Shown: one piece after another, positions 1 to 64,000 of the stretch
How positions within the stretch are numbered: position 1 is the first letter of the stretch
Layout: every line of letters starts with the position of its first letter
Assembly (NCBI GenBank): GCA_963746535.1
Contig: CAVVBP010000007.1
Location: 880,444 to 944,443, forward strand
Direction of reading: 5' to 3'
Source of the DNA: Vicinamibacterales bacterium
GTDB taxonomy: Bacteria > Acidobacteriota > Vicinamibacteria > Vicinamibacterales > JAMQPK01
Length of the DNA stretch: 64,000 nucleotides
The notes under the pieces: model-generated
The model's database searches: none
Seen by the model: the letters and a program-made list of their open reading frames with translations, nothing else
What the model was told of the DNA's origin: nothing
Translations under genes and position numbers: made by a program

Positions 1-1
1 T

Positions 2-484
2 GGGACGCCCGCTCGGGCCGCCCGCGCTCAGGCGGACGACTGGCTGGCGCGCGTGGGCCTCACCGGCTTCGAGTCGCACTATCCGGCGCAATTGAGCGGC
101 GGCATGCGGAAGCGCGTCGCGATGGCCCAGAACTGGATTCTCGGCCGCAGCCAGATGTTGATGGACGAGCCGTTCAGCGCGCTCGACGTTCACACGCGTC
201 AGCAGATGGAATCCGAGCTGCTCGCCATGTGGGACGAGGCCCGGCGCACGATTGTGTTCGTCACCCACGACCTTCACGAAGCGATTGCGCTCGCCGACGA
301 GGTGGTGGTCCTTTCGGCTGGTCCCGCCAGCCACATCGTCGCGAGACATCCGGTGAATCTTCCGCGCCCGCGCAGTCTGCTCGACGTACAGTTGCTACCG
401 GAGTTTTCGGACCTCTACCGGCACCTATGGTCGATACTGCGGGAAGAAGTGCTCAGAAGTCAGCGAGCGGTGACGCATGCGTAA
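2..484 (+). CDS. ABC transporter ATP-binding subunit, nitrate/sulfonate/taurine (TauB/SsuB-like) family, 5'-truncated by window edge
   Basis: Signature LSGGMRKR, Walker B LMDEPFSALD, switch VFVTHD; frame is open back to the window start. Confidence 0.9.
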   Translation, partial: GTPARAARAQADDWLARVGLTGFESHYPAQLSGGMRKRVAMAQNWILGRSQMLMDEPFSALDVHTRQQMESELLAMWDEARRTIVFVTHDLHEAIALADEVVVLSAGPASHIVARHPVNLPRPRSLLDVQLLPEFSDLYRHLWSILREEVLRSQRAVTHA

Positions 485-1260
485 AGGCACGATCACGCTC
501 TGGCGCGCCGCTGTCGGCCTCGGCGTGGTCGGGCTCTGGGAAGCCGCCGTTGCGATAGGTGTGGTTGACCCGTTCTTCGTGAGCCGTCCGAGCGCGATCG
601 CCCAGCGCATGTGGGTGTGGGCGTCCACAGGCTTCGTGTGGAGCCATCTCGCGATCACGCTGCAGGAGTCGATCCTGGGACTGCTCATCGGGTCGATCCT
701 CGGTACCGTCAGCGGGTTTGCGCTGGCGCGCTCCACGATGACGGCAAAGGTTCTCGAACCGTACATCATGATGTTGAACGCCGTCCCGCGCGTCCTGCTG
801 GCGCCACTTTTCCTGCTCTGGTTCGGCCTCGGTATCTGGTCGAAGGTCGCGCTGTCGGTCACACTGGTGTTCTTCATCATGTTTTTCAATGCGTACCAAG
901 GCGTACGGCAGGTCGACCGGGTGCTCATCGAGAACGCGCGCATGCTCGGCGCGACGGAGCGCCAGCTGGTGCGTCACGTGCTCGTGCCGAGCGCGCTCAC
1001 GTGGATCTTCTCGAGCCTGCAGGCCAGCCTCGGATTCGCGATGATCGGCGCCGTCGTCGGCGAGTATCTGGGCGCGACCCGCGGCCTCGGATACGTGATC
1101 AGCCAGGCCGAAGGCACATTCGACACGACCGGCGTTTTTTCCGGCATGGCGATTCTTTCGCTGGTCGTCGTCGTGATGAGCCGGGGCGTCGCTCGTGCCG
1201 AAGACTGGTTGCTGAGATGGAAGCGGCCGCTCATCGGCCTGCTCGTCGCCGTCGTCGCCG
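477..1260 (+). CDS. ABC transporter permease (SsuC/TauC-like); no stop at the expected end, reads on into the substrate-binding gene
   Basis: Multiple TM helices, LAPLFLLWFGLG and the EAA-loop equivalent ENARMLGAT; overlaps the ATPase stop. End coordinate approximate. Confidence 0.85.
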
Positions 1261-2230
1261 CGCCGGCAGCTCAGCGTGCCGCAAGGCGGACGGCGATGCG
1301 GGCGTGCATGTCCGGCTCGCCATTGGCGGGCAGACGCAGATGGTGTATCTGCCGACGACGCTGACGCAGGAGCTTGGTTTTTACAAGGAAGAGGGCGTCG
1401 AGGTAGAGCTCCAGGATTTCGAAGGTGGCGCCAAGGCGCTGCAGGCGCTCATCGGCGGGAGCGCCGACGTCGTCTCGGGCTTCTACGATCACACGATTCA
1501 GATGGCCGCCGAGGGGCGCCAGTTGACGGCGTTCGTCGTCATGCTGCGCTATCCGGGACTTGTCCTGCTCACCTCGCCGCAGGCTGCCAGCCGAATCACG
1601 AGCGTATCGGCGCTCGAAGGCGGCATCGCCGGCGTTACGACCCCAGGGTCATCGTCGCACCTGTTCCTGAACGTGCTTCTGGCTCAACACAAGGTTCCGA
1701 TTCAGTCCGTCAGCGCGACGGCAATCGGAAGCGGTGCCGCGGCAGTGGCCGCGCTCGAACGTGGCCGAGTCGATGCGGGATGGGTGGGAGATCCCGCGCT
1801 CACGATTCTCAGGCGGCGCAATCCCGGCATGCGGGTGCTTGCAGACCTGCGCGACGAGCGCGGCACGCATGATGCCTTCGGGACCGGCAGCTATCCGAGC
1901 GCAGTCCTCTATACGGAAACGTCGTGGCTGGAAGCACATCGGGATACGGCCGCGCGATTGGCCAGGGCGATCGTCAAGACGCTGCAATGGATGCAGACCC
2001 ATTCGGAGGAGGAGATCGCCGCGAAAGTTCCGTCGGCGCTGCGTGGGGAGGACTTCGCGCTGTACGTGGACGCATTGAAAAACTCGCGCCCCATGTTTTC
2101 AACCGACGGCGTTATGCCAGCCGACGGAGCGGCCGCGGTTCATGACGTGCTGGCAGCATCGAATCCAAAGGTCAAGGGTGCGACGATTGCACTCTCAAAG
2201 ACTTACACAAACGAATTCATACCTCGATGA
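1218..2230 (+). CDS. ABC substrate-binding protein (NMT1/SsuA-like); N-terminus split by a probable 1-nt indel near 1265
   Basis: YLPTTLTQELGFYKEEGVEVEL, GGAKALQALIGGSADVV and YPSAVLY in ORF 611..2230. The hydrophobic stretch LIGLLVAVVAA lies in the permease frame and a lipobox-like SSAC in the SBP frame. Confidence 0.85.
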
Positions 2231-2246
2231 ACCCGGATCAGCCCGC

Positions 2247-2269
2247 GTAGTGTCCGGCTTTAGCCGGAC
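2247..2269. repeat. GTAG-tagged REP-like palindrome (GTAGT-GTCCGGCTTTAGCCGGAC)
   Basis: GTCCGGCT/AGCCGGAC inverted repeat with GTAG foot; same unit at 27148-27170 and, in reverse orientation, at 61694-61716. Confidence 0.8.
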
Positions 2270-2295
2270 CGGGTACACGTTTCGGACCGAACGGC

Positions 2296-2536
2296 GTTGG
2301 GTTAGCGTTGCTGCCGCGCGAATCCGAAGCTCCGGGGCCGGACGCGCGCTGCGATGCCGCGGCGGACCGCGCGACGCGAGGACACCCACTTCGCCATTCG
2401 TCCTCGCTCGATGCCCTCGAGCTTCTCGCGCGGTCAGGCGTCACCCGTCGGCCGCCTTCGCCCTTCGACAAGCTCAGGGCGCCCCGAGCGAAGTCGAGGG
2501 GCGCACGGCTTCGCGCCGCAGCAACGCCAACCCAAC
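2296..2536. repeat. Structured ~200-nt dispersed element, copy 1 (carries an extra ~44-nt hairpin insertion)
   Basis: Outer arms 2296-2313 and 2519-2536 pair at 17/18; core CCGCGCGAATCCGAAGC...GACGCGAGG...CCTCGCTCGATGCCC...TCTCGCGCGGTCAGGCG...TCGGCCGCCT...CACGGCTTCGCGCCGCAGC is shared with copies 2 and 3. Confidence 0.85.
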
Positions 2537-2665
2537 TATCGCGACGCGCGACACGCGAGACGATTCTGAAAAGTGCTCTCTAGACTATAGACTAGGAGCT
2601 CAAGAGGGCCAGGAGAATTCAAACAGAAAACTCCTAATCTTCTGAACTTCTGTTTGGCTTCGTCG

Positions 2666-4630
2666 CTACTCGACGAGGCCGAACGCGAGAATCGCGTCTC
2701 CCGCTGCGATGGCAATGTATTCCTGACCGTCGAACTGGTATGCCATCGGCGACGCATGCCAGTTGGTATTGGCCTGGAAGGACCACAGCGTTTTGCCCGT
2801 GACGGCGTCGGCCGCGGCGAACGATCCGCTGTCGTCGCCGAAGAAGACGAGACCGGTCGCAGTGGCGAGCGTGCCACCCCAGGAGGAGCCGGTGCCGGTT
2901 TGCGGCAGCTCCCACTTCCGCTTGCCCGTCTGAAGATCGAGCGCGTACAGCAGCCGCTGCGGTTTCGGGTTGATGTCGACGCGTTGAGTCCCACCCCCGT
3001 ACGCCTTGCCCTGTTCCCATTCCACCGGGCGCTTCGTGTAGATCGAGCACTTCTCGAATACCTGAATGTAGTACAAGCCGGTCGAGGGGTTGTAGGAAGG
3101 GGAGAACCAGTTGGTCGCGCCATCCTGCGACGGGCAGACATGCGTGCCTTCGGCGGTCGGCTCCTGATTCGGCGTCTTGATCGGCTTTCCGTCTGCGCCG
3201 ATTCCGCTGGCCCACGTCAGGTTCTTGATGAACTGGGTGGCCAGCAGAAGCTTTCCATCCGCGCGGTCGAACACGTAGAAGAACCCGTTGCGATTCGCCT
3301 GCACGACCAGCTTGCGCGGACGGCCTTCCCAGGTGGTGTTGATGATCATCGGCGTCTCGGTGGCGTCCCAATCCCAGAGATCGTGCGGGGTGAACTGGTA
3401 ATACCACTTCAGCTTGCCGCTCGCGAGATCGAGCGCCAGGAGCGAGTCGGAGTACAGATTGTCGCCGATGCGTTCGTCGCCGTTGTAGTCGGGTCCGGGA
3501 TTGCCGGTCGGCCAGAAGAGTGTGCTGGTTTCCGGATCGTAGGTGCCGGTGAACCAGGCATTCGCGCCGCCACGATCGAGGCTCGTGCCCTTCCAGGTGT
3601 CCCACGCCGGTTCGCCGCGTTTCGGCAACGTCAAGAAGCGCCAGACTTCTTTTCCGGTTGCCTGATCGAACGCGGCCACGAAGCCCAGCGCGCCGTTGTC
3701 TCCGCCGCCAGTTCCGGAAATCACCAGACTTCCCGCGGCGAGCGGCGCCGAGGTGGCGCCGTGATTCAAGCGCCAGTCGGCCATCTCGACGTCCCACACG
3801 AGCCGGCCGTTCGCACGATCGAGCGCGATCAGGTGTGCGTTGTCGGTCACCATGAACACCTTGTCGGCGCTCAGCGCCACACCGCGATTGATGCCGCTCG
3901 CCGCGTCGCCGGCGAGGCCGGTGGATCGCGCTCGCAGGAATCGCCAGATCTCGCGGCCGTTGCCGGCGTCGAGCGCATAGCACTCGTTGGCTTGCGTGAC
4001 GTACATCACGCCGTCGGCCACGACGGGTGTGCCTTGCAGCCGGCCGGCGTTCGGGATCCTGAAGATCCATTTCGGCGCGACACGCTTGACGTTCGTCCTG
4101 TCGATCTGTTTGAGCGCCGTATAGCGGTTGCCACCGATGTCTCCGTTGTAGGTGTTCCAGTTGGTCTCGGACGTCACCTCGCGAAATCTGCCCGGACCGG
4201 CACTGCGCAGCAAGTGGATGCGGTTGTCGTCGGCGCGCACCTGCGCGTCTTCGGATCCTTCATTGAGGACCGTGCCGTCGAGCGATCGACCGTTGGGCAG
4301 CACGAAGCTCTTGCGATAGGGCTGGAATCCACCGCGGGGCCGGAGCGTCCGGACGAAGGCCATCAACGGCGGCAAATCCGTATCGCTGACGCCGATCGCC
4401 GGCATGCCACGCGCCGGCAGACCCTCGCGAATCAGCGTCGTCAGTTGCGGGTCCTGCAGATTCGCGAGCGCGCGGGTGATGGCGGGCGCATGCTCGCCGC
4501 CGTTGCCGTCGGCGCCGTGGCAGGTACCGCACTGGTCCTCGAAAATCCTCTTGCCGGGCGGTTCCTGGGCCCAGACCGGAGATGACAGCGCGATACAGAT
4601 CGCGAAAATTGAGCCGGAAAATCGAGCCAT
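2666..4630 (-). CDS. Secreted PQQ-dependent dehydrogenase (alcohol dehydrogenase-like beta-propeller) with N-terminal cytochrome c domain
   Basis: Signal peptide, CGTCH heme motif, PQQ propeller repeats (YALDAGNGREIW, LALDLASGKLKWYYQ, YALDLQTGKRKW), TGNPGP and HDLWDWDA. Confidence 0.9.
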   Translation of the reverse strand: MARFSGSIFAICIALSSPVWAQEPPGKRIFEDQCGTCHGADGNGGEHAPAITRALANLQDPQLTTLIREGLPARGMPAIGVSDTDLPPLMAFVRTLRPRGGFQPYRKSFVLPNGRSLDGTVLNEGSEDAQVRADDNRIHLLRSAGPGRFREVTSETNWNTYNGDIGGNRYTALKQIDRTNVKRVAPKWIFRIPNAGRLQGTPVVADGVMYVTQANECYALDAGNGREIWRFLRARSTGLAGDAASGINRGVALSADKVFMVTDNAHLIALDRANGRLVWDVEMADWRLNHGATSAPLAAGSLVISGTGGGDNGALGFVAAFDQATGKEVWRFLTLPKRGEPAWDTWKGTSLDRGGANAWFTGTYDPETSTLFWPTGNPGPDYNGDERIGDNLYSDSLLALDLASGKLKWYYQFTPHDLWDWDATETPMIINTTWEGRPRKLVVQANRNGFFYVFDRADGKLLLATQFIKNLTWASGIGADGKPIKTPNQEPTAEGTHVCPSQDGATNWFSPSYNPSTGLYYIQVFEKCSIYTKRPVEWEQGKAYGGGTQRVDINPKPQRLLYALDLQTGKRKWELPQTGTGSSWGGTLATATGLVFFGDDSGSFAAADAVTGKTLWSFQANTNWHASPMAYQFDGQEYIAIAAGDAILAFGLVE

Positions 4631-4890
4631 TTCGAGTCTCCTCGCTGTGATGGGGGCGCAATCTTACCCTTGGGGGCGACGCTAGACGATCGACGTGGCA
4701 CTGCGACCGTGCGCCTCTTTGTAGGACATGGGCCGACTTGACGCGATCTGCAAGTGTATTCACACTGCACACTTCTTTCTTACCTTACATCAGCAAAACG
4801 TTCGACGTTCGGACCCAGGTGGCGCAATTGGCGCGGTGTGGCAATTCGGTGTCCGTAGCGGTCGTGGTGTGCGTTCCGGAGGCGATGGCT

Positions 4891-7800
4891 ATGAGAGCAT
4901 TGTGCTGGGCATCTGTCGTTGTGCTTTGCGGCGCCGTGCATCCAACAGATGCAGTGGCGCAACCCACCTTGTCGGTGAACGGCGCGCCAGGTTCCGGAGC
5001 CGGTGACGGTCGTCGCCGGTTCGACGACCGCGGTCTTGGTCGCGGGCGGACCTGGTGCGCCCACTGATTGGATTGCCCTGTAGCCCACAGGGGCTTCTGA
5101 CAATGCGTACCTGGACTGGCGCTATCTGAACGGCGCGACCGTCGCACCGGCGGTCGGCCTTACGGATGCCACGGTGACGTTCAACACGCCGGTCGTGCCC
5201 GGTGCCTACGAGCTTCGTCTCTTCGCAAGCGATGGTTTCACGCGACTCGCCACCAGCGGCGTCGTGACCGTTGTCGCCTCTCCCGCTGAACTGATCGTGA
5301 ACGGGGCTTCACCTCCGGCCGCTGCAGCCGTCAGCGCCGGAACCCTCATCACCGTCGATGTGAACAACGGCCCCGCCAATCCGGGTGATTGGGTCGCCCT
5401 CTATGCGGCCGGCGCATCGGATGGAGCCTATCTCTCGTGGAGGTATCTGAACAATTCGACTGTTCAGCCCGCACATGGGTTCCGTCACCTCGACGTTGAC
5501 GTTCCAGGCACCGAGCGCGTCGGGCAGTTACGAATTCCGGTTCTTCGCGGCGAACAGCTTCGCGCGACTGGCAACCAGTACGACAGTGGTCATCAGCACC
5601 TCCACAGCGCAGCTCGTCGTCAACGGCATAGCGCCGCCTGCTTCCGTCACCGTGGCCGCGGGGGCCGTGGCAACGGTGACTGTGTCCGACGGTCCGGGCA
5701 ACACCACCGATTGGGTGGCATTCGCACCTGTCGGTGCCGCGGCAAATGCGTATGTGGATTGGCGCTATCTCAACGGAACCACGGTGCCGCCGCAGACCGG
5801 CGTCCCGGCGGCGACGCTGACCTTCGCGATGCCCTCGACCGTCGGCGCGTACGAATTCCGGCTGCTTGCGAACGACAGCCTCGACCAGATCGCGGCGAGT
5901 GGAACGGTCACGGTCCTGGCGCCGACCGCGCAGATTGCGATTAATGGCATCGCTCCACCCACGGGCGTTGCCGTTGACCCCGGCGCCGCGCTGACGGTGA
6001 ACGTCACCGGCGGGCCGGCCAACGCCACAGACTGGATTGCGCTTTCGTTCGCAAACGCGCCCGAGTCGAGCTACGTCGCCTGGATGTATCTCAACGGCAG
6101 CACAGCCGCACCGGCGGCGGGGCTGGCATCGGCGACCCTGTCGCTTACTCTCCCTTCATCACCAGGGATCTACGAGGTGAGGCTCTTTGCCAGTGACGGT
6201 TACACCCGTCTCGCGACCAGCAGCCCGATCTCCGCTTCCTCGTCGCCGGCCGAAGTCACCGTTCGCATGACGAGTCCGTTCCCGGGGACGACCTTCAATC
6301 TGCCCCCAGGCATCGACCTGTCGGCCGACGCATCGGCGACCAGCGGAACGATTACGAGCGTCGATTTCTTCGTGGACGCGGTGTTGGTCGGCAGCGCCAC
6401 GGCCAGTCCGTACACCGTGTCATGGACATCCCCGTCAGAGGGACAGCACGTACTGACAGCGGTCGCGATTCACAGCACGGCGGCGCCCGTGACATCACAG
6501 CCAGTCCACGTCACCATCTCGGGGCCCGATACCCAAGCCGGAATATTGGGTGCCCCGATTGTCTCACCGCCCCCGGGATCGTACGGCCCTGGCTTGACGG
6601 TCACGCTTACGGCGGCGGCCGGCGCCGCCATTCGTTTCACAACGGACGGCTCAGCCCCCAGCGTCGCCTCACCGGTCTATTCCGGCCCCATCTCCTTGAC
6701 CGCGGCCGATACCGTGGTTCGCGCGCAGGCGTTCCAGAACGGATGGTACGATAGCAATGGGACGCGTGCGTCGTATCACCTCGATCTCGAGGCGCCGACG
6801 ATCTACGCCACTCTCTCCCCGTTGCCGAATGGCAACGGCTGGAACGCGACGAGTCCGGTGACGATCACGTTCGTGTGCAGCGATCCCGCCGGCGTGCAGG
6901 TCTGTCCATCTCCAATGACCATCGTCCAGGAGGGCGTGACCGAATTCGTCTCAGGGAATGCCGTCGATGCCTACGGTCACACGAGCACTACCGCAGTGAC
7001 GGTGAAAATCGACAGCATTGCCCCAACCGTCAGTCTCAATACGGCTCCAGAGAACGGAACGACCGTTTCGGAGTCATCGATCAATATTGGGGCTGCCGTC
7101 GGCGATGTGCTGTCTGGGGTTACCGCCGTCAGGTGTAACGGGGAGCTCGCCGCGGTTGACAACGGCTCCGCGGCCTGCGTCGTCTCGTTGCACCCTGGGC
7201 TGAACTCGGTGGTGCTCAGCGTGACGGATGCGGCGGGCAACACGGCCTCTGTCGGCCGTCGAGTCACCCATCAGGCTGTCCCCACCGCACTGGCGCTCTC
7301 ACCTGAGAGCCGGAGCCTGTTCATCGGCGAGTCCAGCACACTGATCGCGACCACCGAGTCTGGTCCGATCAACTCTGGTGTGACATGGAGCTCGAGTAAT
7401 GATGCCATTGCGTCGGTCGCCGAAAACGGCGCTGTCACGGGCCATCTCCCCGGTGAGGCGACCGTTACGGCGACGCTCGATGCCCTCTCGGCCACAGCGA
7501 CACTACGGGTCATCGCGAGCGGCTCGACGGAAGTCCGGTGGACCATTTCACCTATACCTGGACTAGCGGCGACGCGCCCCATTTTCGCGAATCGCGTGGA
7601 CGATGCCGGACCAGACCTGTTCGACGTCAACACCGCGTTTGAGGTGCCCACCGTCGTGCGCGCGCTGCGCCATGACGGCACGCAGGTGTGGAGCGCGACC
7701 GTCGAGGGCACGCCGATGTTCGGGGACATATTCGGTGGTCTGGTCCTGCGGGACACCGAATGGAGGTCGCTGACGCGCCTGGGCGGCTCCGAGGAATCGG

Positions 7801-9449
7801 CACCGTGGCGATACGAATCGATCGGGTACCTTGACGAGAGGCCGGCTCAAGCGGCCGACGGCACCATTTATCAGATCGAGTACACGGAGAGCGACAATCC
7901 TCAGAGCTATGTTGTGGGCCTCGATGGCCTCACGGGAACCGTCAAATTCCGGGTGCCCCTACCGGCGTCGACTGGGCATCGCGACCGCCCGGTGTGTGGT
8001 ATTTCGATTCCCGCCGTATTCGGCGATGCGGGTTATTGCCTTCCCGTGCCGTCCGTGACGCAGCAGAGTGGTGCGCCCAGCGTGTCGTCACCGATCATCG
8101 GTCTCGACGGTGAGGCCTATGTCGGTCTCGTCGAAAGACACGAAGACTGGCGCCAGCATGGTTACGTGAGCTGGTCGTGCGATTTCAGTTGTTCGTCAAT
8201 CCCACCGCAGCCGATTCCGCACGAGGCCAGCGGCCTGGGCACGTTCAGCCGGTCGACCACGGTCAAGCTGCTGCGCATCGAACCTGAAGGGCTGGCGACG
8301 ACGCAGACACTCTGGCAGACCTCCACGGCGGGAGCGGATACGCCAGAACGGGTCTACAGCGCCGATGAGACGAACGATATGAGTGAGCTGGTGATTGACG
8401 AAGAGGGTGCGGTGTTCTTCCAGGTCACAGACGTCAGCAGTCGTTGGGGCGCGGACTCTGAAGACCGCGTGAACGGTCAACACATGTGCCCGACGCAACC
8501 GGTATTCGACCGGTACTGTTATCACGTCGAAGACGAAGCGAGCACCCTGCGTATCGCGCGGATCGAGGGTGCGAACGTCACGACTCGAACGCTCGACACA
8601 CAACCCGGGGGGTACTATTTCGGGCCGTGGTCGCTCAAGCTGATCGGGGACAACCACACGGCTTTTCTGCAGCACGAAACAGGAATCGAGGCCATTAGCA
8701 CGCAAACCCTGAGCATGAAATGGACGATTCCGAGCGAGGGCTGCTGCGAAAATCTCACAGCCATGCGCGACGGCGGCGTCGCCATCATGGGGGATGATGA
8801 CATCTTGCGAGCTATCGACGATGGCGGTAATTCAACAGCGATGGGAAATAGACCAGCATTCGAGGCCGTCCAGGCAGCTCCCGGATACTGGGTTGGCTTG
8901 GCTCCAGGGATGAGCGGTATGCAGCTCGTCTCCGCGTTTGGTCCGTCGATCTTGGAACCTTCGTATGCCTTCTGGAGTCTCGGTGGCAATTTTCGTATGA
9001 CGAACGCGGCAGAGTTCATAGATTGGCCAACCGTGAGAGTAAATTGCCGTCCTATAGCAGAAACTCTGAATATCCTCAATCACTGCTATATCGTCGCCCG
9101 CCAGAGTAGAGAGCACACCTTCTACATTGGGTCCGGCCCGACTGGACAGCCGCCGCCCTACGGACTCAACGAAGCAAACCTTACGCTCACCATGTCACAG
9201 CAAGATGCCAATGCGCCATGGACGTTCTATTGGCTCAAGAGATCTGTCAAGCCGGAGGTAATCCCCTGTATGGCTCAGGCACGACTCAACTGGAACTCGG
9301 CAGCCATTGAGTACAAGCCCGATGGTCCGAATAGCAATACTTTTGCAAGCTGGCTCGTTCACGAATGCAAGGCGCCTGTGGTGCCGTCCCCGTTGGCGCT
9401 CACTCCCGGTTGGTACCACTTCATTGACTTTGGAGTGCCGACATTTTGA
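4891..9449 (+). CDS. Large secreted multi-domain protein: four tandem Ig-like repeats, further Ig/CHB_HEX-like and Big_2-like domains, propeller-like region and a distinct C-terminal domain; 5' part broken by 2 frameshifts and an in-frame TAG at 5081
   Basis: GGAGG RBS 8 nt before ATG 4891; signal peptide MRALCWASVVVLC; repeats DW(I/V)AL...Y..W.YLNG; IRFTTDGSAP; VTWSSSNDAIASV; C-terminal HCYI...GPNSNTF. Reconstructed from ORFs 4738..5067, 5174..5944 and 5475..9449. Confidence 0.75.
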
Positions 9450-10345
9450 GATGTTCAAGTCTCGCGCACGGCTCATTTCGGCTGGCTCTGGCGATCACAG
9501 GTGCGGCCGGGCTCATGGGATGCACTTTAGAGCCCTCACCCCGCGCCGACCTGACGCCGGCCATCGCACAAGGATTCTGTGTCGTGCAGTTTCAGCGTGG
9601 AGGGATCGACATTCTTCCTCTTGATGGATCTCAGCGAAGAGAGGAAGGCATGTTGTCGACCACTTCCTCCAACGTGAGCGGTCGCGTCGCCCCAGATGGA
9701 AGCTACGTCGCTGTCGTTTATGCAAGTTCGGTTGCGGGCGTCATGCTTGACGGACAGACGTTGTGGGAGTTTCCCACGAACGGGCCCGCCAGACCCGCGA
9801 TCAGTCCCGATGGGAAAAAGGTTGCGGCTACCGATAACACGCAACTCCTCGTCTATGACATTCCGACGGGCCAACTTAACAAATGGACAGTTACCGGCGA
9901 TCGTCCAGACTGGTCTCCGGACATGAGCCGTCTCGCATATGACCACGATGGTCACGTTTATATCTTCGATCTGGCCAAAGGAGCCTCTGTTCCACTCGCC
10001 GAGGGGAGCGACCCGTCCTGGGCCCCAGGCGGCCGCGCTGTAGCCGTGCGGTCCGGTCGCCACACATTCGATCTCATTACGGTCGACGCACGTGTGCGCA
10101 CCCGACTCTTCGAGGGTGACAACACCTGGACGCCGCGTTGGTCGCCCGACGGGGAATGGATGTCGTATGGAGCCTCCGGCGGCTATCGCTGGTGGTCGCT
10201 CAGCGAACGATTGGTAGAACCGCGCCAGGTCATCGTCCGGCATGTCAAGACTGGTGCCGAGGCGGTAGTAGGCATCACCCTGCTAGGGAATAATCGCGAT
10301 TTCACGTGGGCGAAGAGCCCAGCGCTTTGCAGAGGAGTTTCTTGA
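9446..10345 (+). CDS. Lipoprotein with TolB/PD40-like beta-propeller repeats
   Basis: Lipobox GLMGC; repeats PAISPDG, PDWSPD, PSWAPGG, PRWSPDG; start overlaps the upstream stop codon. Confidence 0.8.
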   Translation: MRCSSLAHGSFRLALAITGAAGLMGCTLEPSPRADLTPAIAQGFCVVQFQRGGIDILPLDGSQRREEGMLSTTSSNVSGRVAPDGSYVAVVYASSVAGVMLDGQTLWEFPTNGPARPAISPDGKKVAATDNTQLLVYDIPTGQLNKWTVTGDRPDWSPDMSRLAYDHDGHVYIFDLAKGASVPLAEGSDPSWAPGGRAVAVRSGRHTFDLITVDARVRTRLFEGDNTWTPRWSPDGEWMSYGASGGYRWWSLSERLVEPRQVIVRHVKTGAEAVVGITLLGNNRDFTWAKSPALCRGVS

Positions 10346-10721
10346 AAGCGCCGGAATGCCCTGCGTCTTGCCTCATCATCCCCGGCGAGACGTTGGCGCT
10401 CGCGAGTAGGGGCCAGTTCGTTAGGTACCGGTAAACGGCGTAGCGTTTAGGTATGCGTTGACCCGCTCAGGCCACCTGTCGAAATCCGTCCAGCTGTCTT
10501 AGCCATTGGGGAATGCGGTGCCAAACTCGCTAAGTTAGGTCACTCCTTCTTCCTAGTAGACCCTGGAATTTTCCAGTGCGAAGCCTCCCGAACGCCAACG
10601 ATGGTAGCCAGCCTGATAGCCACGCCACACTGGCCGAAGCCGGGCGCCCGTTGCAGGATTGCTGCTGGCTGCGCTGGCGTCGGCCGAGCATGATCCGCGG
10701 CCAAGGGGAGTGATGCACAGT

Positions 10722-11393
10722 TCAGCGATCAACTAGAGCAACTAGAGCGTTCGATCGCTCAGCCACCTGTTTCATCAAGGCAGTCAGCTCTGCTTGATGC
10801 TCGAGGAGGAACATCACATTGTCGGGGTGGACTCGCTCGAGCTCTTTGGGCGGCTCCTGACCGACGCCTGACCTCCGCAAGCCCGCGACCATCGCGGCCA
10901 TTAACCCCGCAAGCTGGTACTTCGAATAATCACGCGCCGTCAGACCGCTCCTGCCGAGTGCCGCGATGAACCGCGGGTTGGCCTTCAGCTCGGCCTCCAT
11001 CTGGTCCAGGCTCCGCACCCTGGTCAGGCCCAGATCGCCGAAAGCCTGATGGAGCGCGTCCAATTGCTGCCCGACCTGCAACTGCAGCTTCTTGAACCGC
11101 TCGGCTTCGGCCTGCGTGAGTTCCTCTCTTTTTGCAAGAGTCTCCAGTTCGGCGTTCGTCTTCTGGACCGCCTCGAGTTCCGGACCGTCGACGATGTCCT
11201 GAATCAGTGAAAGCATCGCCGCGTGTACCTTGTTCGCGGTGTCCATCGTGAGCCGGTATGACGCGAGTTCCTGACTATCAGCGGCAGAAAAGCCGGGACT
11301 CTGGGCATTCGGAACCGACATAAGCGACACAATCATCGATGCCGTAAGCAGTAGCCGGATGTACTGTTCCATCGAGCTCCTTGTCGCGTGCAT
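10722..11393 (-). CDS. Hypothetical secreted alpha-helical protein
   Basis: Signal-peptide-like N-terminus (LLLTASMIVSLMSVPNAQ); coherent 223-aa ORF; true start may be the second Met. Confidence 0.6.
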   Translation of the reverse strand: MHATRSSMEQYIRLLLTASMIVSLMSVPNAQSPGFSAADSQELASYRLTMDTANKVHAAMLSLIQDIVDGPELEAVQKTNAELETLAKREELTQAEAERFKKLQLQVGQQLDALHQAFGDLGLTRVRSLDQMEAELKANPRFIAALGRSGLTARDYSKYQLAGLMAAMVAGLRRSGVGQEPPKELERVHPDNVMFLLEHQAELTALMKQVAERSNALVALVDR

Positions 11394-11720
11394 TCGGTGC
11401 GGAGTGCAATGTTATGGCCATCAGGGGGCCACGAGGACGGTTCAACATTGTCAAAGCACGGCCGGGGTGTGTGCGACCTTGAGACACGTCGATCACGAAT
11501 CGCGTCTACTCGTCGGAGTCAGCGTCAGTGAATTTTCATTGAGGGGAACTAGCCGAGATAGCTGCCTGGAGAGGGTATCTTTGGGATACGGGAGATGTGA
11601 CCCTCTACTACTTGGGCAGCCACGGGAATCTGCTCCCTGCGTTGGCCGCGATCTTACAGCAGGGATCCCTCCAGACGTGGACGATGGACGATCGACGTGC
11701 CTCTGACCTAGGATTGTGCC

Positions 11721-12917
11721 GTGACCGAGCCCACCGAAGACTTCGCCGCGATGTTCGAAGCGTCGATCAAGGCGAAGCGCGTCGAAAAGGGCCAGACGCT
11801 CGAGGGCACCATCGTCGGAATCGGTCCGGAAGTGGCGTTTGTCGATGTGGGCGGGAAGGGCGAAGCGACGATCGAGATCGGCGAGTTGAAGGACGCCGAC
11901 GGCCGGGTCGAAGTCGCGGTGGGCGATCGCATTCAGGCCGTGGTGATCTCGACCGCTGGAGGCCTCACCCTTTCGCGCACGTTGGCGCGCGGTGCGGCGA
12001 CAGAGCGGCAACTCCAGGACGCGTTCCAGAGCCGTCTTCCCGTCGAAGGGAAGGTGGTCCGGGTCGTGAAGGGTGGGTTCGAGGTACAGATCGGCCGCAG
12101 CCGCGCCTTTTGTCCGATCTCGCAGATTGACAGCGCCCGGACCGACGACGCGACCGCGCACGAGGGGCGCGTGTACCGGTTTCGCATCATCGAGTACAAG
12201 GAAGGCGGCAGAAACCTCGTCGTCTCGCGGCGTGCGCTGATTGAAGAAGAGCAGCGCGCGAACGCCGCCGAGATTCGGCGCGCGATCGTCCCCGGGGCCG
12301 TCATGCCGGGACGCGTGACCTCGGTGCGCGACTTCGGAGCATTTATCGATCTAGGTGGAGGCGTGCAGGGGCTGCTGCACGTGTCCGAAATGGATTGGGC
12401 GCGTGTGTCGGATGCGTCGCAGATCGTCAAGCCGGGGCAGGAGGTCACCGTCAAGGTCCTGCGCGTCGACGCCGGCACGCAGAAGATTTCTCTCGGTTTG
12501 AAACAACTGACCGAGGATCCGTGGACGAACGTCACGCAGACATACACCGTGGGCCAGGTGCGCACCGGCCGGGTGACGCGCGTGGCCGACTTCGGCGCGT
12601 TCGTCGAGCTCGAGCCTGGAATAGAGGGCCTGGCGCACGCTTCGACGTTCGCCCCCACGGGAAGATCGGAAGGATGGTCCGCACAGGTACCGCCGGGCAC
12701 CACCGCGGCGTTCGAGATCGTGACGATTGACGCCGAGAAGAAACGTATTGGCGTTGCGCTGATCCCGGAAGGATCGTCGCGCGCGAGCCAGGCGATGGAT
12801 GCACGCAGTGCCAATCCGCCGGGCGAGTATCCCGACGGCGGAGAACAGGCTGTCCCCGAAAAGCTCGGCTCGCTGGCCGACAAGCTCCGGAGCGCGCTCG
12901 AGCCGCGGAACAAGTGA
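11721..12917 (+). CDS. rpsA: 30S ribosomal protein S1-like protein, short paralog with about 4 S1 domains
   Basis: S1 repeats AFVDVGGKGEA, GGFEVQIG.RAFCPISQ, FGAFIDLGGGVQGLLHVSEM, FGAFVELEPGIEGLAHAS; 398 aa. Confidence 0.85.
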   Translation: MTEPTEDFAAMFEASIKAKRVEKGQTLEGTIVGIGPEVAFVDVGGKGEATIEIGELKDADGRVEVAVGDRIQAVVISTAGGLTLSRTLARGAATERQLQDAFQSRLPVEGKVVRVVKGGFEVQIGRSRAFCPISQIDSARTDDATAHEGRVYRFRIIEYKEGGRNLVVSRRALIEEEQRANAAEIRRAIVPGAVMPGRVTSVRDFGAFIDLGGGVQGLLHVSEMDWARVSDASQIVKPGQEVTVKVLRVDAGTQKISLGLKQLTEDPWTNVTQTYTVGQVRTGRVTRVADFGAFVELEPGIEGLAHASTFAPTGRSEGWSAQVPPGTTAAFEIVTIDAEKKRIGVALIPEGSSRASQAMDARSANPPGEYPDGGEQAVPEKLGSLADKLRSALEPRNK

Positions 12918-12920
12918 AGG

Positions 12921-13883
12921 ATGCGTATGACCCGCCGAAGACTGTTGCTGTCATCGTTCCTCGCCGTGCTGTGGTTGATTCCCGCAGCTGGCGCGGGGCA
13001 AGGTGGCGCTTCGACGGCGCGGCCAGGCCTCGACGGGATCTGGAACTCCGGGACTGCGACGCCGCTCGAACGTCCGGCGCAGCTGAAGGACAAAGCGTTC
13101 TACACGCCTGAAGAGGCGGCAGAGTGGGAACGCCAGGTGGCGGGGCGCAATCAGGAGCCGTCTCCCGCCGCCGCTGCGAAAAGTACCGGCACGGGGACGT
13201 ACAACACCTTCTTCCGCGAGTTTGGTTCACGCACGGTTAAAACGCTCCGCACCTCGATCGTCACGGATCCACCCGATGGGCGCATTCCCGCGCTGACGCC
13301 GGAGGCGGCCGAAGTGAAGCGTCGTCTTCTCGACGCAATGGAAAATCCCGCAAGCGCCGAGGACACGGGTCTGCAGGATCGGTGTCTGGCGTTCGTCACC
13401 GCAGGCCCGCCCATGCTTCCGTACTCCTATAACAGCAACTATCAGATCCTCCAGACCGGGGATGCCGTCGTGATCTACGCCGAGATGAATCACGATACGA
13501 GGGTCATCTATCTGGATGGCCGTCCTCATCTTCCATCGACGATCCGGCTGTGGATGGGGCACTCGATCGGCCGCTGGGAAGGCAGCACGCTCGTCGTGGA
13601 CACGACGAACTTCAACGACGCCGGCGGCTACTACGGGTCGGCGGGCGGCAACTTCGGGTGGGACCGGAATCTCCACCTGGTCGAACGGTTCAGTCTGCTC
13701 GACCCCGACACGCTGCTCTACCGGTTTGAAGTGAACAACCCGACCGCGTATACCCGGCCCTGGAAAGGCGAGCTGACGCTCTCGCGATCGCCTGGACCGA
13801 TCTACGAGTATGCCTGCCACGAAGGCAACTACTCGTTGTCGAACATGCTCAGCGGCCACCGCGCTTCAGAGCAGGCTCCGTAG
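12921..13883 (+). CDS. Conserved hypothetical secreted protein
   Basis: Signal peptide; LDGIW, GHSIGRWEGSTLVVDTTNF, YEYACHEGN motifs of a family I associate with Acidobacteria. Confidence 0.7.
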   Translation: MRMTRRRLLLSSFLAVLWLIPAAGAGQGGASTARPGLDGIWNSGTATPLERPAQLKDKAFYTPEEAAEWERQVAGRNQEPSPAAAAKSTGTGTYNTFFREFGSRTVKTLRTSIVTDPPDGRIPALTPEAAEVKRRLLDAMENPASAEDTGLQDRCLAFVTAGPPMLPYSYNSNYQILQTGDAVVIYAEMNHDTRVIYLDGRPHLPSTIRLWMGHSIGRWEGSTLVVDTTNFNDAGGYYGSAGGNFGWDRNLHLVERFSLLDPDTLLYRFEVNNPTAYTRPWKGELTLSRSPGPIYEYACHEGNYSLSNMLSGHRASEQAP

Positions 13884-13975
13884 GTTCGGTGAGGCCGCCA
13901 GACCTTTCCTTAACGGCTTCGCGGAATCTCTAGCGTGCGCCGGCTAACAGCGGTACGCTTCATGCCACGGCTGCT

Positions 13976-16900
13976 GTGTTGCGTCTTCAGAGACTGAATT
14001 TCCGGGCGAATTCTGGCGGTGGGACCTCCGCCCACGAAGCGTCGTGGGACGTCCCGTGGGGTGCATTGGGCCGGGAAGAAGTCTTTTCCGCGCTCATCGA
14101 GAACGCGCCGTTTGGCGTGTACGTCGTCGACTCGCACTTCCGTCTCCGCGCGATCAACAAGGGTGCGGAAGCGGTGTTCCTGGGAGTCGATCCGCTCCTG
14201 GGTCGAGACTTCGGCGAGATCCTTCGCGTCATCTGGCCAGAGACATCAGCGGCCGAAACCATTGCCGCCTTCACCCACACGCTTGCCACCGGCGAGCCCC
14301 ATGCCGCTCTGGGAACCGCGGATTCGCGCGGACACATCGATCGGGCTGCTTCCTACGATTGGCAGATTCAGCGGATGACGCTGCCGGACGGCACCTTCGG
14401 CGTGGTGTGCTACTTCTACGACCTCACACGGTTCCAGGAAGCGGAAGCGGCGATCACATCGGCGGCCGAGCGCGATGCGTTTCTCGTGACGCTCAACGAC
14501 CGGCTGCGGCCGCTGACCGACGCCCTCGCAATTCAGACCGAGGCGGTGCGCGTGCTCGGCGAGCACCTCCAGACCGACTGGGTCCACCTGGCGGAGTACG
14601 ACGAGGACCTCGCCTTTGCCACCATTCGCTGCGAGTACGTCAGGGGCGATGTGCAGAGACTGGTGGGACGCTATCCGGTCCAGGGCATCGGGCCGCTGTT
14701 GACGGTGTTGAAGGACGGCCACACCGTTGCCGAGTCCGACATGGCCATGTCGGCGCTGGTCACGCCGGAAGGACGAGCCATGTATGCGGCCGTCGGCGTG
14801 CGTGGCCATGCGGCCGCTCCGGTCGTCAAACGTCATCGGCTGCTCGCGGCGATCGGCGTGTGCGATCGTGCCCCGCGTGCCTGGACCGCGCAGGAGATCG
14901 GGCTCATCGAGGCCACCGCGGAGCGCACCTGGGCGGCGCTCGAACGTGCCCGCGCGGAGCGCGCGCTCCGCGACAGCGAAGCGCGGCTGCAACTGGCCCT
15001 CGGCATGTCGAACATGGGCACGTTCGTCTGGCACATCCAGGCGGATCGCGGAGAGCCCGATGCGCGGATGCTGGCCCTGTTCGGCCTGCGCGAGGATGAG
15101 AGACTGTCGCTGACGGCTCTCGGGTCGCTGATGCATCCGGACGACCGCACGCGGTACGCGCGCGCCGTGGCACACGCGATCGATCCGGCTGGCCCCGGCG
15201 CGCTCCGTGAAGAGGTGCGCGTCCTGCATCCGGACGGGGACGAGCGGTGGCTGTTCATCGCCGGCCAGACGGTATTCGAGCCGGAGATGGGCCCGGCCGT
15301 GCGGATGTCGGGGATGGCCGCCGATATTACCCAGCGCAAGAACCGCGAGAATGCGCTGGTGTTTCTGACCGATCTGGGTCGAGAGTTTTCCCGTGCCGTG
15401 TCGACGGACGAAGTCATGCAGGCCGCCGGCGAGAAGGTCGCCGCGTTTCTCGGCGTGAGTGCGTGCTACGTGATGACGATCGACGAGGATCGGGACGAAG
15501 CCCGCATGGACTACGCGTGGGCGCTCGGGGGCGCGCCACGCGTGCCCGAGGTCGTCCGCCTTTCGGATTTCATCACGGACGAGCTTCGAGGCGCCGCCCA
15601 CGCGGGCTCCACCGTTGTCGTCGGCAACACCCAGACCGATCCCCGCACGAATGCCAGGGCATACGCGACGCTCGGCATCGGCTCGTACCTCTTCCAGCCG
15701 ATTCTGCGCGACGGCGCATGGACACACCTGGTTGCCGTGTGCGATTCACGGCCGCGCGACTGGCGCGCGCACGAGATCGCCCTGTGCCGCGAGCTGTCGA
15801 ACCGGCTGTTTCCGCGCCTGGAGCGGGCACGCGCCGGACAGACCGTCGCCAACGACCTGCGCGATACCCAGTTGCTGCAGTCGCTCAGCGCGCAGCTCAT
15901 CGGCGAGCAGGGCAGCGCGTCGCTGTACGAAACGTTGATCGACGCAGCCGTGTCGATCATGCAATCGGAATTCGTGAGCCTCCAGATGCTCCATCCCGAG
16001 CGGGGCGCGGGCGGCATGCTGCACGGGATCGCCTCGCGCGGCTTCAGCCCTGATGCGCTGCGAGACTGGGAGTGGATCGATTGCGCCGACAAGACTGTCT
16101 GCGCGGCAGCCCTGCGCGCCGGGGCTCGCGTCGTCGTGTCCGACATCGAGGCCTGCGAGTGGATGGCCGATACAGTCACCCAGGCCAAATACCTGCGGGA
16201 GGGCATCCGTGCGGTTCAGTCGACGCCGCTCGTCTCGCGCGGCGGCAAGGCACTGGGCATGATTTCCACGCATTGGTCACAGCCGCACCGGCCCTCGGAA
16301 CGCGAACTGCGGCTCCTCGACATCCTCGCGCGGATGGCGGCCGACCTGATGGAGCGCACGCAGGCCGAGGACACGCTGCGACGGAACGAGCAGACGTTGC
16401 GCGAGGCCGATCGCCGCAAGGACGAGTTCCTCGCCATGCTGGCGCACGAGCTACGCAATCCGCTGGCGCCTCTGCGGACGGGTCTCGAGTTGATCCGGCT
16501 GGCCGGCGATACCTCCGAAGCGGTCGCGAGCGTTCGCACGATGATGGAAGAGCAGGTGGCGCAGATGGTGCGCCTCATCGAAGACCTGCTCGACGTCTCC
16601 CGGATCACGACGGGCAACATCCGGCTTCAGCGCCGGCCCACGCGGCTGGCCACGCTGGTCAACGCCGCCATCGAAGCCAACCGGGCCGCGATTCGACACG
16701 GCCGGATGGCGCTCGACGTCCACGTCCCCGACGTGCCGGTTCTCGTCGACGTCGATCCCACGCGATTCGTGCAGATCCTCTCGAACGTGCTGCACAACGC
16801 CGTCAAGTTCACCGACGCCGGCGGCCGCATCACGCTTAACGCGGAAGTCGAAGCGCAGGAGGGGAGTGGCGCCGAACACGTGGTGCTGACCGTCACCGAT

Positions 16901-17524
16901 TCCGGTATCGGGATATCAGCGGACCTGTTGCCTCGCGTGTTCGATCTCTTCACGCAGGACGACAGGTCTCGACACCGCGCCGATGGGCTGGGCATCGGCC
17001 TGGCGCTGGCGCGCCGGCTCATCGAGCTGCACGGGGGATCGATCGAGGGATACAGCGAAGGTCCGGGTCTGGGAAGCACTTTCCGGATGCGTCTTGCGCG
17101 GTCGAGCGAGGCCGTGACGTCAGAAGCGCCACAGCCCCTGGTTTCGGCGCCCTCGCCGATTCAGCGCCGGGTCGTCGTGATCGACGACAACGTGTCGGCG
17201 GCGGTGGCGATGCAGAGACTCGTGAGGGCGCTGGGAGGGGAGTGCCGGGTCGCCTACGATGGCGTGTCCGGCCTCGAACAGGTGTTGGACTTCGCGCCCG
17301 ACCTGATCTTCCTGGACATCGGCATGCCCGGCATCGACGGCTACGAAACCTGCCGCCGCATCCGGCGCGCGATCGGCCCGGGCGCGATGCTCGTGGCCAT
17401 GACGGGCTGGGGACAGGAACGGGACAAGCAGGCGGCGATGCGCGCGGGATTCGACATGCACCTCACGAAGCCCGCGGATCCGGCCGTGCTCGAGAACCTG
17501 CTGTCGGATCCCAAACGCCTATAA
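13976..17524 (+). CDS. Cytoplasmic hybrid sensor histidine kinase (PAS-GAF-PAS-GAF-GAF-HisKA-HATPase-REC)
   Basis: H-box [14 protein letters not shown]-box [11 protein letters not shown]1 DSGIGI, G2 GLGIGL; [16 protein letters not shown]; exact start uncertain. Confidence 0.9.
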
Positions 17525-17531
17525 TTCGCCG

Positions 17532-18828
17532 GTGACTCCTAACCGCTGGCGCATTCCCATCGGAGCCGTGCTCGTCCACGTCTGCATCGGGTCGGTCTAC
17601 GCGTGGAGCACGTTCAACCGACCCATTCAGGCGCTGTTCCCGATGCAGCCGTGGTGGTTCAGTCCGCCCTACACGACGTTCACGACCGCGCTCGTGCTGC
17701 TTGGGCTGAGCGCGGCATTCGGCGGACCGTGGGTCGAGCGGCGCGGACCGCGCGTGGCGGCGACGGCGGCTGCGCTGTTCTTCGGCACCGGTCTCGCTGA
17801 TCGGCGGCTTCGGTCTCGCCATTCGACAGCCGGTCATCGTGTTCCTCGGCATGGGGATCATCGGCGGCATCGGCTGCGGCCTCGGCTACATCTCGCCGGT
17901 GAGCACGCTCGTGAAGTGGTTTCCCGATCGCCGCGGCATGGCGACCGGGATGGCCATCATGGGCTTCGGCGGCGGCGCGTTCGTCGCCGGCTACTTGAAC
18001 GTCTTCTTCATGGATCGCATCGGCGTCGCGCCGACGGTGATGACGCTCGGCGTCGTGTACCTCGCGGTCATGCTGATCGGCTCGCGCCTGCTGGCACGCC
18101 GCCCGCCTGGATGGAGGCCCGCCGGATGGACACCGCCGGCGAAGACGAACCCGATGATCGCGGACGCAGCGTCACCCGCAACGAGGCGATCCGGACGCCG
18201 CAGTTCTATCTGCTCTGGGGCATTCTGTTCATCAACGTCACGGCCGGCATCGGCATCCTCGCGCAGGCCTCGCCGATGATGCAGGACATGTTCGAGCGGA
18301 CGACCGCAGGCAGCGGCCGTGGTCGTCTCGCTGATCAGCCTGTTCAACGCCGGCGGCCGCTTCGTGTGGGCGTCGGGCTCCGACTACATCGGCCGCCGCA
18401 ACACTTACACGATCTTCTTCGTCGCGCAGGTCTTTCTGTTCCTGCTGATTCCAACGCTGGCGGCGAGCGGGAGCTGGTGGCTGTTCCAGGCGAGCCTGTT
18501 CGTGGTGTTCACGATGTACGGCGGCGGATTCGCGACGATTCCGGCGTTTCTGGCGGATATCTTCGGACCACACAACGTCGGCGCGATTCACGGCGCGCTG
18601 CTCACGGCGTGGAGCGCCGCCGCCATGGCCGGCCCGGTCATCATCACGGAGTTGTCGAACCGCGCGAAGGCCGCGCTGCCACCGGGCGCGGATCGCGTCC
18701 ATATCTACGACACGCCACTGCAGGTGCTCGCGGGCCTGCTGGCAGTGGGCTTCGTCCTGACGCTGCTCGTGCGGCCCCTCAGAGTGAAGGCACAGTCAAC
18801 CGGCGCCCAGACGCCGGTCACGGCTTAA
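17532..18828 (+). CDS. MFS transporter, oxalate/formate antiporter (OFA) family; 3 frameshifts
   Basis: IGSVYAWS, GPWVERRGPR, STLVKWFPDRRGMATG, GRFVWASGSDYIGRR and YGGGFATIPA spread across ORFs 17532, 17839 and 18319. Confidence 0.85.
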
Positions 18829-18842
18829 TCGCTTTCCATGTG

Positions 18843-20897
18843 TCATCGCACGACAATCACCAGTTGCTCTGAGACCTGCTGGCCCTCGCGCCCGTACGCC
18901 GTGAGCTGGTAGGTCGTCGTCCGGGTGGGGGTTACTGGAAGGCACGTCAACGTGCTGGTCGGGCTCACCTTGCCGACACCGGGGTCCATGCGCGCCTCGA
19001 CGGCATCGCTCGTCGCGTAGCAGAGGTTGGTGGCGCCGCGAGTCGCGATCGATCCCGGTCGCGGCGTGAAGATGAGAATCTTTGGCGGCACGGCATCGGG
19101 CTCGTCAGCCTGGGTCACGGGAGCTGGAGCTTCCGGCACTCTTTGCTGCGGCGGTGGCCCGGTCGCCAGACTGGCCCTGGCCCTTTCGAAGCCACTTCGC
19201 ACGAACGATTCGATCCGTGCAACGTCAAGCGACTTCCACGCAACACCGGCCACCATCGCAAGAATCAACATCGTGACGATTGGTGTGCCGGCCCTCTTTG
19301 TTGGCCGCGCAGCATAGATCGGTAGCGGCGGTTCGTCGTCCAGCGATATGGACGACAAATCCACTCCTTCGTCAATCGCTGGCGCAAGCGCTGGCGCCGA
19401 GGCAAGCGCTGGCAGCAGCGCAGGCACAGGCGCCGAACGCTCCTCGGGAGGATCGGGAGGCGTCGGCGGCAGGACAAAACTCAGATTCAAACGGCTCACA
19501 GCGGCACCGGCGCTGTCGTCGAGCGACTCGCGCAGCTTCAGCGCATGGCTCAACGACGCACGCGCGAGACCCACCTCGCCGAGGCAGACCGCGCGGGTTC
19601 CGATTTCGTGAAGCGCCCAGGCTTCGTCGGAGCGATCGCCCATGGCCTTCGCGGCGGCGAGGCAACGATCGAGCAACATCGCCCAGGCACCCCACCGTGC
19701 GCGGAGAACCAGCACTCTCTCGAGCACCCGGCCCAACTCGAGCACCTCTCCTGACCGGCGGTGCTCGGCCGCATGCTGCTGCACGCGCATCAGCACATCG
19801 GAGTGATCCAGCAGAATGTCCGCATTGCGCTGATGCCGCTCGGCCCACGACGTGAAGTACGTAATCGCGCGATTCAGCCACGGCTTCAGGTCTTCCGTCC
19901 GGCGGAGCCGGTCGCCCACCCCGTCCACGAGTTGATGCTGCGACTGGTTGCACACCACGAGACCTTGCCGGGCCAGCATCATCAATGACGGCTCGATGTC
20001 GGTGACCTCTGCGATGCCCGCGATGTGTCCCGCCTCCAGCGGCACGCCGGACAGCGCACAGAGTGCCAGCAGCGCGCGCCGCTGCTTCTCGTCGATGGCC
20101 GCCATCAACTCCGTGATGATGTCCTCGGGCGTGATATCGCGCGTCCATCCGCCGATCGGAATCCCCCGCTCGCGGACGATGGCGGCGGCCTGCAGGATTC
20201 GAAGGGGGTGGCCTTCGACGGCGGCACAAAGGCTGGCGGCTTCCGATCGTTCGACGACATCGAGCGGACGCTCGATCTCCCGTTCCAGCAGCGCCACCGC
20301 GGCATCGGCAGACAGGCCCTTCAGCGCAATGCCGCGCACTTCGCCCCACAAGCGCCGCTCGCGCGTGGTCACGGCCACGACCGATCGCGGCGCGACATCA
20401 ATCACGCGTTCCAGTTCGTTCTGCGGCAGGCGCACGTCGTCGAGGATGATGAACGCCTGTTTTTCCTGGAGGCCGCGACGGATCTCCGCGTCCGTGGGCA
20501 GGCAGTACTCCTCGCTTTCGTTGAAGGCTTCAAAAATGATCTGGACGAGGTCGCTGGCCGGTTGATGCTGTGCCGGAACGTAGAGGATGCCGTCGACGAA
20601 CGCGGCGGCTCGCGGCTGATGCGCGAGGTACCGCAGCATGGCGGTTTTGCCGATGCCAGGCTCGCCGCTCACTTCGATGGGAAGGCCCGCGTCGAGCGCC
20701 GAGAGCGCCGATGTCAGTTCCGCCTGGCGGTCGAGCAGCCCGCGAATCAGCCTTGGGCGCTGGAGAATCGGTGTGGCGCGCGGACGAAGATGTGCCCGTG
20801 CGGCTCGTGGGGCCTCGCGAATCGAGGCGCCGTACGGTTCGCCGATCTGCAAGACATAGCGACCAGCTGCTATTTGACCGGTGATCCCGCCATACAT
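18843..20897 (-). CDS. STAND/NB-ARC-like P-loop ATPase with helical repeats, Pro-rich linker, one TM helix and a C-terminal Ig-like domain
   Basis: Walker A GEPGIGKT, Walker B FIILDD, GHPL motif, WALHEIG helical repeat, TM IVTMLILAMVAGVAW; the N-terminus may extend upstream across an indel. Confidence 0.7.
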   Translation of the reverse strand: MYGGITGQIAAGRYVLQIGEPYGASIREAPRAARAHLRPRATPILQRPRLIRGLLDRQAELTSALSALDAGLPIEVSGEPGIGKTAMLRYLAHQPRAAAFVDGILYVPAQHQPASDLVQIIFEAFNESEEYCLPTDAEIRRGLQEKQAFIILDDVRLPQNELERVIDVAPRSVVAVTTRERRLWGEVRGIALKGLSADAAVALLEREIERPLDVVERSEAASLCAAVEGHPLRILQAAAIVRERGIPIGGWTRDITPEDIITELMAAIDEKQRRALLALCALSGVPLEAGHIAGIAEVTDIEPSLMMLARQGLVVCNQSQHQLVDGVGDRLRRTEDLKPWLNRAITYFTSWAERHQRNADILLDHSDVLMRVQQHAAEHRRSGEVLELGRVLERVLVLRARWGAWAMLLDRCLAAAKAMGDRSDEAWALHEIGTRAVCLGEVGLARASLSHALKLRESLDDSAGAAVSRLNLSFVLPPTPPDPPEERSAPVPALLPALASAPALAPAIDEGVDLSSISLDDEPPLPIYAARPTKRAGTPIVTMLILAMVAGVAWKSLDVARIESFVRSGFERARASLATGPPPQQRVPEAPAPVTQADEPDAVPPKILIFTPRPGSIATRGATNLCYATSDAVEARMDPGVGKVSPTSTLTCLPVTPTRTTTYQLTAYGREGQQVSEQLVIVVR

Positions 20898-21031
20898 CGC
20901 AGGTTCCCGCAGGTGCGATCATTCACATCATACGCTGGAACGGATAGATCACTTTCCATGCCCGGATGCAAGCGCGTTGCCGCTATCATCAGGAGCTTTC
21001 CGCGTATCAACCGTTACCAGGAGAGGCACGA

Positions 21032-23137
<2,106 letters not shown>

Positions 23138-23175
23138 GTGGCCCACCGACCACTGACCATTGCCCGTCGCCCGCG

Positions 23176-24474
23176 TTAGCGAAGATGGCGCGGCTGGCCC
23201 GTCGACGCCAGCACGCTGTTCCAGAGCAGTCCGTCCGGATCGATTGTCTTGCGCGCGGAGACCGCGAGCGAGATGGGGACGTGCGTGAACCGGTGGTTCC
23301 AGAAGCTGACGACCATGTTCGTCCGTCCGCTCATGCCGGCGTGCACGGCGTTCTGGCCGAGGAGCAGGCAGAAGGCCGAGTCGTGCGCGACGGCCGGTAC
23401 GCTCCTGATGGCATAGCTCGGATCGATGTACTTGAGGGTCACGTCGATCGCGCGCTCTTTGAAATGCCGGCTGATGGCGTCGCGCAGGAAGATGCCGATG
23501 TCGCCGTACTTCACGTTCCCGGACGCATCGCGCGCGTCGGTCTTCGCGAAGAGATCCTGCCCGGCTCCTTCGGCCGCCACGATCAGGGCGTGGCCTCGCC
23601 GCTCGAGTCGACGCTCCAACTCGGCGAGCAGCTTCTCGAGAGTGAAGGGGACCTCCGGAATCAGACAGAAGTTGACGTGGCTGTCTGCCAGCACGGAGTA
23701 CGCCGCGATATATCCAGAATCGCGACCCATCAGCTTGACCAGTCCGATCCCGTTGCGCGCGGATTCGGCTTCGGCATTCGCCGCGGAGGTCGCGCGCCGC
23801 GCTTCGCTGACCGCCGTTTCGAATCCGAAAGTCGTCTGTACAAACGACACGTCGTTGTCGATGGTCTTGGGAATACCGATCACTCCGAGCGTCAGGCCTT
23901 GCCGTGCGGCCTCTTCTCCGATTGTTTTCGCGCCGCGAAGGGTTCCGTCCCCGCCGATGGCGAACAGGATGCCGATGTTCAGCTCTTTCAGCGTCTGCAC
24001 CATCTCCGCGGGGTCCTGTGGCCCGCGCGAAGACCCCAGAAAGGATCCGCCCGACTCGTGAATGCGGTTGACCACCGCGGGTGCCAGTTCGAGGGGCGGG
24101 TGACCCAGCCTGCGCACGAGACCTTCGTAGCCGTATCGAAATCCGTAGATCTTCGTCACCCCGTAGTGGTGGTAGAGGCTCAGGACGGTCGATCGGATGA
24201 CGTCGTTCAAGCCGGGGCACAGCCCGCCACAGGTGACGATGCCGCAGGCCAGCGTCGAGGGGTCGAAGTACAGCGTCTCGCGGGGGCCGGCCGTTTCCAT
24301 TGCGGGTGGTTCGGCCCCCTTGTCGAGCCAGCCCTTCACCTCTTCGACGTTCACGTGATAGAGCACGCGCTCGCCGTCGCTGACGAACCGGCCCCCGGTC
24401 ATCGGGGATGCGCGGCGGCACGCTCCGAGGCGCTGTATCGAGAAATCGAGCTCGGTGCTGGGTTGATGTGTCAA
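23176..24474 (-). CDS. pfkA: 6-phosphofructokinase (PfkA superfamily)
   Basis: IVTCGGLCPGLN, GGSFLGSSRG, IGGDGT, GIPKTIDND, KLMGR, KYIDPSY. Confidence 0.92.
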   Translation of the reverse strand: MTHQPSTELDFSIQRLGACRRASPMTGGRFVSDGERVLYHVNVEEVKGWLDKGAEPPAMETAGPRETLYFDPSTLACGIVTCGGLCPGLNDVIRSTVLSLYHHYGVTKIYGFRYGYEGLVRRLGHPPLELAPAVVNRIHESGGSFLGSSRGPQDPAEMVQTLKELNIGILFAIGGDGTLRGAKTIGEEAARQGLTLGVIGIPKTIDNDVSFVQTTFGFETAVSEARRATSAANAEAESARNGIGLVKLMGRDSGYIAAYSVLADSHVNFCLIPEVPFTLEKLLAELERRLERRGHALIVAAEGAGQDLFAKTDARDASGNVKYGDIGIFLRDAISRHFKERAIDVTLKYIDPSYAIRSVPAVAHDSAFCLLLGQNAVHAGMSGRTNMVVSFWNHRFTHVPISLAVSARKTIDPDGLLWNSVLASTGQPRHLR

Positions 24475-24617
24475 CGGTCTGCTCCCGGTTGGTCTTCGCG
24501 CGGAGGATCTCCGAAATACCGGACACCCGCGAGTCCCCGCAACGCGCCCGAGCGCGCTCCTGCAAAGACCCTGCTGAGTCTAAACCGTGGTATCGCCCTT
24601 GCGTGAAAAATGACACC

Positions 24618-27083
24618 ATGCCTGACTCCAGTACGTCGAAACGCCTTGGCGACGATCGCGTGAAGCTACACGGCAGCGACAGCGCCCTGTACGAACGGCA
24701 CCTGATGTTCGATCACGTGACGCCCGTTGACCAGGCGACGTCCCGGGACAAGTTCGAAGCCATTGCACGCTCGGTCCGCGACCTGCTGTCGCATCAGTGG
24801 CTCAGGACCGACGCGACCTACACCAGGCGGAACGTCAAACGGGTCTACTACGTCTCGCTCGAGTTCCTCATGGGCCGCGCCCTCGCCAACAACGTCACGA
24901 ACCTGAGGTTCGACCCGATGTGGAAGACGTTCTGCGAGAAGCACAAGCTCGATCCCCTCGACATCGTCGACCAGGAGCCCGACGCGGGTCTCGGCAATGG
25001 CGGGCTGGGCCGCCTGGCGGCGTGCTTCCTCGATTCGATGGCGACGCTGGGCATTCCGGGAATGGGTTCGGGGCTGCGCTACGAGTACGGGATTTTCAAG
25101 CAATCGGTCGAGCAGGGCTGGCAGCGCGAAAGCGCCGATCACTGGCTGGCGCGCCCCGACCCGTGGGAAGTGGCGAGACCCAACGAAGCGGTCGAGGTGC
25201 ACCTCGCATGCTCGTTCGATATTCACTCCGGGGCGCTGCGCGTGGTGCGGAACAGCCCGTCGACCCTCATAGGCATTCCATACGACCGGCCGGTAGTCGG
25301 ATACGGCGGAAAAACGGTGAACACGCTGCGCCTCTGGGCGGCGTCCACGCACGAGTACTTCGACTTCCAGCAGTTCAGCAGCGGCGACTTCGTCGGGGCG
25401 CTGGCCGAGACGCTCACGGCCGAAACGCTGACGCGCGTGCTGTACCCGGACGACTCGACGACGGAAGGAAAGGGACTGCGTTTCCTCCAGCAATACTTCC
25501 TGGTTGCCTGCACGCTGGCCGACGCGATCCGCCGCTTCCGGGCGGCTGGCAACGCATGGTCCGCGCTGCCAGATAAGGTGGCGATCCAGATGAACGACAC
25601 GCATCCCACGCTTGCGGTGCCCGAGCTGATGCGCATTCTGCTCGACGAGGCGAGGCTGGAGTGGGACGAGGCCTGGGATCTGACGACGCGCACGCTCGGC
25701 TATACGAATCACACGCTGCTGCCCGAAGCGCTCGAGAAGTGGCCCCAGCCGTGGTTCGAGATGCTCCTGCCTCGGCAACTCGAAATCATCTACGAGATCA
25801 ACCGCCGTTTCCTGGACGTCGTGCGGTCGCGGTTCCCTGACGACCCCGCACGTATCGAACGCGTGAGTCTCATCGAGGAGGGCACGCCCCCAAAAATCCG
25901 CATGGCGCATCTCGCCATCGTCGGGTCGCACAGCACCAACGGCGTGGCCGCCATACACTCGGAACTGCTCACGCGCACGGTGGTCCCCGACTTCGCCGCG
26001 CTGTTTCCCGAGCGGTTCAACAACAAGACCAACGGCGTCACACAGCGGCGGTTCCTGCTCCTGGCCAACCCCGCGCTGGCGTCAGTCGTCACCGACGCCA
26101 TCGGCGATGGCTGGATCGTCGATCTCGGCAAGCTGGAGACCCTCAAGCCGCTGGCCGACGATGCGTCGTTTCGCGCCGCGGTGGGGCACGCCAAGCGCCA
26201 GGCCAAGGCAGGCTTCATCAGGTGGCTCGAGATCGCGACCGGCCAGAAGGTCGATCCCGATTCCATCTTCGACAGCCAGATCAAGCGTATCCACGAATAC
26301 AAGCGCCAGCTCCTGAACGCCCTCCATATCGTCGTGCTCTGCCACCGCCTGCGGGAGAATCCGTCGCTGGTCATGCCGCGGCGCACGTTCTTCTTCGCCG
26401 GCAAGGCCGCGCCCGCGTATCACTTCGCCAAGCTGATCATCAAGTTCATCAACAACCTGGCGGCGACGATCGACGGCGATCCGCTGTTGAACAGGACGCT
26501 CAAAGTCGTGTTCATTCCCGACTACAACGTGTCGGTGGCCGAACGGCTCATTCCCGCCAGCGATGTCTCCGAGCAGATCTCGACGGCCGGCTACGAGGCG
26601 AGCGGGACGAGCAACATGAAGTTCATGATGAACGGGGCGCTGACGATCGGGACGCGCGACGGCGCGACCATCGAAATGGCCCAGGCCGCGGGCGAAGAGA
26701 ATTTCTTTCTGTTCGGTCTCACCGCCGAGCAGGTGCTCGCTACTCGAGGCTTCTACGATCCGCAGTGGCACTACGACCACGATTCCGAGACGCGCGCGGC
26801 CATCGACCTTATTGCGAGCAACTTCTTCAGCAGAAGCGAGCCAGGGGTCTTCGAACCGATCCTCGACGTGCTCGTCCGCCACGGCGATCATTACCTGCAC
26901 CTCGCAGACCTCCAGAGTTACAGCGACGCGCACGCACGCGTCGCGGCTGTCTATGCAGTGCAGGATGAATGGCAGAGGAAGGCGATCATCAACATCGCCT
27001 CGTCGGGACGCTTTTCGAGCGACCGAACCATCGCGGACTACGCCGCCGATATCTGGGGCGTCACGCCGTGCGCTGTGGACTGA
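24618..27083 (+). CDS. glgP: Glycogen/starch phosphorylase (GT35)
   Basis: GLGNGGLGRLAACFLDS, KRIHEYKRQLLN, PLP lysine motif EASGTSNMKF; start set at MPDSS. Confidence 0.95.
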   Translation: MPDSSTSKRLGDDRVKLHGSDSALYERHLMFDHVTPVDQATSRDKFEAIARSVRDLLSHQWLRTDATYTRRNVKRVYYVSLEFLMGRALANNVTNLRFDPMWKTFCEKHKLDPLDIVDQEPDAGLGNGGLGRLAACFLDSMATLGIPGMGSGLRYEYGIFKQSVEQGWQRESADHWLARPDPWEVARPNEAVEVHLACSFDIHSGALRVVRNSPSTLIGIPYDRPVVGYGGKTVNTLRLWAASTHEYFDFQQFSSGDFVGALAETLTAETLTRVLYPDDSTTEGKGLRFLQQYFLVACTLADAIRRFRAAGNAWSALPDKVAIQMNDTHPTLAVPELMRILLDEARLEWDEAWDLTTRTLGYTNHTLLPEALEKWPQPWFEMLLPRQLEIIYEINRRFLDVVRSRFPDDPARIERVSLIEEGTPPKIRMAHLAIVGSHSTNGVAAIHSELLTRTVVPDFAALFPERFNNKTNGVTQRRFLLLANPALASVVTDAIGDGWIVDLGKLETLKPLADDASFRAAVGHAKRQAKAGFIRWLEIATGQKVDPDSIFDSQIKRIHEYKRQLLNALHIVVLCHRLRENPSLVMPRRTFFFAGKAAPAYHFAKLIIKFINNLAATIDGDPLLNRTLKVVFIPDYNVSVAERLIPASDVSEQISTAGYEASGTSNMKFMMNGALTIGTRDGATIEMAQAAGEENFFLFGLTAEQVLATRGFYDPQWHYDHDSETRAAIDLIASNFFSRSEPGVFEPILDVLVRHGDHYLHLADLQSYSDAHARVAAVYAVQDEWQRKAIINIASSGRFSSDRTIADYAADIWGVTPCAVD

Positions 27084-27147
27084 TTCACAGAAGATCGGAA
27101 GATCAGAAGAAATGTTTTAGAGAGCAGTTTTGGATTCCCTGTAGTAC

Positions 27148-27170
27148 GTAGTGTCCGGCTTCAGCCGGAC
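27148..27170. repeat. GTAG-tagged REP-like palindrome
   Basis: GTAGT-GTCCGGCTTCAGCCGGAC. Confidence 0.8.
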
Positions 27171-27193
27171 CGGACAAGGTGGTCGTCCCCCGC

Positions 27194-27404
27194 GGCAGCT
27201 GGATTGGCAGGGCCGCCGCGCGCAGCCGAAGCTCCGGGGCCGGACGCGCGCTCCGAGGCCCGACGAGGGCCGTCCGACGCGAGGTCCCAGTCCTCGCTCG
27301 GTCAACCTCGCTCGATGCCCAGAGGCGTCTCGCGCGGTCAGGCGTCACGGGGGATCGGCCGCCTGCACACGGCTTCGCGCCGCAGCCCTGCCAATCCAAC
27401 TGCC
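27194..27404. repeat. Structured ~200-nt dispersed element, copy 2
   Basis: Outer arms 27194-27213 and 27385-27404 pair at 19/20; shared core with copies 1 and 3. Confidence 0.85.
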
Positions 27405-27496
27405 GCCGCGACGCTACACGAAAATCGAAACCGCTCTCTAGATCTTTTGTCTTCTGATCTTTTGATCTTCTGTTATGTCGTAGGAACCAGCAGGCC

Positions 27497-28851
27497 TCAC
27501 TCGAGCTGCTTGTGACAGTATTCGCAGTCGGCGCTGATGGTCGATCCGTCCTTGGCGGCGTGCGAGTCGTCGTGGCACCGGAAGCAGCCGTTTGACGTGA
27601 CGTGCCCCTTCTGGTCGGGATAAAAACCCCACGTGACGTTCATCGTCGGGAACACGTTGCGGCGATACACGTCCTGGAAGGCCCTGACCGCGCGCCTCAG
27701 CTCCTCGTCGCTCGAGCCGGCCTGCTTCTGATAGAACGCGCGCAGACCTTCATCGATCGCCTGGTCGGCCGCCTCCTGGCTGGGATAGGACGCCTTGACC
27801 AGCCGTACACCTTCGCGCCGCGCGAACGGAAGCGTGCGGCTCACCTGTCCGGCCGCGATGGCGTTGTCGACGGCTCTCTCGGGTGTCGCCGAGATCGGAT
27901 GGCCCACCGTGTTGTGACAGTCGATGCAATCCATCACCCGGCGCTCGCCCGCGCTGATCGTCTGCTCGGACGTATCAGGGGCGACGTATTCCTTCACGTT
28001 GCCCGCGGCGTCGGTGACTTTGACGTACGGAATGGTCTCGTGACGTGGGTCCGTTGCGACATACTCGATACGAACGGCAGGGCTTGCATGCCAGTGGATC
28101 GCGCGCGTCGAGGTCGTGGAGCCCGGGTTCACGTGCAGCTGCAGCACCGTGGCGGTCTCTGCGTTCGCTTCGTCGTCGGCATATTCGCGAATCACGCGCA
28201 GCCGATCGCCGGTCCGGCGACCCGGCTGGTGGCAGCCGGTGCAGGTCATCGCCTGTGCACCGGGACCCATCTGAGCCCCCGGTGGAACTGGCCGTGGATA
28301 GGTATTGGTTGCCACGTGCGCGAGCTGTCGCACGCCCGAGAGCTTGGCGTGAAGGAACCCCACGGCGCCCTCGCCAATATGACACTCGACGCAGGGGATT
28401 CGCGCGTGCGCCGACGCGCTGCCAGGCCGTGTGCTGCGCCTGCATCGGCGTGTGGCATACCTGTCCGCAGAAGGTCGGCGATTCCATCCAGTGCAGGCTG
28501 CCGTACCCCGCGAGAAGGATGATGACGACGTTGACGGCAGTGAGCGCGGTGATGACGAGCGCCGTCCGGCGAACGCTGGTGCGCCGGAAATCGAGAACGG
28601 GCCAGTCGATGACGGCTTCAGGGTGGCGCGCCAGCTCGCGTCGCCGGAGCCGCACACCCACCGGGATGAGGAGCAGTCCCAGCAGGAAAACCGTCGGGAG
28701 GCCGACGAAGACGACGAGACCTGCGTAGGGATTCGCGAGCATCCCCGCCAGCAGCGCGATCAGCAGCGCGATGAAGACCACGGCCGAGGCCGTGGTCACC
28801 AGCACGCCGACGATCGCAACTGGATGCGGAAAGCGCTTCTCGCCGCGTCAT
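27497..28851 (-). CDS. Membrane-anchored multiheme cytochrome c, NapC/NirT-like N-terminus, 6 heme motifs; 2 frameshifts
   Basis: Three hydrophobic segments; MESPTFCGQVCH, CVECH, CTGCH, CIDCH, CFRCH, CEYCH; joined from ORFs 27975..28805 and 27497..28657. Confidence 0.85.
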
Positions 28852-28860
28852 GACCGCCGC

Positions 28861-29227
28861 TTACTTGAGGCTCTGCATGTAGGCGACGAGCGCGTCGATG
28901 TCTGCCGCGGGCAGCGAGCCGTACTTGTTCGGCATCGGCGGCTTCTTCGTTGATTTCGCCTTCGCGGCCGCCTCGGTCGGGTGGGTGATCCACTCGCGTG
29001 ATCTCTGCCGCCGACAGTTTGGCGGCGACGCCGTCGAGCGGGTTCGCCTTGCTACCCTTGCCCGCGATGGCATGGCAGATCGAGCACTTCTGAGCGTTGT
29101 AGACCTCTTGTCCCTTTTTGGCGGCGGCGGCATCTTGAGCGGCGGCCGGCGGCGCCGCCGCCAGCCAGACCCCTAGGGTCAACGCCGCTGCAACAAGAAC
29201 GGGTGTCGTTGTAAGCCTGCTCAGCAT
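28861..29227 (-). CDS. Small periplasmic monoheme cytochrome c; 1 frameshift
   Basis: Signal peptide, GQEVYNAQKCSICH; C-terminal KPPMPNKYGSLPAADIDALVAYMQSLK in the adjacent frame. Confidence 0.85.
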
Positions 29228-29252
29228 GAAACCTCCAGGAAATGAGCGAACG

Positions 29253-31456
29253 CTACCACAGGTACCTCAGACCGAACACAAATGAGTTTGCGGTGTACGG
29301 GCGGTAGACGTACCCCAGCACCAGCGAGCTGGGCTGGACGATGCCGTTGACGACCGATGGATCGAACGCGAAGTCGTACACCTGGAACGGTTCGTACATG
29401 TACGAAAAGGTCGCGGCCAGCTGGTTGGTCAGCCTGTGCCGTACGTCGAGGTGCAGCTGCTGCAGCTTGTTGTACACCTTCGGAAGCTGCTGCGGCGTCG
29501 GCAGCGGGCCCACCGGGCACGATCGCATACAGGTACTCGCCCTCCGCATAGCTGAAGTCGTACGACACCCGCGCCTCGGTGTTCTCGCCGAATCTTCGGC
29601 GGCGTCGCGTAGATCGAGAAATAGTCGACGCGTTCGGCCGAGTCGGTGGTCCAGTCGCGCAGGGGATCGTTTTCCTGTCCCGGGCTCGCGGACCGCGATT
29701 GCTGCAGCCCGGCGTAGCGCTCGAAGTTGTAGCTGCCGCCTCCGCCGAAGCCGTTCGGATTCCGGTAATCGGCCGCGACCGAGAACAGGTTGACCGTCGA
29801 TTGCTGGAGCCCGAAATAGCTGTCGTCGTATTTGTCTTTCCCGACGCCGCCCGAGACGCTGAACATCCACAGGTCATTGGGCACGAGATCGACCTGTCCG
29901 GTGAATCGATTCCGGGTCCGGTTGGCGAGGTCGTAGTGCCGCATGTCCGGCTGCTCGCCGATTTGAATGAGAATCTCCTCGTCCAGGCCGGAACCGCGTG
30001 CGGCTTCCGTACTCGTAATTCGCACGGAACGTGACCCACTGCAATGCCGATGGCGTCGGCCGTGGCGCGAAACACATCTTCATCACTGTTGTCGAAGATG
30101 CGGTGGTCGTAGCCGTTGCTGTTGCAAGGTATAGCCGACCGTCAGCGCGAGCGGCTGAATCCCGCTGCAGGTCGCATCGGCATCGAACGTCAATCGATCG
30201 TGCGCGTAAAGCTCCGGCCCCCCGGTTGGGGACGTCGTGACCGAGGTGTCGTAGTTGATGAACTGCGGGATGGCCGCCGCGCGGCTCTCGTTGTTGTAGT
30301 TGTAGGTCCGGATCCGCGAGCTGAGTCGCCAGTCGGTCTTTGGACGCGACACGAGATTCAGGTTCATCGAGAAGACGTGCGCCTCGGCTTCTGACATCGG
30401 TTCGCGGCAGCGCCAGTTGCGGCAACGTGGCGTTGATGGTGAACGGCTGCAGCGGCTGTGTCGTTGCTCCAGACGCCGTAGGACAAGAAGCCCGGTGAAC
30501 TGGGTCTGGTGCGCGAGCTTCGTGTAGCCCGCCAGCGCTGACGGTCTGCGCCGAGTTCGACGGCCACAGCGCCATGCGCCCGCGGCCTGGCGCGGTCGTC
30601 GCGTCGTCGAGCCGCAGCGGGCTGTCCCAGACGAGCGTGTCCGCCGAGGTTGTTGAACCACGAGCCGTTGTAGGCGACGCGCAGCATGCTCCGGCTGCTC
30701 GGTCCACTCGGTGCCGAGCGTGAAGTCGTTCGTCCGCGACTCGTACGGCAGGGCGACCTCGACGTCGTTGCCGAATCCGAAACTGGCGCCCCACGGCAGC
30801 TCGCCGCCGTGCTTTGTCGTGGTGAACGCGGCCTTCACGTCGAGATACGGCGTCGGCGTAGCCGACACGTTCATCCTGCCGATGTCGCGGCGCTCGCGCA
30901 GGTCGAACTGTGTCGCCAGCGGCACCCACGCCGAGAGCGTGGCCTGGCCGTTCTGAATCTGCCGTTGCGTGGTGTCGTCGAGCAGCAGCGGGCTCTCGGT
31001 ACTCGTGTACGGCGTCTTCGTATCGACGCTGTAGAACTGCGGGATCTGATCCCACAGGCCGGAGAAGTTGAAGCGGCCCGGCGCTCGTAGGTCGCGGCGA
31101 AGCGCTGATCGCGCCAGCCCGACGTTGTCGGCGGCGGCGCGAAACAGCCAGAGCCCGCCGGGATCCTCTCGCGCGTAGCGCGCACCGGTAAAGAGCGGGC
31201 CGCTCCGCAGATCCTGGTAGCGCTGATACCTTGCCGGATCCCCCGACATGTGACTGAAACGGCCGCCGAGCAGAAGCTGCTTCGGCGCCTCGTCGAACAG
31301 GCTGGTGGTCGCCTCGACGCCCGGGGCCGCCGCCGGCGCCGCCTGCGCGGCAGGCTTCGGCGATGCCTGCGCGGGCGTCAGCACCTGGGCCCTTGCCGCT
31401 GCCGGCACGCCGATCACGAGCACGGAGACGATAGGGACAAAATGCAGATGTCTCAT
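29253..31456 (-). CDS. mtrB: MtrB/PioB-family decaheme-associated outer-membrane beta-barrel; multiple frameshifts
   Basis: Signal peptide; ARYQRYQDLRSG, YDQIP-like WDQIPQFY, HYDLANRTRNR, C-terminal YTANSFVFGLRYLW; directly follows the decaheme gene. Confidence 0.8.
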
Positions 31457-31468
31457 ATGTCGTCTCCG

Positions 31469-32446
31469 TTACCGCATGAAGAACTGTCCGGACGGGTGGT
31501 TCGACCCGTGGATGTTTGAATGGCAGTTCACGCACGACCGTCCGAACATCCGGTTGCTCTTGTTCACCGTGATGGCGCGTTGTCGTAGATGGTCGACGGG
31601 TGCCTCGTGGCGATGTGGCATCGCTGGCAGAGCATCGGCATGCGCACGACCAGCATCCGATCGTTCGACGAGCCGTGCGGATCGTGGCACGTCGTGCAGT
31701 TTTCCTTCACCGGCGCGTGCTCCCACAGCATCGGCCCGCGCATCTCGGTATGGCAGCTCATGCAGGTCTCGCGAAATCGAGCTGCCCGACCTTCAGGTTC
31801 TTGACGTTGCTGATCGACCCGTGCGGGTTGTGGCACGACGAGCAGCTCATCTTGCCTTCGCGCACGGGCATGTGCGCGACCGCGCGCTCGGTCTTGGTGA
31901 CCTGCAGCGCGGTGACACGTCGCGCACAACTGCCGTCTCGGTCGCCTTCACGAGCTGGTGCTCCAGCGACTTCGGACTGTGGACGCTGTGGCAGGTCGTG
32001 CAGGAGAGATTCCGCCGATCGTGCGCGCTGCCTTCCCAGGCCGCGTGGTCGCCGCGGTTGTGGCACGTCAGGCATGTCTGGTTGATCTCGGCCGGCTTGA
32101 TCTGCGCGAACTTCCGTATGTGTCCTTTGGCGTCGTCGTCCACGTGCGCCTGGCCGGGCCCGTGACAGCTCTCGCAGCCTTGCGTGGCGGCGGGCGAGCG
32201 CGGGTTCTTCGCCTGGGCGTGCTTGGTGCCCTTGAGCGTCGCCTCCTGGTCGGAGTGACACGTGGTGCACGTATCGCTTCCGACATACGCCGTCGCTGGT
32301 GCTTGTGCGGGCGCAGGTGCCGGGGCTTGCGCCTTCGCAGCGGCCGGCGAGTCAGCTCCGCGGGCCGGCGGAATCGCCCCCGCCACCCGCACCGTAATCG
32401 CGACGGCTAGAAGACACGTGGCCGCTAGCCACAGACGATGTTGCAT
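31469..32446 (-). CDS. mtrA: MtrA/PioA/DmsE-family decaheme c-type cytochrome; about 3 frameshifts
   Basis: Ten CxxCH after joining frames (CTTCH, CESCH, CLTCH, CTTCH, CATCH, CSSCH, CMSCH, CTTCH, CQRCH, CVNCH); family C-terminus [14 protein letters not shown]; AYVGSDTC start of mature domain. Confidence 0.88.
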
Positions 32447-32468
32447 GACGGTCCTCTCGTTGAAGTTG

Positions 32469-33451
32469 TCATCTCAGCGCCATCCGGAAATTCGCGCGCT
32501 CGTACGCGGCGGGATCGGGAATCCTCTCGAAGCTCATGTTGCCGCGCATCTCGTTGAGCGAGTTCCATTCGTGCTCCTGCATCCACGCCTCGACCTCGCG
32601 CGCGGACCGTGCGCAGATGATCCGGGCCGTGGCGGAGCAGCGCCGAGACCATCTGCGTGGCGTGCGCGCCGGCCATCGTGGCCTTGATGACGTCGAGGCC
32701 GGTGTGGACGCCGCCGGTGATGGCGAGCGACGCCTTGACGCGCCCGGCCAGCGCCGCCGTGCCGCGCAGGCGCAGCGGCAGCTCCGAGGAATCCGACAGC
32801 GGCAGCGTGCGAACGACCTCGAGCTCTCGACGTCGATGTCGATGCGATGGAAGCGCGTGAAGAGGACGAGCGCCGTCGGCGCCGGCCGTGTCGAGCTGCT
32901 TGGCGAAGTGCGCGAAGGCGGTGAGGAGCGGCGCCAGCTTGACGGCCACCGGGATGCGGACGGCTGCGCTTCACCTCGCGCACGATCTCGATGGCCTGCC
33001 GCTCGACGTCGGCCGCGCTCGATCGTCATGTCGCTGGCGGCGTGATAGAGGTGCAGCTCGAGCGCCGTCGGCGCCGGCTTCCTCGAGCAGCTTGGCGTAG
33101 CGAGATCCAGCCGCCGGGCGTCACGCCGTTGAGCGACGCCATCACCGGAATGCGGACCGCGCTGCTTGACCCGGCGCAGATGCTCGAGGTACTCGTCGGG
33201 CCCGAGCGCCATCGTCGGCTCGGGCGCGAAGCTGCCGGCCTCGGCGAACGATTCGCTGTGGCTCTCGACGTTGAAGAACGCGTCCATCTGCTCGCCGGTG
33301 ATTTCCTCTTCGTAGAGCGAGCGCAGCACCAGCATGGCGGCGCCGGCGTCTTCGAGCGCCTTGACCGTGTCGAGATCGTCGCCGAGCGGCCCCGCGCCGA
33401 CGATCAGCGGATGGGGCAGGCGCATCCCGAGATACGTGGTGCTGAGGTCCA

Positions 33452-33455
<4 letters not shown>
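32469..33455 (-). CDS. Dihydroorotate dehydrogenase-like flavoprotein of the type found next to PFOR; frameshifted
   Basis: MDLSTTYLGMRLPHPLIVGA, GAAMLVLRSLYEEEI, LAITGGVH, MRGNMS...DPAAYERANF; ATG overlaps the PFOR stop. Confidence 0.85.
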
Positions 33456-37087
<3,632 letters not shown>

Positions 37088-37169
37088 GTTCGGTTCCTCA
37101 ACCTTTCGTAAGACCTCCGAGACACCGGAGATCATCCGGAATGCCAGAGGGCTACTAGCCGTCCGGGAT

Positions 37170-37529
37170 TCAGGCAGATAGCCAGGCGCGCGCCTGAACC
37201 AGACCGGTCTCCGGGAAAAATTCCACGGGTCCCTTCCGAAGATCCGCGGCCGCAAACATCAACGCCAGGTCGCGCCATTGCTCCTGGCCGACGATCGCGA
37301 TTCGCGCGATTGCGTCCCCGTACTGCACGTAGAACGCGAGATTGTTCCAGTCTTCGGTCGGCTCCCACCCCTGGAACTCTTTCAACACACACAGCAGCTT
37401 GATCGAGCCCACGCGCTGGAGCTCGGTCGCCAAAGCGGACTCGCATTGGCGCCAGTCCGCTTTCATCAGTTGACCGCTGATGTCCAGCCGATAGGTGTTG
37501 TCGCTTTCGTGATGCAATGCGATTGGCAT
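37170..37529 (-). CDS. STAS/SEC14 (SpoIIAA-like) domain protein
   Basis: IKLLCVLKEFQGWE, IARIAIVG...W, VEFF; about 119 aa. Confidence 0.8.
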   Translation of the reverse strand: MPIALHHESDNTYRLDISGQLMKADWRQCESALATELQRVGSIKLLCVLKEFQGWEPTEDWNNLAFYVQYGDAIARIAIVGQEQWRDLALMFAAADLRKGPVEFFPETGLVQARAWLSA

Positions 37530-37812
37530 GCAGGCCTGCCGGCGCGTCAAAGCAGGGACCGTGCCGAACGCGCGGCCGTCGTCAATCTGCGTGAAGGAGG
37601 GTTTTTTCAGCGTTTCGGGCGGGGAACGTGCCCATCAAGAAGCGCTGGAACGCTGTCGATTCCGGCCATCTCCGAAATATCGGATGACTACGGTCGGCGC
37701 TCATGTTGGCGATTAATGCGGGCGCGCGGTCGAATCGACGTTGAAAAGATGCCGAAGTCACGAAATACTGTGATGGCATCACCGAAAACGCGGGGCGACC
37801 CAAGGACACATC

Positions 37813-38394
37813 ATGCTGAAGACGCAACCGAAAGTCAGTGCCTGGCTGGCGGCGACCGCCGTCGCCCTGGCCGTTCAGACCGCGCTCGCGGTCGACGTCA
37901 AAGTCGGCTTCGACAAGGCCTTCAACTTCAAGGCAGTGCGCACGTGGGGTTGGAAGCCGGACGGCCCGGGCAAGGTCATCATGGCCCGCACGCCCGACGA
38001 TGACCCGGAAGCCATGCAGAAGCGGGTCGACCCGGTGCTGATGAGCGAGGTCGAGGCCCAGATGACGCAGCGGGGGCTGAAAGCCGCAACGAGCGCTCCC
38101 GACGTCTTCGTCACGTATTTTCTGCTGCTCTCGACCGGCAGCTCTGCGCAGACGATCGGGCAGTTTCTGCCGGGATCCTCCGTGTGGGGGCTCCCGCCGT
38201 TTCTGGCGTCCACGCAATCGCTTGAGATGATGAACCAGGGATCGCTCGTCATCGATCTCAGCGCGAACGACGCGGTGGTCTGGCGGGGGTATGCCCAGGC
38301 CAACATCAAGATCGGCATCGACATCAAGAAGCGTGAGGCGCTGCTGCGCGAAGGCGTGCGGGATCTGCTGAAGCGCTACCCCCCGAAATCATGA
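37813..38394 (+). CDS. Secreted DUF4136-like protein
   Basis: Signal peptide; VDVKVGFDKAFNFKAVRTWGW; GSLVIDL...VVWRG. Confidence 0.75.
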   Translation: MLKTQPKVSAWLAATAVALAVQTALAVDVKVGFDKAFNFKAVRTWGWKPDGPGKVIMARTPDDDPEAMQKRVDPVLMSEVEAQMTQRGLKAATSAPDVFVTYFLLLSTGSSAQTIGQFLPGSSVWGLPPFLASTQSLEMMNQGSLVIDLSANDAVVWRGYAQANIKIGIDIKKREALLREGVRDLLKRYPPKS

Positions 38395-38403
38395 TCCGTG
38401 GCT

Positions 38404-39282
38404 TCACTCGCCGCGCAGGATCGCCTCGGCCGCTTTGAGCTCCTTGCGCTTGGCGCGATCGAGCTTCGGAAACTTCAGGTTGAGCCCCTCGAGCGCTTCG
38501 ACCACCGCCGCCGCGACGACCAGGCGCGTAAACCATTTGTGGTCGGCCGGCACGACATACCACGGCGCGTCTGATGAGCTCGTGTTCTGAATCATGTCTT
38601 CGTAGCAGCGCATGTACTGGCCCCAGAGCGCGCGCTCCCGGGCATCACCGGTCGAAAACTTCCAGTTCTTGTCAGGTTGTTCGATCCGCTCCAGAAACCG
38701 GCGCTTCTGTTCCTTGCGCGACACGTGCAGGAAGAACTTGCGAATCACGATACCGTTCCGCGTGGCATAGCGCTCGAACCCGTTGATGTCCTCGAACCGC
38801 TCTTTCCAGATGCGTTTGGTGACCAGCTGTTTGGGGAGACGCTGATTCTCCAGATACTCGGGACGCACGCGCACCACCAGGGTTTCCTCGTAGTACGAGC
38901 GATTGAAGATCCCGATGCGCCCGCGCTCGGGCAGGCAACGACTGGTCCGCCACAGATAGTCGTGGTCGAGTTCCTCTGTCGACGGGGCCTTGAACGAGTA
39001 CACCTGGCAGCTCTGCGGGTTGACGCCGGACATCACGTGTTTGATCGTGCCGTCCTTCCCGGCCGCGTCCATGGCCTGAAAGATCAGCAGCACCGCATAG
39101 CGATCCTGCGCGTACAACTTGTCCTCGAGCTCGCGCATCCTGTCGATCCCGCGCTGCAGCCACTTCTCGGCCTGCTCGCGGGACTTCAGGCTTCCCGTGT
39201 CGCCAGGGTCGATGTCCTTCAAGCGGAAATGTCGTCCGTCATTGACCCGGAACGGTCTGCAGAACTTGTCGGATTTTGACAT
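38404..39282 (-). CDS. ppk2: Polyphosphate kinase 2 family protein
   Basis: IFQAMDAAGKDG, SFKAPSTEELDHDYLWR, IFNRSYYE, WYVVPADHKW; start set at MSKSD. Confidence 0.93.
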   Translation of the reverse strand: MSKSDKFCRPFRVNDGRHFRLKDIDPGDTGSLKSREQAEKWLQRGIDRMRELEDKLYAQDRYAVLLIFQAMDAAGKDGTIKHVMSGVNPQSCQVYSFKAPSTEELDHDYLWRTSRCLPERGRIGIFNRSYYEETLVVRVRPEYLENQRLPKQLVTKRIWKERFEDINGFERYATRNGIVIRKFFLHVSRKEQKRRFLERIEQPDKNWKFSTGDARERALWGQYMRCYEDMIQNTSSSDAPWYVVPADHKWFTRLVVAAAVVEALEGLNLKFPKLDRAKRKELKAAEAILRGE

Positions 39283-39360
39283 AGGCGGCGGGGCCGGAGT
39301 GTACACGATATGCCAGGTCTCGTGACAAACTAGGGCGGGAGAAACGAAGAGCGCACCGAC

Positions 39361-40366
39361 ATGACCACGAAACGATTTCGCCGAGTGGCGGCCGGGGTGT
39401 TCGCGATCGCCGTCGCGTCGCTGGCCGCGTCTGCACAGACGACCCAGTTGCGTCTGGTGTCGACCGCGTGGCCGCCGTTTACGAACGAAGCCGGGCAGCC
39501 CCGCTTCGCGCTCGATCTGGTCGAGGCGGCGCTGGGTCGCATCGGCGTCACGTCGCAGACGCTCATTGTGGATGCGGCGAAGTACACGCCGGCCCTGCTG
39601 AGCGGGTCGTTCGATGGCAGCGCGGCGGCATGGAAGGATCCCGCGCGCGAGCGCGCGCTGTTGTTCTCTCAGCCGTATCTCGAAAATCGGCTCATCCTCG
39701 TCGGGCGAACGGGCGCCGACGTGTCCGCCGCGGCGCTCGACGGGCCTCAAAGGCAAGCGCGTCTCCATCGTCGAAGGTTACGCATACGGTGCTGCCCTCG
39801 ACAATGCCGGTATCACGTTCGTGCCGTCACGCAACGAGGAGGACAGTCTCCGGCAACTGCTCAACGGAGAGGCCGACTACACGTTGATGGACGAGATCGT
39901 CGTCCAGTACATCGTGGACCACCATGCCGACCAGGCACGCACCAGGCTGCAGATCGGCACCGTTTCGTTGCTGACGCGCCCGCTGCACCTGGCCGTACGG
40001 CGCACGCATCCACAAGCGAAGTCGATCGTCGATCGCTTCAACACACAGATTCGAGCGATGGTGGCCGATCGCACCTACCATCGTCTTCTGCACGTTGACT
40101 GGATCCGGGCGGATGTCGACGGGGATGGACTCGAGGAATACGTGCCGCGCACCGACAGTTCGGGGCCGGCCGAGCCCGAGCGCGCGTACTCGATCTTTTC
40201 AGACCCACAGAAAAAGCCGCAGTCCAGGCCGGGAGAGAAGCGGTACCTGTTCGGCGGCTCGGTCTACACGGCGTGGACCGCCATCCCTGAGAAGTACAAG
40301 AACTACGATCCTCTACGCCCGGAGCCCGGTATCGCCACGGTCCCGATCTACCAGTTCACTTGGTAA
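39361..40366 (+). CDS. Secreted solute-binding protein (family 3-like) with a C-terminal extension; 1 frameshift near 39740
   Basis: STAWPPF, LFSQPYLENRL, LKGKRVSIVEGYAYG, FNTQIRAMVADRTY. Confidence 0.75.
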
Positions 40367-40438
40367 TCTGTCACTCGAGGTTCGAGATCCTGGAAACTAG
40401 AAACTAGAAACTAGAATCTAAAATCTAGAGCCTCGAGA

Positions 40439-41492
40439 CTACCGAGGCGTGTAGGTTTTCGTGACATTGTTGCGGCTGTTCGTGATCGTGTACCTGCCGT
40501 CGGCGGCGATCGACGCCTTCAGGTAGTGCCCCGTGCACGCCGCTTCTTCTTCGAAGTTCGCGATGTAATCATCCCTGGTGTTGCGCTCGCGCTCGGTCAC
40601 GAGCGAGAGATGAAGCTGCCAGAGGTCCTCCAGCCCGGGTGCGTTCTTGACGACGTCGAGGTAGCTGCCGATGCCGCCTTTTCGCGGCCCGTTGTTCATG
40701 ACGGCCACGCGAGCGCCAAGCGAATGCACGAATGGTGGCGCCCCTGAGAGATCCATACCGTGATGGTTCACCTGCAGGAGGTCGATCCGGCCGAGCCGGT
40801 TCACCGGGCAGACCATCTCGATTTCCTTGTTCCATGTCAGGTCGCCGAGATCGAGGAATCTGAACTTGCCGGTACTGCAACAGGAATCCGAGGCTTCGGC
40901 CGTTTTCGCTGTTGTCCGGCTTTTTCAACTCAGGGTTCGCGCACATGGGAGAACTGTTCGGGCCGCCGCCGTTGATCGGTGCGGCAATCAGCTCGCCGTT
41001 GGTCGCCGCAATAGTGATGTCGAGCCCCTGGAGCGGAATCTTGTCGCCAGGCTTCGGCTGCGCGCGCTTGCCCTTCGAGGCTTCCTGATAGATCGCCCAC
41101 TCGTCGGCCGCCGGACCCGGGCGGTTCTCGACCGTGTCTCCATGATCGAGGTAGTGGTCGATGGGCATGAGCTTCGATAGCGCGCCCACGCCGCCGACAT
41201 GGTCGGCGTGAAAATGGGTGATCAGGAGGTAGTCGAGCTTTTTCAGCCCCGCGACCTTGGTAGCGACCTCGTGGATACGCCGGGCATCGCGGTCGTCCCG
41301 GCGCCAGCCGGTGTCTACGAGCAGCGACTGGCCGGACGGCGACACGATCAGCGTCGCCCCGCCGCCCTCGACATCGATCCAGTAGATGTCCAGCGCGCGC
41401 GCCATGCCGCCTCGCTGCGCGGCGAGCATCACCGTCGCGAGGGCCACCAGCGCCAGCGCCGACGCGATGCGCGATCGAATCGGGCGCGTCAT
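40439..41492 (-). CDS. Secreted metallo-beta-lactamase-fold hydrolase (ComEC-like C-terminal type); 1 frameshift near 40870
   Basis: IDVEGGGATL, LLVDTG, THFHADHVGG, GDLTWNKE, VNHHG, MNNGPRKG. Confidence 0.85.
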
Positions 41493-42394
41493 CGTTTGCT
41501 CAACTCGACCGTGTCGAGCTTCCCTTTTTCGATCGCGATGCCGATGATCATCAGCTCGAGATCCGCCGTCCCGTTGTTGACAATCGAATGCGGCTGGTCG
41601 GGAAGAATCGGCACACCGTCGCCCTTGCGGATCGTGGCGGTCTCGCCGCCAACGGTCACCTCACCGCTGCCGTTGAGGACGTAATACACCTCGCCCACGC
41701 CGGGATGCTTGTGCAGCCCCTCGGAGCTTGCCGGCGTCACGATGAGGTGATCCATGTAGCTCCAGTTGCTCAGAAACACCGACGGCGGAAGCGCGCGGCG
41801 ATATTTCACGCTGCCCTTGCCGCCCCGGTAGCTCTGCAGCGTGTCTTTCGGGCCCATCAGCTTCTCGTCGAGCCGCATCGTCATGAAGACCGGAATGGGA
41901 TCTTTCGCCGCACCGACGCGCGAGTCCTGCAGATCGAAGGCGTCGTACTCGCCGCTCGTGGTGGCCACGTTGATGTTCATGAACTCCACGGGCCGATCGG
42001 TCGGATTGACGATCGCATGTGAATGACCCATGCGGACCGGGGCGCCGACCGTGCCTTTCAGCAGGGAAGCCCGGCCGTCGATCGTGAACTCGGCCTCGCC
42101 GTCGAAGATGACGAACATCTCCTCGTTGCGATTGTGAAAGTGATGGCCCACGCCCCCTTTGGGTGCGGTGATCTGGCAGCGGTGGACGAAATTCAGCAGG
42201 GGAATCGCGTTGCGGGGCACGAGCGTCATGCACGCCATGTCCCCCTCGCTGCCATGCGAGCGGCTCAGACGGTAGCGGCCCGGATCGGTGTGGCCGATCC
42301 GTTCACTCAACGCGGGCGGCGCCTGTGCGGACGCCACGAGCGTCATCGCGACGGTCGCGCAGATGATGGCCAATGGCCGCATGCCGATGCTCAT
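41489..42394 (-). CDS. Secreted bicupin protein
   Basis: Signal peptide; two cupin motif sets HHFHNRNEEMF...HSH and HKHPGVGEVYY...PHSI. Confidence 0.85.
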   Translation of the reverse strand: MSIGMRPLAIICATVAMTLVASAQAPPALSERIGHTDPGRYRLSRSHGSEGDMACMTLVPRNAIPLLNFVHRCQITAPKGGVGHHFHNRNEEMFVIFDGEAEFTIDGRASLLKGTVGAPVRMGHSHAIVNPTDRPVEFMNINVATTSGEYDAFDLQDSRVGAAKDPIPVFMTMRLDEKLMGPKDTLQSYRGGKGSVKYRRALPPSVFLSNWSYMDHLIVTPASSEGLHKHPGVGEVYYVLNGSGEVTVGGETATIRKGDGVPILPDQPHSIVNNGTADLELMIIGIAIEKGKLDTVELSKR

Positions 42395-42514
42395 AGGAAG
42401 CCCTCGCTGGCTATCGTATCCACAAACGTACCTTCTGGCGGGGAAGCGGCGCGGATGATACCATGCCGTCCGTTCTTTTCCGGTCCAGTCTGTTCGAATG
42501 ACGGAGGTGCGGTG

Positions 42515-43480
42515 ATGAGAGCTCGACGGTTGTCGGCGCTCGGCGTGTTTCTCGGCGTGTGTGCGGCCATCTCTGTGGCGACCCCGGTTGAAGCTCAGTT
42601 CGGGGGCTTGATGAGGAAGGGGAAGGAGGCTCTGAAGGAACCCGTCAAGGATCCGAGAACATCCGAGGCCGCATCCACCTCCACTTCAAATCCGTTTGCC
42701 GACCCCGCGATTGTCTTCATCACGCAGGATCAGCTCGGACGGTTCCAGAAGGGGCTGCAGCACGAGGTGACCCAGCGCAACGCCCTCAGGAAGCAGCTGG
42801 CGTCGCTCCAGACGCGCGAACAGTATCAGGCGTGCACGCAGGGCGCCGCCATGTCGCCGGAAACGATGAAGCTCATCCAGGACTTTGCCGATTCGAGCGC
42901 GAATCTCCCCGCCGACCAGATGATCAAACGCCAGCAGCAGATGTTCACCGAGATGGCCGCGATGGTGGAGAAGAAGTGCGGCATCGATCCACAAAAGGTG
43001 GAGAGCTCGCGTGCCGAGCGCTTGCGCCAGATCGAGGCGGAGGCGTCCGATATCGCCATGCCGCCGGGATACAAAGCCCCCCCGCAGGCGCGGCTCGAGC
43101 GCGAGACCGTTGACTGGGCCGCGATGTGGAACGACTCCGCGGCGCGCACGCCGATCGCGCTGAATGTGCACGCGCCGAAGTCTCCCCTGTTCGGCGAGGC
43201 CCCGGCCGCGCGTGCTCAGACAGTGAATGCGCGTCCGTTCGCGCGGGCCTACGGCATGCTGAAGGAGCGCGTCCCGGTGTTCTGCGGCAAGCTGGCCGAG
43301 AAGGCACCGCTGACGCCAACCACGATCACCGTCGGCACGGAGAAAATGAGCGTCGTCAAGATTCGTGGTTCGGGACAGGATTACGTCTTCCGCCAGGATG
43401 AGGCCGACGCCCTCACCCAGGGGTGCTCGGGTGTGATGGCGCTGATGAACGCCATTTTCGACGACGTGCAGAAGCAGTGA
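42515..43480 (+). CDS. Hypothetical secreted protein
   Basis: Signal peptide ending VEA-QFGG; GGAGG upstream; no recognisable domain. Confidence 0.65.
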   Translation: MRARRLSALGVFLGVCAAISVATPVEAQFGGLMRKGKEALKEPVKDPRTSEAASTSTSNPFADPAIVFITQDQLGRFQKGLQHEVTQRNALRKQLASLQTREQYQACTQGAAMSPETMKLIQDFADSSANLPADQMIKRQQQMFTEMAAMVEKKCGIDPQKVESSRAERLRQIEAEASDIAMPPGYKAPPQARLERETVDWAAMWNDSAARTPIALNVHAPKSPLFGEAPAARAQTVNARPFARAYGMLKERVPVFCGKLAEKAPLTPTTITVGTEKMSVVKIRGSGQDYVFRQDEADALTQGCSGVMALMNAIFDDVQKQ

Positions 43481-44262
43481 CGTTTGCCGCCGTCAGCCTT
43501 GCCGTCGCGCTCAGCGCCGCCTGGCAGATGGTCGCTCCCGGTGTCTGGCAGGCCGAGGCGCCAATGGCTTCGGCCGGGCCGCTTGCCCCGGTGCGTGCGA
43601 TCGCGATCCGGCTCGACCCTTCAAAAGTGCGGTTCACGCTCGATCACGCCTCGCGCGATTACGGAATGGTCGGCACGTGGACTGTCGACCGCATGCCGGA
43701 AGCCGGCGTGGTCGCTTTCAACGCGGGACAGTTCAGTGGTGGCATGCCGTGGGGATGGCTGGTGCGGGACGGCATCGAATCGCAGCCGCCCGGCTCTGGT
43801 TCGCTCGGGATGGCGTTTGTCGTCGATCGCAGCGGAAGGGTCTCGCTTGCGACGCCTGACGAACTCCCCGCGATCCGATCGAGAGCCACCCAGGCGTTTC
43901 AGTCCTACCCCGCGCTGCTCGTCGGCGACGGTCAGCTGCCGCCGGAGCTTCGGGCGGCGGGCCGTGGCGTCGATCTGTCACATCGTGATTCGCGGCTCGC
44001 GTTGGGATTGATGCCCGACGGTTCGGTCGTCGTGGTGATCACGCGCTTTGATGCTGTCGGGAAGCCCGGTGAAACCGTCCCGTGGGGACCGACGGTTCCG
44101 GAGATGGCGGCGCTCATGAAATCGCTGGGATGCCGCCGGGCGATGATGCTCGATGGCGGGCTCTCGAGCCAGCTTGCCGTACGCGGGCGCACCGGGTTGT
44201 CGCAATGGAAGAACTGGCGAGCCGTACCCCTTGGATTGATCGCCCTGCCAGCCACGCCTTAA
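43477..44262 (+). CDS. Phosphodiester glycosidase (NAGPA-like) domain protein
   Basis: AFNAGQF, RLALGLMPDG, LGCRRAMMLDGGLSSQL; GTG overlaps the upstream TGA. Confidence 0.75.
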   Translation: MTFAAVSLAVALSAAWQMVAPGVWQAEAPMASAGPLAPVRAIAIRLDPSKVRFTLDHASRDYGMVGTWTVDRMPEAGVVAFNAGQFSGGMPWGWLVRDGIESQPPGSGSLGMAFVVDRSGRVSLATPDELPAIRSRATQAFQSYPALLVGDGQLPPELRAAGRGVDLSHRDSRLALGLMPDGSVVVVITRFDAVGKPGETVPWGPTVPEMAALMKSLGCRRAMMLDGGLSSQLAVRGRTGLSQWKNWRAVPLGLIALPATP

Positions 44263-44417
44263 GAGCCCTGCAGGCTTCGTAGGATGCACGACATTCCGTA
44301 TTGAAATGGCCCGCTCGGGGTGCGTTCTCACGTGTTTGCTGAGATTTTCGCGCGAAACGGGCCCTTGGATCACGGCCGTGTTCTTGCTGGAAAGAGTCCG
44401 CGATCTTTAACCCGGCG

Positions 44418-46244
44418 ATGCGGACCTCCCCCAGACACCATCGGCTCGGACGGTGGCTGTTGGCCGCCCTCGCGGTCAATATCCTGTTTCCCATCACGAC
44501 GGCCACCGCGTCGGACGGCGCGAAGCAGGTTCTCGTGCTCTACTCACTCAGAAGAGACGTGCCGGCAGCCGATGTCGGCGAAGCGCAGCTGCCCAGGATC
44601 CTCAGGAACAACGTTCCCGGTGGCGTGGACTACTACTCGGAATTTCTCGACCGGTCGAGATTCCACGCCGACTACGCTCCGGCGCTCCGCGACTTCCTGC
44701 GGTTGAAATACGAGGGGCAGACCTTCGATCTCGTCATCGCGTTCGGCGATGCCACGGTCACGTTCATCGAAAAGAACCGCGACATCCTGTTTCCGGAAAC
44801 GCCCGTCGTCTTTTTCTCGAGTCAACCGCTGATACGTCCGGCACACTCAACCGGCGTCGTGGCCGAACCGGACGTCGCCGGCACGATGCTGATGGCCACC
44901 GAGCTGCAGCCCGACACGCGGCAGGTGTTCGTCGTCAGCGGGGCTGAGTCTTCGGAGCCGTCGTTCGAGAGCATCGCGCGGGCCCAATTCAAGTCGTTCG
45001 AACCGCAATTGACCTTCACGTATCTGACGGGTCTGACCAAACAGGAACTCGAGCCCAGGCTGGCGACCCTGCCCGAGCATGCCATCGTGTATTACCTGAA
45101 CGTCGAGCGAGACCGCAACGGACAGAATTTCCATGCGCTGGAGTTCCTCGACTGGGTAACAGCGGTCTCGCGCGCGCCGGTGTACGGCTGGATCGATTCG
45201 GCTATGGACCACGGAATCGTCGGGGGGAGCCTGAGGGATCAGGTGGCCGAGATACAGGCGGTTGGTGAGCTGGCCGCTCGGGTATTACGAGGCGAGAACC
45301 CCGAGAGCATTCCCGTGGTCTCGCCGAATCTGCACGTCAGGCAGGTCGACTGGCGGGAGCTGCGCCGTTGGGGCATCAGCGACGCGCGACTCGCCGGAGA
45401 TGTGCGCGTCAAGTTCCGGGAACCTTCGGCCTGGGATCGGTACGGCCTTCACATCGTGGGTGCGGTTCTGCTGTTGATCGTTCAGATGGCGCTCATTACC
45501 GGGCTGCTGGTTCAGGGAGCGAGACGGCAGGAGGCGGAACAGCGGCTGCTGGAGAAACAGGACGAGCTGCGGACGAGCTACGACCGAATCCGCGATCTGG
45601 GCGGGAGGCTGCTGAATGCGCAGGATGACGAGCGTTCGCGGATTGCCCGGGACCTGCACGACGACATCGGTCAGCAGGTCGCCGTGCTGGCCGTGGATCT
45701 CGAACTGATGCGCACAGGCACGCGGGAAGCTGCCGGAGGCCTGGCCAGCGACGCGCTGAGCCGGGTGCAAGGCATTGCCAGAAGCGTGCGCGACCTGTCG
45801 CTCCGCCTGCATCCCGCCAAGCTGCGGCTCATTGGCCTGGCGCCCGCGTTGAACGGCCTGCAGCGCGAGTTCTCGCAAACAGGCATTTCCGTCAATATCA
45901 CGCACGAGAACCTGCCTCCAGATCTTCCGCACGACCTGACGCTGTGTCTGTTCCGGATCGTTCAGGAAGCGCTGCGGAACGCCGTCACGCACAGCAACGC
46001 GGGCGCGGTGTACGTGCACTTGAGTGGCAGCGCCACACGAATCGCGCTGACGATCGTCGACAACGGCACGGGGTTCGACGTCTCTTCAGCGTGGGGCAAA
46101 GGACTCGGGCTCCTCAGCATTCGCGAACGTCTGGACGCGCTTGGCGGCAGGCTCGAGATCTCGTCGGGCCCTGGCGTCGGTACGCGCATCGATGCCGATG
46201 TACCGCTCGAATCGATGGCCGGAGCCAAGACGGTGGCTGTGTGA
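44418..46244 (+). CDS. Membrane sensor histidine kinase (HisKA_3, NarX/UhpB-like) with a large periplasmic binding-protein-like domain
   Basis: Two TM segments; ERSRIARDLHDDIGQ; FRIVQEALRNAVTHS; DNGTGF; GLGLLSIRER. Confidence 0.9.
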   Translation: MRTSPRHHRLGRWLLAALAVNILFPITTATASDGAKQVLVLYSLRRDVPAADVGEAQLPRILRNNVPGGVDYYSEFLDRSRFHADYAPALRDFLRLKYEGQTFDLVIAFGDATVTFIEKNRDILFPETPVVFFSSQPLIRPAHSTGVVAEPDVAGTMLMATELQPDTRQVFVVSGAESSEPSFESIARAQFKSFEPQLTFTYLTGLTKQELEPRLATLPEHAIVYYLNVERDRNGQNFHALEFLDWVTAVSRAPVYGWIDSAMDHGIVGGSLRDQVAEIQAVGELAARVLRGENPESIPVVSPNLHVRQVDWRELRRWGISDARLAGDVRVKFREPSAWDRYGLHIVGAVLLLIVQMALITGLLVQGARRQEAEQRLLEKQDELRTSYDRIRDLGGRLLNAQDDERSRIARDLHDDIGQQVAVLAVDLELMRTGTREAAGGLASDALSRVQGIARSVRDLSLRLHPAKLRLIGLAPALNGLQREFSQTGISVNITHENLPPDLPHDLTLCLFRIVQEALRNAVTHSNAGAVYVHLSGSATRIALTIVDNGTGFDVSSAWGKGLGLLSIRERLDALGGRLEISSGPGVGTRIDADVPLESMAGAKTVAV

Positions 46245-46246
46245 CG

Positions 46247-46663
46247 ATGGTCGAAGAGGTCACCAGGTTGGTGCCCACTCAGCCGGTGCGGGTTCTTCTT
46301 GTTGACGACAACGAGGAGGTGCTCACGCGCGCGGCGGCGGTGCTGATGCCCGGTTGCATCATCGTGGGTTCCGCGAAGGACGGCCCAGCGGCGCTCAAGG
46401 CGGCCGCGTCGCTCCAGCCGGATGTCATCGTGCTCGACATCTCGATGCCCGGCATGACCGGCCTCGAGGTCGCCTCACTGCTGCGTAAGGCGCAATCGAC
46501 CGCTGCGGTCGTGTTCCTGACGGTCCATGACGAAGAAGAATTCGTCGATGCCGCGAAAGCGGTGGGCGGTATCGGTTACGTCATCAAGCCGCGCATTGCG
46601 TCGGACCTGATGAAAGCCGTGCAGGAAGCCAGGGCGGGGCGGCCGTTCGTCTCGCCGTTCTAA
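46247..46663 (+). CDS. Single-domain response regulator (REC only)
   Basis: VLLVDD, VIVLDISMPGMTG, FLT, YVIKP; no output domain. Confidence 0.88.
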   Translation: MVEEVTRLVPTQPVRVLLVDDNEEVLTRAAAVLMPGCIIVGSAKDGPAALKAAASLQPDVIVLDISMPGMTGLEVASLLRKAQSTAAVVFLTVHDEEEFVDAAKAVGGIGYVIKPRIASDLMKAVQEARAGRPFVSPF

Positions 46664-46727
46664 AACTCAGCGCTCTCCTATCCGGTTTTAGCCAAACTCA
46701 GGCGTTGTCGAGGACCCGCCGGCGCCT

Positions 46728-46919
46728 GGGTTGGTGTGGCTGCCGCGCGAATCCGAAGCTACGGGGCCGGACCGCGCTCCGATGCCGTCGAGGACCGCCC
46801 GACGCGAGGACACTGACTTCGCCTTTCATCCTCGCTCGATGCCCTCAGGCTTCTCGCGCGGTCAGGCGGGCAGGTGTCGGCCGCCTACGCACGGCTTCGC
46901 GCCGCAGCCACACCAACCC
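46728..46919. repeat. Structured ~200-nt dispersed element, copy 3
   Basis: Outer arms GGGTTGGTGTGGCTG (46728-46742) and CAGCCACACCAACCC (46905-46919) pair perfectly; shared core; degenerate REP (TCCGGTTTTAGCC) at about 46681. Confidence 0.85.
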
Positions 46920-46966
46920 AACCGCGGCTGACTTGCGACTGCCGACTTCCGACTTGCGCCTTACGA

Positions 46967-47683
46967 CTATTTCCACGTGACTTCCATCCCGAAGAAGTGC
47001 AGGAACACCTCGCGGTTCGGCGTGTTCTTCGGATTCTGCTGCGGGCTTCGGATGTAGAAGTCGATTTGCTGCGTCGCCGGGTTCACTTCGCCGCCCGGGA
47101 GTCTCTTGTTCATCGGGTAGGTGACACGCAGGGTTTTCCGATCGCGGATGCCCTGCGTGATCATGAAGTGCATCTCGTAATCCTGGTAGAGCGGTTTGCC
47201 GTTCAGCGTGGCGTGTCCGAATCCCCAGCCGGCGAGGTAGACGAACGTCTTCGGCCAGTTGTTGTCGCCACATCCCGAGTCGGTCCCGTGCTCGTGCAGG
47301 AACCCGACGATGCCGCCGTTCTGGCAGGGGCTGAACTCGTTGAACCTGTCGATGGCCAGCACGAGATCGCCTTCGGGAATCTTGAGCCGCGCTTCGAACG
47401 TGCCGGTGTTCGCCAGGTCGTTCACGTCGATCTCCGCCGTCCCCGAGACCGGCTTCACGGTTTTGGCGTCGTTGTCCATGTGATCCCAGCCCGCAGGATC
47501 GTTCAGGCCTCCGACCATGTAGATGCGGGCGGCCGAGATCACGTAATGACCGTCGTAGAGGTCGTGCTGCTCGGGCGCGAACATCGTGATCGATGCGCCC
47601 GGCTGTTGCCTCGGATTGGCCGGCTGCTGCGCTGCGACAACGGAACCGAGCATGAACCAGACGATCGTCATTCGAGTACGCAT
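46967..47683 (-). CDS. Hypothetical secreted protein
   Basis: Signal-peptide-like N-terminus; 238-aa ORF; no recognised domain. Confidence 0.65.
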   Translation of the reverse strand: MRTRMTIVWFMLGSVVAAQQPANPRQQPGASITMFAPEQHDLYDGHYVISAARIYMVGGLNDPAGWDHMDNDAKTVKPVSGTAEIDVNDLANTGTFEARLKIPEGDLVLAIDRFNEFSPCQNGGIVGFLHEHGTDSGCGDNNWPKTFVYLAGWGFGHATLNGKPLYQDYEMHFMITQGIRDRKTLRVTYPMNKRLPGGEVNPATQQIDFYIRSPQQNPKNTPNREVFLHFFGMEVTWK

Positions 47684-47698
47684 ACCACCCCCGATATG

Positions 47699-47734
47699 AA
47701 AAAGGGCGGGTCCTGATCGTTCCAGAACCCGCCC
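47699..47734 (-). terminator. Probable intrinsic terminator after the isomerase gene
   Basis: On the minus strand GGGCGGGTTCTG-loop-CAGGACCCGCCC followed by TTTT; only about 15 nt before the next ATG. Confidence 0.55.
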
Positions 47735-47785
47735 CAGACTTGCGCCTCGCCTTGCGCCTTACGACTTACGACTAGCGCCTTGCGA

Positions 47786-48838
47786 CTAGTGCGGCGGCAG
47801 CTTGATCCCCAGCATCACGCGCATGTAGTTGACGTTGTGCGCGAGGTAGTCGTCGATCGCGAGCTCCAGATTGCCGCCGATGGCATCGAAGCCGTCGTCG
47901 CCCTTGCGCGGGCCGTCCATGTCGAAAATCGCCCAGCCTTTGTAGTGGCGGTCCCGGAGCAGCTTGAAGACGGCAGGGAAGTCGACGCCGCCTCCGCCCA
48001 TGTTGTGATACACGCTCGCGACCTTGTGTGACTCCTGGGTCGGCGTCGACGTGTTGCCGCGGTATTTCGCGTAGGTGTCCTTGAGGTGCACTTCGGCGAT
48101 GCGGTCGAAGTAGTCGCTCATGATCTTCACGGCATCCATCCCGCCGAGGGTCAGGTGCCCCGTGTCGGTCGTCAGCCATACGAGCTTGGGATCGGTCAGC
48201 TCCATGACGCGGCGCACGTCGCTCTCGCGTTCCATGGGACCCCAGATGTGCGGATGCGGGGCCAGCCTGATGCCCATCTTGATCGTCTGCCGGCCAATCT
48301 CGTTGAGCGTATCGGAGAGCCGCTTGAGCTGGTCGTCGGTCGGCCCGCCGGCCGGCCTCGCGCCCATGTTGGCCTTCCACAACGTGCATCCGAACGGCTG
48401 GAGAAACTCGCGCGCGAACGCGACGTGTGTTTCGATCGTTTTCGGGATCTCGGCCGGATCGATGAAGTTCGTGGACTGTCCTTTGGCGCCGTTGGCCACG
48501 TCGATCATCGTGAGTCCCGCGTCGTCGAAGATCTTCTTCAGCGCCAGCGGGTTGCTCCGATACTTCTCGATCTGCTGGGCGTACGGCTCGATGCCCTGCA
48601 GGCCGAGCGCCTTGACCCGCTTGATGGCCCATTCGAGATCGCGCCCCCCGCTCCAGAGCGAGCTGGTGCTGCCGAAGAGGATGTCGGGGTTTACAGGATC
48701 GAGCGGCTTGTGAGCCACCGCGCCCCACGCCGTCGATGGCCCCAGGACGTTGGCGGCCACCGCGGCGCCGCCGACTGCCAGGGCGCTGGAAATGAAGTCG
48801 CGCCGGTTGACACCAGCCTTGCTCACACCTTCAGACAT
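47786..48838 (-). CDS. Tat-exported sugar phosphate isomerase/epimerase (xylose isomerase-like TIM barrel, IolE-like)
   Basis: Twin-arginine NRRDFIS; HPH, DTGH, EVHLKD motifs. Confidence 0.85.
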   Translation of the reverse strand: MSEGVSKAGVNRRDFISSALAVGGAAVAANVLGPSTAWGAVAHKPLDPVNPDILFGSTSSLWSGGRDLEWAIKRVKALGLQGIEPYAQQIEKYRSNPLALKKIFDDAGLTMIDVANGAKGQSTNFIDPAEIPKTIETHVAFAREFLQPFGCTLWKANMGARPAGGPTDDQLKRLSDTLNEIGRQTIKMGIRLAPHPHIWGPMERESDVRRVMELTDPKLVWLTTDTGHLTLGGMDAVKIMSDYFDRIAEVHLKDTYAKYRGNTSTPTQESHKVASVYHNMGGGGVDFPAVFKLLRDRHYKGWAIFDMDGPRKGDDGFDAIGGNLELAIDDYLAHNVNYMRVMLGIKLPPH

Positions 48839-48918
48839 GGACGCCTCCTCACCCCACATGTTTGTTGTGGCGCCATTGTATGCCTCGGGTTGGTGGCGGT
48901 CAAAGCACATGAGGTACG

Positions 48919-50311
48919 ATGGCCCCGAACCGGCGTCCTGAAACCGTGCCCCGTTATCGCTTCAGCGAATTCATCCTGTCGCCGCGGCGCCGGCTGCTCA
49001 CCCGCAATGGGCGCGAGCAGCCGCTCATCCCCCGATATTTCGACCTCCTGGTTTTTCTCATCGAACGCCGCGCCGAGGCGGTGCACCGGCGCGACATCTT
49101 CGACCGCATCTGGACCGACGTCATCGTGTCGGACAGCGCGCTGAGCCAGGCCATCCGGACAATCCGCCGCGTGCTTGGAGACGATTCTCGAGAGCCGCGT
49201 TTCGTTCGCACGGTGTCGCGCCATGGATACCGCTTCGTGTTCGCGGACGTCGTCGAAGAGGATGACGAAGCGGAATGTGCAGCCAACAGTGTCAATCCGC
49301 CGGTCAGCGCGACGCCGCCTGTTTCGGCATCCGAAACCGTACGAATCTCTTCTGCAACGAGTGACCAGAAGTACCGCCAACGCGAACGAGGAAGAGGAGC
49401 AGCGCGAAGCGGCTGAACTGCTGCATGCGCTGGGCACGGCCGAGGCGCTGCGGCGTCTTGGCACCCGTCCGCGTCATTCCTTTGCGCGCGCGTTGCTGAG
49501 AGACACTCGGTGGGATGTCGCCGAAGCCGGTGCGGTCCCGATTCTCGGCGAGCCCGCGCCGTTTGCAACCGCGCGCGAGCTCGTCGGCCTCCGGCTGCGC
49601 CGCGCGGCCGCACTCGCCGCTGTGCGATGGGCCAGCGCTTCGCTTGGCGGCGGCCTGGCGGGTGTGGTCGGCGGGACCGGAGGCGCATTGATTCTGATGG
49701 CGGCGCCTGGCAGCGCCGCGTCGCTTGCCGTTGTTCCGGTGCTCGCCATGATCGGAGGCGCCTGCGGCGCGCTCGGCGGCGCGGGCGTGGGCGCGGGGCT
49801 GTCGGTCGCCGAATCGATTGCGCGATCGTGGCGCGCCATGGCGCTGGTCTGTGGTGCCGCGGTCGGAGGTGGGCTCGCGGGATCGGCCGCCCAATGGATC
49901 AGCCGATGGAGCCTTGCCGCTCTCGTCGGAGTGAATCTGGACGTCGGCGGCGGCATCGAAGGTATCGCGATTGGAGCGGCCGCGGGACTCGGCTACACCC
50001 TTGCCACCTTGCACTCGGAGGGTGGGATGGCGGCGCCGCGTGGCAGCTCTCGATTGGTGACCGCCGTGGTGACCGCCGCCGCCTGCGGAATTGCCGCGCT
50101 CGGCATTGCGCTGGCGGGACGGCCTCTGGTGGGAGGCACGATCCACCTCATCGCGCAGGCATCCGCCGGATCGCAGGCGACTTTGACCCCGCTCGGCCGC
50201 TTCCTTGGCGAGACCGACTTCGGCCCGCTGACGGCCGCGCTCGTCGCCACAGGCGAGGGTGCGCTGTTCGGGTTCGGCCTCGCCCTCGGCCTTACGCACC
50301 GGCAGGGCTGA
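48919..50311 (+). CDS. CadC/OmpR-type winged-helix regulator fused to a Gly/Ala-rich polytopic membrane domain; 1 frameshift near 49360
   Basis: YRFSEFIL...FDLLVFLIE...IW.DVIVSDSALSQAIRTIRRVLGD...FVRTVSRHGYRF; membrane part in ORF 49175..50311. Confidence 0.8.
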
Positions 50312-50338
50312 AGCCCTGCGCCACCGTTGGTTTGCACT

Positions 50339-50368
50339 CTCACCAACATCTCACGCAACGCTCACAAC
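50339..50368 (+). promoter_or_regulatory. Three direct repeats CTCAC(n)AAC at an exact 11-bp period; candidate winged-helix operator
   Basis: CTCACCAAC at 50339, CTCACGCAAC at 50350, CTCACAAC at 50361, upstream of yjbQ. Confidence 0.5.
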
Positions 50369-50421
50369 TCGCTGAGGACTTCTGACCGAGGACCGCCGAT
50401 GCTTCCTCGTGGAGGACATCG

Positions 50422-50934
50422 ATGGCATTGCTCGCATCTGCCGCGGTACGCCGCAGCGCGAAAGCGCGAAGGCGGCCCGCTTCCACGCTGCGCCACACCA
50501 GAATCCGGATGACGACGGTCCGCCCGACCGAGTTCATCGACCTGACCGATCGGCTCAACAGGTTTCTCGCGGAAGCCGGGGTATCGTCCGGCATGCTCAA
50601 CGTCCAGACGCTGCACACGACGACGGCGGTTGTCGTCAACGAGCACGAGCCGCTGCTGCTGAGCGACTTCCAGGCCGTTCTCGAAGCCGCCGCACCGGAC
50701 GGGGGCCGATACCGGCACGACGACCCGACCGAGCGTACCGTGAATGTGACCGACGCCGAACGGCCCAACGGTCACGCCCACTGTCGAGCCCTGCTGCTGC
50801 CCTCGTCTGCGTGCCTGAACGTGACCAGCGGCCGCCTGCTGCTCGGGCGATGGCAGCGGGTGTTCTTCGTCGAGCTCGATGGACCGCGGGAGCGGGAGCT
50901 TTCGGTGTTCGTGATTTCGGAGCCGACGCGATGA
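50422..50934 (+). CDS. yjbQ: YjbQ/UPF0047 family protein
   Basis: LHTTTAVVVNE, YRHDD, NGHAHC, LGRWQRVFFVELDGPR. Confidence 0.9.
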   Translation: MALLASAAVRRSAKARRRPASTLRHTRIRMTTVRPTEFIDLTDRLNRFLAEAGVSSGMLNVQTLHTTTAVVVNEHEPLLLSDFQAVLEAAAPDGGRYRHDDPTERTVNVTDAERPNGHAHCRALLLPSSACLNVTSGRLLLGRWQRVFFVELDGPRERELSVFVISEPTR

Positions 50935-52361
50935 AGGTCAAGATGATCCTGCCGGCGCTGACCGAGGCGACGAGCCCGTTCTGGCGCCCGATCAAGTACT
51001 CGCTCTTCCCGCCGCTCGGCCTCGCGACGCTGGCGGCCTATCTCGATGATGACGACGATGTGGAGATTCAGGACGAGCACGTCGAGGTGCTCGATCTGAA
51101 CGACACGCCCGACCTCGTCGTCATCCAGGTCTACATCACCTCGGCGTATCGTGCCTATCGCATCGCCGACCACTATCGCGCGCGCGGCGCGCACGTCGCC
51201 CTTGGCGGCCTGCACGTGACATCGCTTCCCGATGAAGCCGCCTCGCACGCCGACACGATCTTCCTCGGTCCGGGTGAGGACACATGGCCGCGGTTCCTCG
51301 CCGATTTCAGGGCCGGATCTCCGCGTCGCGCGTACCAGTCCACGTTGCGGACGCTGGCGGATGTTCCGCCGATTCGCCGGGATCTGATCAAGCGGCAGCT
51401 CTATCTCGTTCCGAATTCGATCGTGGTGTCGCGCGGGTGCCCGCACGTCTGCGACTTCTGCTACAAGGAGGCGTTCTTCGAGGCCGGGCGGTCCTTCTAT
51501 ACGCAAACGGTCGACGAAGCGCTCGCGGAGATCGATCGCCTGCCCGGCCGTCACCTGTACTTTCTCGACGATCATCTCTTCGGCGACAAGCGCTTCGCCA
51601 CCGCTCTCTTCGAGGGCATGCGCGGTATGGGCCGGCTCTGGCAGGCGGCGGGCACCGTGAATGCGGTGCTCGCGCCAGACCTTCTCGAGCGTGCCGTTGA
51701 CGCAGGGCTGCGCAGCCTGTTTGTCGGCTTCGAGACGCTCAACCCCGACAACCTCGTCGAGCAGCGGAAGTACCAGAACATGCGCCGCGACTACGCGGCC
51801 GCGATTCGGCGTCTGCACGATGCCGGCGTGATGATCAACGGGAGCTTCGTCTTCGGGATGGATGGCGACGACGGCTCGGTGTTCGATCGCACGGTCGAGT
51901 GGGCGATCGAGCACGGCATCGAGACGGCGACGTTTCACATCCTGACGCCGTATCCGGGAACCGCGCTCTACAAGCGGATGTCGGAACAGGGGCGCCTGAC
52001 GATTCACGACTGGGACGTATACGACACGCGGCACACCGTGTTCCGCCCCGCGCATATGACGGCCGCGGAGCTGGAGGACGGATACCGCTGGGCGTATCGC
52101 GAGTTCTACCGGTGGAAGTCCATCGTGCGCGGAGCCTCGGCGCACGACGACCTGCTGGCCGGCGCGCGGCACCTGGCGTACGCGGCCGGGTGGAAGAAGT
52201 TCGAGCCGTTGTGGGATTTCATCATCCGCGCGCGCCGCGCGGGCGCGATGCTACCGGTGCTCGAGACCATCCTCAGCGAGTTTGGAAGACGCCGATCGCC
52301 GATCGACGATGGCCGATCGACGATGGACGATCGTCAATCCACCCGTATCTGTCGCGCGTAG
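50931..52361 (+). CDS. Cobalamin-binding-domain radical SAM protein
   Basis: PPLGLATLAA, ALGGLHVT, GPGE; CPHVCDFC; FVGFET; GSFVFGMD; ILTPYPGT; ATGA overlap with yjbQ. Confidence 0.9.
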   Translation: MKVKMILPALTEATSPFWRPIKYSLFPPLGLATLAAYLDDDDDVEIQDEHVEVLDLNDTPDLVVIQVYITSAYRAYRIADHYRARGAHVALGGLHVTSLPDEAASHADTIFLGPGEDTWPRFLADFRAGSPRRAYQSTLRTLADVPPIRRDLIKRQLYLVPNSIVVSRGCPHVCDFCYKEAFFEAGRSFYTQTVDEALAEIDRLPGRHLYFLDDHLFGDKRFATALFEGMRGMGRLWQAAGTVNAVLAPDLLERAVDAGLRSLFVGFETLNPDNLVEQRKYQNMRRDYAAAIRRLHDAGVMINGSFVFGMDGDDGSVFDRTVEWAIEHGIETATFHILTPYPGTALYKRMSEQGRLTIHDWDVYDTRHTVFRPAHMTAAELEDGYRWAYREFYRWKSIVRGASAHDDLLAGARHLAYAAGWKKFEPLWDFIIRARRAGAMLPVLETILSEFGRRRSPIDDGRSTMDDRQSTRICRA

Positions 52362-55300
52362 GTGTTGTTGCTCTCCGAGCTCTCCGCGACAGATCCGGCG
52401 CCATCGGCTTGCGCAATCACGTAGTAGAGTCCGGGCGCGGTGCCCGCGGGGATTGTGACCGGGGTCGTGGCCGTGCTGGTGCCATTCGGGACGATGAGGC
52501 CCACCGCTCGCGTTTCGGCCAGCAGCGTGTCGGCCGCATCGACGACCGTGTTGGTGGAGAAGTAGTACCGCACCTCGGACGGCGCGGCATTGTTGGCGCC
52601 CTTGTTCGTCACCGTATCCTTGACGGCCGTTGTGGCGCCCGCGTGCACGGGCGAGGTCACCGACGAAATCGAGACAGTGAGATCGGGGCCGACCTTCACC
52701 GATTCGATCTCGGTGTTGTTCCCCTCCTGCGTCTCGGTGACGGCGTTCGGTCCGTCGGCTTTCGCGAAGAGATAGTACGACCCGGCCGGTGTGCCATCGG
52801 GAATGGTCAGCGTCGTATTGACCGTGCTCGCTTCACCAGCAGCGAGGCTTGCGACCGTCCTGCTCCCCAGGAACGTGTCATCGGCCGAGAGGCCGGCATT
52901 CACAGACAAATAGAAATGCGTGACTGACTGACCGACCGTCGTCCCGCCCGTATTTTTTGTCGTGTCGGTGGCGGTGAAGGGCACGCCGATACCAAGCGCG
53001 GCCGGTGCGTCGAGGCTCGACACCTCGAGATCGCCGCCGATGTCGATCGACGCCCGCGTCTCGTTGTTCGATTCTTTGGCCTCGGCGACGGCGTTGGCCG
53101 AGTCGCTCTCCGCGAAGATGTAGTAGCTCCCGAGCGTCACGTCCGGAGGAATCTGCAGCGCGATTTGTCCAGACTGGGTGCCGTTCGGCGCGAGCGCGCC
53201 GACGCCGGTGGTGCCGAGGCTCGGGTCGCCCGCCTCGAGCGAGATGTTAGTGGACCAGAAGAACTCTACCGTCGAGGCGGCTGCTGCCGTCGTGCCCTTG
53301 TTCTGCACCGTGAATGTCGCCATGACCGTCGCGCCCGGCGCCGCGGTTGACGGCACGGTGAGCTTCGACACGACGAGATCGGGGCCGACCGAAAATCCGC
53401 GGGCGTAGGTATTGTTCGACTCGCTGCTTTCGAGCAGCACGTCGTCGGCATCTGCTTTCGCGATGAGGTAGTACGCGCCTGCCGGCAAATCCGACGGGAT
53501 GCCGACGGTGACCGATGATGTCAGCATCATCCCTGGCGCGAGCGCCGGAACGGCCTGTGCGTCCTGAAGCACCTCGTCGGTGGGTGCGAAGACGGCGTCG
53601 GTCGAGAGGAAGAACCGCGTCGTCGATGGATCGGCCGATCCGATGCCGGCGTTCTTGGTCGTGACCGATACGGAAATGGTCGAGCCGGCGATGGCCGTTG
53701 AAGGCACGGTGAAGGCCGACACATCCATGTCGGCCGGCAGCTTCGGCGTGGCCGAGGCTTCGTTCGAATCGCCGCTTTCGCCGAGGATGTTCGCGGCCGA
53801 CACGACGTAGTAGTACGTGGTGCCGTTGGTGAGGTTGGTGTTGATGTACTGAGTCGCCTTGATGTTGGACGCAATCGTCGTGTATGGCCCGCCCGGCGCG
53901 TCACTCCGCTTCACGCGATAAGTGGCCGCGTGAGCCCCGGCCGACCAGGTCAGCTTGATCTGCCTGTCGCCGGCAATGGCGGTCAGGTTCGCCGGTATAC
54001 CCGGAGGCTCGGAGCACGACAGCAGCGCTTTGTGCACGTTGAGTCGCCCGCCCGAAATCGTCGTCGTGGCCATCGCCGGAACGGGATCGACCGAGTCGAC
54101 CAGCACGGTTTTCAGATCCGCGGTGTTGAGCGTGCAGTGCGAAAGCGTCAGCGCCGCGGCGCCCGAGACATGAGGCGCCGCCATCGAGGTGCCGCTCGAA
54201 AACCCGTAATGGCCGTTGCGAATCGTGGACAGGATGTTCACGCCGGGCGCGCCGAGATGCACCGTCTTCGCCCCGTAGTTGGAAAAAGACGCGCGCGTAT
54301 CGGTGTTGGTCGTCGCCGCCACTGCGATGACGTTCGGCGCGGCGTAGCTGGCCGGGTACTGCGGGAGCAGATCGTTCGGGAGGCCGTTGTTTCCGGCCGC
54401 CGCGACAAACAGCATGTCGTCGTCGTTCGCGGCGTTGATGGCGTCGAGGAGCGCCTGCGAGAAATCGCCGCCGCCCCAGCTGTTCGAGAGCACGCGGATA
54501 TTCGCGCCTCCGGATGCCGAGAAGATCTGCTTGGTCTGCAACGCGAAGTCGATGGCGTCGATGGCGTCGGCGATCGTGCCGCTGCCTGCGGAATCCAGAA
54601 ACTTGAGACCCATCAATGAGGTCACCCAGTTCACGCCGGCCACCCCGGTGCCGTTGTTGCCGGCCGCGCCGATCGTGCCGGCGACGTGCGTCCCGTGGTT
54701 GTGGTCGTCCATGGGATCGCAGGTTCGCGCAATGGCATTGAACCCGTGCGTGCCGGCGTCGCAGGTGATCGGCACGCCCCGAATCGTCACGGTAAAGGGC
54801 GAAGGCGCGGACCACATGTTCGCTGCGAGATCGTCGTGCATGTAGTTGATGCCGGTGTCAACGACCGCGACCACGTTCGACGCGGACCCCACGGTCAGAT
54901 CCCACGCCGCGGCGGCGTGGATGTCGGCGCCGGCCGTTCCGGCAGCGCCTCCGTTGACGGGCTGGCCGGTATTCTTGAGCCCCCAGAGCAGCGGAAAGTA
55001 CGTGTCGCCCGGGTCGGAAAACGCATGGACGACATAGTTGGGCTCCACGAAGGCGAGGTCGCGACGGTTCCTGAGTGCGGCCAGCAGGGCGGCGGCGCTG
55101 TGCGACCGCGACATGACGCGGATGACACCCGTACGGCCGACGGGCTGCAGGCCTTCGGCATCGGCGTCGACGGCGAGTTGTCCAAGCTGCAGCGGATGCG
55201 GAGGCTCCTGGAACTTCACGAGAATCTCGCGCGCGACCGCTTCGCGCGCGCCGATGTCTTCGATGTCGAGCCGGCCGAGCTGTCGTCCCTGCGATGAGGG

Positions 55301-55369
55301 CGATGCGGACAGCAGGAAGACCGCGATGACCGAAACGACAAACGTGACGCCGGTCGAGACTCGTCGCAT
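52334..55369 (-). CDS. Secreted S8 subtilase with FN3 and about 4 CARDB-like domains
   Basis: Catalytic VVDTG, HGTHVAG, GTSMAAP; oxyanion AAAGN; repeats DL.VS...P and ESNESNN-like ends. Confidence 0.92.
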   Translation of the reverse strand: MRRVSTGVTFVVSVIAVFLLSASPSSQGRQLGRLDIEDIGAREAVAREILVKFQEPPHPLQLGQLAVDADAEGLQPVGRTGVIRVMSRSHSAAALLAALRNRRDLAFVEPNYVVHAFSDPGDTYFPLLWGLKNTGQPVNGGAAGTAGADIHAAAAWDLTVGSASNVVAVVDTGINYMHDDLAANMWSAPSPFTVTIRGVPITCDAGTHGFNAIARTCDPMDDHNHGTHVAGTIGAAGNNGTGVAGVNWVTSLMGLKFLDSAGSGTIADAIDAIDFALQTKQIFSASGGANIRVLSNSWGGGDFSQALLDAINAANDDDMLFVAAAGNNGLPNDLLPQYPASYAAPNVIAVAATTNTDTRASFSNYGAKTVHLGAPGVNILSTIRNGHYGFSSGTSMAAPHVSGAAALTLSHCTLNTADLKTVLVDSVDPVPAMATTTISGGRLNVHKALLSCSEPPGIPANLTAIAGDRQIKLTWSAGAHAATYRVKRSDAPGGPYTTIASNIKATQYINTNLTNGTTYYYVVSAANILGESGDSNEASATPKLPADMDVSAFTVPSTAIAGSTISVSVTTKNAGIGSADPSTTRFFLSTDAVFAPTDEVLQDAQAVPALAPGMMLTSSVTVGIPSDLPAGAYYLIAKADADDVLLESSESNNTYARGFSVGPDLVVSKLTVPSTAAPGATVMATFTVQNKGTTAAAASTVEFFWSTNISLEAGDPSLGTTGVGALAPNGTQSGQIALQIPPDVTLGSYYIFAESDSANAVAEAKESNNETRASIDIGGDLEVSSLDAPAALGIGVPFTATDTTKNTGGTTVGQSVTHFYLSVNAGLSADDTFLGSRTVASLAAGEASTVNTTLTIPDGTPAGSYYLFAKADGPNAVTETQEGNNTEIESVKVGPDLTVSISSVTSPVHAGATTAVKDTVTNKGANNAAPSEVRYYFSTNTVVDAADTLLAETRAVGLIVPNGTSTATTPVTIPAGTAPGLYYVIAQADGAGSVAESSESNNTYARQIRVD

Positions 55370-55588
55370 GGAGGCCTCCGGGGGAGAAGTTCAGGAGTGT
55401 AGGCGAGCTCCTGTGGAGGGGGGCGTCTCTGCGGGTGCAATTTTCGTGCAATGTGTGAAAGGCGGCCGGGCGATGCAATTCGCGGTGTGATTTGTGAGGG
55501 CACGAACGTTTTCGTCAGCGGAGGAACGGAATTTGGTGCGAGGGGTGCGGTGGGTGCGAGAGGTGCGACTGGCGGTACGTAGAATCGA

Positions 55589-55610
55589 TATAATGATATC
55601 ATGATGTCAT
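55589..55610 (+). promoter_or_regulatory. vapBC promoter: TATAAT plus tandem palindromes ATGATATCAT/ATGATGTCAT
   Basis: TATAAT at 55589-55594; perfect palindrome at 55593-55602; second near-palindrome overlaps the ATG. Confidence 0.6.
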
Positions 55611-55860
55611 GAAACGCACACTGGTGCAGTTCGATGAGCCCACCCATCGCCGGCTGCGGCACGAAGCGTTCCGGCAGGAACGATCGGTCGCCTCGCTCGT
55701 GCGCGAATTCGTCGCGAGCGGTCTCGACCACGCGGGCGGCCGGCGGCCCGGACGCGCGAAGCCGTTCCTGTCGGTTGCGGCCGGCCGCTCGACCCGGGGC
55801 CGACAGTCACGAGTGTCCGAGAAGCACGACGCGGCCCTGGCTGCGGCGCTCAAGAAATGA
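55609..55860 (+). CDS. vapB: Antitoxin, ribbon-helix-helix (CopG-like)
   Basis: MKRTLVQFDE...LRHEAFRQERSVASLVRE; HD near the C-terminus; ATGA overlap with the PIN gene. Confidence 0.8.
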   Translation: MKRTLVQFDEPTHRRLRHEAFRQERSVASLVREFVASGLDHAGGRRPGRAKPFLSVAAGRSTRGRQSRVSEKHDAALAAALKK

Positions 55861-56258
55861 TCTTTGTCGACACGTCGGCAATCTATGCCTGGGCCGACAC
55901 GGCAGATGCCAATCATCAAACGGCGGTCCGCCGGCTCCAAACGCTCCTCGATCGCGACGAGCCCCTGCTGACGCACAACTACGTGCTCGTCGAGTCGATG
56001 GCGCTGCTGCAGGCGCGTTTGGGCCTCGCCGCGGCGCTGAAGTTGTCGAAGGACGCCGGCACATTCGCCATCGAGTGGGTCGATGAACGGCTGCACGACG
56101 CGGGAGTTCGAGCGCTCGAGCGCTCTCGGAAACGAGGCGTCAGCCTTGTCGACGAGATCAGCTTTCTGGTGATGAGACGGCGTCAGGTGACCACGGCTTT
56201 TGCATTTGACGCGGATTTCGTGACGGCTGGATTTGACGTCTTCGACGAGCGCCGCTGA
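55857..56258 (+). CDS. vapC: PIN-domain toxin
   Basis: MIFVDTSA, THNYVLVES, SLVD, AFAFDADF. Confidence 0.9.
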   Translation: MIFVDTSAIYAWADTADANHQTAVRRLQTLLDRDEPLLTHNYVLVESMALLQARLGLAAALKLSKDAGTFAIEWVDERLHDAGVRALERSRKRGVSLVDEISFLVMRRRQVTTAFAFDADFVTAGFDVFDERR

Positions 56259-56301
56259 GTGGGGACGCTCGAAAGAACGAGTAGCGGTAGTATTTCTGCC
56301 G

Positions 56302-58474
56302 TGATCCGGCATCGTCTTGTATTGGCAGCCGCAGCCGCGCTCGCACTCGCTGTTGGCGCCGAAGGCTGGCAGGCACGACAGGGTGCCAGTCCCCCGATCG
56401 ACCGGCGGGCGCTGGTGACACACCACAACCCGGTCCTGCGCGCCGCGGACCGCCTGTCGCCGCTGACGCTCGGCAATGGCGACGTTGCCTTCACCGCCGA
56501 CATCACCGGCCTCCAGACATTCCCTGACTTCTACACCCGTCGGGACACGATGAAGCCGCCGGACGGCAGCACGCCGCTCGTGACCCAATCGCAGTGGGGA
56601 TGGCACTCGTTTTCAAATCCGCAGGGCTACAAGCCGGAAGACGCGTTCGCGCCGTACGACACGCACGGTCGATCCGTGGAATATGCCAGCCGGCAGGAGA
56701 CGCCCGCCGGCGCGTGGCTTCGTGAAAATCCGCACCGGCTGAATCTTGCGCAAATCGGTTTTGTGCTTCGCAAGGGCGATGGAACCAACGCGGGGCTTGT
56801 CGACCTCCAGCAAACAGAGCAGACCCTCGACCTCTGGACGGGCACGCTGACGAGCCGTTTCGTGCTGAACGGTAAGCCGGTGCGCGTGGACTCGTGGGTG
56901 CATCCCCGGCAGAACGTGCTGGCCGTGCGGATCGATGCCGGAGGACTGCCGTCCGAGCAGCTGGCGATCCGCGTCGCGTTTCCATACGCGCGCGCGGTGC
57001 ATTCCGACGATCCGTCGGACTGGACGCATCCCGATCGACATACCACCGGCATGTCGATGTCTTCACCGACGCAGGCCGATTTCGAGCGCACGCTCGACGA
57101 GACGATGTATGCGGTGAGCCTGGCGTGGCGTGGTGCGGCACGTCTCACGCGCCGCGGTCCCCACGAGTTCGTGCTGTCACCCGCGGTTGCCGGTGCGCCG
57201 GTGGAATTCTCCGTGCGGTTCTCGGAGCGGGCGGTCGCGGGCGGTCCTGCCAACGCGACCGCCACGCGCGACGCGAGCGCGAAGCACTGGCAGGCGTTCT
57301 GGCACAGCGGCGGCGCGATCGATCTGTCGGGCAGCACCGATCCGCGCGCCGGCGAGCTCGAGCGGCGCATCGTGCTGTCGCAGTACCTGACGGCCATTCA
57401 GAGCGCCGGAACGCAGCCGCCACAGGAAACCGGTCTCACCTACAACAGCTGGTTCGGCAAGTTCCACCTGGAAATGCACTGGTGGCACGCCGCGCACTTC
57501 GCGTTCTGGAATCGTCTCGAGCTGCTGGAACGGTCGCTGCCCTGGTACACACGCATTGCACCGGCAGCGCGCGCGACCGCCGAGCGTCAGGGATACAAGG
57601 GCGCCAGGTGGCCGAAGATGGTGGGTCCGGAAGGCCGCGATTCTCCGTCGGGCGTGGGCGTGTTCCTCATCTGGCAACAGCCACATCCGATTTACTTCGC
57701 CGAGCTCGTCTACCGACAGCGTCCGACCCGGCGCACACTCGACGAGTATCGCGACATCGTGTTCGACTCCGCGCGATTTCTGGCGTCCTATGCAGTGCGC
57801 AAGCCAGGAGAGGCGCGATACGTCCTGGGCCCGCCGCTCATTCCGGCGCAGGAACGCCATCCGCCGCGCACGACGTTCAATCCCGGCTTCGAGCTGGCGT
57901 ACTGGGCGTTCGGGCTCGAGACGGCGCAGCGGTGGCGCGAGCGGCTCGGCCTGGCTCGCGACGCGGAATGGGACAACGTACTCGAAAATCTCTCCCCGCT
58001 GCCCTCGCGAGACGATTTGTACGTGAACACGGAGTCGGCGCAGGACACCTTCACGAACGAAGATCAACGTCGCGATCATCCGACGCTCCTCGGGTCGTGC
58101 GGCATGCTGCCGTGCGGGCGTGTCGATCGGGAGATGATGCGCAGGACGCTCGTCGAGGTCATGCGCAGCTGGCGCTTCAACGAGACGTGGGGATGGGACT
58201 ATCCCTTAATCGCGATGACGGCCGCGAGAGTGGGCGAGCCGCAGATTGCGATCGACGCGCTGCTGATGAAGACGCAGAAGAACACGTATCTCGTGAACGG
58301 CCACAACTACCAGGACGATCGGCTCACGGTGTATCTGCCGGGCAACGGCGGGTTGCTCGCCGCCACGGCGATGATGGCGGCGGGCTGGGACGGCGCTCCT
58401 GATACGCCCGCGCCCGGGATTCCCGCGATGGCCAGTGGGTTGTCCGGTGGGAGGGCTTGCGGAGGATGCCATAG
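56302..58474 (+). CDS. Secreted (alpha/alpha)6 glycoside hydrolase, GH65-like; C-terminal frameshift
   Basis: LTLGNGDVAFTADITGLQ, PQETGLTYNSWFGKFHLEMHWWH, WGWDYP, YLPGNGGLL; a tail ending WVVRWEGLRRMP* in a shifted frame (TAG 58472-74); start approximate. Confidence 0.75.
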
Positions 58475-58565
58475 GTGAAGGGGTGGATGCGATGGGTGCG
58501 ATGCGTGCGCCTATCGCACGCAGTGTCGGGGCGAGAGATGTTCGCACCCAACGCCCCCAACGCAC

Positions 58566-59054
58566 CTAGCTGGTCTTCGAGCCGCGGCGGCGCGGCGCGC
58601 GTCTGCTTTTTGCGCCGCGGTCGTGCGGTACCCACGCGCCCGGCCGTGCGATCATGACCTCGGTCGACTTGACGATGGCCAGCGCGTCGTCACCGCGCCG
58701 CAATTTCAGCGCCCGAACCGCGTCGGAGGTAATGACGGCCGTGAGCGACTGATCGCCCACGCGCAAGCGCACCTGGGCGAGCAGGCCGTCGATGCGGACT
58801 TCGTCGACGAACCCGTGCAGGCGATTGCGGGCGCTCAGACCGCCGATCGACTCGTCGGGTGTGGCGGGCCGGGCTCGCTTCGTGTCTTGCGGCTCCTGAC
58901 GAGCCATCAGCCGCTCGATTTCGGCCTCGGCCACCCGATGATGGCCGCCCTCGGTCCGCGTGGTCCTGACATGGCCGCTGTGCACCCAACGCTTGACGGT
59001 CGAGTAGGCCACCCCGAGACGTTCGGCCGCCGTTCTCACTGTGACGAGTGTCAT
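58566..59054 (-). CDS. Molybdate-responsive regulator-like protein: excisionase/MerR-type HTH plus TOBE (Mop) domain
   Basis: VTVRTAAERLGVAYSTVKRWV...RTEGGHHR; LSARNRLHG...TAVIT...AIVKSTEV; divergent from modA. Confidence 0.85.
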   Translation of the reverse strand: MTLVTVRTAAERLGVAYSTVKRWVHSGHVRTTRTEGGHHRVAEAEIERLMARQEPQDTKRARPATPDESIGGLSARNRLHGFVDEVRIDGLLAQVRLRVGDQSLTAVITSDAVRALKLRRGDDALAIVKSTEVMIARPGAWVPHDRGAKSRRAPRRRGSKTS

Positions 59055-59067
59055 CGGCTCCTCAGGC

Positions 59068-59091
59068 TTGAAAATCGATTCAAATCGTATC
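59068..59091. promoter_or_regulatory. Candidate operator between the TOBE regulator and modA
   Basis: TTGAAAATCGATTCAAATCGTATC; its reverse complement matches 61722-61745 at 20/24. Confidence 0.55.
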
Positions 59092-59122
59092 AGAATTGCG
59101 TCATATTGATCCAATCAAATCC

Positions 59123-59930
59123 ATGCGCGTGGGTCGGCGCGCGAAGGCCGTAGTGCCGACAGCCGGCTCGATCGGTCGACTCGTCCTGGCGCTGCTGATT
59201 GTTTTCCAGGTCACGCTGGCGGGGCAGCGTCCGCCCACCATCGCCGCGGCGGCGAATCTCAACTTCGCGCTCACCGAGATCGCGAATCAATTCGAACGTG
59301 CGCAGGGCACGCGCGTCGAGATGGTGTTCGGCGCTTCTGGCACGTTGACGCGTCAGATTCAGGACGGCGCGCCGTTCGAGATGTTCCTGGCCGCCGACGA
59401 GGAATTTCCGAATCAGCTTTCCGGGGCGGGGCTGACACGCGATGCCGGTGTGGTGTACGCGGTCGGCCGCCTGGCGATCTTCGCGCCCAAGGGCTCGCCG
59501 CTCGTCGTGGACGAGCGGCTCGAGGGCCTGTCTCGACTCGCGAAAGCCGGCGGAGTGACCCGGTTCGCGATCGCCAATCCCGACGTCGCGCCATACGGTC
59601 GTGCGGCCGAAGCGGTGCTCAGGAAGCGGGGCCTGTGGGATGTGCTGCGATCCGAAGCTCGTCCTCGGCGACAGCATCACGCAGGCCGCGCAGTTTGCGA
59701 CGACGGGAAACGCCGTCGGCGGGCTCGTGGCGTACTCGCTGGTGCTGAGTCCTGGTTTCGCCGAGCGCGGTTCGTACGCCGTCATTCCGGCCGTCGATCA
59801 TCCACCTCTCCGTCAGCGGATGGTCCTGCTCAAACGCGCCGGCGCTGTCGCCACCGCGTTCTACGCATTCGTCCAGGGAGACGCCGCGCGCGCCATCCTC
59901 AGGAAACACGGCTTCGCGGTGCCGGAATAG
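59123..59930 (+). CDS. modA: Molybdate ABC transporter substrate-binding protein; 1 frameshift near 59650
   Basis: AAAANL, FGASGTL, FEMFLAAD, IANPDVAPYGRAA, LVLGDSITQAAQF. Confidence 0.9.
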
Positions 59931-59936
59931 CCATCG

Positions 59937-60605
59937 ATGGACTGGACGGCTCTGCGGGTCTCGCTCGCGCTCGGGGCAGGCACGATCGCGATGCTGCTCC
60001 CGTTCGGGATCTGGCTCGGTCACCTGCTGGCCGTCCGCCAGTTTCGCGGCAAGCTCCTCGTCGAAGCGCTCGTGACCGTTCCGCTCGTCCTGCCGCCGAC
60101 CGTGCTCGGTTTCTATCTGCTCGTCACCTTCGGCGCGCGGTCGCCGCTCGGCCAGGCCTTCCAGGCCATCGTCGGGCAATCCCTTCCGTTTTCGTTCGAG
60201 GGGCTGTTGCTGGCGTCTGCCATCGCCAACATTCCGTTCGTCGTCCAGCCGATCCAGCGCGGCTTCGAGGCCATTCCGAATGACGTCCGCGACGCCGCCG
60301 CGTGCTGCGGGCTGACACCCTGGGAGCGCTTCCTCCGGATCGAAATCCCGCTCGCGTGGCCCAGCATCCTGACCGCGGCGATTCTCACCTTCGCGCACAC
60401 CCTCGGCGAGTTCGGCGTCGTGTTGATGGTCGGCGGCAATCTCCCGGGAGAAACGCGCACGCTCAGCGTGGCGATTTACGATCGCATGCAGGCCTTCGAC
60501 GATCGCAGCGCCGGCATCATGGCCGCGACGCTGCTCGTCGTGGCCGTCACGACGCTCATGGCGACGACGATGCTGTCGCGGCGGGTGGGGCAGCGCCGTG
60601 GCTGA
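59937..60605 (+). CDS. modB: Molybdate ABC transporter permease
   Basis: PLVLPPTVLGFYLL, LTFAHTLGEFGVVLMVGGNLPGETRT. Confidence 0.95.
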   Translation: MDWTALRVSLALGAGTIAMLLPFGIWLGHLLAVRQFRGKLLVEALVTVPLVLPPTVLGFYLLVTFGARSPLGQAFQAIVGQSLPFSFEGLLLASAIANIPFVVQPIQRGFEAIPNDVRDAAACCGLTPWERFLRIEIPLAWPSILTAAILTFAHTLGEFGVVLMVGGNLPGETRTLSVAIYDRMQAFDDRSAGIMAATLLVVAVTTLMATTMLSRRVGQRRG

Positions 60606-61703
60606 CCGGCGCTGTCACGATCAATCTTCGTCAGGAAAGCCCGATTCCGCTCGATGTGGACGTCGCGTGCGATCCGGGCGATGTGCTCGCCATTTTCGGA
60701 CCATCCGGGAGCGGCAAGACAACCATCCTTCGCACCATCGCGGGGCTCTATCGCCCGGCGCAGGCCGTGGTCCGATCGGGCAGCACCACATGGACCGACA
60801 CCGGCAGTGGCGTTTTCGTGCCGCCGCATCAACGGGCCGTTGGATTCGTCTTTCAGGAATACGCGCTGTTTCCTCATCTGACTGCGGCCGGCAACGTGAT
60901 GACGGCGCTTGGTCATCACCCACGTTCGGAACGGCGCCGTCGCGCCGAAGAGTTGCTGCAGCTGCGTGCACTTGTCCGATCGGATGACCCGACGTCCGGC
61001 GGAGCTGTCGGGAGGCGAGCGGCAGCGGGTGGCGCTCGCGAGAGCGCTGGCGCGCGAGCCTGCCGTCCTGCTGCTCGACGAACCGTTTGCCGCGGTCGAT
61101 CGCGTGGTACGCCGCGCCCTTCAGGATGAAATCGACGCGTTGCGGCGCACGCTCGACATGCCGCTCATCCTCGTCACGCACGATTTCGAAGACGTCGTCC
61201 GGCTGGCCACGCACGTGATGATGCTGGAGCGAGGAAAGAGCCTCGCGGTTGGGGCGGTGACGGATCTCATGAGTCGGCCCGATCTGACGTGGCTGCGAGC
61301 GGCGATCGGACTCGGCTCGGTGTTCAACGCCATCGTGGCGCACACCTATCCAGACCGCGGGCTCGCGGAGCTCACGTTCGAAGGCGGGAAACTACTTGTG
61401 GCGGACCAGACGGTCGCGCCGGGCACGGCCGTGCGCGTGCGCATCCCCGCCCGCGAAATCATCCTCGCGACGAGCCGGCCGGATGGGCTGAGCCTTCACA
61501 ACGTGCTGTCAGGCAGGGTCTCTGCCGTTCACACCAATCCATCGGAAAACCAGGTGGTCGTGCAGCTCGCGGTGGGCAGGGTGCTGCTGCTGGCCGAAGT
61601 GACCCGGGACGCCATCCAGCGGCTCAAGGTGGAGGTCGGGAGCGAGCTCTACGCGCTGGTCAAATCGGTGTCGGTCGAGCTGGTGACATCCGGGTCCGGC
61701 TGA
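60598..61703 (+). CDS. modC: Molybdate ABC transporter ATPase with TOBE domains; 1 frameshift near 60960
   Basis: GPSGSGKT, VGFVFQEYALFPHL, LSGGERQRVALARAL, LLLDEPF, LSLHNVLSG. Confidence 0.92.
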
Positions 61704-61716
61704 AGCCGGACACTAC
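61694..61716. repeat. GTAG-tagged REP-like palindrome overlapping the modC stop codon
   Basis: GTCCGGCTGAAGCCGGAC-ACTAC; modC TGA at 61701-61703 lies in the loop. Confidence 0.8.
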
Positions 61717-61721
61717 GTTTA

Positions 61722-61745
61722 GATATGATTTGAGTCGATTTGAAA
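61722..61745. promoter_or_regulatory. Second copy of the candidate operator, upstream of the TonB receptor
   Basis: GATATGATTTGAGTCGATTTGAAA with GATTTGA repeated at a 10-bp period. Confidence 0.55.
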
Positions 61746-61778
61746 TCACTAGTTGAGACGGTCTAGAGTTTACGATCT

Positions 61779-64000
61779 GTGCAGCCGGGTCGAAGGGGAT
61801 CGCTCTTAGTCTGCTTTGTCGTCGCGAGCGTCTGCGGCGTCGGCGTGTTGCCCGGATCTGCTCAGACGGCTGCCGGCGAGATCACCGGCATCGTGAAGGA
61901 TCAGGCCGGAGCGGCCGTTCCCGGCGCGACCATTACGGTCACTGAAACACGTACGAATCGTCAGCGACTGGCCGTGTCCACCGACGAGGGCGTCTACACG
62001 GCCCCGAGCCTGGCGCCTGGCGAATACCGCATCGATGTCGAGCTCGCCGGCTTCAAGTCCGTGCGCCGCGAGGGCATTCGCCTGTCAACCGGCGAGAGAG
62101 CGCGCATCGAGTTCGACCTCACTGTCGGAGACGTTCGAGAACTGGTGACGGTCGTCGCAGACGCGCCGATTGTGCGAGCGGAGACCGCGAGCCTCGGGAC
62201 CGTCGTCGAGAACGAGCAGGTCGTGCAGCTGCCGTTGAACGGCCGCCTGTTCATCATGCTCGCGGCCATTGCTCCGGGCGTCGCGCTGCCGCCGAATTCC
62301 GTCCTGCCGCGCATCAACGGCGGGAGACCGCGAACGAACGAGTATCTCTTCGACGGCATCTCCGTGCTGCAGCCCGAGCCGGGGCAGCTCGCGTACTATC
62401 CGATCATCGACGCCATCCAGGAGTTCAAGATCGAGAGCAACAGCCCGGCGGCCGAGTTCGGGCGGTTCAATGGCGGCGTCGTCAATCTCACGACGAAATC
62501 GGGCACGAATGCCTTTCACGGCAACGTGTTCGAGTTTTTCCGCAACGAGAATCTGAACGCCAGGAATTACTTCCAGTCGACCAATCCAGTGAAACCGGAC
62601 TATCGGCGGAATCAGTACGGCGGCATGTCCGGCGGCCCGATTGTGAAGGACCGGACGTTCTTCTTTGTCGATTATCAGGGGCAGCGGCAGAGCATCGGCC
62701 GCACGGTGACCTCGAACGTGCCCACGCTCGCCGAACGTTCAGGTGTCTTCCGCCAGAACATCTACGATCCGGCGACAACGGTCGGGAATACGCGTCAGCA
62801 GTTCCCGAACAACACGATTCCGAGAAGCGCCATGGATCCCGTCGCGCTGGCGCTTCTCGAGCGCTATCCGCTCCCGACCAACACCGCCACCGCGAACAAC
62901 TACAGCCGGACGGCCAACGAAATCGACAGTCAGGATCAGGGCGATGTCCGCATCGATCACAAGTTTGCTTCAGGCCGCGATCAGGCGTTCGGGCGGTTGA
63001 CGCACTTCCGTGGTCGTGCCGAACCGGTGACGGCCTTTCCGGACGGGAGCGGAACGATCCTGGCCGGCAGCGTGGCCGTGGGTCCGCAGGATACGACGGC
63101 ATGGGCGTTTGCTTCGAACTATCAACACACCTTCTCGACCAACGTGCTGAACGAAGTGCGCATCGGAGATACACGGCGATCCGTCCAGCGCGGCGCGGTG
63201 TCGTTGCCGTCGCCTGCTGGCGCCGCGCTCAACATTCCCGGCATTCCGTCGAATTCGCAATTTGCCAACACGATGCCGACCTTCGCACCGAACGGCTACC
63301 AGCAGCTCGGATCCCCGAATAACACGGCCTCCGACTTCAGCACGAGCGTCACACAGATCGCCGATTCGGTCACCTGGCTGAAAGGCCGCCACACCATGAA
63401 GATGGGGCTCGACTGGCGTTGGGAGCGGCTCAACGTGATCCAACCCCCCTGGCCGACGGGGTCGTTTGCCTTCAGCACCGTTGGCAGCGATCTCCCCGGG
63501 GTCGCGAATACCGGCAATGCATTCGCGAGCTTTCTGCTGGGACAGGTGCAGACCTTTGCCATCGACCTCCAGCAGACGGACATTCAGGAGCGCGCACACT
63601 TTCAGGAGTACTTCATCCAGGACGACTGGAAGGTATCCGAGCGCCTGACGCTCAATCTGGGGCTCCGATACACGCTGAATTTCCCATCCACGGAGATCAA
63701 CGGCCAGACGGCCGTGTTCAATCTGCAGACCAGGCAGCTCGACTATCCAGGTACGGAGCCGGTACGGCCGCTCAAGAAGGACAACTTTGGCCCGCGGATT
63801 GGCGCCGTCTACAGCCTGACCGAAAAGACCGTCGTCAGCTCGGGGTACGGGAAGGTCTGGATCGAGATGGCGGGGATCACGACGCCGTTCACGACGCCGA
63901 ACTTTCCGTTCCTGCAGGACGTGTCGTTGCGAACGCTCGACAACATTACACCGGCGTTCGTGCTGGCGAAGGGACCGACCGTCACACCAGTCGGCCCGAC
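61779..64000 (+). CDS. TonB-dependent receptor (Oar-like, N-terminal carboxypeptidase-regulatory-like domain), 3'-truncated
   Basis: My translation: signal peptide, ITGIVKDQAGAAVPGATITV, LPLNGR, DAIQEFKI, GRFNGGVVNLTTKSGTNAFHG, FIQDDWKV, DNFGPRIG; frame phase agrees at both ends; absent from the ORF track, consistent with no stop in the window. Confidence 0.9.
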   Translation, partial: MQPGRRGSLLVCFVVASVCGVGVLPGSAQTAAGEITGIVKDQAGAAVPGATITVTETRTNRQRLAVSTDEGVYTAPSLAPGEYRIDVELAGFKSVRREGIRLSTGERARIEFDLTVGDVRELVTVVADAPIVRAETASLGTVVENEQVVQLPLNGRLFIMLAAIAPGVALPPNSVLPRINGGRPRTNEYLFDGISVLQPEPGQLAYYPIIDAIQEFKIESNSPAAEFGRFNGGVVNLTTKSGTNAFHGNVFEFFRNENLNARNYFQSTNPVKPDYRRNQYGGMSGGPIVKDRTFFFVDYQGQRQSIGRTVTSNVPTLAERSGVFRQNIYDPATTVGNTRQQFPNNTIPRSAMDPVALALLERYPLPTNTATANNYSRTANEIDSQDQGDVRIDHKFASGRDQAFGRLTHFRGRAEPVTAFPDGSGTILAGSVAVGPQDTTAWAFASNYQHTFSTNVLNEVRIGDTRRSVQRGAVSLPSPAGAALNIPGIPSNSQFANTMPTFAPNGYQQLGSPNNTASDFSTSVTQIADSVTWLKGRHTMKMGLDWRWERLNVIQPPWPTGSFAFSTVGSDLPGVANTGNAFASFLLGQVQTFAIDLQQTDIQERAHFQEYFIQDDWKVSERLTLNLGLRYTLNFPSTEINGQTAVFNLQTRQLDYPGTEPVRPLKKDNFGPRIGAVYSLTEKTVVSSGYGKVWIEMAGITTPFTTPNFPFLQDVSLRTLDNITPAFVLAKGPTVTPVGP

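Follow-up and report, generated by a model that had tools for sequence, protein, structure and literature searches.

Duplication of TA at YTAR target sites is a hallmark of DDE transposases of the IS630/Tc1-mariner type, REPs and REPINs are reportedly mobilised by RAYT tyrosine transposases (Bertels and Rainey 2011), and REP, ERIC and Correia repeats act as 3'-end or processing hairpins. GTAG-tagged REPs have been described by Di Nocera et al. 2013 (PMC3733652). In this study, we report the characterisation of a repeat family from a soil acidobacterium of the Vicinamibacterales; the family carries features of several of these repeats, and a literature search found no description of it.

The window analysed is a stretch of 64,000 nt from a metagenome-assembled genome (MAG) of this bacterium (GCA_963746535.1 CAVVBP010000007.1:880444-944443), and positions are counted from its first letter. 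An earlier sequence-only reading of the window had described three copies of a structured unit at 2296-2536, 27194-27404 and 46728-46919, and re-inspection of the sequence bore out their presence. That reading saw only the inner part of the element, here called the core; most cores in this genome lie within a shell of ~320 bp. The moving unit in this genome is a composite MITE of ~320 bp, bounded by TIRs, targeted to YTAR and duplicating TA, and its cargo consists of a RAYT-type GTAG REP, optional mini-palindromes and a core of ~198 nt. The element represents a previously undescribed form within a known class of repeat. Its features in the window are as follows.

2247-2269, plus strand: GTAG REP of copy 1.
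2296-2536, minus strand: core of copy 1, long form, 241 nt (minus-strand MFE -152.6, plus-strand -148.0).
2461-2500, no strand: 40-nt mini-palindrome inside copy 1 (CCCTTCGAC...GTCGAGGG), seen as a gap when copy 1 is aligned with copies 2 and 3.
2537-2582, no strand: right shell arm of copy 1 (...ACGATTCTGAAAAGTGCTCTC), then TA at 2581-2582; TIR_R match at C7:882999-883021.
27088-27117 (left arm) and 27441-27472 (right arm), no strand: older low-GC inverted repeat of AGAAGATCAG-type words.
27118-27119 (left) and 27439-27440 (right), no strand: duplicated TA target of copy 2.
27120-27438, minus strand: complete composite of copy 2, 319 bp, with left TIR GAGAGCAGTTTTGG..., REP, core and right TIR ...CCGCTCTC.
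27148-27170, plus strand: left-arm GTAG-tagged REP hairpin of copy 2 (GTAGTGTCCGGCTTCAGCCGGAC).
27194-27404, minus strand: core of copy 2, a multi-helix hairpin of rod-like shape that takes in the GGCA/TGCC extension; present in alignment A2.
46679-46697 (approximate), plus strand: degenerate REP (TATCCGGTTTTAGCCAAAC) upstream of copy 3.
46725-46922, minus strand: core of copy 3, short form (minus-strand MFE -121.7, plus-strand -111.2).

The cores first noticed range from 198 to 241 nt, and copy 1 reaches 241 nt because of the 40-nt secondary insertion at 2461-2500. Recounting from the sequence gave the self-pairing reported earlier for the outer arms, namely 17/18 in copy 1 (GTTGGGTTAGCGTTGCTG versus CAGCAACGCCAACCCAAC), 19/20 in copy 2 (GGCAGCTGGATTGGCAGGGC versus GCCCTGCCAATCCAACTGCC) and 15/15 in copy 3 (GGGTTGGTGTGGCTG versus CAGCCACACCAACCC), and the compensatory hairpin change from GCGAGGA/TCCTCGC to GCGAGGT/ACCTCGC in copy 2 was also found. 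The plus-strand folds of the three copies have z scores of -6.0 to -7.6 against dinucleotide shuffles. The arms, which had been called largely unrelated between copies, can in fact be aligned column by column, and their differences are substitutions, many of them compensated. Moreover, pairing runs further outward than the ends originally assigned to the unit (GGCA/TGCC and beyond), and in most copies the paired region reaches the TIRs ~75 nt upstream and ~40 nt downstream. A REP or degenerate REP precedes each copy, as had been noted, at 23-27 nt before the cores of copies 1 and 2. This REP had been taken for a separate neighbour that the element follows, but it belongs to the same composite; the degenerate one upstream of copy 3 is the remnant of an old shell. 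The left TIR of copy 1 is degenerate, its left end lying somewhere within 2230-2246, and copy 3 has a 96% identical copy in the congener G016.

The mode of insertion was revealed by copy 2, for which the comparison of orthologous loci suggested with the first description yielded an empty site. In the relative L069 the site lies between the same flanking genes, for a phosphorylase and a NapC-like cytochrome, and is uninterrupted (...TTTTAGATC...); it holds an intact low-GC palindrome with a single TA (...GTTT-TA-GATCTTTTG...), at the apex of which copy 2 landed, whereas the window has TA[element]TA (27118-27440). Since this empty site shows the insertion of one unit with duplication of TA, copy 2 moves as a MITE. 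Eleven other copies are 94.6-97.5% identical to its composite across 300 bp or more. Two TIR types were found, GAG(AG)CGCTTTTCA.../...TGAAAAGCGCTC(TC) and GAGAGCAGTTTTGG.../...CCGCTCTC, and the genome contains 22 TIR pairs 296-356 bp apart, of which 16 are flanked by TA/TA and six lack a clean TA/TA. The targets rebuilt from these flanks were TTAG (7), CTAG (6) and CTAA (3), which fit YTAR. A MITE, which the sequence-only reading had excluded, is therefore what the TIRs and TA duplication of copy 2 and the TA/TA flanks of the 16 pairs indicate. A DDE transposase of the IS630/Tc1-mariner type, supplied in trans, would be expected to move the composite. Insertions tend toward AT-richer palindromes between convergent genes, a preference that accounts for the position of the element after stop codons.

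Shells consist of TIRs together with a GTAG REP of the RAYT type, which lies on one of the arms, and some also contain the 40-nt mini-palindrome; homology around the cores extends ~50-90 nt upstream and 35-45 nt downstream. One shell of 97 bp has no core. The mini-palindrome has 20 matches in the genome, seven of those listed lying outside the 65 full-length cores; the match at C14:402231 sits in a truncated copy, and some mini-palindromes are flanked by a GCG direct repeat.

The three copies first seen belong to a family of ~80 in the genome, on both strands, of which 65 are full length; truncated, inverted and internally invaded copies occur, as do subfamilies with near-identical members. 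Distribution within the genus is patchy, with 5 of 19 genomes carrying the family (from 7 to over 30 copies per genome) and 14 lacking it. The family was also found at 18 MAG loci and on 45 soil metagenome contigs, weak core matches were seen in two other families, and a scan of viral contigs with a 22-base core motif gave no match. The element, at 300-360 bp, contains no conserved ORF, and copies differ by indels. Automated gene calling yields ORFs of 60-100 codons within the elements. When the ORFs within 2.5 kb of 148 copies were clustered, no recurrent neighbour gene was found, only ordinary paralogue families. The element lies nearly always downstream of genes, 29 of the 65 full-length copies being situated between convergent genes and one between divergent genes, and it has no fixed direction with respect to the genes beside it. 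Copy number, patchy spread, lack of coding capacity, lack of a recurrent neighbour gene and the empty site in a relative all agree with the earlier suggestion of a non-autonomous mobile element, and we consider it likely that the family comprises non-autonomous nested mobile elements restricted to Vicinamibacterales soil bacteria.

The core is a long irregular rod in which helices are maintained by compensatory change. This was assessed in alignment A2, whose 39 sequences are mutually related and were in part sampled by core motif, which inflates core conservation. Of its 60 pairs, 32 show double-sided changes, and the consensus energy is -83.6 kcal/mol. Paired cells make up 95.8%, a value reached by none of 500 shuffles, slid controls giving 34-39%; the earlier proposal of selection on structure is well supported by these figures. 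Covariation includes inner pairs (47:185, CG/UA 23:13; 54:179, GC/CG 27:5; 111:132, UA/AU 19:13), and 101:147 is U.G in 21 of the 39 sequences. Certain inner-stem mismatches are themselves conserved, C.C in 53 and T.C in 43 of 65 copies, and the interior sequence is conserved among sources, metagenome members included, that differ throughout the outer stem.

The fold had been described on the plus strand, but wobble pairs and fold energies favour the minus strand, and the original choice of strand was probably wrong. On the plus strand, outer-stem mismatches are A.C in 100 cases and G.U in 15, and the ratio holds both for copies from this genome (37:9) and for those from other sources (63:6). 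Alifold gave -72.9 for the minus and -52.9 for the plus strand, and the minus strand was the more stable in 109 of 119 copies with RNA parameters and in 114 of 119 with DNA parameters. The same holds for all three window copies, the minus-strand MFE of the copy 2 core being -142.7 kcal/mol (z -6.8) against -134.9 for the plus strand. Because G.U intermediates occur almost only on the minus strand, the selected fold is assigned to the complement of the orientation first described, and we infer that it is constrained in a single-stranded form of the minus strand. Outside the outer stem, where C>U substitutions number 151 and G>A 57 (raw counts, unadjusted for base composition), the direction of the stem's bias does not appear in these counts.

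It could be argued that the fold is not selected at all, the arms being kept complementary by neutral DNA processes (quasipalindrome template-switch correction, arm-swapping recombination between copies, or co-evolution of TIRs with one transposase) and the core being conserved only as the family is young. Several observations point that way: the copy at C12:284678-284919 is a recombinant whose 5' and 3' arms come from two different subfamilies, a palindrome-mediated rearrangement is seen in the relative L064, the near-identical subfamily members mean that much variation is inherited and not independent, and in S1-type shells no more than ~15 nt separate the paired arms from the termini, at which binding of a transposase would be expected. 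These processes are strand-blind, yet half-changed pairs are A.C on one strand and G.U on the other at ~6:1, in this genome as well as among independent copies from metagenomes; moreover, non-palindromic inner helices covary too, and metagenome members vary at many outer-stem positions while keeping the inner sequence. We therefore regard a purely neutral origin of the pairing as distinctly improbable and retain constraint on the folded minus strand.

As to the nature of the constrained single strand, our analysis gives RNA, the most likely form, about an even chance. Read-through or antisense transcripts would contain a stable rod that could serve as a 3'-end or processing hairpin, and such a rod might make insertions tolerable or useful. 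A scan for sigma-70-like promoters and intrinsic terminators around copy 2 found none, which counts against RNA, and among copies in tandem-gene contexts the numbers stood at 8 versus 3, against an orientation allowing minus-strand read-through. With lower probability, the constrained form may instead be folded single-stranded DNA, the substrate of a putative structure-specific enzyme that would move the core into palindrome apices. Orientation relative to GC skew showed no replication-strand bias (44 versus 36, p = 0.43), which counts against single-stranded DNA on the lagging-strand template, although the test is weak since most copies have been spread by the shell.

A stronger claim for RNA would be that the core is a structured ncRNA gene or cis-acting domain with a host function (a 3'-UTR stabiliser, processing site or sRNA) that hitch-hikes on MITE shells, its copy number being that of the carrier. 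Covariation in the outer and several inner helices, the frequency of G.U pairs on one strand, an interior conserved across sources with divergent outer stems and a location nearly always downstream of genes would all be consistent with this. A host function fits poorly with the finding that 14 of 19 congeneric genomes lack the family, with tens of copies of which some are truncated, inverted or internally invaded, with the variable orientation towards neighbouring genes and with the missing promoter and terminator signals around copy 2. The Rfam check proposed with the first description likewise matched no known family on either strand: Rfam 15 gave no gathering-score match in the window, and a permissive search of the copies on both strands (E up to 10) returned chance-level matches only (E >= 0.58). 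A host ncRNA is accordingly judged quite unlikely, and a non-autonomous mobile element remains the preferred reading.

The enzymes that might act on the element were sought in the same assembly. The REP family of copy 2 has 273 members, of which 51 closely precede a core, and a degraded RAYT at C14:~94.9 kb is flanked by doublets of the copy 2-type REP; this remnant matches NCBIfam NF047646 (E = 1e-14) and was not recognised in a comparison with Pfam. At least four RAYT loci are present, each flanked by its own REPs of 20-30 nt. Mobilisation of the core by a RAYT, as first suggested, finds no support in these borders, in which cores never occur. The left-arm REP fits the short palindrome of 20-40 nt with a GTAG or CGTC tag that is expected of a REP or REPIN, whereas the 198-nt core does not, the four nucleotides outside its stem varying (GGCA, GGCT, AACA, GCCA). 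A REPIN-like core, cut and moved as a folded single strand by a RAYT or another Y1/Y2 enzyme of the HUH class, could still be imagined from the number of RAYT loci and GTAG REPs, from three copies with inverted REPs on both sides, each forming a REPIN around a central core, and from the strand-specific fold with its conserved inner-stem mismatches, given that G.T is tolerated in DNA hairpins and that DNA-parameter folds favour the same (minus) strand. Against this, the RAYT genes keep to their own REPs, the RAYT cognate to the associated REP has decayed, no GTAG-like tag is conserved in the core, no replication-strand bias is seen, and the single demonstrated insertion bears TIRs and a duplicated TA, features that HUH enzymes do not generate. 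HUH-dependent movement of the core is thus very improbable, and the TIR-bounded composite is kept as the moving unit. An autonomous partner was sought by means of TIR pairs, and those 0.5-3.5 kb apart in the assembly enclosed no gene, only neighbouring MITE copies; a self-comparison of the genome for segments of at least 600 bp revealed no IS, only paralogous genes and contig overlaps.

The core is also found without this shell or inside different shells, at least two of them unrelated, and is therefore an older, separable module. In two cases of a core outside the shell, comparison with relatives gave no clean empty site: for C12:732037, the closest relative (L064) has an inverted, truncated copy and other relatives differ in synteny, and for L014 relatives have a non-homologous spacer of 600-800 nt with a 23S-IVP gene. 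The case for independent mobility of the core consequently rests on its occurrence in different shells. It is conceivable, if unlikely, that ~130-200 nt of the core form an active module, either as a processed minus-strand RNA or as the single-stranded DNA substrate of a structure-specific mobilisation landing at palindrome apices. Such apices would be those of MITE centres, REPIN centres and terminator hairpins, and landing there would account both for the flanks of the core, which are always complementary to each other yet otherwise unrelated, and for the central position of the core in at least two unrelated shells.

In this family, small palindromic mobile DNAs of several kinds are nested, namely a MITE of the DDE type, a REP of the RAYT type, mini-palindromes and the conserved hairpin of the core, with new insertions homing to the apices of older palindromes between convergent genes. 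The ~80 loci of this genome, and dozens more in several related genomes from soil, can be annotated as a single nested repeat instead of as candidate sRNAs or spurious ORFs. It is unusual for a dispersed repeat to have a wobble signature specific to one strand, and this signature indicates constraint on one particular single strand; the choice between RNA, single-stranded DNA and no function becomes experimentally addressable in an abundant, little-studied soil lineage.

Among known systems, integron attC sites resemble the core in having a conserved structure with free stem sequence, one folding strand and conserved unpaired positions, and the core ends fit GTTRRRY and RYYYAAC. The order of these boxes is reversed, however, GTTRRRY being 5' in the core and 3' in attC (5'-RYYYAAC ... 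GTTRRRY-3'), the core measures 200 nt against 57-141 nt, and copies are dispersed singly and not in cassette arrays; box order and the lack of arrays led us to reject membership of attC. HEARO and omega RNAs (IscB, TnpB) and the bridge RNA of IS110 are likewise structured units of ~200 nt with many copies and covariation. The present family differs from them in lacking an Rfam match on either strand and an adjacent nuclease or recombinase gene, and in core ends that pair together and so leave no free guide segment.

REP/REPIN-RAYT systems are closely paralleled by the left-arm REP, which has a GTAG tag and a stem of ~7-8 bp, occurs in 273 copies with compensated variants of the stem, and borders a RAYT as doublets, and REPIN hairpins resemble the core in that pairing is kept through changes on both arms. 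The core differs in being ~10 times longer, in having no GTAG tag and in never flanking a RAYT, and the composite moves with TIRs and TA duplication. In this it resembles bacterial MITEs derived from IS630/Tc1-mariner elements and TA-duplicating MITEs with no transposase assigned to them, such as Nezha of cyanobacteria and Correia of Neisseria, which are also non-coding, 100-350 bp long and bounded by TIRs, occur in tens of intergenic copies near gene ends and can fold over their whole length into a long hairpin. No matching autonomous element was found in this assembly. Unlike in these MITEs, the most conserved part here is an asymmetric interior of ~130 nt and not the termini, the same interior is found in at least two unrelated shells, and covariation of the stems leaves a G.U signature on one strand.

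The three window copies of the hairpin element, referred to here as the core, matched the description given in the sequence-only reading, with outer arms pairing at 17/18, 19/20 and 15/15 positions.

Window 2296-2536: core of copy 1
Window 27194-27404: core of copy 2
Window 46728-46919: core of copy 3

The inner segments GCTGCCGCGCGAATCCG/CGGCTTCGCGCCGCAGC and AGGCG/CGCCT were found in the copies, as was the hairpin GCGAGGA/TCCTCGC, which reads GCGAGGT/ACCTCGC in copy 2. The segments GACCGCGCGA/TCGCGCGGTC, also described as conserved, are intact in copy 1, but their 5' halves are variant in copies 2 and 3 (GGCCGTCCGA and GACCGCCCGA). Each copy folded far better than its dinucleotide shuffles (z = -6.0, -6.0 and -7.6). 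The arms had been considered largely unrelated; three-way alignment revealed that they are homologous, aligning without gaps and differing by substitutions, many of them matched on the opposite arm, and that the extra length of copy 1 is due to a ~40-nt insertion.

BLAST and nhmmer searches of the window's own assembly (6.11 Mb, 14 contigs, 64% GC; window at C7:880444-944443) extended the collection beyond the window, as had been proposed, to ~80 core copies on both strands, 65 of them full length. Full-length cores comprise a short form (196-203 nt), a long form (239-244 nt) and a subfamily typified by copy 2, for which the 94.6-97.5% identity of 11 further near-full-length members points to a fairly recent burst. 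The extra sequence of the long form is a separate 40-nt mini-palindrome, located at 2461-2500 in copy 1; it has 20 hits in the genome, and those listed include seven lying outside the 65 full-length cores, one of them in a truncated copy. In other MAGs the 5' portion of the core carries a different insert of ~50 nt, from another family of small mobile palindromes; this palindrome (...ACCCGCCTACGCCAAGGCTCCGGCGCGTCCGCCGTAGCTTCGCGAAGGCGG...) splits the core between GAATCCG and AAGCT at loci L003, L004, L007, L017, L018, L033 and L056.

In 53/65 full copies, homology continued past the ends originally assigned, reaching 50-90 nt farther on the upstream side and 35-45 nt farther on the downstream side. 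Terminal inverted repeats (TIRs) mark the outer ends; the left one reads GAG(AG)CGCTTTTCAAATGTACGTAG..., replaced in the copy 2 subfamily by GAGAGCAGTTTTGGATTCCCTGTAG..., and the right one ...CTACACGATTCTGAAAAGCGCTC(TC). They bound a shell which, together with a REP and the core, forms a composite of ~320 bp; 21 TIR pairs in the genome are spaced 296-356 bp.

Contig C11, 368370-368466: coreless shell, a single TIR pair 97 bp apart

Roughly twelve of the genome's cores occur without the REP, without the shell or in a different shell; one such alternative shell reads TAATCCCGCGAGGCT...AGCCTCGCGGGATTA, a flank type common among metagenome copies. On contig C12 (965054-965945), REP plus core is repeated three times in tandem with a period of ~346 bp, which looks like local amplification and not three separate insertions. 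In a close relative (L064:2870-2940; flanking-gene protein 97% identical), all that is present at the position of a solo core on the same contig (C12:732037) is 62 nt of that copy in inverted orientation, which suggests palindrome-mediated inversion and deletion.

A GTAG REP, or a degenerate one, had been placed about 25-30 bp upstream of each core. The REP is present, but it is not separate, as it belongs to the left arm of the composite. It is an ordinary REP of a REP-associated tyrosine transposase (RAYT), from a family of 273 copies in the genome.

Contig C14, 94843-95353 (~94.9 kb), outside the window: cognate RAYT, between doublets of the GTAGTGTCCGGC REP (NCBIfam NF047646, E = 1e-14)
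C2, ~21.7-22.2 kb; C14, ~619.3-619.8 kb; C4, ~229.9-230.1 kb: three other RAYT loci, each with its own, different flanking REP family
Window 61694-61716, minus strand: third window REP of the GTAGTGTCCGGC family, no core associated

Compared with its paralogues the cognate RAYT appears frameshifted, ~80 nt shorter and with a degenerate HUH motif. A RAYT/HUH gene flanked by cores, as envisaged earlier, was not found in the genome, nor was any gene recurring next to core copies.

The empty-site comparison that had been suggested was achieved for copy 2, whose orthologous locus in a relative (L069) has the same flanks, glycogen phosphorylase and NapC-like cytochrome. The empty site reads ...GAAGAATTGTTT-TA-GATCTTTTGTCTTCTG... 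and the filled site in the window reads ...GAAGAAATGTTT-TA-[27120-27438]-TA-GATCTTTTGTCTTCTG..., showing that the 319-bp composite of shell, REP and core entered whole, with duplication of TA. Genome-wide, TA was found on both sides in 16/22 TIR pairs, with reconstructed targets TTAG (7), CTAG (6) and CTAA (3). TIRs combined with TA duplication at NTAN or CTAG are the signature of IS630/Tc1-mariner transposases, and we infer that an enzyme of this type, supplied in trans, would act on the composite. No transposase with ends matching the composite TIRs was found in the assembly.

Copy 2 had landed at the apex of an older low-GC inverted repeat that separates the phosphorylase and cytochrome genes, which are convergent.

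Window 27088-27117 and 27441-27472; L069:2850-2935: low-GC inverted repeat, words CAGAAGATCAGAAG / CTTCTGATCTTTTGATCTTCTG
Window 27497-28657, minus strand: NapC/NirT-like multihaem cytochrome, open frame of 386 aa vs ~450 aa in relatives

This repeat is probably a bidirectional terminator-like hairpin, because it is also kept in the relative lacking the MITE. The shortened cytochrome frame is likely to reflect a frameshift introduced by sequencing close to the 5' end of the gene. Arrays of AGAAGATCAG-type words lie beside other copies, e.g. at C7:649127 and C7:721382 on the window's contig and at locus L004. The reported placement immediately downstream of a stop codon and between convergent genes held more widely, with 29/65 copies between convergent genes and one between divergent genes, by crude gene calls on a long-read MAG in which frameshift errors are likely. 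AT-rich YTAR sites in such spacers, plus selection against insertions that hit promoters, suffice to account for this placement.

The hosts of related loci are Vicinamibacterales MAGs. The family is unevenly distributed across the genus, with 7 to >30 matches in each of 5/19 genomes and none in 14; two other families of the order gave weak matches only, to the inner part of the core. A 22-base core motif matched 45 soil metagenome contigs and had no match among viral contigs. A complete composite was also present in a MAG labelled 'uncultured Alphaproteobacteria' (CAWGEM010000011.1, 6475-6724), which shares its source sample with a Vicinamibacterales MAG; either binning error or horizontal transfer may account for it. 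No description of the core family was found in the literature.

Conservation of the fold was assessed by an unbiased column-pair scan of 67 copies, non-redundant at <92% identity and drawn from this genome as well as from other MAGs and from metagenomes, the metagenome copies having been gathered by the core motif. The scan recovered an outer helix of 18 bp, in which 24 additional Watson-Crick pair types were seen, and its 6-bp continuation, while inner helices had a few additional pair types only. For the formal covariation test, 39 sequences (loci and window) were aligned as minus strand. RNAalifold predicted 60 pairs at -83.6 kcal/mol, with double-sided changes in 32 pairs. Standard pairs occupied 95.8% of cells vs 86.2% in shuffles, and double-change cells numbered 204 vs 52; none of 500 shuffles reached the observed values, and sliding partners by 1-3 columns lowered pairing to 34-39%. 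The covariation proposed earlier is therefore supported, in sequences that are related to each other. Inner-helix covarying pairs were:

47:185, CG 23 / UA 13
54:179, GC 27 / CG 5
78:173, AU 32 / GC 4
111:132, UA 19 / AU 13

The last is the compensatory GGA/TCC to GGT/ACC change noticed in copy 2. Inner-stem mismatches were also conserved (C.C in 53/65 copies, T.C in 43/65).

The fold had been read on the plus strand; wobble pairs and energies point instead to the minus strand. Half-changed outer-stem pairs on the plus strand were A.C or C.A in 100 cases vs G.U in 15, and the ratio for this genome (37:9) was similar to that for other sources (63:6); such A.C/C.A pairs are G.U pairs on the minus strand. 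Alifold of the same alignment gave -72.9 for minus vs -52.9 for plus. With RNA parameters the minus strand was the more stable in 109/119 copies, at a mean difference of -8.0 kcal/mol, and with DNA parameters in 114/119; window copies 1, 2 and 3 gave -152.6, -142.7 and -121.7 vs -148.0, -134.9 and -111.2. Neutral homogenisation of palindromes, recombination between copies and co-evolution of TIRs occur or may occur, and would keep arms paired, but none is strand-specific, so the strand asymmetry is not explained by them.

The chances that the constrained single strand is RNA seem about even. RNA is the obvious candidate should the carrier move as double-stranded DNA, and G.U is tolerated even in 3-4-bp inner helices (e.g. 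101:147, U.G in 21/39 sequences); against this, a scan around copy 2 found no promoter or terminator signal, and minus-strand read-through is not favoured by orientation to neighbouring genes. Less probable, though still substantial, is folded single-stranded DNA acted on by a structure-specific enzyme, which would fit the exact central position of the core in unrelated palindromic shells; orientation relative to replication was, however, unbiased (44 vs 36), and cores flank no HUH gene. That no functional single strand exists is unlikely.

Among known systems, the core was rejected as a REP or REPIN, as an attC site and, since neither strand matched any family in the Rfam search recommended earlier, as a known Rfam RNA. 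The composite has what defines a TA-duplicating MITE, apart from an autonomous partner, which was not found. Its unusual features are the four or five kinds of small palindromic element nested inside one another, the conserved asymmetric interior of the core combined with freely covarying stems, and the strand-specific wobble signature.

Follow-up and report, generated by a model that had tools for sequence, protein, structure and literature searches.

The locus at 4891-10345 of the analysed stretch (the window; 64,000 nt), from a bacterium of the Vicinamibacterales (Acidobacteriota), probably encodes a Sec-dependent polymorphic toxin, which would act by the mechanism proposed below. An earlier note had called it polymorphic-toxin-like, a reading now supported by variable tips on a constant scaffold and by linkage of the propeller lipoprotein to the tip elsewhere. 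The stalk, tip, downstream gene and GC dip that it described were all recovered, but the 5' frame breaks and a propeller domain had gone unnoticed. The features are as follows.

4891..9449, + strand: putative polymorphic-toxin gene (P0001 locus), ~1518 codons if three 5' lesions are ignored
4891..4962, + strand: Sec-type signal peptide, MRALCWASVVVLCGAVHPTDAVA followed by Q (by inspection)
4957..6243, + strand: four ~95-aa beta-sandwich repeats (protein-level inspection and orthologue comparison)
4985..5010, + strand: lesion 1, an additional base compared with the G004 and G023 orthologues, shifting frame 1 to frame 2 (alignment)
5081..5083, + strand: lesion 2, in-frame TAG where orthologues have TAC/TAT, the Tyr of a W-I/V-A-L/F-Y motif (alignment)
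5462..5480, + strand: lesion 3, an additional base compared with orthologues, shifting frame 2 to frame 0 (alignment)
6258..7502, + strand: Ig-like stalk by Pfam scan, with Big_7 (6258-6461), CHB_HEX_C_1/Fn3_assoc (6567-6749), Glucodextran_B-like (7041-7271) and Big_2 (7290-7502) domains
7530..8990, + strand: BamB/PQQ-like beta-propeller 'pre-toxin' domain, ~490 aa, between Ig stalk and tip
8988..9017, + strand: scaffold/tip junction, where BLASTP homology to differently tipped relatives stops (residues 1172-1181)
9009..9446, + strand: putative toxin tip, a DUF3750-like permuted papain-like domain of ~146 aa (profile, alignment, model)
9446..10345, + strand: candidate immunity gene P0002, a PD40/TolB-like beta-propeller lipoprotein of 299 aa (profile scans)
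8500..10000, unstranded: low-GC block (0.567 vs 0.642 for the genome) spanning the propeller end, the tip and the greater part of the immunity gene

The N-terminal repeats conform to the consensus ..L.VNG..PP..V.V.AG....V.V..GP.N..DW.A......Y..W.YLNG.T..P..G...ATLTF..P...G.YEFR.FA.....LA.S and vary in copy number among orthologues; at the DNA level they are too divergent to be detected by TRF. The ~490-aa beta-propeller was missing from the architecture first proposed, and a Pfam scan of 7530-8990 gave no match. This domain is the hallmark of the scaffold: it occurs in 14 of 401 Vicinamibacterales genomes, and a variable tip always follows directly. Pfam and NCBIfam scans of P0001 returned neither an RHS_repeat or YD-shell match nor a TPS secretion domain, FHA repeats or a VENN-type pre-toxin motif, and no CdiB-like gene lies nearby. 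The scaffold is thus neither RHS nor CDI, as had been proposed, and its pre-tip domain is the BamB-like propeller.

The tip had been thought exchangeable, and the C-terminus indeed differs among homologues. An intact protein of 1738 aa from the same genus (G023) is 44% identical to the window protein over residues 1-1181 of the latter and unrelated thereafter, ending in a Tox-JAB-2/DUF4329-like tip followed by a different downstream lipoprotein. This break in homology falls at the start of the tip (~9015), and 10-15 residues before the junction is a G-N motif, only loosely conserved. In other Vicinamibacterales, scaffold copies end in a second DUF3750-like tip type (G004, G266 and G397) or in HExxH tips (G204 and G106); the G169 tip is JAB-like and the P0003 copy carries yet another type. 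Close relatives therefore share a conserved stalk with unrelated C-termini, at least five tip types being found on the propeller scaffold, and other tips are followed by other downstream genes. Neither orphan tips nor spare immunity genes were detected downstream.

Conversely, the tip and its lipoprotein also occur together on unrelated proteins. In five other independent loci (L014, L015-17, L018/19, L020 and L077) the same tip subfamily is directly followed by a homologue 33-41% identical to P0002, its gene overlapping the tip-gene stop or abutting it, which bears out the expectation that the pair would be linked in other genomes; with the window, all six of six loci have the propeller lipoprotein after the tip. 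Two of these five encode RHS proteins in which the tip stands right after the ...DPLGD end of the core. L077 is a single uninterrupted RHS-repeat ORF (RHS_repeat 37 bits, cut-off 22) with the tip immediately past ...RRIDPLGD, and the tip is likewise C-terminal to the RHS core in L020 and P0014. The same C-terminal domain is thus carried by an unrelated scaffold, the downstream gene co-varies with the tip, and the cassette has moved between this scaffold and RHS proteins. Among the loci examined, propeller matches were found only where the window's tip subfamily was present.

These observations bear on whether the protein could instead be a secreted or surface enzyme or an adhesin, with a C-terminal hydrolase directed at the envelope of the producer itself or at a substrate in the environment, and with the lipoprotein as chaperone, anchor or regulator. 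Secreted proteins that act on glycans often contain Ig-like and CHB_HEX_C domains, and the gene surroundings of the P0004-7 relatives are conserved and housekeeping-like, a sigma54 activator lying upstream of the gene and gcvT/H/P downstream. We nonetheless regard such a role as highly unlikely, given that the identical tip and propeller module ends RHS proteins right past the DPxG...DPLGD core, a position reserved for toxins, that unrelated catalytic domains replace the tip on the same scaffold, a different small gene following each of them, and that the cassette is compositionally foreign.

A drop in GC from about 8.8 to 10.4 kb had been noted by eye; the dip proved real and unusual, but its onset is at ~8.5 kb, some 500 nt ahead of the homology break. 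Only 0.46% of 1.5-kb windows of the genome are as low as 0.567 GC. The tip has a GC content of 0.539 and the downstream gene 0.599, against 0.647 for the stalk, and GC3 of the cassette is 0.61-0.63 versus 0.76. The drop in both measures is a signal of horizontal transfer.

The tip contains the two motifs first picked out in the C-terminal domain, HCYI (H1203-C-Y-I, nt 9081-9092) and YKPDGPNSNTF (with S1287 at nt 9333-9335), from which H1203 (9081-9083) and S1287 emerge as candidate catalytic residues. Paired cysteines in the domain suggest disulfides. It is rare, with only 13 cluster representatives among 1.84 billion proteins, and G000 alone of the 401 genomes of the order has the window's tip subfamily. 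An AF2 model was obtained with pLDDT 85.8 and pTM 0.81 from an alignment of only 12 rows. In the model the His (H34) precedes S118, which opens helix 118-128; both the permuted order, with the His strand before the nucleophile helix, and the overall permuted NlpC/P60 fold are present. The best Foldseek match was TseH (6v98; prob 1.0, TM 0.53, with a modest E of 1.8e-3), and the next were CLN5, Aichivirus 2A and PPPDE1, each of which has a permuted papain-like fold. The tip is thus confidently modelled as a permuted papain-like domain of PPPDE/DUF3750 kinship in which Ser takes the place of the nucleophile, in agreement with the original proposal, with the DUF3750 matches and with the published description of DUF3750 (PMC10318531).

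The DUF3750 profile (PF12570) was matched by seven of the 12 tip-family members (best E 6.4e-6); the RHS-borne copy covers nearly the whole profile, and relatives score 19.4 bits over profile positions 3-110. The window tip itself reaches 14.8 bits (E 0.048) over the motif only, under the 25-bit gathering threshold, and by sequence is a distant, sub-threshold relative of DUF3750, outside membership by the curated cut-off.

DUF3750 has been described as a papain-like domain in which Ser replaces Cys, and its pocket as positively charged, in contrast to that of papain-like serine variants presumed active (PMC10318531). No catalytic Cys is found at the helix N-terminus of the tip in any of the 12 aligned members, all of which have Ser there, and this substitution could mean little or no hydrolytic activity. 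Might the tip then be a dead papain-like domain that acts by binding, for example in receptor binding or in association with a pore, with the propeller as a receptor mimic? The replacement of the canonical Cys and the lack in DUF3750 of the negative pocket of active Ser variants (PMC10318531) would fit. However, the His, N1286-S1287-N1288 and G-W remain invariant among relatives as low as 14-44% identity, a pattern typical of an active site and not of a binding surface, and Pfam DUF3750 itself, like both DUF3750-like tip types, retains the Ser. We consider a dead tip very improbable.

P0002 starts with a TTG that shares 4 nt with the TGA stop of the toxin gene, 10 nt downstream of a GGAG, confirming the overlap reported earlier. 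The long start is taken as correct because the region ahead of Met69 is conserved among homologues. The description of the product as a beta-propeller lipoprotein also stands: a PD40/TolB-like propeller is preceded by a lipoprotein-type signal ending in Cys. Identity with TolB proper was rejected, since P0002 reaches 42.9 bits where the TolB equivalog (TIGR02800) requires 343, with only the propeller blades matching and no N-terminal PF04052 domain. Its specific family has ~7 known members, beyond which scores fall steeply to generic PD40 proteins. A divergent propeller homologue (L078) adjoins an S9-type alpha/beta hydrolase and no tip.

The earlier note had described a large secreted Ig-repeat protein from 4891; the Ig-like domains and signal peptide are there, the latter ending equivalently in orthologues (...A-x-A before Q), but a single open frame from 4891 is not. 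The signal-peptide ATG lies in frame 1, and the reading passes to frame 2 from ~4995 and to frame 0 from ~5470. Alignment to two same-genus orthologues (G004 and G023) placed two +1 insertions and one TAC/TAT-to-TAG change in the 5' 600 nt. The longest unbroken ORF as assembled, P0001 (5475-9449, 1324 aa), starts within a repeat and has no signal peptide, and the gene as assembled can yield no secreted full-length protein.

If the lesions were real, the locus would remain a polymorphic toxin locus, but a dead one: the strain would lack a secreted toxin and the retained lipoprotein would guard against kin that still fire. Loss of toxin with retention of immunity is common among polymorphic toxin loci (PMC3482391), all three lesions lie within 600 nt of the gene start, and the same-genus G004 orthologue is likewise broken at several places and cut off inside the N-S-N motif. 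Conversely, the other 3975 nt of the gene are open with normal coding GC3, and three neutral lesions would all fall within 12% of the gene by chance in only ~0.2% of cases. Furthermore, in a frame-switch check on conserved long genes of the same assembly, three of 21 (encoding class I FBA, KdpB and a CoxL-like protein) had three switches each at 60-95% amino-acid identity. The broken copies (G000 and G004) come from few-contig assemblies and the intact copy (G023) from a 200-contig assembly. Because similar frameshift clusters occur in those conserved genes, we judge assembly noise clearly the likelier cause of the lesions, and a decayed toxin with its immunity kept an unlikely, if serious, alternative.

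Polymorphic toxins of the Sec/T2SS type that carry beta-propeller repeats form a recognised class, such repeats being listed in a table of Zhang, Aravind et al. 2012 (PMC3482391). The window locus resembles that class in its signal peptide, repeat/stalk, variable C-terminal domain and directly downstream candidate immunity gene, in sharing its toxin domain with RHS proteins, and in that one sister tip is Tox-JAB-2/DUF4329-like. It differs in that its scaffold (95-aa repeats, Big_7/CHB_HEX/Big_2 and a BamB-like propeller before the tip) corresponds to no named Pfam pre-toxin or trafficking domain, and in lacking a HINT, caspase or ZU5 processing domain. Both its toxin and immunity families are absent from the same catalogue, where beta-propellers are stated not to have been found among immunity proteins (PMC3482391). 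From RHS/YD-repeat toxins, three of which (L020, L077 and P0014) have the same cassette, the window protein differs by having no YD repeats, RHS shell or DPxGL aspartyl-protease motif, and a propeller in the pre-tip position.

The best structural match of the tip is to TseH/TsiH of Vibrio cholerae and Tox-Act1 of Salmonella, which share the permuted order of His before nucleophile (6v98; PMC12994826). Those effectors are antibacterial and periplasm-acting, with envelope-located immunity and reported lipid-directed hydrolysis; the lipids are attacked by permuted NlpC/P60 effectors from the periplasmic side (PMC12994826). They are small, T6SS-delivered proteins with a Cys nucleophile, whereas the window tip has Ser, forms part of a giant Sec-exported protein (or of RHS proteins), is only ~13% identical and has an unrelated immunity protein. 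DUF3750, PPPDE/DeSI (PF05903) and CLN5 share with the tip a His on a strand followed by N-(S/C)-N-x-F where a helix begins. The Ser variant is common to the tip and DUF3750 (PMC10318531); the window tip departs from DUF3750 in scoring below gathering and in an extra CRP...HC Cys pair and NWN helix. The literature searched on DUF3750 gave no assigned function and no toxin context. A precedent for the pair is Tse1/Tsi1 of Pseudomonas aeruginosa, a papain-like NlpC/P60 envelope toxin with a periplasmic all-beta immunity protein resembling a propeller of DPP-IV/PD40 type, Tsi1 being a partial beta-propeller (PMC3391265). Tse1, however, is a canonical, non-permuted, T6SS-delivered Cys amidase, unlike the permuted Ser tip, and Tsi1 is a three-sheet partial propeller of ~150 aa, whereas the window protein is a full multi-blade PD40/TolB-like lipoprotein of ~270 aa.

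As a polymorphic toxin, the protein would comprise in order a signal peptide, Ig-like repeats, the BamB-like beta-propeller and a C-terminal toxin domain exchangeable through recombination. Following Sec export it would have to cross the outer membrane, and the tip may be released near the G-N junction; no secretion-system genes flank the locus within the window. The tip, of the permuted papain-like/NlpC-P60 superfamily, is predicted to use His1203 and Ser1287, the latter at the Cys position of a helix N-terminus. By analogy with TseH, Tox-Act1, LRAT, CLN5 and PPPDE it would most likely hydrolyse an acyl, ester or amide bond of the cell envelope, the likeliest substrates being membrane phospholipid or lipoprotein acyl chains and, next, a peptidoglycan peptide. 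The translationally coupled lipoprotein is the presumed cognate immunity protein, which would bind and block the tip in the periplasm of the producer and its kin.

Because the same warhead and protector pair is found on unrelated RHS toxins, we favour a competition toxin over an adhesin. This soil acidobacterial genome of the Vicinamibacterales would thus probably encode a competition toxin of a new family.

The locus is best interpreted as a Sec-dependent polymorphic toxin. An earlier note had proposed a polymorphic toxin with an exchangeable C-terminal tip, and two observations support this interpretation: exchange of the tip on a constant scaffold, and linkage of the tip to the lipoprotein encoded downstream. 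The relevant features are as follows.

4891, forward strand, frame 1: ATG start of a Sec signal peptide, MRALCWASVVVLCGAVHPTDAVA/Q
5475-9449, forward strand: P0001, the intact 1324-residue open frame of the toxin gene, ending in the 146-residue tip (H1203, S1287)
7530-8990, forward strand: BamB-like propeller within P0001
9446-10345, forward strand: P0002, the 299-residue propeller lipoprotein (TTG start)

Relatives of the scaffold carry other C-termini, bearing out the exchangeability of the tip. The protein from same-genus genome G023 is 44% identical to P0001 through residue 1181 and wholly divergent thereafter; its tip possesses an E...HTHP...S..D motif with a weak match to DUF4329, the family termed Tox-JAB-2 (PMC3482391), and an unrelated 228-residue lipoprotein is encoded 3' of the gene. 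Homology to the relative P0003 stops at residue 1174, and to a fragment from G004, also of this genus, at residue 1172. Further tip types exist among the propeller-scaffold C-termini besides the following.

Tips carried on the propeller scaffold
Second DUF3750-like type (H...YNSNSF): genomes G266, G004 and G397; relatives P0004-7
JAB-like: genome G169
HExxH: genomes G204 and G106

Downstream genes vary with the tip, encoding a 96-residue protein with three transmembrane segments 3' of P0007 and a 238-residue protein 3' of P0003. The propeller domain was found in 14 of 401 Vicinamibacterales genomes. The tip subfamily of the window occurred in no other of these 401 genomes. Between 10 and 15 residues upstream of the point of tip divergence is a loosely conserved motif, aromatic-x(3-6)-G-N, present at 8950-9010 in the window and at the equivalent junctions in P0003-7, P0011, P0012, P0022 and P0025 (for example GGNFRMTN, AGNPQKQ, IGNKLRQ, VGNGPRQ, TGNIQGA and MFGNAAA). 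By analogy with VENN or DPxGL, processing or recombination could take place at this junction.

Base composition changes across the same region. The GC content of 8500-10000 is 0.567, with just 0.46% of the 1.5-kb windows of the genome lower, and that of the tip (0.539) is the minimum in the 64-kb window; GC3, 0.76 in the stalk, falls to 0.61-0.63 in the cassette. Since the dip starts approximately 500 nt upstream of the homology break, the exchanged segment may take in the last propeller blades.

The linkage between tip and lipoprotein proposed in the earlier note held in each locus with this tip subfamily and retrievable DNA, a P0002 homologue lying directly 3' of the tip. This arrangement was observed both on propeller scaffolds (L014, L015-17 and L018/19) and on RHS proteins (L020 and L077). 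The cleanest case is L077, a single ORF in which RHS repeats ending ...RRIDPLGD are followed immediately by the tip, and where the product of the gene overlapping the 3' end of the toxin is 41% identical to P0002. P0002 itself is a PD40/TolB-type propeller with a signal sequence ending in cysteine and conserved N- and C-terminal cysteines. Its specific family comprises about seven members, beyond which scores drop to generic TolB-like proteins. The public gene call begins at Met69 (231 residues) and leaves out 9446-9650, and with it the signal peptide; as the region upstream of Met69 is conserved in four homologues, this call is too short and the TTG at 9446 is favoured. Assignment of P0002 as a true TolB was rejected, the score being far under the cut-off and the N-terminal TolB domain absent. 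An HMM scan of positions 1-16000 revealed no orphan tips or additional immunity genes downstream. The most divergent member of the lipoprotein family (L078) lies 3' of an S9-type/alpha-beta-hydrolase gene fragment, not of a DUF3750-like tip; it may be paired with another toxin, or the setting may be unrelated.

The tip family is rare: when 1.84 billion cluster representatives were searched exhaustively with HMMER, just 13 proteins were recovered. In their alignment a histidine (HCY), a cysteine, N-S-N and G-W are invariant or nearly so. DUF3750 is matched by seven of 12 members (best E 6.4e-6), the tip of the window falling below threshold at 14.8 versus 25 bits. Searches of the PDB by sequence alone, with the single sequence or a profile, returned nothing meaningful. 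The AF2 model of the tip is confident (pLDDT 85.8, pTM 0.81) and places the histidine on a strand and Ser1287 at a helix N-terminus; Foldseek against the PDB returned permuted papain-like enzymes, with TseH ranked best (E 1.8e-3, probability 1.0, TM 0.53) ahead of CLN5, Aichivirus 2A and PPPDE1. DUF3750 has been classed as papain-like with serine replacing cysteine (PMC10318531). The conserved motif, DUF3750 kinship and structural matches thus uphold the permuted papain-like fold originally proposed for the tip.

The scaffold comprises four diverged beta-sandwich repeats of approximately 95 residues, too diverged at the DNA level for TRF to call a tandem repeat, followed by stalk domains matching Big_7, CHB_HEX_C_1/Fn3_assoc, Glucodextran_B-like and Big_2 in Pfam. 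The middle region, searched as a 493-residue stretch, gave no Pfam match, leaving residues 686-1172 without an assigned domain. The propeller assignment comes solely from an AF2 model of this region, in which residues 1-440 could be used: the fold is all-beta, with BamB and other propellers of the PQQ type as matches (E approximately 1e-7). Modelling propeller and tip together gave a poor tip, with pLDDT below 45 after residue 440. As a query, the propeller domain of the window found no relative in the genome contigs, and the taxonomic placement was taken from the G023 orthologue instead. At L064 (G204:C7:781000-799000) three propeller-scaffold genes stand in tandem, two nearly identical with their C-termini out of frame and the third ending in an HExxH metallopeptidase-like tip; the locus resembles an array of toxins or, alternatively, a duplication blurred by assembly noise.

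Stop-to-stop analysis and three-frame reading showed that the last 3975 nt of the toxin gene (5475-9449, forward strand, 1324 residues) form a single open frame, and that the first 585 nt or so lie outside it. After the signal peptide the repeat protein resumes in frame 2 from about 4995, is interrupted by a TAG at 5081-5083, and continues in frame 0 from about 5470. DNA alignment with two same-genus orthologues resolved these breaks as two insertions of a single base each and a TAG in place of TAC/TAT. Programmed frameshifting was rejected in view of the two separate +1 insertions and the nonsense codon, none of which occurs at a slippery run. The G004 orthologue is also broken, and likewise in an assembly of few contigs; that of G023 is intact (1738 residues), in one of 200 contigs. 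We placed long ORFs of two related genomes on the 6.1-Mb, 14-contig assembly by tblastn. Three of the 21 with a clear orthologue, encoding a class I fructose-bisphosphate aldolase, KdpB and a CoxL-type dehydrogenase subunit, contained three frame switches each at 60-95% amino-acid identity. These regions lie outside the window.

C12:602083-603163
C7:493999-495251
C14:798801-801184

Clustered frameshift noise seems a general property of this assembly, and genes that look like pseudogenes in it are not to be trusted as such; we consider artefact the probable explanation of the 5' breaks, with a true pseudogene a lesser but real possibility. Because of the two insertions and the TAG, the large secreted protein beginning at 4891 described previously is only conceptual in the assembly. 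These breaks, together with the overlooked propeller before the tip, mean that the observation in the earlier note was confirmed only in part; its interpretation is supported.

The locus is flanked by genes for a PQQ dehydrogenase, a substrate-binding protein, an S1-domain protein and a sensor kinase. Just downstream of the cassette, a second low-GC patch (11100-11500, 0.56-0.58) holds a further ORF.

10722-11393, reverse strand: 223-residue, helix-rich protein with a signal peptide and no Pfam match

The loci of P0007, P0004 and P0006 (L001, L003 and L004) share a conserved neighbourhood, with a ComEA-like HhH protein, a GspH-like pseudopilin, a small ORF and a sigma54 activator upstream of the toxin gene, and a small transmembrane protein followed by gcvT/H/P downstream. 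Given the pseudopilin genes, export by a T2SS- or pilus-related route is conceivable. Elsewhere, in L015 (756-1724 and 8027-9085), the P0012 toxin/immunity pair has an island-like context: it adjoins a fragment of an RHS (TEN_YD-shell) gene accompanied by small ORFs and an rve_3 integrase/transposase. An IS110 transposase and a HepT/MNT pair are close to the P0003 locus (L002).

Among permuted NlpC/P60 effectors, Tox-Act1 is a phospholipase acting in the periplasm, as is TseH according to a recent assay (PMC12994826), and the papain-like amidase Tse1 is blocked by the partial propeller Tsi1 (PMC3391265). Two features point to the envelope as the site of action: the putative immunity protein is a lipoprotein, and the tip likely contains disulfides. 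On these grounds, the tip would be a Ser/His acyl- or amide-hydrolase attacking membrane lipid or wall, and the propeller lipoprotein would block it.

Zhang et al. 2012 include signal-peptide toxins with beta-propeller repeats and did not see beta-propellers among immunity proteins (PMC3482391). The Sec-dependent toxin locus fits their paradigm, yet its toxin family, immunity fold and scaffold are all new to the catalogue; it does not belong to RHS, CdiA or TolB, nor, by the curated threshold, to DUF3750. Tentatively, and with the balance still against it, the system could represent an uncatalogued class of Sec-exported polymorphic toxin in Acidobacteriota, wherein a BamB-like propeller takes the place of the RHS cage or CdiA pre-toxin region, and the first immunity family built as a complete beta-propeller neutralises a Ser-nucleophile, DUF3750-type permuted-papain toxin directed at lipid or envelope. 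In a bolder variant of this reading, the immunity protein, being TolB-like, may serve as a decoy in Tol-dependent import, by analogy with colicins, and not as a plug of the active site.

If the Ser-nucleophile toxin reading is true, DUF3750 would gain its first function. The orphan family around it receives a concrete candidate role as an antibacterial toxin tip, and this tip offers a natural test case of whether a papain-like fold with serine for cysteine can be an active hydrolase. The full beta-propeller lipoprotein is a candidate addition to known immunity folds, and the exchange of a single toxin-immunity cassette that joins either the propeller scaffold or RHS proteins provides a clean case of shuffling across delivery systems. 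To our knowledge, competition mechanisms in the Acidobacteriota, abundant soil bacteria, are almost unstudied; for this phylum a non-RHS, non-CDI delivery scaffold is now defined.

Follow-up and report, generated by a model that had tools for sequence, protein, structure and literature searches.

In Escherichia coli and other Proteobacteria, molybdate uptake is controlled by the ModE-modABC system, in which a cytoplasmic Mop/TOBE domain senses molybdate, the regulator gene is adjacent to and divergent from modABC, and the operator overlaps the modA promoter, with repression of uptake expected when Mo is sufficient. ModE proteins contain an N-terminal ModE-type wHTH and two tandem Mop domains (di-Mop), and their operator is the inverted repeat ATCGnTATATA-N6-TATATAnCGAT (PMC545781). 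A different solution is represented by the TunR/TaoR family of tungstate- and molybdate-responsive regulators of sulfate reducers, which use an HTH_17-type DNA-binding domain connected to a periplasmic-binding-protein-like sensor domain, sometimes with an added TOBE (PMC11980592), and seem to control Mo/W transport or tungstoenzyme genes. BldC of Streptomyces is the founding member of the BldC family of MerR-like wHTH regulators. It is a 68-residue protein without effector domain that controls development and binds AATTxxxx(C) direct repeats head-to-tail as cooperative multimers (PMC5859096), on targets in which an A/T tetrad, four bases and a C:G pair recur at a 9-10 bp period in a variable number of units. 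At the outer membrane, metal-regulated TonB-dependent transporters for non-iron metals (e.g., ZnuD for zinc, and nickel, copper and lanthanide receptors) place an energy-dependent uptake step under the cytoplasmic sensor of the same metal. For molybdate, the secreted-ModA/IcmP route of Pseudomonas aeruginosa shows that Mo can have a dedicated outer-membrane partner (PMC11734730), but IcmP is not a TonB-dependent transporter and no paper describing a TonB-dependent transporter assigned to molybdenum was found in the literature searched. How Gram-negative bacteria move Mo across the outer membrane is largely unknown. This metal limits nitrogen fixation, nitrate use and many redox enzymes in soils, where it is scarce and bound to organic matter and minerals.

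A locus of a soil Acidobacteria genome

The locus analysed here lies in a 64,000-nucleotide stretch (the window) of a 6.1 Mb Vicinamibacterales genome (GCA_963746535.1, contig CAVVBP010000007.1) and contains a regulator gene, modABC and an Oar-type TonB-dependent receptor gene (Table 1). A preliminary description based on the sequence alone had noticed a shared 24-bp motif in front of modA and in front of the receptor, and had proposed that an HTH+TOBE protein sensing molybdate/tungstate co-regulates the receptor, which may import a Mo/W chelate or cofactor. The observation is correct, and each part of this hedged interpretation survived the comparative tests that could be run. However, the description missed that the motif is a direct-repeat array typical of BldC-type wHTH proteins, that it overlaps the -35 boxes, that the receptor operator extends to the -10 region, and that the receptor, rather than modABC, is the partner that marks this regulator clade.

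Table 1. Coordinates of the features of the locus, in window numbering.
Coordinates	Strand	Feature	Basis and remarks
58566..59054	-	Regulator gene (162 aa): N-terminal BldC-like/excisionase-type wHTH (HTH_17), disordered linker, one Mop/TOBE domain	Pfam HTH_17 (PF12728) 6.6e-10 and TOBE 1.4e-14; ATG at 59054
59068..59091	-	Operator copy 1; on the minus strand two 10-bp direct-repeat units (TACGATTTGA / ATCGATTTTC)	Ends 13 nt before the regulator ATG; the same element sits at the same place upstream of most regulator orthologs
59084..59092	-	Putative extended -10 (TGATACGAT) of the regulator's own promoter, inside operator copy 1	Inference only; GGTGATACGATTCG is conserved upstream of regulator orthologs, and in several loci the ATG follows it by 8-10 nt, which suggests leaderless transcripts
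59068..59096	+	Sigma-70-like modA promoter (TTGAAA-17-CAGAAT)	Operator units fill its -35 box and spacer
59115..59121	+	Extra TCAAATC (reverse complement GATTTGA)	35 bp from the nearest unit, so out of the 10-bp phase; conserved only in the closest relatives (one locus, and partly a second)
59123..59930	+	modA, molybdate ABC substrate-binding protein	Six-frame translation; frame breaks near 59640-59660; after joining the two frames, TIGR01256 modA equivalog 179 bits (cut-off 62.5) and SBP_bac_11 4.6e-57
59937..60605	+	modB, ABC permease	BPD_transp_1 4.6e-20
60602..61703	+	modC, ABC ATPase with a C-terminal TOBE domain	Frame breaks near 60950-60980 and start codon uncertain; on the joined translation, ABC_tran 8.8e-32 and TOBE 5.3e-10
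61694..61711	+	Hairpin GTCCGGC-TGAA-GCCGGAC that holds the modC stop codon; may end the modABC transcript	Read from the sequence; similar hairpin visible in one other locus; not called by the consensus terminator scan
61722..61745	+	Operator copy 2, units TATGATTTGA / GTCGATTTGA	Its 3' end is the -35 box of the receptor promoter; ends 33 bp before the receptor's GTG; conserved in the same orientation and at the same distance upstream of receptor orthologs
61740..61769	+	Sigma-70-like receptor promoter (TTGAAA-18-TAGAGT)	A fourth unit-like element, GAGACGGTCT (61755-61764), abuts the -10 box; the block CGATCTAgAGT is conserved at a fixed distance in 19 orthologous promoters
61779..64000	+	Oar-type TonB-dependent receptor (1103 aa), with signal peptide, CarboxypepD_reg domain and large beta-barrel	Runs on to contig position 65090 in window numbering; OMP_b-brl_4 2e-132, CarboxypepD_reg 1.8e-18, TonB_dep_Rec_b-barrel 7.8e-8 (33 bits, cut-off 27)

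A unique and conserved direct-repeat array

The first copy of the motif, TTGAAAATCGATTCAAATCGTATC, lies in the 68-bp spacer between the regulator and modA start codons, and its reverse complement, GATACGATTTGAATCGATTTTCAA, differs from the second copy, GATATGATTTGAGTCGATTTGAAA, at 4 positions, giving a match of 20/24 in which GATTT recurs at a 10-bp period in both copies. The motif is a tandem array of 10-bp direct repeats with consensus GAGTCGATTT, that is, an A/T-rich tetrad, four bases and then a C:G pair. In the whole genome the two copies are each other's only match within 5 mismatches, while the expected number of matches of at least 20/24 at this base composition is 2e-5 per window and 2e-3 per genome. 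Matrices built only from regulator-upstream sites, or only from receptor-upstream sites, of other genomes rank copy 2 first and copy 1 second of 12.2 million positions, 7-10 bits above the next hits. The seven next-best hits that were checked all lie inside long ORFs and none is next to an obvious Mo gene, and they were thus rejected as further regulon members. The sites in other genomes were picked by iterative refinement seeded with the window's copies, and the matrices are therefore not fully independent, a limitation mitigated by the fixed position and orientation of the sites and by an unseeded 7-mer enrichment analysis, which recovered GATTTGA/CGATTTG/TTGAGTC upstream of receptors and TACGATT/TATGATT upstream of regulators. 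Moreover, the first five bases shared by the two copies (GATAY) may partly reflect the regulator's -10 box rather than operator sequence. A search of 41 relatives with a 15-mer and 2 mismatches was too noisy to define further regulon members, although 8 of 13 hits with at most 1 mismatch were receptor promoters.

Both copies contain the -35 box of the only two promoter-like sites found in 58950-61900, a region in which shuffled sequence gives a mean of 0.4 such sites. Because both boxes are TTGAAA and A/T-rich islands in a 64% G+C genome are usually promoters, the resemblance could be attributed to chance or to generic promoter/UP-element composition. This is extremely unlikely, since in addition to the low chance expectation no other promoter in the 6.1 Mb genome resembles the motif, it is absent from the promoters of 33 paralogous receptors, and conservation extends well beyond the hexamers.

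A predicted BldC-like domain fused to a Mop domain

The regulator passes the Mop-domain model (TIGR00638, 63.8 bits, cut-off 55) and the excisionase model (TIGR01764, 43.1 bits, cut-off 28.8), whereas its score with the BldC model NF033787 (35 bits) is below the cut-off of 77. Sequence comparison with the PDB identified ModG (1h9j) and BldC (6amk, E 3e-6), and an AF2 model has pLDDT >90 in both domains. In Foldseek comparisons the modelled wHTH matches BldC with TM 0.85 and rmsd 1.3 A, and the modelled sensor domain matches MopII with TM 0.78 as well as tungbindin, ModG and ModE structures. The N-terminal domain is about 40% identical to BldC, the equivalents of BldC Arg30 and His46 (R22 and H38) are present, and the GGHHR of the wing is invariant, although K26 of BldC is a serine here. 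The units of the array (ATTTGAGTC, 2-4 per site) have the layout of BldC targets. In contrast to BldC, the wHTH is fused to a Mop sensor domain, which would make repeat binding ligand-dependent. This domain is a single TOBE/Mop stretch (residues 73-137) in which the oxyanion-site residues S74-A/G-R76-N77, T105, T109 and K129-S130-T131 are invariant in 81 orthologs and align to ModG and Mop. The protein thus looks like a molybdate/tungstate sensor.

With respect to ModE, the DNA-binding domain is unrelated, there is one Mop domain instead of two, the operator is a direct and not an inverted repeat, and the regulon appears to include a TonB-dependent receptor. No ModE-type wHTH (TIGR00637, ModE_repress) was found in the regulator or anywhere in the genome, while the same search gave matches in 9 of the 14 control genomes, E. 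coli among them, and only two TOBE domains exist in the genome, those of the regulator and ModC. With TunR/TaoR the protein shares the HTH_17 domain, but its sensor is a lone TOBE/Mop domain and no periplasmic-binding-protein-like domain was detected. The family of the regulator is large, with at least 7,870 homologs in the protein collection searched, and is annotated only as 'molybdopterin-binding protein'.

Since the genome encodes many regulators and binding is inferred, the motif could be the operator of a transcription factor encoded elsewhere, with the HTH-TOBE protein acting on other DNA or on no DNA. This is very unlikely, because the motif travels with the regulator gene, at a fixed distance upstream of it in most of 80 loci whatever the neighbouring genes are, because its direct-repeat layout is the one documented for the closest structural relative of the regulator, BldC, and because 16 of 18 relatives with a receptor ortholog also have the regulator.

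Linkage of the receptor to the regulator and modABC

The motif is conserved upstream of orthologs of the regulator and of the receptor across Vicinamibacterales, but not upstream of receptor paralogs. Among 41 relatives, every receptor ortholog of at least 62% identity has a site upstream in the correct orientation (two of them weak, about 15 and 19 bits), and no paralog (at most 39% identity) does. In a receptor-anchored sample of 46 orthologs, 24 have the regulator within 5 kb, 23 have mod genes within 5 kb and 26 have a site of at least 18 bits, whereas among 33 paralogs the counts are 0, 1 and 0, respectively, with a maximum site score of 7.9 bits. The sampled genomes are related, and these counts therefore overstate independent events. 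Several lone receptors keep the site, and in about 12 loci the receptor is directly divergent from the regulator with no modABC between them. Receptor linkage is confined to one regulator clade (clade A).

The wHTH belongs to the excisionase family model, the two copies are inverted and bracket modABC, and modABC is absent from between the regulator and the receptor in some relatives, which could also suggest recombination sites or remnants flanking a mobile modABC cassette and bound by an Xis-like recombination directionality factor. This possibility was considered and rejected as extremely unlikely. In the loci fetched, no integrase gene is conserved next to the unit and nothing but the regulator, modABC and the receptor recurs. 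Furthermore, the sites coincide with promoters and persist where no modABC lies between them and upstream of lone receptors, and the protein carries a ligand-sensing Mop domain with invariant binding residues.

A proposed molybdate-responsive regulon

In the model that best explains these data, to which a probability of roughly 0.7 is given, the two copies are operators most likely bound by the adjacent regulator, which replaces the canonical ModE that this genome lacks. Molybdate (or tungstate) is inferred to bind at interfaces between Mop domains and so to promote oligomerisation, the linked wHTH domains then sitting head-to-tail on the repeats as BldC does. At the regulator/modA spacer one array would cover elements of both divergent promoters, and at the receptor the -35 box and upstream DNA, with a further unit at the -10 box. 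The most likely outcome is repression of modABC, the regulator gene and the receptor when Mo is sufficient, and derepression under Mo scarcity. However, a site upstream of and overlapping a -35 box can also serve activation, and BldC both activates and represses, so the sign of regulation is open. In addition, in genomes where the regulator pairs with the receptor, modABC lies elsewhere, sometimes with its own paralogous regulator and often with no obvious copy of this motif, and the link to Mo therefore rests on the Mop domain and on frequent, not universal, mod adjacency. On this reading the receptor is the outer-membrane member of the Mo-acquisition regulon, and it probably takes up molybdate/tungstate or a Mo chelate with TonB energy and hands it to periplasmic ModA. 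The regulator would be a ligand-controlled member of the BldC family, offering a simple model for how an effector domain can gate head-to-tail filament binding on direct repeats.

It is also possible, although somewhat less likely than not, that this receptor ortholog group is a dedicated TonB-dependent importer for molybdenum, taken up as free molybdate/tungstate at very low concentration or as a Mo chelate, and that it is switched by a new class of metal sensor in which molybdate-driven assembly of Mop domains loads BldC-type wHTH domains onto direct repeats. As far as the literature searched shows, such an importer would be the first of its kind, and the linkage would provide a first substrate lead for the Oar-type receptors, a very large family with almost no known substrates and with about 100 first-look candidate segments matching in this genome. 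Alternatively, co-regulation by the Mop-domain regulator may be real without the receptor importing molybdenum. It might carry another cargo whose need depends on Mo status (e.g., tungstate only, vanadium, an iron chelate or sulfate-like anions) or, like Myxococcus Oar, work in export. No substrate can be read from the sequence, no metallophore-synthesis gene lies next to the receptor, and ModA-type binding proteins and Mop domains bind tungstate as well as molybdate. This alternative is nevertheless considered unlikely, because across three classes of Acidobacteriota 33 of 46 receptor orthologs lie within 5 kb of modABC or the regulator, against 1 of 33 paralogs, because the receptor immediately follows modABC in the window, and because uptake regulons of metal sensors would normally be expected to consist of transporters for the sensed metal.

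A Pfam search of residues 134-265 of the receptor did not detect a Plug domain even at E<=1. No conserved partner gene was found downstream of the receptor, and the 1104-aa gene that follows it in this genome is not conserved elsewhere. Finally, residue 22 of the regulator is R where position 5 of the site is C, and Q/H where it is T. This association is real (36 of 37) but follows the two regulator clades, and receptor sites in Q22 genomes still have CG. It was not used as evidence of protein-DNA covariation.

Genomic context of the locus

The window is part of contig C7 of a 6.1 Mb genome with 64% G+C content in 14 contigs, the closest relatives of which are metagenome-assembled Vicinamibacterales (Acidobacteriota), many of them from long-read soil assemblies. 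A protein with HTH_17 and TOBE domains is encoded on the minus strand next to modABC, which is followed by the gene of an Oar-type TonB-dependent receptor that runs beyond the window. The modA and modC genes each change reading frame once in this assembly. Close relatives have uninterrupted genes (modA in locus L001 and modC in locus L122), while other long-read relatives show similar breaks in other mod genes. These are probably assembly errors rather than pseudogenes. The hairpin that carries the modC stop codon in its loop, a similar version of which sits upstream of the receptor gene in locus L021 of a relative, may be a terminator or a REP-like element separating modABC from the receptor transcript.

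Features of the regulator-modABC-receptor region (window numbering)
Feature	Position	Strand	Description
Regulator gene	58566-59054	minus	162 aa, HTH_17 and TOBE domains
Motif copy 1	59068-59091		reverse complement matches copy 2 at 20 of 24 positions
Promoter-like site in front of modA	59068-59096		TTGAAA-17-CAGAAT
Conserved block just upstream of the modA start	59100-59116		GTCATATTGATCCAATC
modA	59123-59930
modA reading-frame break	59640-59660
modB	59937-60605
modC	about 60602-61703
modC reading-frame break	60950-60980
Hairpin	61694-61711		7-bp stem, GTCCGGC-TGAA-GCCGGAC
Probable extent of the receptor operator	about 61720 to 61769
Motif copy 2	61722-61745
Promoter-like site in front of the receptor	61740-61769		TTGAAA-18-TAGAGT
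Unit-like element before the -10 box	61755-61764		GAGACGGTCT
Oar-type TonB-dependent receptor	from 61779		1103 aa, runs beyond the window
ORF following the receptor	65171-68485		1104 aa, beyond the window end

Architecture of the repeat motif

The match between the two motif copies noted in the preliminary description, with GATTT at a 10-bp period, is confirmed. At this base composition 2e-5 such matches are expected per window and 2e-3 per genome, and a scan of the whole genome on both strands found no other sequence within 5 mismatches of either copy. The alternative raised in the preliminary description, that the motif is simply a common promoter element, therefore fails.

The motif is a tandem array of 10-bp direct repeats. 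In 19 aligned receptor promoters the consensus is tt-GAGTCGnATT-GAGTCGATTT-GAAt, which is followed after a fixed 17-18 nt by a conserved CGATCTAgAGT. The last unit supplies the -35 box (TTGAAA), whereas the conserved downstream block holds the -10 box (TAGAGT/TACAGT). The piece just before the -10 box in the window itself resembles a unit. The operator probably extends through the -10 region and is not restricted to the 24 bp. A consensus scan of positions 58950-61900 finds exactly two promoter-like sites (shuffled mean 0.4), one in front of modA and one in front of the receptor, and both -35 boxes lie inside the two motif copies. Read towards the regulator gene, copy 1 begins with TGATACGAT, which is conserved upstream of regulator orthologs as GGTGATACGATTCG and is in some loci followed by the ATG after only 8-10 nt. 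This element looks like an extended -10 box with leaderless or short-leader transcripts, and one array in the 68-bp spacer can therefore cover both divergent promoters. The block just upstream of the modA start, which is conserved in the nearest relatives (loci L001, L004, and L010-like loci), could be the real modA -10 region (CATATT) or a further binding element.

Conservation and specificity of the motif

In 80 loci fetched through the regulator, the motif lies at a fixed place and orientation upstream of most regulator orthologs and upstream of 20 or more of the 24 receptor orthologs present in those loci. Matrices built only from the regulator sites of other genomes, or only from the receptor sites of other genomes, rank the two copies of the window first and second among the 12.2 million positions of this genome, 7-10 bits above the rest, and the seven next-best hits checked are all inside long ORFs. 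Because the foreign sites were chosen by refinement seeded with the window's copies, an unseeded 7-mer enrichment was also performed, which returns the same words. Among 41 relatives, every receptor ortholog of at least 62% identity has a site upstream (two of them weak, of about 15 and 19 bits), while no paralog (39% identity or less) does, and 16 of 18 genomes with a receptor ortholog also have the regulator. A recurring 15-mer, ATTGTGTCGATTTGT/A, appears once or twice per genome in seven of the relatives (G001, G002, G005, G009, G010, G011 and G019), including in genomes that lack the regulator.

A second sample, anchored on the receptor and thus free of regulator ascertainment, gave the counts tabulated below, and several receptors with neither neighbor still keep the site.

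Neighborhood and upstream sites of receptor orthologs and paralogs in the receptor-anchored sample
Receptor class	Loci	Regulator within 5 kb	mod genes within 5 kb	Site of 18 bits or more
Orthologs	46	24	23	26
Paralogs	33	0	1	0 (best 7.9 bits)

In about a dozen loci the regulator and the receptor are directly divergent with no modABC between them. The 1104-aa ORF that follows the receptor in this genome is not found next to receptor orthologs in the regulator-anchored loci (L001-L080).

Predicted domains of the regulator

The first 53 residues of the regulator match BldC of Streptomyces (PDB 6amk, E 3e-6), and the modelled domain superposes on BldC with TM 0.85 and rmsd 1.3 A. The equivalents of the BldC DNA-contact residues Arg30 and His46 are R22 and H38, and the wing GGHHR is invariant in 81 orthologs. 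BldC binds direct repeats of the form AATTxxxx(C) head-to-tail as cooperative multimers on sites with variable numbers of repeats (PMC5859096), and the units found here (ATTTGAGTC, 10-bp period, 2-4 per site) have exactly that layout. In the C-terminal domain, residues 73-137 pass the Mop model (63.8 bits, cut-off 55) and match ModG, MopII, tungbindin and the ModE di-Mop domain in both sequence and (modelled) fold. The SxRN segment, T105, T109 and K-S-T, which align with the oxyanion-site residues described for ModE (PMC11672702), are invariant. The genome has no ModE N-domain and only two TOBE domains, that of this regulator and that of ModC. The family is large (at least 7,870 homologs) and is named only 'molybdopterin-binding protein'.

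Proposed model of molybdate-responsive regulation

In the proposed model, molybdate or tungstate binds at Mop-Mop interfaces. A single-Mop protein must pair to form such sites, which is established for Mop proteins and inferred here. The resulting oligomers would place wHTH domains head-to-tail on the repeats, which cover the promoter elements of modABC, the regulator gene and the receptor. Repression at Mo sufficiency is the most economical reading for an uptake regulon and fits the operator positions (i.e., spacer and -10 region at the divergent pair, and -35 through -10 at the receptor), although activation cannot be excluded. The receptor would then be the outer-membrane member of the Mo-acquisition set; no metallophore genes or other conserved partners lie beside it.

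Control of uptake by a metal sensor is a known kind of system. Previously described elements include ModE as the molybdate sensor (PMC11672702), ModE-type inverted-repeat operators (PMC545781), HTH_17-based TaoR-like regulators with PBP-like sensors (PMC11980592), and a secreted-ModA/IcmP route in Pseudomonas (PMC11734730). No TonB-dependent transporter assigned to Mo was found in the literature searched, which was incomplete and makes this absence of evidence only. The preliminary description had inferred that the Oar-like receptor is co-regulated and may import a Mo/W chelate or cofactor. This interpretation is supported, by comparative genomics alone, with binding, the Mo response and the receptor's substrate being inferred, and is extended here in that the motif is read as a direct-repeat operator of BldC type, the regulator has a new architecture, and the receptor is the partner that marks this regulator clade.

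Divergence of regulators and sites

A regulator tree splits into a clade linked to the receptor (32 of 55 loci) and a clade linked to modABC only (0 of 26 with the receptor). Some genomes have two paralogous HTH_17-TOBE regulators, as exemplified by relatives G020/G041 (C6:469520-472363 and C2:2047846-2049049; loci L003, L173), in which one regulator (84% identical to that of the window) is divergent from the receptor and one (60%) is divergent from modABC, which suggests subfunctionalisation. Receptor orthologs in Blastocatellia and Terriglobia (51-57% identity; loci L203, L204, L211, L212, L223 and L240) keep modABC or a distant (42-45% identical) HTH-TOBE regulator within 5 kb but lack the Vicinamibacterales motif. 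This fits co-evolution of regulator and operator, and a different operator sequence is expected there. Protein-DNA co-evolution may also be reflected, although the pattern follows the phylogeny and receptor sites do not show it, in the association between residue 22 of the regulator and position 5 of the site upstream of the regulator gene in 37 loci, where Arg (the equivalent of BldC Arg30) goes with GATACGATT (18/18) and Gln or His goes with (A/G)TATGATT (18/19).
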